A stretch of 64,000 nt of DNA, taken from the NCBI GenBank assembly GCA_051362555.1, contig CM120643.1, positions 14,482,644 through 14,546,643 of the forward strand, given 5' to 3'. A model generated the notes under the pieces. The model worked only from the letters and a program-made list of their open reading frames with translations, ran no database searches and was not told where the DNA came from. A program made the position numbers and the translations under genes. Below, in pieces: positions 1 to 64,000 of the stretch; within the stretch, counting starts at the first letter, position 1, and each line of letters begins with the position of its first letter. This stretch comes from Lingula anatina. Its lineage: Eukaryota > Animalia > Brachiopoda.

Positions 1-249
1 CTATAAGCAGAAAATTGCCAACAGGCACCGAGATCTTCCCACTCATGTACACAAGACAAGCGTGAGGTTCACATCGTCCGATAACTAATTTCGAAATGAG
101 TCTGGTAAAAACTTGTAGCTGAAGTTACTAGTGGATAAACTCTTGATTAATACTTTGATGATATATTTCGTTGTATATACAAGAAAATGGAAGATGGGTA
201 CGATTTAATTTTCACCTTTGCAACACAGACCTGATTTTGTTATGGCCGA

Positions 250-297
250 CCGGAAAAGGGCGAACAATGCATTCTGGGAGATGAATGAACTTCCGGT
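250..297. promoter_or_regulatory. Housekeeping-type promoter upstream of LARS2 (ZNF143/Staf site flanked by two ETS sites)
   Basis: CAATGCATTCTGGGAG at 265-280 is the reverse complement of CTCCCAGAATGCATTG, matching the ZNF143/Staf motif. CCGGAA at 250-255 and ACTTCCGGT at 289-297 are opposed ETS/GABP cores. The region is locally GC/CpG-rich and has no TATA box. Confidence 0.6.
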
Positions 298-368
298 AAG
301 ATGTCTGCGCCCAGGGGCGCGAGAATGAAAAGTGATTTTTCATTACTTATTCGTTAATTTCGTCAGTG
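298..368 (+). other. LARS2: Probable non-coding first exon of LARS2 (contains a short uORF)
   Basis: Follows the promoter motifs and ends at a strong donor GTG|GTAAGT (368|369). The next acceptor is polypyrimidine-CAG| at 1071|1072. ATG at 301 opens an 18-codon ORF stopping at TAA 355-357. The start coordinate is approximate. Confidence 0.5.
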
Positions 369-1110
369 GTAAGTAAATTTAATTAAACATATGCAAAAGA
401 TAATTAGACAAAGTATTCCAACACCATAAAACAGGTTTTTGTTGCTTAATTTCGGAAATTGATAGAGTAAAACTGTTGTAAAATAAGTCGTGTTCTAGTC
501 AGTCTTCCACAAGTCTTCAGCTCTTTGAGATTATCAAGGATAACACCTCTAGTACGCTGGCAAATGCAGGATTATACAGTATGTGAGTTTGTGCGCGTGC
601 GTGTTCGTGTGTGTGTATGATGGAGCAGAATACCTTACACTGAGGCAAGGGCAACTTAAATTATGTTAAGTAGGAGCAGCGAATATTTTCAAAGCCAATT
701 GAAAGTACTAAAATTACATTATTTATGCAGTGCACTGCTAGAATTATAAATAAATAATAATAATAATATTTATTTTGAGTCAAAAACCCACATTTGTTCA
801 GTAGACTTTACTATAAAACGCAAAAGAAATAATATAAAGACTAGTAAAAAATTGATTAAAAAAGGAAAATTAAATGAAACAATGTAGAAATTGAAAGTGC
901 TTTACAAATGCTATATTTAGTGCTATATAATATGATAAATTTAAAGAAAATCTGAATGACAATACCATAGCCTCTTCCTGCTTTTACACTTTTCAAAATT
1001 ATTTTATTTTTAAGTTCATTAAATTTTAGAAGTATTTCATATTTTTTCTTTTTTTTTTGTTTTACCCACAGTCAAATAAATACACTGAGATCTATGACAT
1101 TCATTGCAGC

Positions 1111-16371
<15,261 letters not shown>

Positions 16372-17197
16372 TGAAAGATAAAACTGGACCTTTTTGTTCT
16401 TTGTACCAAGACAATTTTCTTTTTTTTTTTTTTTTAATGTTACTGAGATCTAATGATCTTCAACATTTAGGGAAAAAATAAAAATTATCGTATAAAATTG
16501 ATTTCCTTTTTATGATTGACCGGCTTTTGGGTATGTTGTGAGTTTTGTGACTTTAAAATGTAAAGAGTATTTTATAAAACGAATTACTTAATATATACTG
16601 TTAAATACAGTAAAACATCAATTATTTTAAAATCTATGACGAATTTTGTTATGACGGCGGCATTTAAATAAACACAATGAAAAATACCTTAAATAAAAAC
16701 ATACAAGTTTAATTTCCCATATGATTTGTACATTTATGAAGAAACGAACACACAGGTAATCAAAGCCAGTCTGCTCTATTTAAAAAGATACCCGGCTTGA
16801 TCTCGAAATGTGTTTAATTAAAGCTCACAAGAAACGTGAAACGATTGTGCAAATGATCACGAACAAATTTGCATCTAAGACTGACTAATTAAAGCTAGTA
16901 AGTTTCACATGGTTTTAAAGACTATCATGTAATGAACGTTACCGCGTCCCTTAATAAATAAAGCTTTGGATACCCGTGGTTAATGCTTCCAGGACTTGAT
17001 AGAAGCCTTTTTTCTGAGAGATTGAATCTCGCGCAGCGAGAGGGAGAATAGCGTGTCTCTGTCAAATTCACCAAATTCAACAAGTGTTTTTTTTTTCTAT
17101 ATATCATAGTCAAATATTTCCGCACGCTTAATGTCATCCCTCGGCCAGATGTGCCATTGAAGTCTGTATTAAGTAAAAGTTTTTAAGGGTTTTAGGT

Positions 17198-20100
17198 TTA
17201 CATATTTTTGGCCATGGAGTAAAAATCTCCGTAGTATCTCGCAGCGTTGTTACCGCAACCGTTTTCCACGGTGCTGACGTAGTACTGATGGGCACCATCG
17301 CCGCTGTTTCCATGGCAACACAACTGGGTGCCATATTTGTACACGTTGCCATCGCAACAGCCACTGGCGAAGCCGATGTACTGGGAGGTGCCGCAGACTG
17401 GGGCGAAGAAGTTGTCTCGATCGCCTGGGCTGAGTTTGTACTGGGTGCCACCCATGGCGAAGTCACGGTAGAAAGCTTCATTGTAAAGCTGTGTGTAGGC
17501 GTTGCTGTCGATATTGTAGAGTTGGACGCCATCGCAGACCATGTCGCCTATGTGGTAGATGGTGGTTCCGCCGCAGCACTCAAATCTGAAGAAAAGGCAT
17601 TTTAAATTTTACATATTACACAGAGGAAATGTTTTCAAAGTTTCGACTTTACAATATTAATGTTACCAACCCACTCATTGATAGTTTTTCAACAATTTAC
17701 GATACGTGAAGCAAGCATTAATAACACTTTAATACACCTAATTCATATTTAGCTGCGCTCAAGCATTTATGAGGCAAAATGACTGGGACTACTATGGATG
17801 ATAAGACGGTTTGTGTGAAACTGATATTCGGAGCGATATAAAATGTATTCGTAAAATGAATTGACACTCTTCCACTTTCTTAACGTCATTAACCCATGAT
17901 ACATTTTTCAAACCCGTTAATATAAACTGACCCCCATGAATCAGACGACTTATGCACTCATCAACCCGTAATGTGTATTGACCCGCCTCCCCCCCCCCCC
18001 CAAACCCCATTCCCAAATTTGCTATTGACAAAATTTATCAGTCGTTATTTAAACGATAAACAATGAACCCACCCACGCCTTACACACACCCTTTACCCAC
18101 GTCAAGCACCGGTACTCACCCATCATAAGAATACACACTGCCGCCGCAGCAACCCTGTGTCTTGTGGTCGTAGAAGTTACCCGAGCAGGAGGCCTGGTAG
18201 ACGGGAGAGTATTCCTGAAGAGCGCCGTTCACGCACTGCTGGTTGGCCTTGGCGTAGACGCCGTAGCCTGGGCAGCATTTGTGAGTGCCGTAAACGTATG
18301 TGGTGCCGTCACAGCAGCCCTGGTAGCGGGGGTCGTAGTAAAAGTTGCCGCAGCTGGAATGGAGGGGAAATTACGGTGTATTTTCCCTGGATCATCTTGT
18401 GTTATGTAAATGATCGTTGCTATATTTTCCAGTGCGATCTCTAATATTTTATATTACTTTTACCTAAGTAGCGGCCAAGTTCTTAAATATATCTTGTGAG
18501 TAATATTGAAACTTATAAATGAATAAATTTAAGAACTCATAATTGCAACTTACATAGTTTTAATATCCCACAAACAACACAGACGACGTACATTCCCTTA
18601 TTGCTTAGTCTATGGCTAAAGATAGGTAATGTAATAAATTCAACATCAAATAAATATTAGGGGCTATTACCATATAGAAATCTTAGATTTGGAGTTACGA
18701 TAATGGTTAAATCACCCCACCCTACCAGTCAATTGTCTCTGTACAGATATCTTACCTTTTTCTAAATCCGTGACTGAGATAGCCGACCACGAGGGGGGCG
18801 GCGTCGGCTCCAGCGTTATCGTAGTAGAAACCATCGGCGCTGAATCCGAAGTCGCTGTCCAATTTGGGGTCGGAGCCCTGAACTACGGCTGGGGCGTTGT
18901 TGACGGTCTGAGACACCACGGCCCCTACTGGCTGCCCAGCCCCAATACCGCTGACGTACATGCCGGGCCCTTGGTTGCCGACATTGCTGGTGTACATACC
19001 GGGCCCTTGGTTGACGACATTGTTGGTGTACATGCCTGGTCCTTGGTTTACAACGGCAGGTCCGGCGTCTTCGTCTGGTTTTTGATCACCCTCATCTACG
19101 GCGGCCTGGCGTGCGCCCGGCACAACGGCTCCGTCAGGTACGAAGCGAGCGGGCTGCTGCTGACCGACCAGACCCTGTCCGTAAACGGAAGCAGTGGGAA
19201 GTTGACCTGGTGCTGGGCCGTAGACGCCGGCGTTGATGGCGGTGCGCAATAGATTGGAGTACACGGGGCTGTTCGCAATGGCGCCTCTGAGGAGAGGAGC
19301 GCCCCCTCTCAGGAGGGACCCGACGTTGGGCATGGCTGGCAAGTTGATAGCTCCGGTATTGCCAGTGTACTGGAGGGCGTTGTTGGGGAAGAGGCCAAGT
19401 TGAGTGTTGTAAAGAGGGGTGGGGCCGCTTCTGGCTGGGCTGCTTGGAGCAGTAGCGCCTGTGTAGACAGGGACAGGGGAGGGTCCGCCCGCAGTTGCCT
19501 GAGAGGTGGAGTCGTAGGCATTGGTGTTGCTTGCAGTACCAGAGTACACTGGGGGTCTGTAGTTGCTGATCGTGCTGTCCCCGTACACTGTGCTAGTAGC
19601 GCCAGAAGGAGGTGGCCTGTTCACGTTGGAGTACACTGGGGGTCTGTAGTTGATGCTAGTGCCGTCTCCGTACACTGTGCTAGTAGTGCCGTAGGTAGGT
19701 GGCCTGTACACGTTGGCGTTCCCAACAGTTGGGTTTCCTTGGTATGCGCCGTCAAGGGGCAGAGGATCACTGGGTTCGGCGGGCACTTCGAAGGACCTGG
19801 CGTCTGTTGAGACTGCTCCTTCGTCCACGGACGGACCGCTGCGGTCGCTGAATCTGGTAGTGGAAGAATACACGGAGGTGACGCCGTTGGTGGAGGAATA
19901 AGTGGTTGGACGGCTGCTTGCGACTGGGGAACGGTAGACGGAGGTGCCGGTGTCTCCCGCAGGGATGGTGCTCACCAGGCTGCCGCTAGGGTCGTAGACC
20001 TCGGTAGGTATGTTGTCGAGATTAAGGCCGTAGCTAGTGCCGACGTCACCGTAGGTCGCTCCCAGGTTGTTTCCAAGCCCGCCGCTGTAGAAGCTGTCAC

Positions 20101-20626
20101 CAAGGCCGACGTCTCCGCCGTAGAAACCGCTAGTGTCACCGCCGTAAATGCCAGCGTCGCCGCCGTAAATGCCAGCGTCACCGCTGTAAATACCAGCGTC
20201 TCCGCCGTAAACGCCGACATCTCCATATAATTTACCACCGTAAAGGGAACCGACGCCAGTACCGTAAGTGCCAGCGCCGTAGCTGAAAGCAGGGCTGGTG
20301 TACGCTGGACCACCGTAAGCAGGGGTTACACCGAAGCCATAACCCCCAGGGCGTGGGACACCGAAATTAAAACTGGCTGGAGAGGCGAGGTTAGCGTTAA
20401 GACCTGGCATACGAATGCCAGCAGCGGAGAAAAAGCGACTCAGGCCGCTGTTATCGAGGTAGTTTGGGTACCCACCCGCAACACCGCCGGCAGCGATGCC
20501 TGAGAGCCCGTGGTTGTACAGGCCAGCCCCATATCCTCCGTACCCTGAGTTTCCTATGTGCAAGCTGTATACTCTGTCTAAGACGGCCAACGCAAGGCAC
20601 AGCGTTAAGGTGAGTCTGAAGGCCAT
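17198..20626 (-). CDS. Cluster gene A: secreted Gly/Tyr/Pro-rich protein with three C-terminal galaxin-like di-Cys modules (~830 aa)
   Basis: complement join(20626-18756,18353-18120,17585-17198) = 2493 nt. GT-AG introns, both phase 2. Signal peptide MAFRLTLTLCLALAVLDRVYS. Repeats GGDAGIY, YRPP and NQGPGMY. Cys region begins CGNFYYDPRYQGCCDGTTYVYGTHKCCPG. Exon 2 is absent from the ORF track. Confidence 0.88.
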
Positions 20627-20707
20627 GTTGTTACGTAAAGACTGCCTTGTCCCCTACCTGCAGTCACAGACTTGTTCGGCGGTCCCTAGCAAAGAACCTT
20701 GATCTAC

Positions 20708-20740
20708 GAATGACTAAGTTTCCTTCAAGGCCCTTATATA
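20708..20740 (-). promoter_or_regulatory. TATA box plus initiator of gene A
   Basis: Minus-strand TATATAAG (20740-20733) with TCATTC (20713-20708) about 29 nt downstream, ~85 nt before the ATG. Confidence 0.65.
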
Positions 20741-21269
20741 TGACATATTTTCAATAATTATACCGTGTGAGTGACAGAGAGTGGACTCATTCCATATTGA
20801 AATCATCCCCACCGTGGTTAATTTAATGCGCCATAAAATAACGGGTCTGCCTAGCATCGTTAATGTAGATTAATGTGAAATATGCATTTAAGGAGGACGT
20901 TGATTACAATCTACGGGGGGGAGACCCGCATCGACAGCTGCTTAACGGGCTATCAAGGGATCTATCAGGAAGGAACGCTCCCCCTTTGACTGAAGTAAGC
21001 CTGTGCTTCCTTGGGAATGGACAGCGAGTTTCTTTTAATTAGAGGTGTTTATTGCCTCATATGCAGCTCACGACACGCACAGATACGTGTTGATATGAGG
21101 CTTACAAGATATTGTCAGAATTGAATTATACGAATTTTGGTCTTGACAAACGAGGAATGTAAAATTTTAAGGAGGGTCAAGGGAGTGCCGTACAATGAAA
21201 TTGCTATTGGTCGTTCTTTGATTAATCTTTTGATGAATTACGCACTTAGTGATTATATCCAAGTGTGCT

Positions 21270-21271
21270 TT

Positions 21272-21313
<42 letters not shown>
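21270..21313. repeat. (TTTA)n microsatellite
   Basis: Directly visible. Confidence 0.85.
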
Positions 21314-21314
<1 letters not shown>

Positions 21315-24307
21315 CGGTAAATAAAGATCTGAACAATCCGAACAAATCTTGTCATTTGCAAAAGTATTTGGACGCATCTTGTGCGGAATGCTTTCTTCAC
21401 TGCGAAACGCACCGTTGTAGCCTTTCAGCTTATTTATTTGTATTTCTATTTTTATTCATTTATTTATTGCACAAGTGCACCGTCACTCTTATATTGGGAA
21501 TACAATGTATGCATCAAGGTATAAATAAACCCAGATGCGCGTACCTCATAAGTGTATATTTTCCACATATTCCATTTGATCCGTTATTTTTTGATAGATT
21601 TTACCATTTCAGTTTGTATCATACCGTTTTCATCGTTATTCTAATACATCCCCGATAAAAAGATCGCCCATAGATAATAGCTGTGTTATATTAACGTGCA
21701 GTGCTAAGATTAATTGTATAATTTAGTTTTTGATTAGGTCTTGGTGAGCAAAGATTAAGGTGAGACTACTCTCATTTACATGTTCCAGATTGATAACGTA
21801 GATTCTTTGGCAAATAAAACCTTCACAAACCGTGTGAATTTGACGTTGAAAAATTGAAATCATTCCGAGTTATCCGTCGTAATTTGCCAGTATTGACAGC
21901 TTAAAAAGTGTGTTCAATGTTTTTTTTTCTTCTTTTCTGTCAAGATAGAGCAAGTCCCGTAATCGATAAAGGTTATATACAATTTAGATATACCACATTG
22001 TGAATATCTTAATTAGTTTTTGTCATATTTAGGATACTTTTATATTTTATTATTAGATAAGAAATATTTAAAATTAATAGTGTCTTTTTTCAGTTTTATA
22101 ATAAAAAAAAATTTAGAATATTTCCTTTCTACTGATTACTTGTAAATGTAACCGCCCTTAAGCACAGCCCGGTTTTCGTATTGTCAGTAGCTTTAAAACT
22201 GAGCGATTTTGACGTTGAAAATTCCATAATCTGTGTGTGTAAATAAAATAAAGACGCAAAAATATATTAAATGTACTGAGAAAGATACCCACTTACGCAT
22301 GGATAGCTCATGAATAAGAGCCTGGGAAGAGCTTACATATCATTTCTCATAGAAGGAAATGGGTGCATTTTCATATATTAATATATGAATTTTCATATGT
22401 ATGCACACGAAAAAGTTATATAAGGAAATTTAAAAAGACACGGTTAGTAGTGCAAAAGCGTGAGAATGGGAGTGCGCGCGGAACTTAATGGAGAACATTA
22501 ACTTGATTAAGAGAACTTTCTTGATTAGACCTGATGAAGGGGTCGCGTCACGTTATCATATCTGTAAAGCTATGCATCAATGCGATTTACTCTGGAGTCT
22601 TTCACTTAAAATGAGAAAAACAGCGGACAAAAATTGTTTCTCGTGGAAATATTTACCTATCACTTTCAGTGCCAAAACCATTTGCCAAGTAATTAAAATA
22701 TCAATATTTTTTTTAGACTTTTTTGTTCTTTGCAATTAGTTACTTTAAAACTTGCGTTGATTATCTTTGAAACTATTATTTTTCAACAAGCGTTGGTTTT
22801 ACTTTATAAAATAGCTGACATTGACTTATCAATTCACAGTTTTAAAGCATGCAGCAATTTGCGTTGTTTGCAAATGTGGCCTTAAATTGGTACAATATAT
22901 TCGCTCGGTCTATTTATACATAAAAAACCTCGTTTATATAAAACGGCCGAGAGGACTCGAGTCACCTTTGGTTTGGGGTCACCTAGCACATGATGACCAC
23001 TTTAAAGGAGTTTTGGGCGGTTTTATCTCAAAGTGACCACTTACAACACGACGATGAGTCACTGAAATTGAGGAAATGGTTTATTATTGCTTGTGTGATG
23101 TTTTAAAGTACACCGAAGTTTACGCACATGAAACCTACTATCCATCATCTTGTGGGTTTGTAAATTCTTTGGCGCATGCAGGTAACGGTCTAAATTTTCT
23201 GTTGTCAAAAATTATGTTTTCTGATTGATTCCCGAAAATAATATACATGTATGTCTACTCGTTTCTCAAAATTTAAAAGGATACTCATACTTCACACTAC
23301 CTTGAAATTTTGATGGATTGATTTTTTTCTGTAACCAATTAAAAACACGAATTTCATAAATTGTAGAATGGGCAATAAATGAATAAATAATGAATGACTG
23401 CATGAATAAATATGAAAATATAGTAAATATGTAAGTACACAGATGAATGTACAAACCATAGGGTTTTCCAGAATGGGAATTTGCATTGTAATGAGAAAAT
23501 GGCGTGCACGTTTCTGCCGTTATGAACAGATCTTGTCGAGATCACCTTGCACGGTTCGCGATAGCGTAACAGGACTGTCCTTTGTTTTGTAACACTTCAA
23601 AAGCGTTGCAACAATTCATTAGGGAGGTCTTATCTACGGGAAAGCACTAACTGAAAAAAACTGCTATGACCAGATAGGCAAATGCAATCACTGAATATTG
23701 CATGCACGCACACACTCTACTGCACGCACACGTACACGTGCAAAGGTGCCCCGTTACTTATAGCACTCTTTTTATTTTTAGTTTTTTAAATTATTATTAT
23801 TATCATTTTTAAACTGGTCCTTGTTTGCCGTTTAACCTTATATTTGAGGGTTTATTTATATTTAAAGATGATTTGAAAAATGTATAGAAATGTTCCAGCG
23901 AATAATATATCTCACCTCAAAAAGTACTACAAAATGTCACTTCAATTGGGTAAAAGTATTAGAGTTACAGCAACTGAATATATATTATTAAAAGTACCAT
24001 AGCGAAATGATAACTACAGAAGATATTAATTTCATACAAAATGAGACGTATTTGGTGGCAAGCACGTAGATATGAAGTGTTGAACGTAAGCGAAAGGTTG
24101 GTGGCATAATACGAATTTTGATCATATTTTTTATACTATAAAATAGTCTGCCCCGCCCCCCATATCGTACGACCCCCCCCCCCCCTCCCCTGTGTGATCT
24201 GGTATTGCGTTGCATATAGGTGCATTTAACATTTTCCGGTGTTTTGAGCTTTAGAAATATACTTCCATAATGCTTATACCGAATGCACCTTTATCCGTCG
24301 ACAATAG

Positions 24308-24474
24308 CAGGGGCGGATTGAGGTTGTCTTCTGGAAGGCAGTCAGATTTTCAAGTTTACATTGACGGGTATCTAATTTTTTTTCTGTTGGAAGACGGTCA
24401 AAACTGGAGGATGGATCAACAAAGATACTTGTTATTTGGAAGACTGTTAGAAAATAGCTCTGTATCCACCCCTG
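24308..24474 (-). mobile_element. MITE family 1, copy 2
   Basis: CAGGGGCGGATT ... ATCCACCCCTG, reverse orientation relative to the 8561 copy. Flanked by AATAG on both sides (possible TSD). Confidence 0.85.
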
Positions 24475-24823
24475 AATAGCTATACTGTATATCGATTCAT
24501 TGTTGATAGTAGACGACACAAAGTTACCAAAACGAATTAAAATTAAAGACAAGAGAGCGACATGCAAATTTGTATTATTACATCGGAGAACACTTTGACT
24601 GCTGCAAAGTTCAACAATTGAACTTTTCGAATGATAATATTTTGCATAAATTATCAAAAGCTTTTCAGGTTAATCTATCTTTGTCTATCGAAGCCATGTA
24701 ATTAGTTAATTAAATGAATCGGTTAAATAGATGGGACGGCAAGAATATTATATAAATTGCCAAGATTCGTTGTAATCGGACAGATTATCGGAAAAAAATT
24801 ATTTGCATTATGCTATTTCGGAG

Positions 24824-24826
<3 letters not shown>

Positions 24827-24857
<31 letters not shown>
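24827..24857. repeat. (AG)n microsatellite
   Basis: Directly visible. Confidence 0.9.
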
Positions 24858-24860
<3 letters not shown>

Positions 24861-25087
24861 TTGAACATTTTCAAGACCTATTTGAAATTTGATATATTTG
24901 ATTGCTATTCGTGACAACTTATTTTACTTGATATTATTTTGCCAGGTGATAAAAAAACAAACGAAGAATACAAACCGAAGATGATTTAATCACATTTAAT
25001 AATAACACCTTTGAAATACATAAATAATACTGAAAAGAATTATACAGATATACTAAAGATGAGAATTAAAGCTGGTTTTAATTTACA

Positions 25088-25193
25088 CACATTTATCATT
25101 CCAGAGTCGGAGAAAAATAGCTTGACACTATTAATTAACACACATTTCTCATTCCAGAGTCGGAGAAAAATAGCTTGACACTATTAATTAACA
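25088..25193. repeat. ~53-bp near-perfect tandem duplication
   Basis: acacattt(a/c)tcattccagagtcggagaaaaatagcttgacactattaattaac occurs twice. Confidence 0.85.
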
Positions 25194-26122
25194 ACTACTC
25201 TTTATATGTGGTTGATTCTCATACAAGAATACAGTTATGCAATTTACTATTTCGGGCCTTGCTTTAGTTTTTTTTTCTCACACTCGTCAGACGAGTCAGG
25301 GAAGCAACGAAGTCAGCGGCATAAAACTTTCATTGTACAGTTCATTATCGCATACTTCAACAAGGACAGCGGCTTAGTGTGTAATTATAAGTACAGTCCA
25401 AGATAATTATTCTGCGATTAAGTAGAGACACGAAACGCAAATTATTCGAAATTTCTTATCTTTTTTTTTCTGCTCACAGGACCTTTCGTGCAGTATTACA
25501 ACCATGAAATTACATGCCATGTTTATGTTGGATTGTGGCACATAACACAGAGAAGAGAAAAAGCTATTCTCCATAGATGGGAGCTGTAGACGGGCTTTGA
25601 CTTTCCAAATGAATTATAATAATAGTAGATGCCATTACGCAAACTGGAAAATGAATTAAAATCTGCGAAAGGCCCCATGGGCAGAAAATTCGCTGTGTTA
25701 AGCAAAGGACTTTTTAACAATTGGAAATTGAAACTACAATTCAATAAGAACAGAGAGTTGAAATTACAATATCTTTAATATTAACAGATGCCTCCTTATA
25801 ATTCCAAGTCCAGTTTGAGTAGTGAGTTCGGTCGATCCACGATTCAACTCATCATTCGATCCTATACTTCGTTTATAAACAGTGCGGCACAGGGCGACGA
25901 TTCAGGTGCGCCTTGCCACTTGGCTCATATCATAAATCACACTAGGGAAGCTGCTTTTTAAGAAAAAAAAATCCTACAGAAATACATCAAAATTGTTTTG
26001 TTTAATGGACAAGAAGCAGTCTTCCCTATCACCTTTATACAGATAACTTTCATGCATCACCATCAGAGCCGCTCATTCCTATACCTTTGTAGTTTTATTT
26101 TCATCTCTTTTCTATCTCAAGT

Positions 26123-28090
26123 CTATCGTCCTTGATTGCTGTTCTGTTGGCCGTATGGACTGGTTCCATAATTGGTGCTGGGGTTTGAGTAACTGTTCTG
26201 ATTACCGTACAGACTGGATTGACTTCCGCCCACGTTGTTCGGTGAATAACTGCTGGACGATGTCCCAGAGGGTGTGTTAGAAGGGGAGCCATTGTTCTGG
26301 AGAACAGGGACGCCGTTATAGATAGGAGTGCCAGGCGGAGCTGGGTTAAAGTTGTTTCCTAAGCCAGTCTGTGTAAACTGAGACGGTTTCACGTTGTTTA
26401 AAGTGTACGTATTTGTACGCGGTGCTGCTCCTGGGAGATTACTGTAGGCGCCGGTGTACGCAGCGTACGGGCTGTATCCGTTCTGAGTCTGTACGCCATA
26501 GGGACTGCGACTGTAGATCGGACTGGGACTGTTGTACTTGGCGACAGGCCGTTGATAGCCACCACCGATCTGCCCGCTGTTGCCGTAATTGCTCGTTGGG
26601 TTTCCCGTGTAGCTATTGCCTCCAGTGTACGAGCCTTGGCCGCCAGTATAGCTGGGGGATCCAGTCAAGGTACCTTGATTACCATTATAATTTGGGGTAC
26701 CGGTTAACGTGCCCTGGCCGCCGTTGTAGCTTGGTGTGTTTGTGTACTGGCCTTGACCTCCGGTGTAACTTGGGACTTGACCACCATTGTAGTTAGGGAC
26801 GCCAGTGTTGTATTGCCCCTGGTTGCCTGTAAGGGTGCCTTGGCCACCGTTGTAATTTGGAGAACCAGTTAAAGTACCTTGCCCGCCCGTGTAGCTTGGT
26901 CCGCCCGTGTAAGACCCTTGTCCGCCAATTAAAGTGGGTGTGCCTGTAAGGGTGCCTTGTCCGCCATTGTAGCTCGGAGTGCCTGTATATTGGCCTTGTT
27001 GTCCAGCATTATAAGTTGGAGTGCCTGTGTAAGAACCTTGGCCGCCATTGTAATTTGGAGAACCAGTCAAAGTACCTTGCCCGCCTGTGTAGCTTGGTAC
27101 GCCCGTGTAGGAACCCTGGCCTCCTGTATAACTGGGAGCGCCTGTAAATGTGCCTTGACCGCCATTGTAAGTCGGAGCGCCGGTAAACTGACCTTGGCCG
27201 CCCAAATTGTAGTTAGGGGAGCCTGTCAAAGCCCCCTGGCCGCCATTATAGACAGGAGCTACAGCCTGACCGCCGTTGTAGGCGGGCACGCTACCATATC
27301 CACCCTGACCCCCTGTTATAGATCCCGTGTACAAACCTGGAATACTACCCTGATTTCCGCCATAGGGAGTTTGGGAGCCGAGATACTGGCCTTGAGGGGG
27401 GCCCTGTGGGGTGTTATAACTTGGCACCGCGCCTTGGTAAGGGCCCTGTACTGTATTGATAGGTTGGTTGGCAGTATACCTGCCGCCATTTGCTGGGATT
27501 TGGCCGTACTGTGCGCCGCCCGTGTATTGCGTGGGACTGGGGACTACCCCGGGAACACCAGCAGGTGCCCCGCCTGTGAACTGTGGGGTTCCAAAGCTTC
27601 CTGGCAAACCTCCGTAGCTGACTCCTGGGATCTGTCCGCCGGCGTTGTAACCACCGGGAGCGGGGCCCGCCGGGAGTCCTTGGTACTGACCTACGGCAGG
27701 TAGACCCTGGTATTGTCCGGTCGGGGAGACACCCAGGACACCTCCATATTGCTGGGCAGGACCTCCCGGGGGTGCTGTCAGATATTGCCCCGGACCGCCT
27801 GCTGGGAGACCGGGCTGGGCATACGGGCTGTAATGAGGAGCTACGCCTGGGTACTGACCTTGGGGAGCGTAGGGCCCAGCCGACGGGGCGCCGAGTGGAG
27901 AATACTGTGGCAGCGGTGGCTCATCTAGCCCATAGCTTGCTAGCTGGTCCCTACGCGTCCCTGGGATACCGGTTGTGGCGTAGTCAGTGTAGTCGGAATA
28001 TCCGTCTGGACTTGGAGCGGCGCCTGCTTCTAGGTGGTTGGCGGAGGCGCAGACAGCAAGTAGAGAAAAGGCTAGCCAAACTAGCGCCAT
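26123..28090 (-). CDS. Cluster gene B: secreted Gly/Tyr/Gln/Pro/Thr-rich low-complexity protein (655 aa, single coding exon, no Cys module)
   Basis: Long GC-rich ORF. Signal peptide MALVWLAFSLLAVCASA. Imperfect 13-aa repeats Y(N/T)GGQG(T/S)(L/Y)TG(S/T)P(N/S). Almost no charged residues after about aa 60. Confidence 0.88.
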   Translation of the reverse strand: MALVWLAFSLLAVCASANHLEAGAAPSPDGYSDYTDYATTGIPGTRRDQLASYGLDEPPLPQYSPLGAPSAGPYAPQGQYPGVAPHYSPYAQPGLPAGGPGQYLTAPPGGPAQQYGGVLGVSPTGQYQGLPAVGQYQGLPAGPAPGGYNAGGQIPGVSYGGLPGSFGTPQFTGGAPAGVPGVVPSPTQYTGGAQYGQIPANGGRYTANQPINTVQGPYQGAVPSYNTPQGPPQGQYLGSQTPYGGNQGSIPGLYTGSITGGQGGYGSVPAYNGGQAVAPVYNGGQGALTGSPNYNLGGQGQFTGAPTYNGGQGTFTGAPSYTGGQGSYTGVPSYTGGQGTLTGSPNYNGGQGSYTGTPTYNAGQQGQYTGTPSYNGGQGTLTGTPTLIGGQGSYTGGPSYTGGQGTLTGSPNYNGGQGTLTGNQGQYNTGVPNYNGGQVPSYTGGQGQYTNTPSYNGGQGTLTGTPNYNGNQGTLTGSPSYTGGQGSYTGGNSYTGNPTSNYGNSGQIGGGYQRPVAKYNSPSPIYSRSPYGVQTQNGYSPYAAYTGAYSNLPGAAPRTNTYTLNNVKPSQFTQTGLGNNFNPAPPGTPIYNGVPVLQNNGSPSNTPSGTSSSSYSPNNVGGSQSSLYGNQNSYSNPSTNYGTSPYGQQNSNQGR

Positions 28091-31000
28091 GTTTTTGCTT
28101 GTTCGGGTCGGATAACAACAATACTGCCCAGTGCTTTTGATGAAATCAAGTGCTGTCGATGTCCGTGTGAGTGTAGCACCAGGTGGTAAACGAATGACCT
28201 GAAAGATGATGACTTCAGCCGTAATACCCTTTTCACTTCCTCCTGCCTCCTCGGGCGACAGCGATCGTTTACGCCGAGGCTATCAATTCCATTTTTACTC
28301 CTATACCTAATTTGTGCTAATGATATACGTGGATTCTCTTCCTTATTCTAGACTCCGAAGCGTGAGATTAAATCAGCCAAATAATGTCCCAAATGTTAAG
28401 GTCCCCCCGCAAATTATACTCCTCTCAAAGGATTAAGTGGGGTTTTTAATAAAGACTCCGTCTCGGGGATGAAATGCTAAGCAAAGGACAACTGAAACTG
28501 ATAAGGAATTTATTCAGATATTAATTCATGAATTCTAGTGGTAATTTTGCTTCGCGTGACTTAGAACACACACACAGGGAAGCTATTAGTCAAGTACGTT
28601 TACAATATCTGTACATTTTATGCTTATGATCACATATTAGCGTACTTGAACAACATTAAGAGTTTTTAATTGGTTGCCAAATAAATGATTATGAAAGGTC
28701 TCACCCCATAATAAGATATACGCCATACGTGTGTTATTTAGACCTCGGAAAAATCTTTATCTTCAGCTGCTTTGTATATCTTTTCTCATCTGAGAAAGTG
28801 CTTACTTTGTCCATCAGTGCGAAATCATTAACGGAGGCACCCGGGGAATATAAAAAAAGAAATTTGAGTCATTGACATCCTGCGATTTATGTACTTATAA
28901 TAACTGTAATCTGTAAGCTTCTTATATTATGAAAGCGTTGAAGATTATGTTTGTAAGATAGAATAACTAAAAGGACATACAGTTAAGCGATCACGCAAAT
29001 TTTAGATAAGTCTACTTTGCGTTGTTATGTTCAATATAATGTTATTGTTGCAGTAATATTGTCTTCTTAAGTCCTTCCTTGCAAAATAGCTCTCAGCTAT
29101 CTATTTATGATTTAAGGAGTCATTTGAATGTTTAATATTAGTTTTATTCGTAGTATACTTTTCGAAATCCTGCTAGAAATATGTTAACAGCTAACGTGCA
29201 GTGTGAGTATTGATGTGCGAATGTGGTATATTTTATGACAAACTGGATGCATCTATAATAGTTTTGATTTTAAAAGAAATGCTTACAAAATATTTGGATT
29301 GTTTAGGATGGCGTAAAATGAATGTCTTAAACTATAACTTGATTGGAGATATGGAGAGGAGAATGCTTTCGTCTTCTCGTGGATAATATTCTTGCACGTT
29401 TTTACCTTTCCGACTTCAATACTTTATATATTTTTTGAACATATTTATTCATTTATTTTATTTACTTGCAAATCTTTGATATGCTTTTTGATAAGATATG
29501 GTATATTACGTTTTTAAAACTTAAGTAATATTCTCGGCAATGGCTTCTTATAAGTCAATTAACATGACAAACTGCCTGCCAGTACGTGTTTCTTCCACAG
29601 TACACAGCAGAGAACTTATATTTAATTGCCAAATACTTTAAGTTGGCGTTGAACCGAAAGAAAATTCGCGGATTTGATTTAGAAACAAGCGTTAGTGAGT
29701 TTGTATTCATTTCCTGAAAATTTGACGTCATATTGAAGTGGTGCCCTCTTTCGGCGAAATGGACGATAGTGATATAATCAGAGTGACCTCAGTTGATGTT
29801 TCCTGTAAAGAGCTGAGAATATTGAATGTTTCAAAAATGGTACAAATACATCATGTAACAACTAACGCCAACCACATACATATAGGTCAGTTATTTTGAA
29901 ACGTGCTACAGGCTACAGTGCTAACTACATGTAGTTTGGAAGGTGGTGTAACATCACACGGTCATTTCCATGGTAGTTTTTATCTGTTACTTATACTTTC
30001 TGCCTGACAAAGAAAAGTCCGCCCTAAGTTTAAGAGGACCGAGAACTTTCTCCCGCCATGAAAACAACACACGCTGGTCGTTTAGATGAGCCATTGATAA
30101 CGGATTCACTGTGCTGGTTACAGCAGCTTTAATGGCGTCTGAAATTTAGACTGATTTTATCCTCCTGAGTCTAAACAATTTGTGTAAATAAACGCTTGGC
30201 CGCCACAATGAATAAAAAGTGTAACTTACGTTAGATCTTTCTTAAGTTTTTACCAAAAAATTGTCAAGTGTTATCTGACAGTCATCATTATAATAGGAGT
30301 ATTCTTATTCAAATGATGCATACTGTTATCGCAGAATTTAATGAGGACGTGAGGAACGCTTTATCTGATAAAAAATAGTCGTCAAAATTATTCTCTAACG
30401 ATACGTGTGTATCATTTGGTAAATTTTACTCACAAATCACACGCTAACGTTGTTTGAGCTATCTAAACACTAAAAGTAATTTTTGTGTTAATTTTTTACA
30501 AATTTTCTTCCCTTCTTTCTTTAGATTTTTATATTCTTTTTGTCTTGTTTTATTTATTTATTTTATTTATTTATTTATTTTTTTGCAATTACGTTGATTT
30601 ATCGCAGGGGGTCATGGTTTAACGGAGCACACCAGATAAAGCCTAGATTACATTTGAAATGCGATGCCCGTACGGTGCACGTACATGTATACTGCCCGCG
30701 ATACCCTTTTCGAACGGCATCTGAGCGGAGGTAGACGGTGGCCGTGCGAAATCACACGGAATCGTACGAATTTAAGGCCATGTAATGTAGACATACTCGG
30801 CGTAGCCCGTAATTCCTCACGATTTCAAAAAAAAAAAAATCGTGCGGACTATTTCACCGCACTGCGCCCGTGTAAATATAATCTACGCTACAAGGTACAC
30901 AGAGTTCTGTGGTCGCCAGACTAAAAAATGACTGTGGAGGGCACAGCTATACAGAATTTTCCAGAATGTTATCCAAAATATGATTAAGGTGCATTCAGAT

Positions 31001-31591
31001 CAGATGTTTCGCAGACTGACTGATCCTCCGACTAAATATAACCTCGGAGTCGGGATTTAATCCGTTTAATGGCGTGTGTGGAGGCGGGGGGATCATCAGG
31101 AATAAGCGGCATCGCTTTTTTAAGAGGGGTCGGCCATGTTTAGTCGGCAGATCAGTTAGTCCGCGCGGATCATCTGTTCTGAGTGCGCTCTTGGTGATAC
31201 ATGTACATACCCCGTGCACGATGCATATCCTGCAATTACTTTAATACGAAGACTAAAAATAAGACGTGCTAAATTTCTTCTTTTTTCTTCCTTTTTTCCC
31301 ACATGGTTTATGTAAAACTGTCGTATCTGGTTATAAAAACGGGCATTTTAAAGGTTACCGTGCAGCTTTTGTGCTCATAAAATACTTGTACTTTTCGAAG
31401 ATCAGTAATAATGTTTTGATTACGTAAATCTTGGGTAGATACACGTTTATTTCCAAGCACATAACTGTTGTAAATATCTGTTTGTATATGCCATCGAGTG
31501 ATTATGAAGGCTCTGGTGTGAAATTTACATGATAAAAAGTAAAAGAATGCAAATTAAGACTTGATAAATTGTCTGATACGTCACTTACACC

Positions 31592-31806
31592 CCATTTCCA
31601 TAGATTTTTAGATCGATCTATCCCTGTGGGGAGTCTCACTAGATTACTGTCAGCTTGGCCGGCTTAAGCGTCTGTCCCGCCCACTAAAAGCTGTAAGGGG
31701 GTAATTATCTATGGTGCCCGCTCGGCTGACTGCAATTTAGTGTGAACCCCCAGGGAGTTAGGTCGATCTAAATCTTAATCTTTAGATCGATCTAAATCTC
31801 TGGGAA
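31592..31806. mobile_element. MITE family 3, copy 1
   Basis: TTCCATAGATTTTTAGATCGATC ... GATCGATCTAAATCTCTGGGAA inverted ends. Reverse-complement homolog at 57504-57718. Confidence 0.8.
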
Positions 31807-32099
31807 AGCACCCTTAAACTGCCAGTTTGAAAAGCAGTCTTGCGGACCATTTATAATTTTGTGCCATTCTTCCCAAAATAGAAGAATAATGTACATGCAT
31901 CAGGCGCGTTTATCAGTCCCCAAGATAAGCGGGATTCTTTGATTCAGTGTCCATAAATGTTAAATACGGATTTAATCTTTTACAGAAAGTACAAAGAAAG
32001 AACACAGTTTAATTTCTCTTTCCAATAGAGGTCACCAGGGTCGCCGCTACAAATAAGGCGCAGCTCCAGCACCCTGGAACTGATTCTGCCCTGGCGACT

Positions 32100-34065
32100 C
32101 TAATATGGGGCAGGGGCTTTGGGCTTTTTGGGATAGAGTGGTCTTGGTAGGATGGATCTGCACTGTTCACCGAAGGCTTTGTCAATCACGTAACCGTTTC
32201 CACAGCAATCTTGGGTTTTCCTATTGTACACGTACTCGTGGGCGCAGCATCCCTCCGTCTTGGTATCATAAACCTTTGAACCGCACCTGAGAGAAAACGT
32301 ATTTAAAAAAATGTCACAAATTATCTCATTCCTGTATTTGATCCCTTTATCCGGGGATTCTCAGTAAAGGGGCCCAGTCAATGTAACCAGCTCAATTGTC
32401 TGGTTCTCGTCATCGCAAAGCAACACGAAAAACATCATGGATCACAAAGATTTCCCAACTGTACCAAATACTTTAAGTTTCAATTACATTGACTACTCCT
32501 TAGCGAGAACCCTGCTGCAATAGATCGATCGTCATAATACGATAACTTCTATTCTGAACACAGTCTTAATTTGGTTACTTGCCATAAAGAGAGAGAGAGA
32601 GCACATAGAAGCGAAGGGTTGTTCTAAGTCTTACCTGCCACCGTAGTTGCTTCGATATTTGTATCCAGCATCCGGAGCATAACCAGGATCAGCAGGAGCA
32701 GGGGCGTACCCAGCATCTGGGGCATAACCAGGATCAGCATGGGCGTAACCAGCATCAGGGGCATAACCAGGATCAGCAGGGGCGTACCCAGCATCGGGTG
32801 CATAACCAGGATCAGCAGGGGCGTAACCGGCATCCGGAGCATAACCAGGATCAGTAGGAGCAGGGGCGTACCCAGCATCTGGGGCATAACCAGGATCAGC
32901 AGGGGCGTAACCAGGATCCGGGGCATAACCAGGATCAGCAGGGGCGTATCCAGCATCCTGAGCATAACCAGGATCAGCAGGAGCAGGGGCGTACCCAGCA
33001 TCTGGGGCATAACCAGGATCAGCAGGGGCGTAACCAGCATCCGGGGCATAACCAGGATCAGCAGGAGCAGGGGCGTAACCACCATCCGGAGCATAACCAG
33101 GATCAGCAGGAGCAGGGGCGTACCCAGCATCGGGCGCATAACCAGGATCAGCAGGGGCGTAATCAGCATCCGGAGCATAACCAGGATCAGCAGGAGCAGG
33201 GGCGTAACCAGCATCCGGAGCATAAGCAGGATCAGCAGGGGCGTAACCAGCATCCGGAGCATAACCAGGATCAGCGACGTAGCCTGCAGGTTTACCAACT
33301 AGGTACTTCTTGCCCCTGCATTGTTCACCTTTGGCCTTCTCAATAATGTACTCATTGTCGCAGCAGTCCTGTACCTTCCTGTTGTACACATGTTTATAGC
33401 CACAGCATCCCTCAGTCATAGTGTTGTACACATTCTTGCCACATCTGTGCGAGAAAAAATCGTACTTCATTTACCTGGGATCTCCATCTTTTACAGTAAA
33501 GTATATAACAAAAGAAATATATTAGTTAAGGTTTGACTAAGAAAGGAATGGATCAGTAGAATCTAAACCTAAAGATAAATTTTCATGTGCACAAACAAAA
33601 AAAATTGCAAATTTCTTACTTTCCAGCGTAGATGGCTGGGTTGGTATAAACAGGCTTTTTGGTGTAAGCAGGTGCCGGAGCATAGCCAGGGTCAGCAGCG
33701 GGGTAAGGAGCATCCTTAGCATATCCAGGACCAGCAGCGGGGTAAGGAGCGTCCTTAGCATATCCAGGACCAGCAGCGGGGTAAGGAGCATCCTTAGCAT
33801 ATCCAGGACCAGCAGCGGCGTAGGGAGCGTCCTTAGCATAGCCAGGATCAGCGGCGGCGTACCCAGCATAGCCCGCCGGATCAGCGGCGTAATTAGCACC
33901 ACCCAAACCAGCGTATACAGGGAATTTCACACCAGTGGATGCTTTACCTTTGGCGTATCGGCTGGCTCTGGAGTACCCACCTATTGTTAGAAAGTTGGAT
34001 GTTGCACTGTCAAGAGCAAGGGCTGTTAAGACAGCCAGCACTGTGACCACCTGCATCGAACCCAT
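32100..34065 (-). CDS. Cluster gene C: secreted Ala/Pro/Gly/Tyr/Asp repeat protein with two galaxin-like modules (~480 aa)
   Basis: complement join(34065-33620,33444-32635,32286-32100) = 1443 nt, GT-AG, both introns phase 2. Order: signal peptide, AAGPGYAKDAPYP repeats, module CGKNVYNTMTEGCCG..., GYAPDAGYAP(AP)ADP repeats, module CGSKVYDTKTEGCCA..., tail PKKPKAPAPY*. Confidence 0.88.
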
Positions 34066-34121
34066 GTTTACGGGAGTCGCTGATTGTCAACTCTGAGCGG
34101 ACCACCGCAATTTCGCACCTC

Positions 34122-34128
34122 CTATATA
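34122..34128 (-). promoter_or_regulatory. TATA-like box of gene C
   Basis: Minus-strand TATATAG in a GC-rich context, ~60 nt upstream of the ATG at 34065. Confidence 0.5.
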
Positions 34129-35505
34129 CGGCCTGTCGGTCTCATTAAGTTTTATCAATTTTCCCTTTGACCCCCGTGAACAATGGGATATTTTGACTCG
34201 TTCCTTGTGAATTGTGAAAATATCCACTTTCCAGTCAGCGTTGATGTTATCGGGTTTAGATTCCCTTGGTGGGTGTGGATGATGAAAAAAATGTCTGTGT
34301 TTCAATTTGCTAATATCTTTTTTACAGATTGAAAGAATATTTTGGTGACGTGCATAGTAGGTTTCAATGCTGAAATTTTTAGATAAAAGGGGAAAAGCAG
34401 TTGCTTTATACAGCTTATGTCCACATATTTTAATGAATGATGTATAGGTTTGAGAGTTCATTTTTAGGATATGTTTATGAGATACTTAGAGACGTTATAA
34501 AGTTGTGTAAACGTGTTTCAAGCGGTATGAAAGAGCGTGGAAGCCCGCGAACGATTTTCTCTGAAGAGAACCGTCAGAGAATTTCTTAAGGGAAAGTCAT
34601 AATAGCTGAAAACAAGTTTTACACATTGGCAAAGTTTTCATAGTTTTAACTTTATCCAGGATTATTTTATCTATTTTTTTCACATCTCTTATTGCTTGTT
34701 GAGCTTTACAATGTTCACAAAAATGTTAAAATTGATATTTTAATCATATCTGTCATGAAGATGCTTGTCTCCGTACAAAATTTGACAAGTTTTTTGTATC
34801 TTACCTTCTTTTTGACTCTGCACTTTGTCCCTAGCTGATTTTTATTTTCTCCCGATTAAAAAAAGTATTAAGATAAGCCTCATTGCATGTTAACCTACTA
34901 GACAACTAGTCTTTTCATTCTTATCTTCCAGTATTAAGTGCAAAAAAAACATACACACACGAGAGGTGTGACTTCTGTAATGATGAACTTGGTTAAAGTG
35001 ATTTAGATAACGCCGAGACCTTTAATTAACATAGTTCAAACTCTTTCCTCAAGATCAATCGTCTATTGTTAAAAATTTCAAGTCTCGCTCCTGATGAGAC
35101 ATCGGTATTGGAATTTAACAAAGCTACGTGTAGCGTACAAACGGAATTTGCCAGTTTCTTACCCACTCTTGAAATATCTCGATTTATAGTTTCTCATACG
35201 AGTCCCGATAGGGTGTTGAATCAGAAACTACTGCTGGAGTCTCTAAGGGAATCATTATGAGTCCAAATGTGTAGCTTTTTGCCTTTGCTTACAACGATGA
35301 GTATCTTCAACGTAAGCTGCAACTATAAATTTATATATTTTTTTTCAAGTTTCCGACAGCAATATTATTTGTCACCCGTTTCTAAAACACTTTTTGTCCG
35401 TAAAGATAAAATAATCTCCATGATATTAGGGAAATGTAACAAGACAAGGCTTTTTAAGAACCGCTGCCTGTAGCACGTTTCAAAATAGCTGACTTATATG
35501 TAATA

Positions 35506-35684
35506 CAGGGGTGGATTGAGGCCGTCTTCTGGGTCTTCCGAAACACACAGATTTTCAAGTTTACATTGCCCGATATATATTTTTTTACCGTCGGAAGACG
35601 GTCAAAAATGGAGGATGGATCAACAAAGATAATTTGGAAGACTGTATTGGAAGAAAGTATATCTGGTTCCTGGATCTGCCCCTG
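35506..35684 (-). mobile_element. MITE family 1, copy 3 (nested in another short repeat)
   Basis: CAGGGGTGGATT ... GGATCTGCCCCTG. The flanks are homologous to the uninterrupted sequence at ~29838-29911 (inverted). Confidence 0.85.
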
Positions 35685-36469
35685 GTGTACGTGGTTGGTG
35701 TAAGGTGTTACATAATGTATTTGGACCACCTCTACCTTTGTATTTTTTTCCTCGTATAAAGCGAGGGGGGGGTAAATGTTTGGAAACGCAGGACAGAAAC
35801 ACGTGCGTAGTCATCGATCTTTGCAAATGTTTGGGAATAACGACCAAAAACCATGCTACTAACAGACGAGGTAAATCAATATATAATTTGGAGCTCTATT
35901 TCATACCTTCATGAAACTCCAGGTGGATTAGAGTTGGGTAATGATTTTCCCTGTTTTTACTCTACAGACAAGGGGGTTGTTTGTACAGGGCACCTGAACT
36001 TTAAGCTTTAAAAATCAGTCCACGTACCTGTATACTTTGAATATGTGTATGCACTGTGCATCAGCACAGTAAATGATGGACATTGTTCATGTACTTATTT
36101 ACATCATATATGTAAGAGGATAAAGATGGCTGACGGGGCGGAGTACGTGACTGGCTGAGCTGTGGAAATTTGCCATCGGATCAAGGGATGCACGAAGGGA
36201 AAAAAGTACGGGGTGAGTAACAATACTGTGATGCCACCTTGCATCGATGGAGAAGCTTGATTCTCGATATACTGTGGGAAAAGGCTGCTTTTGGACTTTT
36301 TAACATCGATGACATTAGTTGCATATTCTGAATACTGTTCATAAACTCAGGCGAACACATTGTAATACTGATCGAGCTAGCCTAATAGCCCTGTTAACCG
36401 AAATTGCAATAGCCATCTTGCTACCTCATTAGTCATTACGAACGTTGTCCAACTGTCTAAATATGAGTG

Positions 36470-37135
36470 AAACCATGCAGTGCTTTCGAAAAAATGAACG
36501 CGGACATTACAGAACAAGAATGTCTTTTCTTTGTTAAACAAATGCCTAACGGTAAAGAATTGATGGATTCACTGCTGAATTCTATAAGGTATTTTGGTCG
36601 AACACCATTTACTGTGTTCGTTTCGATATTCGTATTAAATGCAAAGCATGTCCACATCGCGAAAGCAAGGCTTGATAACATGTCTACCTAAGGGAGAGAA
36701 GAAGAAAGAATAATTAAGCAACTGGAGACCTAAATGTTTACTAAACGTCGGTTATAAAATTGCGTCCGCGTGTATTGCAAACAAAATAAAACCACTTCTC
36801 AATAGAATGATAAGTAAAACGCAGTTGGGATTTCTTAAAGGCCGATATTTTGGGGAGTGCACCCGTATGGTGAATGATTTAATGGAAAAAAAAACCGAGA
36901 AAGAAAACATATCGGGAGTTTTACTACTATTAGACATGGAAAAGACTTCGATTCGTTGTCCAGAATGGGGTTTCATAAAAAAAACACTTCACTTTTATAA
37001 TTTTGGGGAAGAAATGGTAGGATGGTTAAGAACAGTACATGAGGATATTACAGTTGAATTCAAAACAATGGTCACTTATCTAAATTCTTTGACATCAGAA
37101 ACTTCCTGTCATTGCTCTGAGTGAACATCTTAACT
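36470..37135 (+). mobile_element. Decayed non-LTR retrotransposon (L1/Tx1-like) reverse-transcriptase fragment
   Basis: Frameshifted peptides DITEQEC..VKQMPNGK, DGFTAEFYK, YKIASACIANKIKPLLNRMISKTQLGFLKGR, LLLLDMEK and EWGFIKKTLHFYNFG match the LINE RT N-terminal motifs (GPDG.T.EFYK, YKI..K.LA.R, Q.GF..GR, LD.EKAFD). Confidence 0.85.
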
Positions 37136-37299
37136 AATTTTGTGAGGCAAGCCCTTGGATAAAACAAGGCTTTTTGGTTTTACTATTATTAATGACACTA
37201 GCAAACGCCCTCGTCATGTGCCTGGTTCCGCTTTCCACGGGCTGATAATCCTGTTTTAATGGACGATGTGCCACTAAGGGAGGGTGCCATTACTCTCTA

Positions 37300-37508
37300 T
37301 CAGTGGTCAGCTGGATGACAAGGTCATTTCTGTACCAAAACTCTCCCTTGGTCATAGCACAGAGTTGTGTGCAGAATTGGCCAGATAATTATCTGTTAAT
37401 ATCTGGTGAGCTGGATGACGAAGCCATTTTTGTGCCGGAATTTTTGCTGGTCACAGCACAGAAATGCGTGCAGAACTGGTCAGGGAATTATCTGTGAAAA
37501 TCCGGTGA
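37300..37508. repeat. Two diverged ~100-bp tandem units
   Basis: CTGGATGAC at 37311 and 37411, GTGCAGAA at 37368 and 37468, AATTATCTGT in both units. Confidence 0.7.
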
Positions 37509-40500
37509 AAAAATCTCTTTGGCCCAGGTAGCGGATAGGGTAACGTGAATCTGCCCACTTTTGAAATGTTAGATAATATACTGTCAGCCATACATGAACC
37601 CATAGTCATATTTTCGCAAGAAGTTGGGAGTTTGTTTGACATACATACCAAGAGAATGTACTCGTATATCACCGAAAACAACCCCTCAAACAGAATAAAG
37701 CGTATATCACCTCGGCCACATAGCATTTCTAGGTATGTATTGAGTTGCCATGGACAAACTGAGGTGTTGTTTGTAAGTAGGAAATCTCTTGATTCTGATA
37801 TGTTGAAAAGAAGAGGCTAAAAAGGTTTCAAATGTGGCAGAATAATAAACAAGTCGTTTACGAAATCTGGCCCTTTTTACCACAATGGCACTGTATTCAC
37901 TCGTAACAAGGTGTTTTTAACCTATTACGTAAGTCGTTCCCATATTGTAAATTATGATAATAAACAACGACAATAATAGATGTAAGTATTTATATTCATT
38001 CGATTTATATAAAAATATATCGTGACTGCTGCCTGAGCTCCTATTTCATTACGAAAAAGGGAAATAATAGAAAAGAAAAGATTTACTAAGGAAGATAAAG
38101 AAGCACAAAAAAAAAGAAAGAAAGAAAGAAATACAAACCCCATGCTACATTTAAAAATCTTAAGGGCACCTACTTTTGGATGTTTTTGGTTCAAAAATCG
38201 CATTTTATTTTATTGGTGATCTTTTTATCTTTTATTTTAACCTCGGCCCCTAGGACATCGCTGGTCGTTTTTTGTCTTTTTTATTGCCTAGTTTCCTTTT
38301 CAAGCCCAGTTCTGATGCTTGTCCATACCAGAGGAATATAAGATTTCGAGGAACACTTTCAAGAAGTAAGATATTCAATTACTGCCGTGAACCCTAAGTT
38401 GCATGAGAAAAACGCTCTGCGGCAAACGCATTCCAGTTACATTTTCCCAATATGTCAAGTAAGCGGACAGTAATGCACGAACAGTTGCGTGCACGTTCAA
38501 GCATATATCATGCCAAATTGCTGTTTACATCTTTTCAAATTTACCACGCAAACAAATCAATCAACTGAGTATTTAGAAGTTTATTTTTCAGCAGTGTGTC
38601 CTTGTAAAACTCATCTAAACAGCTGCACCCTCACAAGTAAACCTTCGGTTTTTTTGTGGAAATAGCCCCCTCATACAAAGTTTAGACTGGTGCGTTTTAC
38701 TGGCAATAATTAAAAGACGTTTCTATAAGGTTTGTCTGATCTTTTTACTGACTGAAATTAATTGAAAAAAATGCAACAACATGATAATGTTCTGTAATGC
38801 TGGACATTTTGTTATAGACGCTTTATTCACTGTAGTGTATACATCTACGTTTGTAGATGAAAATGTAAAATAGAAATGTAATAACAAATAAGTATGCTAT
38901 TAACCAATGATATACTGTGACTATTCCTAACATGATTAATCCCCAAGTTACTCTTACTTCTCGATTGCCAGAAGATGCAGCTGTCATCTGGATCTCTCCG
39001 ACCAAAGGCATACTAAGCTAATGCAGTCAGGGTTTCTTTTTCTTGGCATTTCATAATAATGGCAAACTTTTCATCCATTGTTATTTGGCCGAAGTTTATT
39101 TAGCGATATGTCAATGCCTGGCACAGTGTGGTTTGCATGACGTTGTAGAGGGGGGGCACGTTGTGAGAAAGTGTCATATGATGCCTGCTTCAGTCTTGAA
39201 ATAGTACGTACTTCCTCGTACTAACTTCACCCAACGAGAAAGTTGACATTTTTCCGTAATATTAAGGCAAAAGAGGATTCAAAAGTGAAATCAACAGAAA
39301 GAAATTAGCTAATAAGTAAACAGTGTGTCTGCCTTACTCTTGTGAGTGTTGCGCACTTGTGAGATATTCGCCCCACAGAAGTGCGCGTGACAATAAGGAC
39401 ACTTTCACGCATTTTATCCCAGCGAACGATACTGCTGCCCTCTACTACGCTTTCCAGTTGGCTTTTTTTTCTCAGCAGACACGTTATTTTTCATAAGACA
39501 AGATCAGTGATTTTATTTCATCCAGGAGTTGCTCTCTGTCCATTATATGTAGTACATCAAACATGGTGCCTAAACATAAATATAAATAACGTAAACCCAT
39601 AATAAATACGCTTTATCAACACTAGTGGGGTTCAAAAAAAAACTTTAGAATATTTATAAGTACTCACAGCAGTCCCAAATTACTGAAATGTATACCGTGG
39701 TCAAGAATTCTCTTTAGACAAAATAGTAACACCAGAAGTATTCAAACAAAATTTAATATGACAGCCTCAATATCTGCATATATACTTTTGGAAAATACGG
39801 TCGAGTTGCATTTGGGGTCTTTATTCGTTTCTTATCCTTCTTCTTTATTTTTTCGTTTCGATTAATTGTCTATTTTTCTATGTATTTAAAAATCTGCCAG
39901 TTGCTCGTTCTCTTGGCAACACCAGTTAAACACAAATTGCAACTTCCCCCACATGCATTGAGTTAATTACATAAATGACTTTTATAAGAATTATTTCCAA
40001 AGTCATTAGGTATGGCATGCTCTTACTGGTCTATTTTATAATGAAATGTTCACAGTTCATGTGCTTTAGTATACACGACGATTTTACCTGACAAATATCA
40101 TTGACAAATTGCGTGCATTCCCTTCTAGGAGGTGACAAGGGTCTTATTGGGAGTGAGAAACAAAATGGGTGAAAAGAAGTGGTTGGCAACATGCTGATAA
40201 GATGAAAGCAGGCACGACGACCTTAAGTCGTGCTAGATGCTAGATGTGCTTGGCACCCAACGACAATTTACTTTACCAATCTAAAACACTCTTATTTTAC
40301 TTATTTTTTCCTAGCTTGGTGGAATATCATATCTGTTCCACAACAGATGAAAAATACAAAAAATACACAATAATAGAGACTCATGTGCACTCTTGAAATA
40401 GGTAAGGCCAAAGAGAAGTGAAAATAAGTTTAACAAAGAGAGGGGGGAGGGCGTGTAATGTAATGCATTGCAGCATGGTTCCAATTCAACAAGATTAAGT

Positions 40501-40992
40501 ACTGAATGTCCAACATATGTCTAATTAACTACATTGACAGCCAGGGTTATATCTCACTTGTCAATCACCAAGTAATGCACTTTTTCAGTGTCGTATAATC
40601 ACTGTGAGCTTTGTATTGTGAATTTTGTTGATCCGAAATCGATAATGAAAAATAGAAGATTACACGCCATTGAGTTTAGGCAGTCGGATCATTGCCTTCC
40701 TGCATTAAATGCCCCAAAGTCACGACAAAATATCGTACGAGAGTTTAAGATTAAACAGGCAGGCTTTTCTCCAGTTGTTCCCCTATCCCATTAAATGGTA
40801 AAAATATCCCATTTCTTTGAAAGCATATTTATTACAGTCCAATATTTGGTGTTTACCAACACGACAATATGACTTTGCTCCAATGTTGAGTAAACACAAA
40901 CCAAAACCTAAATAATGATTTACTGAGTTTTAATTTAATACCTAAAGCGCATGCAAACTTTATACCATAATTTCACTCGTGACCATATAAAA

Positions 40993-41250
40993 TGACCTCC
41001 GCCAAGGCGGTTATGTTTTATTTTCCCTTGGTTTGTTAGTTTTAACTAAAACAGCCTAACTCAAAACGTTTAGGACGGATTCTGATAACATTTTCACGAT
41101 ATGCCAGAAATGGCCTAAATTAGAATTGATTTGCTTTTGGAGTTGATCCATTATTTAATTAATTGATTGGTTAATTAATTAATTAATTAGATTAATAATA
41201 ATGTTACTAACTGAGGTGCCTTGACGGAGGTCGACTGCGCTGTTCGAGTT
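40993..41250 (+). mobile_element. Non-autonomous element with subterminal inverted repeats (DINE/Helentron- or Crypton-like)
   Basis: ACCTCCGCCAAGG (40995) ... CCTTGACGGAGGT (41219) inverted pair. Followed by GGTTATGTTTT and core AACTCAAAACG..GGACGGATT, which resembles a widespread aquatic-animal repeat as I recall it. Superfamily uncertain. Confidence 0.6.
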
Positions 41251-41786
41251 CACTGCCACCTAGCATTATATCTGTAGCATTTCAATTAAGTATTTTTTTT
41301 GTTTTGTTTTGATAGAAACAAGATACTTTCCATTAAAACAAAAAATAAGTGCTTACTCCAAAATACAAGATACTTATAAGAAGCAGATTATTAAACATAG
41401 ATTACTAGTTCAGGTGCGTGTATGTGATTAGTAAATGATATAAAGTTACCGTATGAGGTTTTTCCAAAAACATATAAGTAATGATACACGAATTTGACGT
41501 ACACAAACATATCTTAATTTCTCAATGTTATTTTTATTACAATGCTGTGCTCGTTTGAAAGATTTGCTACTGTTTTAATTATTGCCAACCGATAAAATGT
41601 TGTTACAAACAAGTATATATATTTATAAGTATATACTTATTGTAAATGGTCAAAGTAATGCTCATATCCCTGATACGCCTCACGTGCATTTATTAACAAA
41701 GTATATAAGAATAGCTCGATGCTAACGATTTTGTGTTCTAATTTGTTTGCCACACTACTGCCTTCCGTTAAGCAACGAAAGTAACG

Positions 41787-44700
41787 TTACTGATACGGGT
41801 ATCCCCTGACTTGGTTCCTGGCCTGCTGTCCAACACCGCTGTTCATCTTGTTAGACCTCATTACGTAGGAAGGGACAGTTATCCCATTCGTTGAGGCACC
41901 GTTGTTGTTTCCCACTTGTTTCTTTTGGGAGTTGTTCCCAGAGTTACCACTGGAGTATCCAGGCGTATTGGAGTCGTAACCAGGAGTAGTTGGGCCATAC
42001 GACGGACCATTTCCGTTCCCAGAATTGCCGTAAGACGAGGACATACCATTTCCAGAGTTCATTGGTTTGTAACCATTAGAATTTGGGGGATACGATGGAC
42101 CATTTCCGTTCCCAGAGTTACCCCCATTTGACATCTTCATCATTGAATCACCATTGGTGCCATATCCAGTCATTTTGGGTGGATAACTATTAGGAGCTTT
42201 GTTTTGACCGTTAGACGATGACATACCATTTCCAGAGTTCATTGGTTTGTAACCATTAGAATTTGGAGGATAGGATGGACCATTTCCGTTCACAGAGTTG
42301 CGCCCATTCGACATCTTCATCATTGAATCACCATTAGTGCTGTATCCAGTCATTTTGGGTGGATAACTATTGGGAGCTTTGTTTTGACCGTTAGACGAGG
42401 ACATACCATTTCCAGAGTTCATTGGTTTGTAACCATTAGAATTTGGGGGATACGATGGACCATTTCCATTCCCAAAGTTACCCCCATTTGACATCTTCAT
42501 CATTGAATCACCATTGGTGCCGTATCCAGTCATTTTGGGTTTATAACTGTTAGGAGCTTTGTTTTGGCCGTTCGACGAGGACATACCATTTCCAGAGTTC
42601 ATGGGTTTGTAACCATTAGAATTTGGGGGATAGGATGGACCATTTCCGTTCACAGAGTTGCGCCCATTCGACATCTTCATCATTGAATCACCATTAGTGC
42701 TGTATCCAGTTATTTTGGGTGGATAACTATTAGAGGCTTTGTTTTGGCCGTTAGACGATGGCATACCATTTCCAGAGTTCATTGGTTTGTAACCATTAGA
42801 ATTTGGGGGATACGATGGACCATTTCCATTCCCAGAGTTACCCCCATTTGACATCTTCATCATTGAATCACCATTGGTGCCGTATCCAGTCATTTTGGGT
42901 TTATAACTGTTATGAGCTTTGTTTTGGCCGTTCGACGAGGACATACCATTTCCAGAGTTCATGGGTTTGTAACCATTTGAATTTGGGGGATAGGATGGAC
43001 CATTTCCGTTCACAGAGTTGCGCCCATTCGACTTCTTCATCATTGAATCACCATTAGTGCTGTATCCAGTCATTTTGGGTGGATAACTATTAGAGGCTTT
43101 GTTTTGGCCATTAGACGATGGCATACCATTTCCAGAGTTCATTGGTTTGTAACCATTAGAATTTGGGGGGTAGGATAGACCATTTCCATTCCCAGAATTG
43201 CGCCCATTTAACATCTTCTTCATTGAATCACCATTGGTGCCATATCCAGTCATTTTGGGTTTATAACTATTAGGGGCTTTGTTTTGGCCGTTAGACGATG
43301 ACATACCATTTCCAGAGTTCATTGATTTGTGCCCATTAGAATTTGGGGGATAGGATAGACCATTTCCATTCCCAGAGTTGAGCCCATTTAACATCTTCTT
43401 CATCATTGAATCACCATTGGTGCCGTATCCAGTCATTTGTGGTTTATAACTATTAGGGGCTTTGTTTTGGCCGTTAGACGATGACATACCATTTCCAGAG
43501 TTCATTGATTTGTGCCCATTAGAATTTGGGGGATAGGATAGACCATTTCCATTCCCAGAGTTGAGCCCATTTAACATCTTCTTCATCATTGAATCACCAT
43601 TGGTGCCGTATCCAGTCATTTGTGGTTTATAACTATTAGGGGCTTTGTTTTGGCCGTTAGACGAGGTCATACCATTTCCAGAGTTCATTGATTTGTGCCC
43701 ATTAGAATTTGGGGGATAGGATGGACCATTTCCATTCCCAGAATTGCGCCCATTGGACATCTTCATCATTGAATCACCATTGGTGCCGTATCCAGTCATT
43801 TGTGGTTTATAACTATTAGGGGCTTTGTTTTGGCCGTTCGACGATGACTTACCATTTCCAGAGTTACTTGATTTGTGCCCATTAGAATTTGGGGGGTAGG
43901 ATAGACCATTTCCATTCCCAGAGTTGCGCCCATTCGACATCTTCATCATTGAATCACCATTGGTGCCATATCCAGTCATTTTGGGTTTATAACTATTGGG
44001 GGCTTTGTTTTGGCCGTTAGACGATAACATACCATTTCCAGAGTTCATTGATTTGTGTCCATTAGAATTTGGGGGGTAGGATAAACCATTTCCATTTCCA
44101 GAGTTGCGCCCATTCGACATCTTCATCATTGAATCACCATTGGTGCCGTATCCAGTCATTTTGGGTTTATAACTATTGGGGGCTTTGTTTTGGCCGTTAG
44201 ACGATGACATACCATTTCCAGAGTTCATTGATTTGTGCCCATTAGAATTTGGAGGATAGGACAGACCATTTCCATTCCCAGAATTGCGCCCATTTGACAT
44301 CTTCATCATTGAATCACCATTGGTGCCGTATCCAGTCATCATTGAATTGCCAGCGGTGCTGTATCCCTTTAATTTAGGTATGTAACCATACAATGTTTTA
44401 GGCTTACCGTTATCGTTAGCGGTTTTAGATTGACCGTTAGACGATGACATCCCATTTCCAGAGGGCATGGGCTTGTTCCCATTAGAATTTGGGGGGTACG
44501 AAGGACCATTGCCATTCCCAGAGTTGCGCCCATTTGACATCTTCATCATTGAATCACCATTTGTGCCGTATCCAGTCATCTTGGGTTTGTTACCATTCAT
44601 TATTTTAGGCTGATAGTAACTTGGAGTCATTGAATCGTAGCCCTCAGTTGTTGGGCCGTATGTCATGGAATCGTAGCCACTAGTTGTTGGACCGTTATAT

Positions 44701-47036
44701 ACATTACTGTCATACCCAGTTGACTTCATTTGGGAATCCTCGTATCCAATCATTTTTGGTTTACCGTTCGACGAGGTACTGCCATAGCTTGGAGTGGTGG
44801 AATCATACCCATTAGTAGGTGGTTGGTAGTAGTTGTTGTTGCCTTGTTGGGTCTGCCTTTGTGTATCGTAAGAAGATGGCGGGTAGCCATATCGTAGTCC
44901 ACGTTCGCCTAGGCATTGCTTCGGCTTTGTGACGATATAGACGTTGTTGCAGCAATCTTGGGTGGAAAGTGTGTAAACCTTTTCATTGCAGCATCCCTCT
45001 AAACTAGTGTCATACTGGCCATCGCCACAACTGGAATGAAGAATATTAAGGGGGAGTCAATAAAATTATGAAAATGCAACTGTTCTAATTTTCTATTTAA
45101 ATATAATAAACCTTCCTAACGTCCAGCAACGTCCAGTATTTTTTTTTTTTTTTGGGGGGGGGGAGGGAGAGAGAAAATACCGTTTTCAGTTTTAAGGTTC
45201 TCTTTAGCACCAGGACAACTTCAGTGCATCTAAATGATTTAAAAGGCAATATAAAGCTTGGAAAAAAACACTGTCAAATGATATCACAAGGTCATCTATT
45301 ATGATATCCTTCGGATTTTTCCGGCTTTCCTTTGAAATCACTCCAAATGGGATTTTCACTTCAAAAAGTGATAACTTACAAGCAAACAATTTCCCCTTTA
45401 AGGTTATTTCACGGACAGCCCTTTTCTTGTGGCGCGTTAAAGTATGTATTTTATTAATGTTGTTGTTCATAAAAATGGACTCTTTTGTCACTTTTATATA
45501 TTTTGAGTACACTGTAAGTGAGTTCCTAAAAGGGATTTGATAATAAGCAGGAATAAGTTTTGACAATTGGAGAGATTTCAGTGTCCCTTGCAATGCTTAC
45601 AAAAACCCAGGATGGGAGGAAAAAGGTTTTATACCCGTAAGCCTTACAAACTATAAAGTAGATTGAAACCTAAAACATTATAATTGCAATGTGATTAGAA
45701 TAAATTACCTTCCCATATATATGTATGGATCAACAACTTCATATCCATATCCGTACCTGCTGGAAGGACCATTGGTGTTTCCATAGCCATTGGAGTCTCC
45801 GTTGCCATTACTGCCATAGGGGTCTTGGGTGTCTCCATAGCCATTGGAGTCTCCGTTGCCATTACTGCCATATGGGTCTTGAGTGTCTCCATAGCCATTG
45901 GAGTCTCCGTTGCCATTACTGCCATAGGGGTCTTGGGTGTCTCCATAGCCATTCGAGTCTCCGTTGCCATTACTGCCATATGGGTCTTGGGTGTCTCCAT
46001 AGCCATTGGAGTCTCCGTTGCCATTGCTGCCATATGGGTCTTGGGTGTCTCCATAGCCATTGGAGTCTCCGTTGCCATTGCTGCCATATGGGTCTTGGGT
46101 GTCTCCATAGCCATTGGAGTCTCCGTTGCCATTGCTGCCATAGGGGTCTTGGGTGTCTCCATAGCCATTGGAGTCCCCGTTGCCGTTGCTGCCATAGGGG
46201 TCTTGGGTGTCTCCATAGCCATTGGAGTCCCCGTTGCCATTACTGCCATAGGGGTCTTGAGTGTCTCCATAGCCATTGGAGTCTCCGTTGCCATTACTGC
46301 CATATGGGTCTTGGGTGTCTCCATAGCCATTGGAGTCTCCATTGCCATTACTGCTATATGGGTCTTGGGTGTCTCCATAGCCATTGGAGTCTCCGTTGCC
46401 ATTACTGCTATATGGGTCTTGGGTGTCTCCATAGCCATCACTGCCATATGGGTCTTGGGTGTCTCCATAGCCATCACTGCCATAGGGGTCTTGGGTGTCT
46501 CCATAGCCATCACTGCCATAGGGGTCTTGGGTATCTCCATAGCCATTTGAGTCCCCATTGCCATTACTGCTATATGGGTCTTGGGTGTCTCCATAGCCAT
46601 CATTGCCATATGGGTCTTCTGTGTCACCATAACCATTGGAGTCTCCGTTGTCATTACTGCTATATGGGTCTTGGGAGTCTCCATAGCCATTACTGCCATA
46701 GGGGTCTTCTGTGTCTCCATAGCCATTGGAGTCTCCGTTGCCATTACTGCTATATGGGTCTTGGGTGTCTCCATAGCCATCACTGCCATATGGGTCTTCT
46801 GTGTCACCATAACCATTGGAGTCTCCGTTGTCATCACTGCCATAAGGGTCTTGGGTGTCTCCATAGCCATTGGAGTCTCCGTTGCTATATGGGTCTTGGG
46901 TGTCTCCATAGCTTGACGAACTGCCATAGCTGCTAGAGTCAACGTAGCGAGCCTGGGAACCGCCCGAATGCTTTGACCATGGTGCACTGAATAGTGCTAT
47001 GGCAACAAGCAGCATGCGCGCATGCCCTGCTGTCAT
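41787..47036 (-). CDS. Cluster gene D: secreted diblock repeat protein (acidic 18-aa repeats, one galaxin-like module, basic 60-aa repeats), ~1,523 aa
   Basis: complement join(47036-45709,45030-41787) = 4572 nt. Donor AG|GTAAT, acceptor TTCCAG|T TGT GGC, phase 2. The exon-2 start CGDGQYDTSLEGCCNEKVYTLSTQDCCNNVYIVTKPKQC reads without a stop into the 988-aa ORF. Signal peptide MTAGHARMLLVAIALFSAPWS. Confidence 0.88.
41990..44590 (-). repeat. Coding tandem repeat, 180-nt (60-aa) unit, ~14 copies
   Basis: Unit KMTGYGTNGDSMMKMSNGRNSGNGNGPSYPPNSNGYKPMNSGNGMSSSNGQNKAPNSYKP. Near-identical text recurs at 42061, 42241 and 42421. Confidence 0.95.
45780..46915 (-). repeat. Coding tandem repeat, 54-nt (18-aa) and 36-nt (12-aa) units
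   Basis: Units GDTQDPYGSNGNGDSNGY and GDTQDPYGSDGY. Confidence 0.95.
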
Positions 47037-47088
47037 GGCTACGGTTTGGGGTATTGGTGGAGAGTGGCGATCCGTTGTTCTACGACTG

Positions 47089-47096
47089 CTTTTATA
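47089..47096 (-). promoter_or_regulatory. TATA box of gene D
   Basis: Minus-strand consensus TATAAAAG, ~55-60 nt upstream of the ATG at 47036. Confidence 0.65.
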
Positions 47097-49687
47097 GCCA
47101 GAGGCGTAAATTATTAATGCGTCTAGTCATATATTATAGATAACGAGTTAAAAGGGCAGCTTTCCCACAGCCCACTTTTTATCGGTTTTCTATCAATGCC
47201 ATTTAACTGTTATATTGCAAATGTCACAATATAGCGGTTTTGATAGCAAACATGTTCACGTCACTTCAAATTGGATTTTTATGGAACATGTAATGGCTAG
47301 TATGTGCAAATACTATACCATCAAACCTACACTGAAATGTTTGTTTTTATTTAAAATTGACTGATAGTTGTTTCTCAAAATCTCTGCTTCTCTAATACAA
47401 AGAGCAAACCTTACAAAAAAGAGGGAGAAAGAAAAGATTAGTTTAAGAACTGCATGTACAGAGGCATTGCACAAACCTATAATTGCACCAATTTCCCAAA
47501 TATCTCCTAAGGATTTAGAGTGGTGTAGTGGCAAAACAAAAAATCATTTTCTTATTGATTACCGGGGTCCAGCAGTTATACTGTCATATCTTATGGACTG
47601 TTGAACCAAAGTCTGATTGTCTTCTATTCTTGTTAAGTGAACTATTTATAATGAATACATTCGTATGCTTTGTACCTTTGTGCGTTTCTTAAAATTGCCT
47701 GGAATGGACCGGTAAATTGTCATAGAACATATGTTTCACACATTTCTTGGCTGATTTTTCTTATTTCACGAAGCGTCAACACGTGAATTGTTAAAACCTG
47801 TTTGAATAATAAGATATAAACCTCATGTCATCAGGGGGTGATCTGTTATGTTAGAATGGCGCCATTTAGATTGACAACCTCCCACTAAATGCATAATGAT
47901 TACAGAAAAGAGAAAGGCGGTTTCTTGATAAAACCTAACATGACTTATATGCAACAGCAGAACATCACGCCCCTTTTCTCAGTTTCTTCTCCATAATTCA
48001 AACGTGAGAGCAACTCTTGATCAAATATGTACAACCTTCAAAAAAAAAAAGGATTGGTTAAAAGTTGTTGTCATCGACTTTTATATGGGACGCAATTGAA
48101 AAATCCAAAGCAGATAAATATCCAATTATTCGTTTTTTAAAAAAACTTATTTTTATATACGATATCTGTTTTTACGTCTGACATCACATTACTAGCTTTG
48201 GCTCATTAAATTAGGGTTCTCTACGTGGTTGGTGGGCGGCCCCTTGTGCAAATGACATAGTGTATAAATACTAAGCGGACTGCGTAAGTTTTCTTAGCTG
48301 TGACATAAATGGTAGTCCACTATAGAAGCGATGTCCTTTTGCCATTACTCTTTATTGATAACGCAATATGCTGGCCTAGATACGTCAGGCAAACCAACCT
48401 GTACGTATCAAATGGGACACTGGACTTTTGCATGTATCCCTAGGACTACTTTTCTTATCACGCTGGCTTTACAATTTAATGCCGGACTTTTTTTGGATCT
48501 ACTTCAAATCTTGGCACTATTTCACATCCCTGAGAAGCATGCAACTCATCCAGAATTACTAGTACCACCACGAAAAGGTTATTGTAGAAGCCTTTTTAAA
48601 TAAACCACATCTTTAACAACCTTTTTTTTTACATAGAAAAATTGAGTTTCGTCGCACTATATTGTGAAAATCACTTTGAAACCATGTCGGTTACGTATCT
48701 TCAAATGACGTGTTTACAAATTATGTCACATCTAATTCTTTTTGGGGCTGGGGGAGAGGGGCGTGAAAACGTTATTTTGTATCGAGGGTCACATGTTATG
48801 GGAGGCACACGCAAGGACAAAATAAGCTCTGTGTAATCTAATTTACTATCTTGATATATTTTGCCTTGACCATTTTGCCATACATTCCCGTAACTCCGCG
48901 TTAAATTTTAGCATAAATTATCGAGAAATTTGCATTTACTATGAGTCATTTCTTCTAACTGTGGGGCAATACACTGTCTTAGCTTGCGTCGATGCCTCCC
49001 GAAGAAGACTTTACTTCGTAATTGTTTAAATTTACCATTTCACATGGAATTGTAAACGTTTCTTGAGTAAAAATGAAGCCTGAGACTGTATTTCAACGCG
49101 TTGAAACGGTGTCACGTGGTGCCCAACAATACCATTTTGTTTTGACTTATTCTGTGAGTCAACTGACCTTTATGGCCGTCTGACAAAATTGTTATTTCAT
49201 TTGTTGCTGGGTTTTCTCTCATCAAGAAAATAAAAGAAAAGAAAATTGAAACGATATATATGTAATGCAGGTACTTTAATGCGGGTCATCAAACGCATGG
49301 GAATAAATTGCTCGTACAAATTGTTTTCGGCAGTAGAACAGGGAAAAGGAAACACGTTGGCCGTGTACAAAAATTGTATCCATTACTTACACTCACATGA
49401 AAAGTTGGCTTTGACAGTCATTAAAGCATTTAGACGTTAAAACGTCATTCTCATTAAACAGTGTCAACAATTGGAATGAACACGGAAAATAAATGACACT
49501 TTGATAATAAGATTTTCAACAGCAAGAAAGAAATAGCGTTTTACTACCTTAAGTATTTTGAATTATAGATTTTAACCGCTTTACCGATCTTTATTAGAAA
49601 AAAGTTCTATATTTTGTTCCAAGTCACACAACACAATACGAGTTTCAATCAATATAAGATTTCTCTGAATTTGAAAGGCCTTTTTAC

Positions 49688-49917
49688 TAAAACCCCGTTC
49701 ACGTTGGTCGGCGTCCTTTCTACGTGCTTTGTGCGTCCATGAAACTGACATCGCTGCGGTCGTAAAAAGGAGGCACAAGCATCCTTTTGGTTGCAGAATA
49801 AATGCTCAATGATTGGCCAGTTGTCGGCACGTAAAGTATTATTTTTTCACTCTCAAACCGGGCCGTACTACGGGACGCAGAAAGGACGCCGTCCAGTTAA
49901 GTGTAAAGGGGGCTTAA
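49688..49917. mobile_element. MITE family 2, copy 2
   Basis: Degenerate TIRs ending GGACGCAGAAAGGACGCCGTCCAG...TGTAAAGGGGGCTTAA. The interior is the reverse complement of 15067-15277. Confidence 0.75.
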
Positions 49918-50460
49918 AGGACCTGTGGACCAAGAAGTTACCTAAGACTTGGGGCACTCTGAGTAGGGGCGCGTTGGTCATTCCCCTCCACCGCGAAGTG
50001 CATTTCTACATACAAAGTGCATTTCTATCTACAAAGATCAATCAAAATATTTGAGTCGTTTAAGATTTAAAAAAAATAACGATCAGAAATTAGTTTCTTT
50101 TTATTGTTCACTGCAGGTTATGAGGTCTTTGACCACTGCCATTCCTAGCGCACTTTGTATAATTTATCGAATATCTGTCAATATATTTCATCAGGCCATG
50201 TGCCAATTGTGAAACTGATGAGTCGGAGCACGCCATACCACATACAAAAAACTACGATTAAACACGCGAGATCACAGCCTTTGAATGTCGTTGGGATAAG
50301 AATAATGTTTTTTCTAGAGATAACCAGGTGTAACGTTTGTGTTTTCAAACCTTTTCAAATGCATTGTTAGATAAGACACCTGTCTTCGGATCATATACAG
50401 TTGTCATGAAATACCATTATATTCGACAGTAAACGTAGTCGTGTTAAGTACGCATGTTAC

Positions 50461-50740
50461 CAGGGGCGGATCCAGGATTATTTGAAGGGGGGTCCAGTTT
50501 TTAGGAATGACAGGTCACTGATCAATGCAAAGTTGACCTCGCCCCACCCTGCCCTGCCCCAGCGTGGGGTTCAGCGGGCCCCGAAAGTTTTTGGCATTTT
50601 AGAGGTCGAACGGTATCTTTTAGTACAGTTTAGCACGATGATTCAGCTAGTCAAAATTCTAATTTCAAGAGGGGACCATTGGTGTGATTTTTTTCAGAAA
50701 TCGAAGAGGGGTGGATCAGGACCCCCCCAAATCCGCCACT
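50461..50740. mobile_element. MITE with CAGGGGCGGATCC ... AATCCGCCACTG ends (family-1-like TIRs, different interior)
   Basis: Terminal inverted repeats. Flanks TGTTAC / TGTCAC resemble a TSD. Confidence 0.7.
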
Positions 50741-50748
50741 GTGTCACG

Positions 50749-50843
50749 ATTACTGATTTAAACCAGGGGCGCAGACTTACATATACACTGTATATAAGGA
50801 ATGCATGTTTGTCTCTAGATTTTTTTCAGTTAGAGAGAGAAAA
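50749..50843 (+). repeat. ~95-bp dispersed direct repeat (second copy ~54073-54171)
   Basis: ttactgatttaaaccaggg...acactgtatat...catgtttgtctctagatt...cagttagagagagaaaac is present in both places. Confidence 0.75.
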
Positions 50844-51706
50844 CTGTTTGCGAATAATCAGGCTCCTAAGCAAACTTGTCGTTTCTATCTTTTCTTCATA
50901 TTATTAATTTTTTTTCACTTGAATAATTATCTCACTTAGCCTGCTGTGGGTGTTTTCGGTCTTGTATGTTGCGCGTAGTTTTTTTTGTTGTTTTATTTTC
51001 TTGAAAAGTACTATTTTTGAAGTTGTCTTTGACATTACAAAAGTGGACTGTTGTACTTGCCCGTGTATTAGGACAACATTCAAGTAGGTCTACCGGGCCG
51101 AGTAATCATTTTGGTACCTTCGTATTTTCAGCTGCGTTGTATCTGTGACGCTATAAAAAAAGATTATATGAATGTGGGGTATTTTGAAGTACTCTGTCTG
51201 TTTGTTATTCCATATTTCGGACACGTAAGCATAATCCCCCATGCCAATTATATTTTAATGCCGAGTCAGTCTCCACCCGCAAACAAGTGCAAGGCACAGG
51301 TTAGTACATAATTTAGAGGAATCATGTTATGGCCAGGCGTAAGATGTTACCAGTAAAATATGACAGTGACTCAAAATTACTGCCATATTTTTTTACTTTG
51401 AGGACCCGGTGCCTGCGCACCTTATGAATGGTTATCATTTTCATGGTTGCTTTAATTGATTAAAGAGACTGAACAGAGAGAATCAAATTGATTCAGTCTC
51501 TTGATAGTGACGATGGCGACTAGACGGACCAGCCCTAAAGAATTACACGGTCGACTTTTACATAGTTTTACATAGTTAACATAGTTTTCTAGAGTAGATG
51601 AAGAGAGACCTCATTGTTCATTGTACAACGGTGAGAGTCAGTGAAGAACGGACTAGATCTCACTTCAAATGACTGTAGGCCAAAAGAAATACAATTGCGC
51701 CTCTCA

Positions 51707-51872
51707 AAGGGGCGGATCCAGAGATATATTCTGACAGTCTTCCAAATTATCTTTATTGATCTATCCTCCATTTTTGACCGTCTTCCAACAGAAAAAAATT
51801 AGATACCCGTCAATGTAAACTTGAAAATCTGACCGTCTTCCAGGAGACCCAGAAGACGGCCTAAATCCGCCC
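51707..51872 (+). mobile_element. MITE family 1, copy 4
   Basis: AGGGGCGGATCCAGAGATA ... CCTAAATCCGCCC with the shared interior. Confidence 0.85.
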
Positions 51873-51874
51873 AA

Positions 51875-51963
51875 TAGAGTTAATGCGCAGTAGCTATTGC
51901 GTCCTAACTTTTTCTGAACTTCAGAAAAAGTTAGGACGCAATAGCTACTGCGCATTAACTCTA
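51875..51963. repeat. Perfect 89-bp palindrome (44-bp arms, 1-nt spacer)
   Basis: TAGAGTTAATGCGCAGTAGCTATTGCGTCCTAACTTTTTCTGAA, then C, then its exact reverse complement. Confidence 0.95.
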
Positions 51964-54900
51964 CGGGGACTCTCGCTGAATTCAATCAGATAAAGGTCTA
52001 ACTCGCCTCCTGTTTCCAATATACTCGTGCAATCACCAGCTTCTCTGTATTCAACTCAATAGTCAGTCTGTAGAACTATAAAGTAAGCACAAATTCGATC
52101 AATGTAATAAAAAAATTAACATCATCTTTCCCTTTTTCTCTATAACATATTGTGCAAAGTGTGCCTTCTATCTCTTTATAAACAAATTAACAAATAATGA
52201 GAACGATAGCACCTGAAACGATGGATTAAACTATTCAAGAAAACATAGAATAGATAAAAGTAGTACAGTAGGCGCATCTGTTAATAGAATTCCACAGCTG
52301 TCTAATGTCGATGCATGTTTCTTTTGTTATACACTGTACAGTTAGTTTAACTATGTTAAAAATATAAGTATGGCAAGCACACTCGACGGTCATGTTTGAC
52401 TTTCCCAGGTGAAATTATATTCGGTGCATAACATAAAGATGATGATTAAGGAGTACTTTAAGATATGCTTTTTATGTTACCAAGAGAAATGTTGTTTTCT
52501 TTTTTTGCGCAGTTTCACTATTATTAATAAAATATTTCATATTTATCTTAAAACTGTCACTCGTGACACCGGAATATGCGGCAGAAAAAATGTTGAAATG
52601 CTCTTCACAATTGCTGAATAACTATGTAACCCTTCAAGAGATATTGTGAGGGAAAAAACGTAAATCCATTCGTTCTCGTAATTTCGAACGCAATGCTAAG
52701 ATTTCGTAACAGCACCGAGTTTTTAATTCTAAATTTCTCTTCCACCGCTCTTCCACCGCTCTGCAGTACCTTTTCTTCCTCCTCTAATCTGTACTTTTCT
52801 TTCTCTCTCTCTTTCTGAGCTCGCGCGGGTGGGGTGTGCGTGCATGCGTGTGCGTGCAAGCGTGCGTGCGCCTGCTTTTTGTGTTTATTGCGTATGTATG
52901 CATGAGCATTTGTATGTGAGTACGAAGTGTTTTACATACGTTCTCTGCACCTGCATACCTTCTGGTGCCTGAGACATCCATCAACCTACCAAAACCCGTA
53001 ATTACTAAACTATTACCCTCGTGTCTTGACTATGACCTGTGCTGATGCCCCACTAGCAAATTACACTTGTCACACAAACTCTGTACAACAGTGTCCGTAT
53101 TGGCGAGTAGGAGAATTACGAACGTTTAGGGGAGGTGAATGGACAATTTGCTAGATCATGGACTAGCAGCGGAAAAGGTCAGATTGTGACTTGGCCCGCC
53201 GTCCCACTTGAAGAGATAGCGTTTGACGTTCCTGTTGGCTCTTTCCGAGGCCGTCGCTCCGCGGGTCACAGGTGAGACGATTGTTTTGCGGGTCTTCTAA
53301 TTATATTTCTATAAAGGTGTAATTTGAAAGAAAATACATTTTGAAAAGAAAAAGGGATAGATAGTTGAAATTTGTGGCGTTTCTGAAGCAAATGAGTTCA
53401 CCACCATATTCTGTCAACGTTGCAGATGTTTATTTGAAAGATGAAAGAACTTACGTTTTTAATCTGGAGATTCCTTGCTGTGTGAATGTGTGGGTTTTTT
53501 TAAAAATTATTATTCTCCTTAACGAGCATTAACTTCTAGAGTAAGATGTGATCAGTTACAGTTCAGCTTTCACCACTTGACTTTATATTGTTAAAACAAA
53601 ACCATGTACAATATGGTTAATTGACTTTTGAGGAAAAAAAGCGGTACAACCTATACTAGTACGTTATTGGTATATTTTCAACAATCAACACATGAGCCAC
53701 GTTTAAAAAATAGAACAGCAGTCGATGTGCCAGACGGTCCTGCCTCCCCGCCACAAAAGGCGTATTCGTCTGCATTTAAGTTTGTGAAAAATCGCAGTTT
53801 CCATCTACGAACAGATAATGCTTTAATGACATGCATTTTACTTTTAATAAAGACGTTGGAAAAATTACTATTTACTCCTCACAGCGTTGATACGAGCAAA
53901 ACTTCCTTTCTATACTTAACTTCGCGAAAATTTCCGTGGAATTATTTATTTATTATAATACCGATTAATTTTTTTCATTGGTGTATCATAACATGTTTGA
54001 GACATTAATAAGGACGTTTTTAAATCTCGCCGCCTTAAACATACACTTTAACTTTTCTACGCAACACTGTGTTACTGATTTAAACCAGGGTCACAGCTAA
54101 CCTATATATACACACTGTATATTAGTAATACATGTTTGTCTCTAGATTATTTGCAGTTAGAGAGAGAAAACAGGAAACTCTTTCTGTCACCACATCTTCG
54201 TAGATGTATGAACAGGATCTGAAACTTGAGTTACGTGTTGTCTAGTGGACGCCATTTTGTTACATCACTCTGTTTAAAATGGATTTCTATCATAAAATAT
54301 TTCCAGTTATGTTAAGCTGAATATTGCGGGTGACGTTCTCTATCTTTTATGAAGCGCATTTTAACGCGTACTTATTACAAACAACTAATACCTTTGTTTG
54401 AAAATTTGTACAAAATTATGCAAAGATCACTCAAGTAAAATGGTCATTTCTAATGTCTTTCCCATTTCAGTACTTTGGTCAACGTTAGTTTCATATATAG
54501 GCCTACATGTAGTGTCTTTGTGCAGGGTCCATCATCGGTAACAATTTTGCTTTCAACATTTATCAACCCATCTCGGAAGTTCCATTGTTCATTTTTGTCT
54601 GTAACTAATATTCTAATGGAAGTCATTTATAGAGAATTTTAGCGCGTATTTATTACACTCAACTAATACTTTTGTGCGATGGACATTTGTTTCACGACCC
54701 TTGGAGATAGCATCTGTCCATACATTATTTGCCAAAAACAATAACATCTGTCTTTACCACTTGGTCCTTCTTCAGCTCACAATATTTAGTATTCATCTTT
54801 TTTCCGACGCAACACCTCCTTGCCTACGATAAGGCGGTTAAATGACACTTCTTCGTGCTTCATTCACAACACGCTTATTGTTTAATGACCTTCGGGTGCA

Positions 54901-57503
54901 TGGGGACGGGCATGTTAGATGTCTTCTACCTTTAATTGGTGCACTCACGGCTCTACGAACCACGCTAACAACTTTAACCAGCACTGTCGCATTTTTCTCT
55001 TTTGCGCTTTAGCTTGTGTATTCTTATCTTTAAGGTTCCATGCGGTGCTTTTCTCTTTAATTATCAGTTGTTACCGAGTAATTTTACCGGTTGGGGAGAG
55101 CAGACGACAAAGTTCGGATAAAATCCATACCATGCCCACCATTTTCGCGCCCAAGAAAGTATGGAAACGTTTCGGACATTTTGATGTATTACTGGATTTC
55201 TTATTTCTTACTAAGTGAAACGTTCAGTGGATTTTCCCTTTATCTTATTAAAAGCTTGAACACAATATTCAAGTTTCTTCTTCGGTTTTTTTCATTGCAG
55301 CTTCAAAATTTAACTAATCGATTGGTTAGAAGTTTCATATATTTTTAAAATTTCGGTTTGAATCATATTACTGTATTACAGTTGGAATAGGTCCTTTAAC
55401 ATCGTGATTAAGATCTTCTCCCTAGATAGCCTCCCCAGTGATAGGGTCATTTTTACCCGATGATTTGAATTTTACGGCCATTTATATGTCATTCTTTGGG
55501 CGGGTGGCAATAACTCTCCCCACAGTTTTCAAAGTATTGCAGGAAACCCTATTAAGTCTTTTTAAAATCGTCTCTTTATTATTTTTGTCTCATTTTAAAA
55601 TACATGTATCTACCTAAACGACATTAAGCAGGAAAATCTCTTTTTGATCTGCTCACATTTCGGAATGCTAGTGTTTCACGCAGAGTAGATAATCGTAGGG
55701 ATTTGTCAGTATCTTCTTCCTTTCATGTACTGTATATTCTGACACGTTTAGATGTTTGATTCTACCCTTGTTATTCTGCTGCCTTATTGAGGTATGTATC
55801 ATCAGTATCTTGTTTACTTCACCGCGTTTGCTGATTTAACTTTACTAGTAACAGGTTCAGTTTAGCAAAAGCGAGTCAGTTGAGTTGAAATTACTGAAAG
55901 TTTTGCTTACATTTCTCACTCTCGTTGTCTTTTTTATTCATGACTTGCCATTTTTAAAGACATTCGTATGTCTCCGTAGTTAGTATCACCCTATATGAAA
56001 TAGTTTCCTGGACTGACGTTGTTTTGAATCCAAATATTCCAAATGCCTGTCAAGAAAACTTGATCGCATGTTTAGTTGCACCTTTTTAATGAAAATGACT
56101 TCCGTCTGTTCAGATATTCCATTCTTACGCAAACTGAAAATGCGGAGTAGTAGGCTTACATGCGAAATCCCATTCTACCTAAATAAGTAGAAAAATATGT
56201 GGTTTTAAAACATTAAATCATGTTGTGCTTTGGGCTTGGTAGTTAATAGGAGAATCGGTGGTAAGTAAAAAAAAAATGGTTGGACACAGTTTATTTTTAA
56301 GCTTTAAGAACATTTTCTCTGCAAAAAAAAAAAAACAATGTAAAAAAACAATGGCACTGCCCATTTCATGTACTGTAATGCTAATACCATTAATAGAAAT
56401 ATTTGAAGAAGAGGAAGATGCTTTTTGTTGAACTGTTTGCATTGGTTTGAAGTAATATGTTGCATGCCATGGGGGGGGGGGGGGGGGGCGAGTAACAGGC
56501 ACAGGTCTGTGTTTTTGAAAAGATTCATGTATTGGGGCATGTAAAATTGGTCCTAATATGTATGAAGTTAGTTGCAGTGTTGCTTTCATAGTCACTTTTG
56601 TTATATAAATTGGCAGTTTGAGAGATAATACGTGCTAGATGGGGTCAAAAATTGATACATTGTCTGTGTGTCCACCACATAATCGACTTGTCTGTTCATT
56701 TAACAATGTAGAAAACAATTTTGGTCTCATCAAACCTCATTCCAGCTCGAATTACCACGAGTTTAAACTCTGGCAGGTCCAATCCAACTCTGTCAATCAT
56801 CGTACCGCCCGGCCATTACACTTGCTAGGCCGAGACTTGCGGAGAATATTATGAATAAACATTGGCAGGGGAAATGTCGTAAAGTAGATTTCAGCTTTAA
56901 ATTTAGAATAGAAGTTTGGTGAACAGACTAACTGTTGTATCTTCTTTGCCATGAAGCATTAAAAGGTCTGGTATTTACTTAATATATTTATATATAGAAT
57001 AAGGGTACATGTATGTTTTTAAGGACAGTTTGCGGTTTAAGGTTAGTCAGCTATATGCTCTTTTAAAACAATAGATGTCCCCAGATTTGGACACTGTCAC
57101 TATATGCGTGTGCTAAACTGCAAACTATTCCGAGATCATATCTTGCAAGAAAATAAATACATTTTTGCACTCTCACTTAAATCATAAACTATCATATTTA
57201 AGGATATCTCTTCGCTTTCAAGAAGCAAAGTATACACGCACAACTCACGTGTCCGTTTGTGCTTTTAGAAAAAGCTGGTTGATCAGTCACTAGATAAACT
57301 ATAGAGATTTTATGGACTAAAACATTGATCGAAAGGATTAGATAAACTTACAAAGATCACTTTGTGTTTTATTTTCTTGATCGTTAACATCATTTCTTTA
57401 GCAGCATGGTTTTGATTTAAGATTGAGACTAAAATGACGATTTCTTTGAATTCCTTGTCTCTTGTACCATGTCCTTACTATGACAGAGAAGTTTCAGACT
57501 GAG

Positions 57504-57718
57504 TTCCCACAGATTTAGATCGATCCATCCGGATCGACCTTACTCCCTGGGGGTTCACGCTAAATTGCTGTCAGCTTCCGGGAGACTAGCGCGCACAAAA
57601 GTTAATTACCCCCTTACAGCTTTTAGTAGGCGGGACAGACATTTAAGCCGGCTAAGCTGACAGCAATCTAGTGAGACTCCCCAGGGGGATAGATCGATCT
57701 AAATATCTGTGGGAATGG
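57504..57718. mobile_element. MITE family 3, copy 2
   Basis: TTCCCACAGATTTAGATCGATC ... GATCGATCTAAATATCTGTGGGAA. Inverted homolog of 31592-31806. Confidence 0.8.
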
Positions 57719-58189
57719 TCTCTTAGTAGCAGTCCGATGAATGCACACATGTTTTTACTCGTGATATTAGTACATGGTCATGTTTTACCATAATAATGAC
57801 ATGGCCCTTTCTGTACAGTTGAATAATTTTGGTCATGTTTTTGTGAAAGAAGAAATACAAAAGGAAAAAGACAAAAACTGTTTTTATTATTCATCACTTG
57901 CATTGTATTGTTACTCAGGAAAATGGAAATGACGTAATAGAAACAGCACGAGATGCGTATTTAAATGTGTATGTTTAATACAGACACACAAAACTGTTTG
58001 AAAACATTTTATTCTTTTTTCAAGTAAGAATTTTTACCATATTTAAAGTGTCTCTTCTACGACGTAATTTTTGAAAGAAAAAATTAATAAAAAAAACGCA
58101 ACAGCGCCAAGTTAGAAACCTGGATATCCATTGGACATATCATATTTTCTAAATATATTGTCTATTTTCAGTTTAACATTGTCTCCAGC

Positions 58190-59807
58190 ATGGCGAAGAG
58201 GATGTGCCTCTTGGTCGTAGGTGTGCTGCTATTGGCTGGATCCAGTCACGAGTCAGGTTTTCAGGGGAACAAGATCGTCGCCTCCCTCGATATTGTACCG
58301 AGAGAGACGATTCCAGTCGTGCCATCATATTCTATTCAACTGGATGGACCTGTTACAGTGAATGCATTATCTTCTGCCTCCTATTACCAGTCTTTATCGG
58401 ATCCAAAGAGACTCCCTAGAACCAGGTAGGCTACATACATGTACAAAACTTTCTTCATCCAAAGGCGGACACACGGGCACAAGGTGCAAAAGTAACTTAC
58501 TTCAGACCCACTTCAATACTTGGAAATGCAGAATTGCCGAGCAAACCAAATTACATATTCACAACCTTGTGCTCTTCCCTACCCTTTTACACCCTAGCTT
58601 GTTTTTATTTTTTGTTTGTCAAAGTCACCTTCAAATGTGCAATACATAAATCACAGATATACTAGCAGATGCGTTTTGGTAGAATACGACTAAAATGAAA
58701 GAGACACATAATGAAGTCTACTATAGTTTATTAGTTCTTTCTTGTCTTGCTGCATCAGTCCATTATTTCAACCCGTTTCTTCTCTTCAGATGTGACCGCG
58801 TCAATGAGTACGACACCAAGTCTCAGGCCTGTTGTGGACAATCCACCACCCTTCCCAACGGCGTCAGGTGTTGTCAAGGCAACGTATACAACAAGGCGGC
58901 CCAGTTCTGCTATCGAGGCGTGGTCCACTACTACTTGGACTTCAATCCGATTCAACAACCACGTCCCAAATGTGGCCAGTATTACTATCACTACCAAGAT
59001 CAGGCCTGTTGCGCCGGCAAGATCTATATCCCAGCCAGCCAGGGGTGTTGCAACAACGTGGTCTTTACCTACGCGACACAGATGTGCGTCGGCGGACAAG
59101 TGCGAGAACATAATTCCTACGCCCCATGTCCAGGATTCCACACCGATCACCCGTCGCAATACGGTTGCTGCAATGGCGTCTCGTACTTGTACAGCACGAA
59201 GGGATGTTGCCAAGGCAATGTGTACGACCTTGACGTGAGCAAGTGCACCAAGGACACGCTGACTGTTCATAGGGACGGAAAAAAGCGCTGTGGCGGGCAG
59301 GTTTACATCCAGCACAACCTCAGCTGCTGCCGAGGACTGCTCTACGATCACAACAAACAGACTTGCTGCGAGGGGCGCGTCCTCAATGCGACCACCATGT
59401 ACTGCCAAGAAGGCCGCGGGCTCAGATATGACAAAATGGTGCTCTGTGGCGCGATGCAGTACGACCCCACGCGCTTCGGCTGTTGTCATGGTGATCCCTT
59501 TGATCCTCGTCACCAGGGCTGCTGCGCCTATACTGTGTTTTGGAAGAACCAGTACACGTGTACCAATGGTTACCTGTACCCCGTGGCCGCTGATCCGGTC
59601 GGATCCGGAAACCAGATGCCATATTGCGATGACGAAGCGTTTGATCCTTCCAAGGGCAAGAGATGCTGTGGCAAGCTGACGTATAAAACCGGGTTTGAGA
59701 GCTGCTGTGGCCAGAACCCCTACTTCAGAGCACGACAGGTCTGCTGTGAGAGCGATAACGGCCAGTATTTCAGAAGATCCAGAATGGTCGGTTGCAGAAG
59801 TTTTTAA
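58190..59807 (+). CDS. Cluster gene E: secreted galaxin-like protein with six di-Cys modules (~417 aa)
   Basis: join(58190-58425,58790-59807) = 1254 nt. Donor AG|GTAGG, acceptor TTCTCTTCAG|A TGT, phase 2. Signal peptide MAKRMCLLVVGVLLLAGSS. Tandem C-x11-CC-x11-CC-x11-C units with the CC-x4-Y pattern typical of galaxin-like repeats. An acceptor at 58171 suggests an upstream 5'UTR exon. Confidence 0.9.
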
Positions 59808-59996
59808 CTTTTAAACTACCCGCTAATGCAGTTTTTTCTTTTGGGGAAAAATTGTTACTTTCAGGCCACTCTTAAAGTGCTTTGGAAAACGTGAACGGCG
59901 GGTACACTTAACAGATATTAAGAAAAAAATTGGACACCATGAATATTTTCGTTTCTCGTACTTTTAGCCTAAAAATTAAGTGTTAATAGTGACTCA

Positions 59997-60056
59997 TCGT
60001 AACGTCACCTCAATTTATTTTTTGAGCACGTCGTAACGTCACCTCAATTTATTTTT
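59997..60056. repeat. Short tandem duplication (34-bp period) downstream of gene E
   Basis: tcgtaacgtcacctcaatttattttt occurs twice. Confidence 0.75.
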
Positions 60057-60655
60057 GGTCTGAACTTAAAGCACCCCGCTTGTGTCCTGTTATGATCACT
60101 TTTGGTTCTTTTTTAAGGTCACTCGCACATAAGGATACAAAGTAAGTCACTTTGTAGATGCCATCCTCTTCACATGAAAATATTTTAAAGATGATTGCAA
60201 GTAAATGTACACAAAATTTTGATTGACGTTTACACTATAACTATTATTTATCTACCTTCAATCTTTTTGTCGCTCTTCTCAAAAATTAACCTGAATCAAA
60301 GTACCTACTCTAGTGAAGACACATATAAAATAAAGTAGCTTAAAATATCAGCATTTTAAGTTGTAGTCAAATACACGTTCACTAATTTTTATAGTGAACA
60401 CAATACTGAAAATTATCATATACGTTTACTCTATCTGACCACCACCGTCCTATTCAATAATTTTCTAAAAAAAAAACTAAATCTATTGTTTCTTTGTATC
60501 TAATTTCTTCCTCATTTGCTTCCATCTCTGCTGACTATTTTAGTTTATGTAAAAGAAAACAAATGTAATAAAGACCATAGTAGCAGGCCACAGTGCTGTA
60601 TACCCCCTAGAACGGAATAACCTGCAATAGGGTCAAGTGAACCTAGACTAGATTA

Positions 60656-61017
60656 TGCTGGGTGGCTAAAAACGATACTAATATCTAAGTTCAATAAATT
60701 CAACAGTTTTCAAGCTATTGCTATGGAATTTAAGAGATGTTAGGAGAGCCTTGGATAAATGCTGAAAATTTCATGACTCTACCTCTCTTAGTTTTGGCAC
60801 ACCGAAAAAATTAAAGTAAAAAAAATGTCAACCCGGCCTATGTCACTCCTGACAGTTGATTTCAGGATCGAAACTGCTTCACTCTCAGACTTGAAGTTTT
60901 CACGGTTGAACAATAATAATGTATCAAAAATCTGTGCAAAAATTTCAATTCCAAAGCTTGTGAACTGTTGAAGTTATTGAACTTTGAGATTAGTAACGTT
61001 TTTTTAGCTACCCGATA
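60656..61017. mobile_element. Tc1/mariner-like MITE with ~60-70-bp imperfect TIRs
   Basis: GGGTGGCTAAAAACGATACTAATATCTAAGTTCAATAAATTCAACAGTT ... AACTGTTGAAGTTATTGAACTTTGAGATTAGTAACGTTTTTTTAGCTACCCG. Confidence 0.7.
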
Positions 61018-62872
61018 CACAGCCCCTGCCCCTCTGATATACGTCAATTTATGATATCTCGTTTGAGACTGACTATAACGTCATATGGGTAGCGGTGTTA
61101 TCTGGCGTGGAGGGGTATAGTTTGTGGTAGGACGGTTTATCACCCGGGGTATTCTCTGGCTTGGCCCGAACTGGATTTAAACCCAGCACGGGCTCATTTG
61201 GCCTGCTACACTGGTATTTAGAGGAAGGGGAGAGAGAGAGAAGTGTGGTGTGGTATGACTAGGGATATGTCGGAACCACAAAGTGCCATACTTGAAAATA
61301 AGTTCTGTAGTAGAATTATGCTTTGCATAATGATTATTTGTTAGCTGTTGAAGAAGATTGGCAAAAGCCTGAGAGAGCAAGTGTGAACAGGGAAATTTAC
61401 ATCACTCGGTTAAAACTTAAAGAGGTCAAGCCACACGGCTAATTTTTTTTTATCTACCTGTGAAATTTGATGCTTGAGGAATATGTCTTGGCAGTAATTC
61501 ACTTATAACACGCGAATGTGTGTGCCAAATAGCTCAACTGACTCCATTTTTAATCTGCGCGTGAAATTGCTAATCAGTTAATACATATCCTATTATATTA
61601 ACTTCTGAGTAGTTGGACTTCAAAATGTCCTATATTTTGCAGAATCGGTTTCAGCTTCATTTTGTACCATCTAAATGGCAGTTTTTTCCACATTTGTTTT
61701 GTAAAGAGAGTTTTGGGCTGACATAAACATGAACACCTATTCATTACCTCATAGAAAAGGCAGTCGAGTTGTCAGGGGACTGAAACACAGGATGGAGAAG
61801 GTCTTTTTATTCCCAATTTATATTATCATATTTATTATATACAAGCTATGCGTCAGCGTAGTTATATGCATATTGTACTTAAAGCAAAATAATGCGTGGT
61901 AACGTGATGGTGAGGGGGAAAGATATTCTGTATGAATTTTGGTCATGAAATAAAAACTGGGTAAAACAAAGGCGCCTTTTGAATTGCTTTCTTTTGCACG
62001 TGTTATACATGCACTTCTTAATGCAGATGACATGAGTGTGTGGTCTAGAAATACGCGGAAACTTATTGACTGATTTGAGAATACTTCTGATCAGAGCTTT
62101 AGTGCTAAAACTCTATCGTTTACTCCGATCTTCAAGTCTCATATCCTGTTTCATTCCTACGAAGTGTACGATTACGAGTGATCTGTTTTGGTTCGAATCA
62201 AATCATTGGCATTCGTAAATGAACAAGAGCACGCGGGTCTCTCTTAACTCTCCTAAGTAAACGCGGCAAAAGACGTTCGCACACTCAAGCGCGCGCACAC
62301 ACACACACACACACTCACATAAACAGGAGCTTAGACTAGTTGTATTTATGATAATATGTTTATTTGATGTTAATCTCTAATAAACATGCCCTTTGCTAGA
62401 GTAGCTATAGATTTTAGTAGTTTTCAGTTTTAAGTGACGCTTACGTTTCAAATTTCTCTTGCTCGAAGAGGGTGGAAGTTTTGCTAAATTTACATTACAT
62501 AAATATGAGAGGGTCGCTTTCAGTTGCAGCATGTTCAGGTACTTAATAATAATAATAATAATAATAATAATGCTTATTTGAAGCTGAAATAGTTGGATTA
62601 TACAATAATATAAATCGTTAAATTCATGAAATAAGAATAAGATAAATAATTGAATTGTAAATGAGAAGTGCTAACATGAAAGAAAGCATTTGGTACTCCG
62701 AGGATATTTAAAAAATACGTTAAGATTAAGATTCATTTAAAAACACATTAAAAGTAAGGTAAAGGAAAAGTGCGGCGACGGAATGGCATCTTACAACAGA
62801 CGAAGGTCTGATGGGTGTGGTCTACCGCTGAAATTCACAGTAAATTGGTGGTCGGGTGTTGGTTCTGCCACG

Positions 62873-63065
62873 ACCCCAGCAACCTGGGAGGAAGACTAAC
62901 ATGGAGATATTTTCTTAATACCAATCACTGCCTCTCCCCGAGGGTCAAGTTAAACTGGAAATGTGACTTAAACGCATCACCAGTTTAACTTGACCCTCGG
63001 TGAAAGGCACTGATTGGTATTAAGAAAAGATCTCCATATTGATCTCCCGCCCAGGTTGCTGGGGT
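62873..63065. repeat. ~190-bp imperfect palindrome (fold-back element)
   Basis: ACCCCAGCAACCTGGG...TTTTCTTAATACCAATCA...CCGAGGGTCAAGTTAAACTGG pairs with CCAGTTTAACTTGACCCTCGG...TGATTGGTATTAAGAAAA...CCCAGGTTGCTGGGGT. Confidence 0.85.
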
Positions 63066-63734
63066 GTTGAAAAGTGCATGACGGAGGTCCATCTTTGCTG
63101 GTATCTCGATCGCCTGGTCAGGGTAGAAGTACACAGGGCGTGCATAAAGTAAACTTAGACCGGCGTCTTTTACATGACCAGTTTCGACAAATAACTTAAT
63201 GGACTTAGTGCTAGTAACTTCATTTCTCCAAAGATCGTGATTTGGGTTTTTAATACATCCCTTGTGACCATCAATTATCTCGTACCTGAAATGAAGGAAT
63301 TGATTGAAAAATTGCGTTTTTCTGTCAAATGAATCCATGATTTTATTTTAAGCCAGGTATAAATAAACGCAACCTAAACTTTCAAACCAAAAAATTTGCT
63401 GTCTTTTTACCCAGAAAGATCAGTAATAATCCATTTATTGATGATGTACAGACTGTGTTACAAAATGTGGTTGATCGATTCAGACCAATAGATATTTTTT
63501 TCAACTATACTACAAATGAATTAACCAAATCAAAGTAAGCTACTTTTTGCATTGATGCCTTTGGGAATTCAGACTAATTTATTCCAGGACTGCACAAAGA
63601 TAATAAGTATTTTACCATGGTAAAAAGAATGCACGTAGAATTTAACTTTTCGATTAGAATAGTTTTGTACCCCCAAAACCCTACAAAGTGTAGAGATTTT
63701 TCTTACTGTTTTTTATTCATTTTCAATCTATTGT

Positions 63735-63736
63735 AT

Positions 63737-63780
<44 letters not shown>
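63735..63780. repeat. (ATTT)n microsatellite
   Basis: Directly visible. Confidence 0.85.
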
Positions 63781-63781
<1 letters not shown>

Positions 63782-64000
63782 GACTTTAAGATGCTTTAAG
63801 ATGGCTTTACTCGGCAAGACTCGTGTCAGCTCTAGCTTCTGTTAACACCAGTGGATGTAATTATACTTTTAAATTGTAGCCATTAAGACTGTGAAAGTGA
63901 CAATACTTTTCCACAGGACAAGAAATTGAGCCAATAACGTTGAGAAAAAAAGAGCGATTGCAAATGACACAAAAATTATTTATGGCTTTTGCTCTAACCA

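Follow-up and report, generated by a model that had tools for sequence, protein, structure and literature searches.

Galaxin-like Cys-module genes with mutually unrelated Gly/Tyr-rich blocks clustered beside LARS2 in the brachiopod Lingula anatina

The window is a 64,000-nucleotide stretch of contig CM120643.1 of Lingula anatina. It contains five adjacent genes (A to E) at positions 17198..59807, and the preliminary description of five neighbouring genes over ~43 kb holds across that span (Table 1). The spliced models are all open with GT-AG introns, and encode proteins of 830 (A), 655 (B), 480 (C), 1523 (D) and 417 (E) residues. Genes A to D lie on the minus strand and E on the plus strand, with no extra GC-rich signal-peptide ORF found between them. 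The product of gene E matches a Lingula RefSeq “galaxin-like” protein at 414–416 of 417 residues, and the join between its two exons is present in that protein. Genes A and C were not found in the public protein collections searched. All five products open with a hydrophobic segment, for which the best 10-residue Kyte-Doolittle mean is 2.55–3.37, and lack a second one in the same scan; this is compatible with the putative signal peptides initially proposed for the whole set.

Table 1. Coding exons of the cluster and the neighbouring gene, in positions of the window
Feature	Position	Strand	Content
Gene A exon 1	18756..20626	-	Predicted signal peptide and ~600-aa Gly/Ser/Ala/Pro/Tyr block, net charge -14
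Gene A exon 2	18120..18353	-	Module A1 (18352-18233) and start of A2; phase-2 introns on both sides; PF24748 37.2 bits
Gene A exon 3	17198..17585	-	End of A2, module A3 (17395-17255), stop
Gene B, one coding exon	26123..28090	-	Predicted signal peptide and Gly/Pro/Thr/Tyr/Gln protein with 13-aa repeats; no Cys module
Gene C exon 1	33620..34065	-	Predicted signal peptide and basic Ala/Pro/Gly/Tyr repeat block
Gene C exon 2	32635..33444	-	Module C1 (33443-33318) and acidic 13/15-aa GYAPDA repeat block, net -24
Gene C exon 3	32100..32286	-	Module C2 (32285-32160) and short basic tail; AlphaFold2 pLDDT 79
Gene D exon 1	45709..47036	-	Predicted signal peptide and acidic 18-aa GDTQDPY repeat block, net -76
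Gene D exon 2	41787..45030	-	Module D1 (45029-44913) and basic 60-aa Asn/Gly/Ser/Met/Lys repeat block, net +66
Gene E exon 1	58190..58425	+	Predicted signal peptide and short linker; RefSeq protein match
Gene E exon 2	58790..59807	+	Six modules; RefSeq “galaxin-like”/“galaxin-2”
LARS2 (leucyl-tRNA synthetase), outside cluster	1959..16371	+	Class I tRNA synthetase match; start is the first exon recognised; tail-to-tail with A

Four of the genes encode a module of six Cys residues, in which di-Cys pairs 10–15 residues apart are flanked by a single Cys upstream and another downstream. This arrangement is found in all 12 modules, and the earlier counts of 3 (A), 0 (B), 2 (C), 1 (D) and 6 (E) are confirmed. 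The formula originally given, C-x11-CC-x11/12-CC-x11-13-C, describes most modules, but E1, E3 and E6 have a first gap of 12, the last gap of A3 is 19, and E6 contains a third CC pair. Strict modules occur 10 times in the unspliced six frames, whereas 100 6-mer shuffles each contained none. The galaxin-like identity suggested for the module is upheld by the Pfam family PF24748, for which E exon 2 (125 bits) and A exon 2 both score above the gathering cut-off of 28 bits; the lone modules tried for C and D remain under it, at 20.1, 21.3 and 21.6 bits (E 2e-4 to 6e-4). An Atlas search with E matched galaxin-repeat clusters, and one with C exon 2 gave no usable match. Modules C1 and C2 share 61% identity outside the Cys positions. 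Seven of the nine inner branches of the module tree stay open. When modules were left out and scored against the profile of the other genes, 70–822 of 1,257 outside galaxin-like windows, a set selected for similarity, scored as high; sequence alone is therefore no proof of a Lingula module clade.

The preliminary description treated the module as a common docking or cross-linking unit. A covalent cross-linking role is weakened, because the number of Cys residues after the signal peptide is even in each protein (18, 0, 12, 6 and 38 in A to E) and the published galaxin/calcarin fold consists of beta-hairpins in which di-Cys are paired within the chain (PMC12419799). AlphaFold2 predicts four strands in module C2 (residues 11–14, 18–21, 25–28 and 32–35), in line with the hairpin model of that study. 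Single-sequence folding of E exon 2 reached a pLDDT of only 35. The module model matched no PDB entry at E<=0.001 in Foldseek and none of 48,161 chains at Z>=2, and the module sequence profile retrieved 0 PDB chains; these missing matches are no demonstration of a new fold.

The repeat motifs named at the outset are all present in the genes: GGDAGIY twice and YRPP three times in A, YNGGQGTLTG three times, GYAPDA 11 times, GDTQDPY 19 times and MKMSNG 10 times. The A block is mainly non-repetitive, with GGDAGIY and YRPP as minor components. Apart from the internal pair of C, whose two blocks are related (E 3e-12), none of 20 pairs of blocks shares more 5-mers than shuffled controls, and the blocks of different genes are thus as unrelated as first described. 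The view that all five proteins combine a low-complexity block with the Cys module was overstated, since only the predicted proteins of A, C and D do so; B lacks the module and E lacks the block. Pairwise pN/pS between repeats of B, C and D is 0.05–0.24 in the sense frame and 0.96–8.5 in shifted frames, the repeat pairs being non-independent; the value for adjacent B repeats is 0.24, and that for C1 against C2 is 0.22. The repeats of B, C and D are under purifying selection in the sense frame.

Five of the six introns, spread over four genes, are in phase 2 and stop a single base short of the first Cys of a module. This shared position suggests that A, C, D and E arose by tandem duplication and that their repeat blocks grew independently. 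Their ancestor may have consisted of a signal exon, a phase-2 intron and a Cys-module exon, and have given rise to them through tandem copies. Unrelated Gly/Tyr repeats would later have formed by expansion of the module-flanking sequence in A, C and D; in C a repeat-intron-module unit could have been duplicated internally, and in E the module itself would have multiplied. Gene B has zero Cys residues after its predicted signal peptide, matches neither the module profile nor Pfam, and has no sequence link to A, C, D or E in the 5-mer and module-profile comparisons. Judged on sequence, it is likely an unrelated neighbour within the galaxin-like cluster. Its 13-residue repeat was considered as a Cys-less galaxin repeat and rejected, having no score against the module profile.

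Observed-to-expected CpG is 0.83 in the cluster and 0.32 in LARS2. High CpG contrasts of this sort are a pattern of tissue- or stage-restricted genes. RNA read coverage was examined at the 3′ end of LARS2 and at gene A. Spliced reads cross the last three introns of LARS2; in the same four unlabelled runs gene A is near silent throughout, with trace reads in three and no splice joint seen in any. No shared motif was found upstream of the cluster genes, whose upstream regions have 14 8-mers in common against a control mean of 45 (192 of 200 controls were as high or higher).

These upstream regions fit an explanation in which the paralogues are used separately, in different tissues or stages, and form no single kit, with B unrelated and E perhaps an epithelial antimicrobial like the galaxins of squid. 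The presence of E in RefSeq, where A and C were not found, also suggests different expression, and clustered galaxin-like (calcarin) paralogues do differ in cell-type expression (PMC12419799). Squid galaxins are cationic and organ-specific and yield antibacterial peptides (PMC12773714), and the module region of E carries a net charge of +11. Such separate use is nevertheless unlikely, if a serious contender, as A to D are alike in strand, predicted signal peptide, CpG-rich domain and the Gly+Tyr content of their longest Cys-free block (0.24–0.32).

The composition of the blocks supports the secreted structural role proposed earlier. Acidic domains precede a Cys region in D and, as the middle block, in C; the A block is weakly negative, its charge being spread over 602 residues. 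The oppositely charged blocks in D and C could point to an adhesive or mucous secretion, such as a sediment glue at the pedicle tip, a lining of the burrow or a coat around the egg or embryo, which would set through charge-driven condensation whether or not DOPA takes part. The adhesive footprint of the quagga mussel is enriched in galaxin-like proteins (PMC12993968), and Tyr-rich and Cys-repeat proteins are among the main parts of scallop byssus (PMC9168380). Tyr, however, makes up just 7–15% of the blocks, and Lys+Arg 1–4% in A, B and the long block of C. Lys/DOPA-rich glues differ in this respect, and an adhesive or mucous function appears very unlikely.

Both published shell proteomes of Lingula used bleached shells, one stating that the periostracum was thereby removed, and both were searched against existing gene models; the 2015 study reported secreted acidic shell proteins to be absent (PMC4595640). 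Gene E has no matching row in Tables 25-26 of the 2015 study, and the 2026 supplement contains none of its accessions. The 2015 tables list 65 proteins, of which none resembles any of A to E in length and composition, and the word “galaxin” is found in neither supplement. Motif searches of the 2026 supplement for A to D were also empty, the spectra having been searched only against gene models. The B protein would yield just two tryptic peptides of 7–35 residues. These results bear on a role in the mineralised apatite shell, where the Asp-rich block of D (18.6% Asp+Glu) would bind calcium and steer apatite growth while the modules provide a framework. Such a role has family precedent in the biominerals of corals, sponges and mussels, and A and C could both have been missed by proteomes resting on gene models that seemingly lack them. 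As E is annotated and still does not appear, an apatite-shell matrix is improbable.

The reading we favour, with a probability of about 0.45, is that the probable galaxin-like tandem paralogues, together with B, encode products that are likely secreted and build a tanned non-mineral layer, be it larval shell, periostracum or pedicle cuticle. Each 40-residue module would fold as a closed beta-hairpin unit, with three disulfides predicted within the chain, and its part would be that of a non-covalent anchor and not of a disulfide cross-linker. The presumably disordered Tyr-rich blocks, oppositely charged within D and C, may condense after secretion, whereupon tyrosinase or peroxidase would harden them through their Tyr residues. 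In larvae one Lingula tyrosinase (gene 09477) reaches 257 FPKM, whereas its mantle value is 3 and four other tissues give 0; a second homolog has 28 FPKM in pedicle (PMC4595640 supplement Table 24). In the tube worm Riftia, a body-wall-specific galaxin occurs alongside tube proteins that bind chitin (PMC2175520); galaxin goes unmentioned in the main text of the paper on the tube proteome of Paraescarpia. The larval tyrosinase, the Riftia galaxin, the bleaching of shells before proteomics, the near silence of A, the CpG-rich cluster and the even Cys counts were counted for this reading, as were the shared intron position, the RefSeq join of E, the kinship of the blocks and modules of C, the low sense-frame pN/pS and the predicted module fold. 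Counted against it were the occurrence of galaxin-like proteins elsewhere in mineral matrices and as antimicrobials, upstream regions sharing fewer 8-mers than controls, the scores of the left-out modules and the open module tree, the missing splice joint of A, and the lack of a sequence link to B. It is rather doubtful that A to D are, more specifically, an unannotated stage-restricted kit for an organic larval shell or periostracum, in which block-charged Gly/Tyr proteins would condense, dock through the galaxin module on the six-module E and be tanned by the larva-specific tyrosinase. If so, A to D would include secreted acidic proteins of the kind reported lacking from the shell proteome, and galaxin modules would assemble non-mineral materials in a phosphatic brachiopod. 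The acidic, Tyr-rich genes of the cluster that seem to be missing from public protein sets, and whose products are likely secreted, are named candidates for organic layers beyond the reach of proteomes based on bleached shells and gene models.

Interest in the cluster is tempered, since invertebrate matrices commonly pair a Cys module with a low-complexity block. In lustrin A, Cys modules alternate with low-complexity blocks. The cnidarian minicollagens and NOWA share a small 6-Cys CRD among matrix proteins with differing repeat blocks, and polymerise by disulfide reshuffling, which is not claimed for the Lingula module; with its other Cys spacing and family, the CRD is an analogy only. Lustrin A, N14/pearlin and cysrichin of molluscs, likened here by description, are secreted di-Cys matrix proteins of carbonate shells (PMC2726143, PMC10045328).

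Closer relatives are the sponge calcarins and other galaxin-like proteins of PF24748 (PANTHER PTHR34490 according to PMC12419799), which likewise have a di-Cys every ~13 residues with flanking single Cys and tandem gene clusters, and whose signal peptide and beta-hairpin fold are predicted here too. Calcarins contain 10–23 di-Cys, a range that includes only E (13) and not A (6), C (4) or D (2). Unlike calcarins, the predicted A, C and D proteins set one to three copies of a closed 6-Cys module in Gly/Tyr blocks of 230–1,040 residues. Among 158 outside galaxin-like proteins, a sample biased to many-repeat proteins, six have a Cys-free stretch of 150 or more residues, none of them above 4% Tyr. 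Galaxin sensu stricto of scleractinian corals is also a secreted di-Cys repeat protein, to which E is closest in layout, but it has continuous ~30-aa repeats where the Lingula modules are parted by linkers, and an RXRR endoprotease motif (PMC6824150) that is absent from all of A to E. Amgalaxin-like 1 and 2 of Acropora resemble D in having a signal peptide, an acidic low-complexity domain followed by di-Cys, and bipartite charge, and Amgalaxin-like 2 has a 41-aa repeat unit (PMC2726143). Their di-Cys repeats are many and in tandem, in contrast to the one module of D and the two of C, which lie 228 residues apart; their block is acidic and not Gly/Tyr-repetitive, whereas the single module of D has an acidic block before it and a long basic one after it. 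As one- and two-module proteins, D and C offer the simplest natural setting for asking what a galaxin repeat binds, a question that PMC6824150 and PMC12419799 describe as unresolved. As for the suggestion of an undescribed family, the module, the acidic-block and di-Cys layout and the gene clustering are already published for corals and sponges; long Gly/Tyr blocks with one to three modules were not found in literature searches. New here are thus the 230–1,040-residue Gly/Tyr blocks with few modules, the chain of acidic block, module and basic block in D, and A and C as proteins outside the collections searched.

The cluster of five adjacent genes, A to E, is real, partly as first described. 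All five gene models remain open after splicing, every intron being of the GT-AG type, and an ORF check of the cluster span found no extra GC-rich signal-peptide ORF between them. A recount gave the same copy numbers of the galaxin-like six-Cys module as the preliminary description (3, 0, 2, 1 and 6 in A to E, 12 in total); ten strict unspliced modules occur in the window, compared with none in every one of 100 shuffles. The proposal that secreted proteins join low-complexity blocks to this module holds for the predicted models of A, C and D. It fails for B, which has no module and no Cys after its signal peptide, and for E, which has no repeat block. The Tyr-rich blocks of A to D had been called mutually unrelated, and 5-mer sharing between genes is indeed no higher than in shuffled controls; the sole related pair lies inside C (E 3e-12).

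Coordinates, strands and lengths of the cluster, its genes and other features of the window
Feature	Position	Strand	Description
Cluster A–E	17,198-59,807	A–D minus, E plus	five adjacent genes
Gene A		minus	spliced model, 830 aa
Gene B		minus	655 aa, one coding exon
Gene C		minus	spliced model, 480 aa
Gene D		minus	spliced model, 1523 aa
Gene E		plus	spliced model, 417 aa
IGFL-like module matches	18120-18352, 32103-32285, 33290-33443		PF14653, E 0.03-0.09
B repeats	26622-27251		13-residue period
C repeats	32651-33275		13-residue period
CpG o/e jump	~14000		~0.3 to ~0.9, near LARS2 3′ end
Short elements	15075-15280, 13006-13052		LARS2 introns
Reverse transcriptase fragment	36714-37121		non-LTR (PF00078, E 5e-5), in the C–D interval
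Dispersed repeat, first set	31583-31820 / 57490-57727		intergenic, inverted copies, MITE-like
Dispersed repeat, second set	24326-24473 / 35457-35645 / 51708-51872		MITE-like
Hairpins	51870-51968, 62873-63065
Open frame	62988-63347	minus	120 aa, overlaps long hairpin

The clustered genes are coding, as the silent-site excess in the repeats of B, C and D indicates for those three. Neighbouring units differ mainly at silent sites: among units of the commonest length only, in pairs that are not independent, pN/pS in the sense frame is 0.22 for the 60-aa units of D (9 pairs) and 0.05 for its 18-aa units (13 pairs), and it is 0.17 for C and 0.24 for B (6 pairs each), against 0.96-8.5 in shifted frames. 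Modules C1 and C2 give 0.22.

The galaxin-like identity of the module is borne out by E, at 125 bits, and by exon 2 of A, at 37 bits, both above the PF24748 cut-off of 28 bits; single C and D modules reach 20-22 bits. A profile built from 11 of the 12 modules retrieved 920 representatives at E ≤ 0.001, one of them archaeal, and the named matches of a word-based search include brittle star, fish, Ciona and dinoflagellates. Among 158 outside matches, a set that covers the best 150 of the 920 representatives and is weighted to many-repeat proteins so that similar layouts may rank lower, 25 contain a closed six-Cys module and six a Cys-free stretch of at least 150 residues, none of these six exceeding 4% Tyr. 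All five proteins differ from galaxins sensu stricto in lacking their RXRR motif (PMC6824150). A, C, D and E are variations on the galaxin-like kind. Galaxin-type repeats also occur in apparently prokaryotic proteins (P0015, P0023, P0031, P0036 and P0134, one named from an archaeon), in some of them as fusions with PKD/FN3-like or PF09603 domains.

A model of module C2 from a 14-row alignment has four strands (pLDDT 79), and structure and sequence-profile searches with C2 and the module profile returned no PDB match. Cys counts past the signal peptide are even in A to E (zero in B). A published model of the fold bonds every di-Cys to the hairpin before it (PMC12419799); together with the even counts, it predicts three in-chain disulfides per module and no free thiol. 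Weak Pfam matches of modules to vertebrate IGF-like IGFL, and one of the outside protein P0068 (E 4e-4), hint at a hairpin unit common to galaxin repeats and IGFL ligands; a literature search found no publication naming both. The period of the B and C repeats equals the CC-x11 spacing of the module, probably by coincidence, as no sequence link was found between them.

All six introns are in phase 2 (E's from the 236-nt exon 1 of the corrected model), and five, in A, C (two), D and E, stop one base upstream of a module's first Cys codon. This common position and the genes' adjacency argue for tandem paralogy of A, C, D and E. Sequence adds little: the most similar modules, C1, C2 and D1, share 48-61% identity outside Cys (branch support 90/92), seven of nine inner branches of the module tree are open, and when one gene at a time is left out of the profile, 70-822 of 1,257 outside windows, a set picked for similarity, score as well as the modules of that gene. 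B is tied to the others by position and composition only. That such paralogues are deployed separately, the strongest rival to the reading favoured below, is rather unlikely. The upstream regions of the genes have no excess of common motifs, and TATA-like boxes lie 114 (A) and 60 (D) bases upstream of the ATG.

The single relative found for E exon 2 was the RefSeq protein "galaxin-like [Lingula anatina]" (417 aa), whose cluster also includes "galaxin-2" from a 15.7-kb contig; the E model mismatches them at 3 and 1 of 417 residues, which identifies the window as Lingula anatina, and the two entries are probably alleles. E was the sole Lingula protein among 12 returned by the word-based search (113-2,000 aa), and for A exon 1 the 7,990 candidates of 342-1,091 aa that shared most words with it contained no match. 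Expected module-profile scores of A (126 bits) and C (105) lie above the 71-bit end of the profile-search list, yet the best identity to A among the retrieved proteins is ~31%, so both seem absent from the searched collections as whole proteins, although they could be concealed by clustering or by split models. D, at 54 bits, falls below the end of the list. An exact look-up of B carries no information because of polymorphism.

RNA reads (6-30% of each of four runs, tissues not given) were mapped to 12,700-23,700, covering gene A and the 3′ end of its tail-to-tail neighbour LARS2, a leucyl-tRNA synthetase. GT-AG joints span three LARS2 introns, two in all four runs and one in three, with a depth of ~2.5-3 on the last exon. 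Gene A has no joint at a threshold of three reads; its depth is scattered (at most ~2.5 in one bin of run X8, below 1 in X7 and X9, no exon reads in X1). Transcripts of gene A are thus not abundant in these samples, where reads mismatch the window at many sites and the 90% cut may lose a fast-evolving gene; its splice model is predicted. CpG o/e is 0.32 across most of LARS2 and 0.83 across the cluster. High values mark unmethylated genes of restricted expression in invertebrates. The jump near the LARS2 3′ end suggests a sharp methylation boundary ahead of the cluster.

D is a block polyampholyte, in which a net -76 block, one module and a net +66 block follow one another; in C a basic block precedes an acidic one. 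Lustrin A likewise alternates Cys modules with low-complexity blocks, the minicollagen CRD offers a comparison for small Cys module proteins, tubeworm cement sets by coacervation, and the larval shell is organic. We favour, with a probability of roughly 0.45, a reading in which the products of A to E would be secreted, condense through charge and Tyr with the folded modules as anchors, and harden oxidatively into a non-mineral layer. As an adhesive or mucus, a use for which galaxin-like proteins in the quagga mussel footprint (PMC12993968) and Tyr-rich and Cys-repeat proteins in scallop byssus (PMC9168380) are precedents, the set is very doubtful. A role as mineral matrix proteins, slightly less doubtful, recalls the acidic domain with di-Cys repeats of corals (PMC2726143), the clustered calcarins and their fold (PMC12419799) and mollusc matrix proteins with di-Cys motifs (PMC10045328). 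In the Lingula shell studies, "galaxin" occurs neither in the 2015 paper and supplement (PMC4595640) nor in the 2026 supplement (PMC13425148), which also lacks E's accessions, and the 2015 Tables 25-26 contain no entry with the length and composition of A to E; both studies used bleached shells and searched spectra against gene models, so this negative is fair only for E and only in mineral layers. For the favoured non-mineral layer, the 2015 supplement offers a lead to the site of Tyr-rich substrate tanning, not evidence on A to E: one tyrosinase reaches 257 FPKM in larvae but 3 in mantle, with a value of 0 in four further tissues, and a second homolog stands at 28 FPKM in pedicle (PMC4595640).

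No description of this cluster was found in the text of openly accessible literature. Among the matches listed, literature on galaxin in brachiopods deals with corals; galaxin with low-complexity, Tyr and secreted returned only coral literature, galaxin in chaetae none, and Lingula cuticle or periostracum unrelated work only. Elsewhere, galaxins are described from squid (PMC12773714) and, body-wall specific, from Riftia (PMC2175520), and the main text on the Paraescarpia tube proteome does not mention galaxin (PMC8476170).

Several other elements were noted in the window (Table), among them two sets of dispersed MITE-like repeats with inverted copies between the genes. Short elements in LARS2 introns draw most mapped RNA reads as partial matches and are thus dispersed, transcribed repeats. 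The open frame of 120 aa matches nothing in Pfam; it may belong to a repeat or form part of the next gene.

Follow-up and report, generated by a model that had tools for sequence, protein, structure and literature searches.

A predicted phase-2 intron position shared before the first cysteine module of four clustered galaxin-like genes in Lingula anatina

In a 64,000-nucleotide stretch of the Lingula anatina genome (the window), four clustered genes (A, C, D and E) have splice signals for a phase-2 intron at the same base. Five junctions in these genes, two of them in gene C, each lie 1 base 5' of the codon for the first Cys in a Galaxin_repeat module (PF24748), as the first-pass annotation had stated. 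The intron quite probably stood before the first Cys module of an ancestral gene and was inherited through tandem duplication, while slippage and unequal crossing-over reshaped the repeats. The four-gene cluster is most likely a case of ordinary gene-family evolution, not exon shuffling. The features are as follows.

Conserved junctions: A, 18756/18353; C1, 33620/33444; C2, 32635/32286; D, 45709/45030; E, 58425/58790
18756..20626, minus strand: A coding exon 1, low-complexity region of 600 aa (Gly/Ser/Ala/Pro/Tyr; repeat units of 21, 36 and 87 bp) after a predicted signal peptide; phase-2 donor AAG/GTAAGA at its end
18354..18755, minus strand: A intron 1, predicted, 402 nt, phase 2, 1 base before the first module Cys
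18120..18353, minus strand: A exon 2, 234 nt, 2-2, module A1 and the first half of module A2
17586..18119, minus strand: A intron 2, predicted, 534 nt, phase 2, within module A2 and off the conserved position
17198..17585, minus strand: A exon 3, remainder of module A2, module A3, stop
33620..34065, minus strand: C exon 1, predicted signal and Ala/Pro/Gly/Tyr 39-bp repeat; phase-2 donor AAA/GTAAGA
33445..33619, minus strand: C intron 1, predicted, 175 nt, phase 2
32635..33444, minus strand: C exon 2, 810 nt, 2-2, module C1, exon-3-like tail and exon-1-like repeat and 3' end
32287..32634, minus strand: C intron 2, predicted, 348 nt, phase 2
32100..32286, minus strand: C exon 3, module C2 followed by a short tail and the stop
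45709..47036, minus strand: D exon 1, predicted signal and an acidic repeat of Gly/Asp/Ser/Tyr/Asn (net charge -75); phase-2 donor AAG/GTAATT
45031..45708, minus strand: D intron, predicted, 678 nt, phase 2
41787..45030, minus strand: D exon 2, module D1 followed by a basic repeat of Asn/Gly/Ser (180-bp unit x12.8, net charge +65) and the stop
53139..53177, plus strand: E upstream exon in database model P0086, phase-0 splice to 58172 across a 4994-nt intron
58190..58425, plus strand: E first coding exon in the RefSeq model, predicted signal and 56-aa spacer; phase-2 donor CAG/GTAGGC
58426..58789, plus strand: E intron, 364 nt, phase 2, junction as in XP_013387023/24
58790..59807, plus strand: E last exon, six modules with no introns between them

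The letters and coordinates proposed for six junctions, the five above and 18120/17585 in gene A, were all reproduced, with GT donors, pyrimidine-rich CAG acceptors and phase 2 throughout. The spliced models are open over 830 (A), 480 (C), 1523 (D) and 417 (E) amino acids. Compared with every other GT site in the upstream reading frame, each of the six donors matches the consensus best or ties for best, and it lies on the last codon of that frame; every acceptor is the CAG with the top pyrimidine count among in-frame AGs from -90 to +45 (6/6). The gene E junction is that of the RefSeq Lingula anatina 'galaxin-like' model XP_013387023/24 (database model P0001; 414/417 residues identical) and also that of database model P0085. 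The A, C and D junctions, four of the five, are predicted from sequence alone. The sixth intron is indeed in phase 2 and splits the second module of A between its two CC pairs; its description as the only other coding intron depends on the start chosen for gene E, because P0086 adds a phase-0 intron there. The internal exons (A exon 2 and C exon 2) are formally 2-2, as claimed, and the frame is kept if either is skipped. This symmetry was rejected as a sign of function.

The module Cys pattern C-CC-CC-C is present in A, C, D and E. Against PF24748, the last exon of E (125 bits) and exon 2 of A (41 bits) scored above the gathering score of 28; the C and D exons, with single modules, fell below the cut-off at 17.6-22.6 bits (E 1e-4 to 4e-3). 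CC counts are 6, 4, 2 and 13 in A, C, D and E. Cys makes up only 0.4-2.5% of A, C and D, the bulk of which is low-complexity. The N-termini, judged by eye, are hydrophobic and are predicted signal peptides. The predicted model of the E last exon resembles a string of beads (mean pLDDT 78, pTM 0.30, linkers of low confidence), and the intron falls at the N-terminal boundary of the first one; a single-sequence fold gave pLDDT 35 and no usable structure. No solved structural relative was found by sequence, and Foldseek returned 0 matches with E<=0.001. Granulin, the best VIA match (Z 3.6, rmsd 4.7, 47 aligned), was rejected as not meaningful.

With Cys excluded, the C1, C2 and D modules are 46-61% identical, and the first modules of A and E are 23-31% identical to C/D and to each other. 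A phylogeny of the individual modules, proposed as a check on the first-pass annotation, recovered the C/D group plus one outside module (support 96/61) in a tree that was unresolved overall; 8 changes were needed for the 12 window modules. The five junctions count as about three independent lineages (C1/C2/D, A and E), and treating them as five independent events was rejected. Under a simple uniform null, even one restricted to the 60 nt 5' of the Cys, three independent introns would fall on the same base with P ~3e-4. No convincing similarity was detected between introns (15 pairs, lowest p 0.03). Intron positions are retained in close paralogues (abstract of PMC2996940), and the earlier reading of these genes as paralogs is supported by a homologous domain, by clustering and by an intron at the identical base. 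The use of the intron as a homology marker holds best for A and E; the module itself already shows homology, one of the points set against exon shuffling.

The first-pass annotation had further suggested exon shuffling, with exon 1 replaced at a symmetric joint. That recombination in the phase-2 intron attached the module exon to unrelated, repeat-encoding first exons is improbable, even though the intron lies at a predicted domain edge, both symmetric exons can be skipped in frame, and an adjoining repeat-only gene, B, shows that first-exon-like genes exist. An intron precedes only 5/12 modules and is lacking at 7/12, the 3' intron at the module edge is missing in 4/5 module exons, and a C-terminal-edge intron was found at no module. 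The symmetric exon of A comprises 1.5 modules, halving one of them. That of C looks like a chimera of a last exon and the 3' half of a first exon, since its 5' end aligns with the entire coding part of exon 3 and its 3' end with the exon 1 repeat, which points to unequal crossing-over inside exons. Tandem repeats also grew 3' of the module, within exon 2 of C and D; in C exon 2, 218 residues lie beyond the module. Classical shuffled modules likewise have an intron at the N-terminal edge, but mobile domains prefer phase 1, not phase 2, and the matching C-terminal intron is absent here (excerpts of PMC3488318). Among 15 anchored comparisons of exon-1 3' ends, the C1/C2/D pairs gave the three highest identities (12, 10 and 9 of 18 nt; p 0.033, 0.023 and 0.054, uncorrected values that would fail correction for 15 tests). 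This weak likeness argues against exon-1 replacement in C and D; the three pairs include neither A nor E. N-termini are alike in 2/10 pairs, A-D (p 0.007) and D-E (0/1000 shuffles as high), the latter also counting against shuffling. Inside exon 1, the four genes A, C, D and E have no alignable similarity, so exon-1 replacement between the A, E and C/D lineages, which may have occurred, is indistinguishable from saturation; the lack of similarity is also a point in favor of shuffling.

It is also doubtful that the position is older or wider than the cluster, either as a family-wide galaxin-like intron or as one gained in parallel where a Lys/Arg codon ahead of the first Cys forms a proto-splice site; the intron would then say little about relations inside the cluster. 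Consistent with this, 27/48 strict modules (from 26/117 homologues, many of them near-copies) have a Lys or Arg just before the first Cys, MAG precedes the cut at 4/5 conserved junctions, and outside proteins are just as close to A1 and E1 as the window modules are. However, 11 pairs of alternative homologue models gave 10 break points (in 7 pairs), none one codon before a first Cys; this is an indirect observation on protein models, and three are simply truncated starts. Of shared intron positions, a small part, ~5-10%, goes back to parallel gain (excerpts of PMC3488318). A metagenome scan reduced 118 candidate stretches to 1 confirmed locus, which was bacterial-type. Finally, the first exons of A, C or D could be stand-alone repeat genes like gene B, stopping inside unused donors, but this is very improbable. 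The upstream frame of each gene does stop at the donor; this would follow automatically from a phase-2 GTRA donor, and the stop was rejected as a sign of function. Four same-species RNA runs gave 0, 0, 11 and 1 reads at D, none of the 12 crossing the junction, but the runs barely covered D and had no reads near it. The 11 reads of one run are 90-95% alike and may represent another allele or paralogue. Database models of A, C and D were looked for in a weak search with crowded candidates, and none was retrieved. On the other side, the donors are the best in their frames, the acceptors open directly into intact modules, and gene E, with the same layout, matches RefSeq.

Gene B is a possible member of the cluster.

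26123..28090, minus strand: gene B, 655 aa in one open frame, predicted signal and Gly/Pro/Thr/Tyr/Gln repeats

Gene B is without a Cys module (CC count 0), and no hidden or decayed module was found after it or elsewhere by HMM in six frames. Its exact sequence was not found in the collection searched. The gene ends GGA CG/A TAG, that is Gly-basic-stop, as in unspliced C1, C2 and D. We wondered whether the joint, besides marking the family, might act as a switch, with intron retention yielding a repeat-only secreted protein and B its fixed form. This seems a long shot. If true, the unspliced form would end at the donor without the cross-linking Cys module, gene B would have become fixed as the repeat-only form through donor loss, and the intron position would also serve as a phylogenetic character for galaxin-like genes, for which sequence trees are unresolved.

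Under inheritance of the intron by tandem duplication, the preferred reading, an ancestral gene with signal and spacer before the intron and modules after it would have been copied in tandem together with that intron. Low-complexity blocks would then have grown and turned over within exons by slippage, which drives low-complexity repeat evolution (excerpts of PMC4897951), and by unequal crossing-over. Modules would have multiplied without introns inside the last exon (six in E, three in A), A would have acquired an unrelated phase-2 intron within a module, and C would have doubled its repeat-intron-module segment through a crossover with exonic breakpoints.

Coral galaxin-like proteins were already known to have this kind of architecture. 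Acropora Amgalaxin-like 1 and 2 combine a signal peptide, a low-complexity region and a di-Cys region as the cluster proteins do, and exon 1 of D shares their strongly acidic character (excerpts of PMC2726143). Unlike in Amgalaxin-like, the unit in the cluster is a 6-Cys C-CC-CC-C module with spacers, in 1-6 copies, and the Gly/Tyr/Pro-rich repeats may lie both before and after it. No gene structure was found for Amgalaxin-like in the excerpts searched. Tandem di-Cys repeats and predicted secretion are common to the PF24748 family (coral galaxins, squid EsGal1-10 and XP_013387023), and squid galaxin-like genes likewise show lineage-specific expansion (excerpts of PMC12773714). Scleractinian galaxin sensu stricto has an R-X-R-R endoprotease motif after the signal peptide (excerpts of PMC7533068), which the cluster proteins lack (0 in 5/5). 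Molluscan RLCD shell proteins (shematrins and KRMPs) are also fast-evolving secreted paralogues with repeat gain, loss and slippage (excerpts of PMC4897951). In the portions of the literature searched on galaxin gene structure and repeat shell-protein shuffling, no galaxin intron positions were found. No papers were found on IGFL exons, and no description of the brachiopod cluster turned up in the literature searched.

By analogy, the cluster proteins are fairly likely to be secreted components of a matrix or an adhesive; the second choice, a mucosal or antimicrobial role, appears unlikely. Disordered Tyr/Gly-rich repeats would supply bulk, and disulfide-bonded modules would cross-link or anchor. 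Word searches, which miss figure-borne sequences, gave 0 hits for 'galaxin' in the Lingula shell-proteome supplements of PMC4595640 and PMC13425148, and 0 in the latter for E accession prefixes and six short motifs. Proteomics under-detects low-complexity proteins (excerpts of PMC4897951).

Deep relations of galaxin-like proteins are given as without support in excerpts of PMC7533068. The intron has a modest use as a marker: a position shared to the exact base can group genes with modules only 20-30% identical. The cluster would be a tidy but ordinary set of tandem paralogues in which one intron was kept and the repeats turned over, and it points to brachiopod proteins, widely different in the chemistry of their repeats, as candidates for a matrix or an adhesive.

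In the window sequence the six junctions of genes A, C, D and E lie at the coordinates, and carry the letters, that the first-pass annotation had assigned them. All six have GT donors and pyrimidine-rich CAG acceptors, and all six are in phase 2, as claimed.

Splice junctions of the cluster
18756/18353, minus strand, gene A, module junction
18120/17585, minus strand, gene A, second intron
33620/33444, minus strand, gene C, junction of module C1
32635/32286, minus strand, gene C, junction of module C2
45709/45030, minus strand, gene D, module junction
58425/58790, plus strand, gene E, module junction

The spliced reading frames are open over 830 (A), 480 (C), 1523 (D) and 417 (E) amino acids. 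At 5/6 junctions the codon interrupted by the intron (Ser, Lys, Arg, Ser and Arg) lies immediately 5' of the first Cys of a module. Ranked against the general splice-donor consensus, each proposed donor was the top or joint-top GT within its frame and fell on the last codon of that frame (6/6). The E model agrees with the RefSeq Lingula anatina "galaxin-like" proteins XP_013387023/24 at 414/417 residues, junction included, which makes Lingula or a near relative of it the source of the window. In database model P0086, an upstream E exon (53139–53177, plus strand; 13 codons from ATG) is spliced to 58172 by a 4994-nt phase-0 intron. A weak search with crowded candidates found no database models for A, C or D. 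RNA was examined at the D junction only, where four runs that barely covered D (12 reads) gave 0 spanning reads. All module junctions but that of E (4/5) are read from genomic sequence.

The module is a unit of about 40 amino acids with the pattern C-CC-CC-C, and 12 are present in the window (A 3, C 2, D 1, E 6). Their Pfam family is Galaxin_repeat (PF24748): the module exon of E and exon 2 of A score above the cut-off, the single modules of C and D under it. An alignment-based structure model of the last exon of E (mean pLDDT 78, pTM 0.30) has confident beta-hairpin beads and weak linkers; the intron would then sit on the border of bead one. Sequence search and structure search of the model found no solved structural relative. 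Module homologues were found in cnidarians, molluscs, echinoderms, tunicates and fish, and also in bacterial-type proteins fused to Fib_succ_major, namely metagenome locus L001 (1–1080, plus strand) and protein P0005. The module scores against IGFL (PF14653) as well.

With Cys columns excluded, modules C1, C2 and D1 are 46–61% identical, and the first modules of A and E (A1, E1) share 23–31% identity with those three and with one another. A1 and E1 score equally well or better against modules from outside the window. These identities reduce the five module junctions to about three lineages. The chance of one common base is ~3e-4 (uniform null over 60 nt), and the conserved junction position is real and non-random. 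The module phylogeny that had been called for was built (60 rows, 44 columns; P0001, P0085 and P0086 omitted as copies of E), but did not resolve: the window label needs 8 changes, of which starred branches force only 1. Given this tree and the low identity of A1 and E1, a common origin of A and E is better supported by the intron than by sequence. Its proposed use as a homology marker is upheld for these two genes. The best explanation, and a likely one, is that tandem paralogues inherited the intron while repeats turned over inside the exons.

The first-pass annotation had also offered exon shuffling, with a conserved splice joint allowing new repeats to replace or expand exon 1. The layout of modules, introns and repeats in A, C, D and E speaks against shuffling. 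Seven of the 12 modules have no preceding intron, suggesting that modules multiplied within exons, and an intron at the C-terminal edge was found in 0/12. The second intron of A separates the two CC pairs of module A2, leaving the symmetric exon of A with one and a half modules. In C and D, large repeat arrays also follow modules. According to passages of PMC3488318, mobile domains prefer phase-1 introns, which counts against shuffling at a phase-2 joint. On the other side, no alignment is seen between the interiors of exon 1 from different genes, so replacement of exon 1 among the A, E and C/D lineages is possible.

Two further observations speak against shuffling, the first being the make-up of exon 2 of C (32635–33444, minus strand). 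Its 5' end aligns with everything that exon 3 encodes, including the tail, and its 3' end with the exon 1 repeat (70–75% DNA identity; E-value 5e-12). From these alignments it looks chimeric, combining the coding part of the last exon with the 3' half of the first. The simplest way to have doubled "repeat - intron - module" in C would be an unequal crossover whose breakpoints lay in exons. Pre-donor bases are alike at 12, 10 and 9 of 18 positions in the C1/C2/D pairs (uncorrected p 0.033, 0.023 and 0.054, the lowest among 15 pairs), and N-termini are alike in D-E and A-D (2/10 pairs). Both weakly fit retained exon ends with changing interiors.

Beyond the cluster, a metagenome scan for module loci reduced 118 candidates to one locus, of bacterial type. 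As an indirect look at whether the intron position is universal, ten break points between alternative homologue models (7/11 pairs; three truncated starts only), which are not mapped introns, gave 0 one codon before a first Cys. Among outside modules, a good number of which are near-copies, 27/48 have Lys or Arg just ahead of the first Cys, so a proto-splice effect is possible. No description of this cluster or of galaxin intron positions was found in the literature searched; further sources were passages of PMC7853314 and PMC4890752 and the abstract of PMC2996940.

Other features of the window
26123–28090, minus strand, gene B, between A and C: repeat-only, predicted secreted Gly/Pro/Tyr protein without a Cys module
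1959–16371, plus strand, multi-exon class I tRNA synthetase gene flanking the cluster, one exon matching PF00133; presumably mitochondrial leucyl-tRNA synthetase
36714–37124, plus strand, reverse-transcriptase fragment between C and D (RVT_1, E-value 5e-5)
44489–44632, 11 reads in run X7, 90–95% alike, with a loose end resembling the 180-bp repeat of D; perhaps a divergent allele, or a paralogue, whose spacer is shorter and whose expression is low
8563–8729, 24303–24473, 35502–35683 and 51708–51872, dispersed repeat family, 150–240 bp, 80–88% identity
31592–31820 with 57490–57718, dispersed repeat family, 150–240 bp, 80–88% identity

The dispersed families are probably small mobile elements. 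Gene B ends GGA CG/A TAG, that is Gly-basic-stop as in unspliced C1, C2 and D, with A replacing the donor G; Gly-Lys/Gly-Arg account for 2/654 dipeptides in B. An HMM search in six frames found no module remnant after B. As the ending was spotted post hoc and the remnant search was negative, possible loss of the splice donor in B is only a lead.

Gly makes up 15–24% and Tyr 7–15% of all blocks except the spacer of E. In gene D (41787–47036, minus strand) the one Cys module is flanked by repeats of opposite charge, strongly acidic in exon 1 (net −75) and strongly basic as well as Met-rich in exon 2 (net +65). The cluster genes did not turn up when two supplements on the Lingula shell proteome (PMC13425148, PMC4595640) were word-searched; passages of PMC4897951 describe low-complexity proteins of such kind as under-detected by proteomics. 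Galaxin proper has an R-X-R-R motif (passages of PMC7533068), whereas none of the cluster proteins does. Squid galaxins are described as expanded, with antimicrobial peptides (passages of PMC12773714). The plan of a predicted signal with low-complexity and di-Cys regions is also that of coral galaxin-like proteins, which are proposed matrix proteins (passages of PMC2726143). By analogy, a secreted structural or adhesive role is modestly favoured for the cluster proteins.
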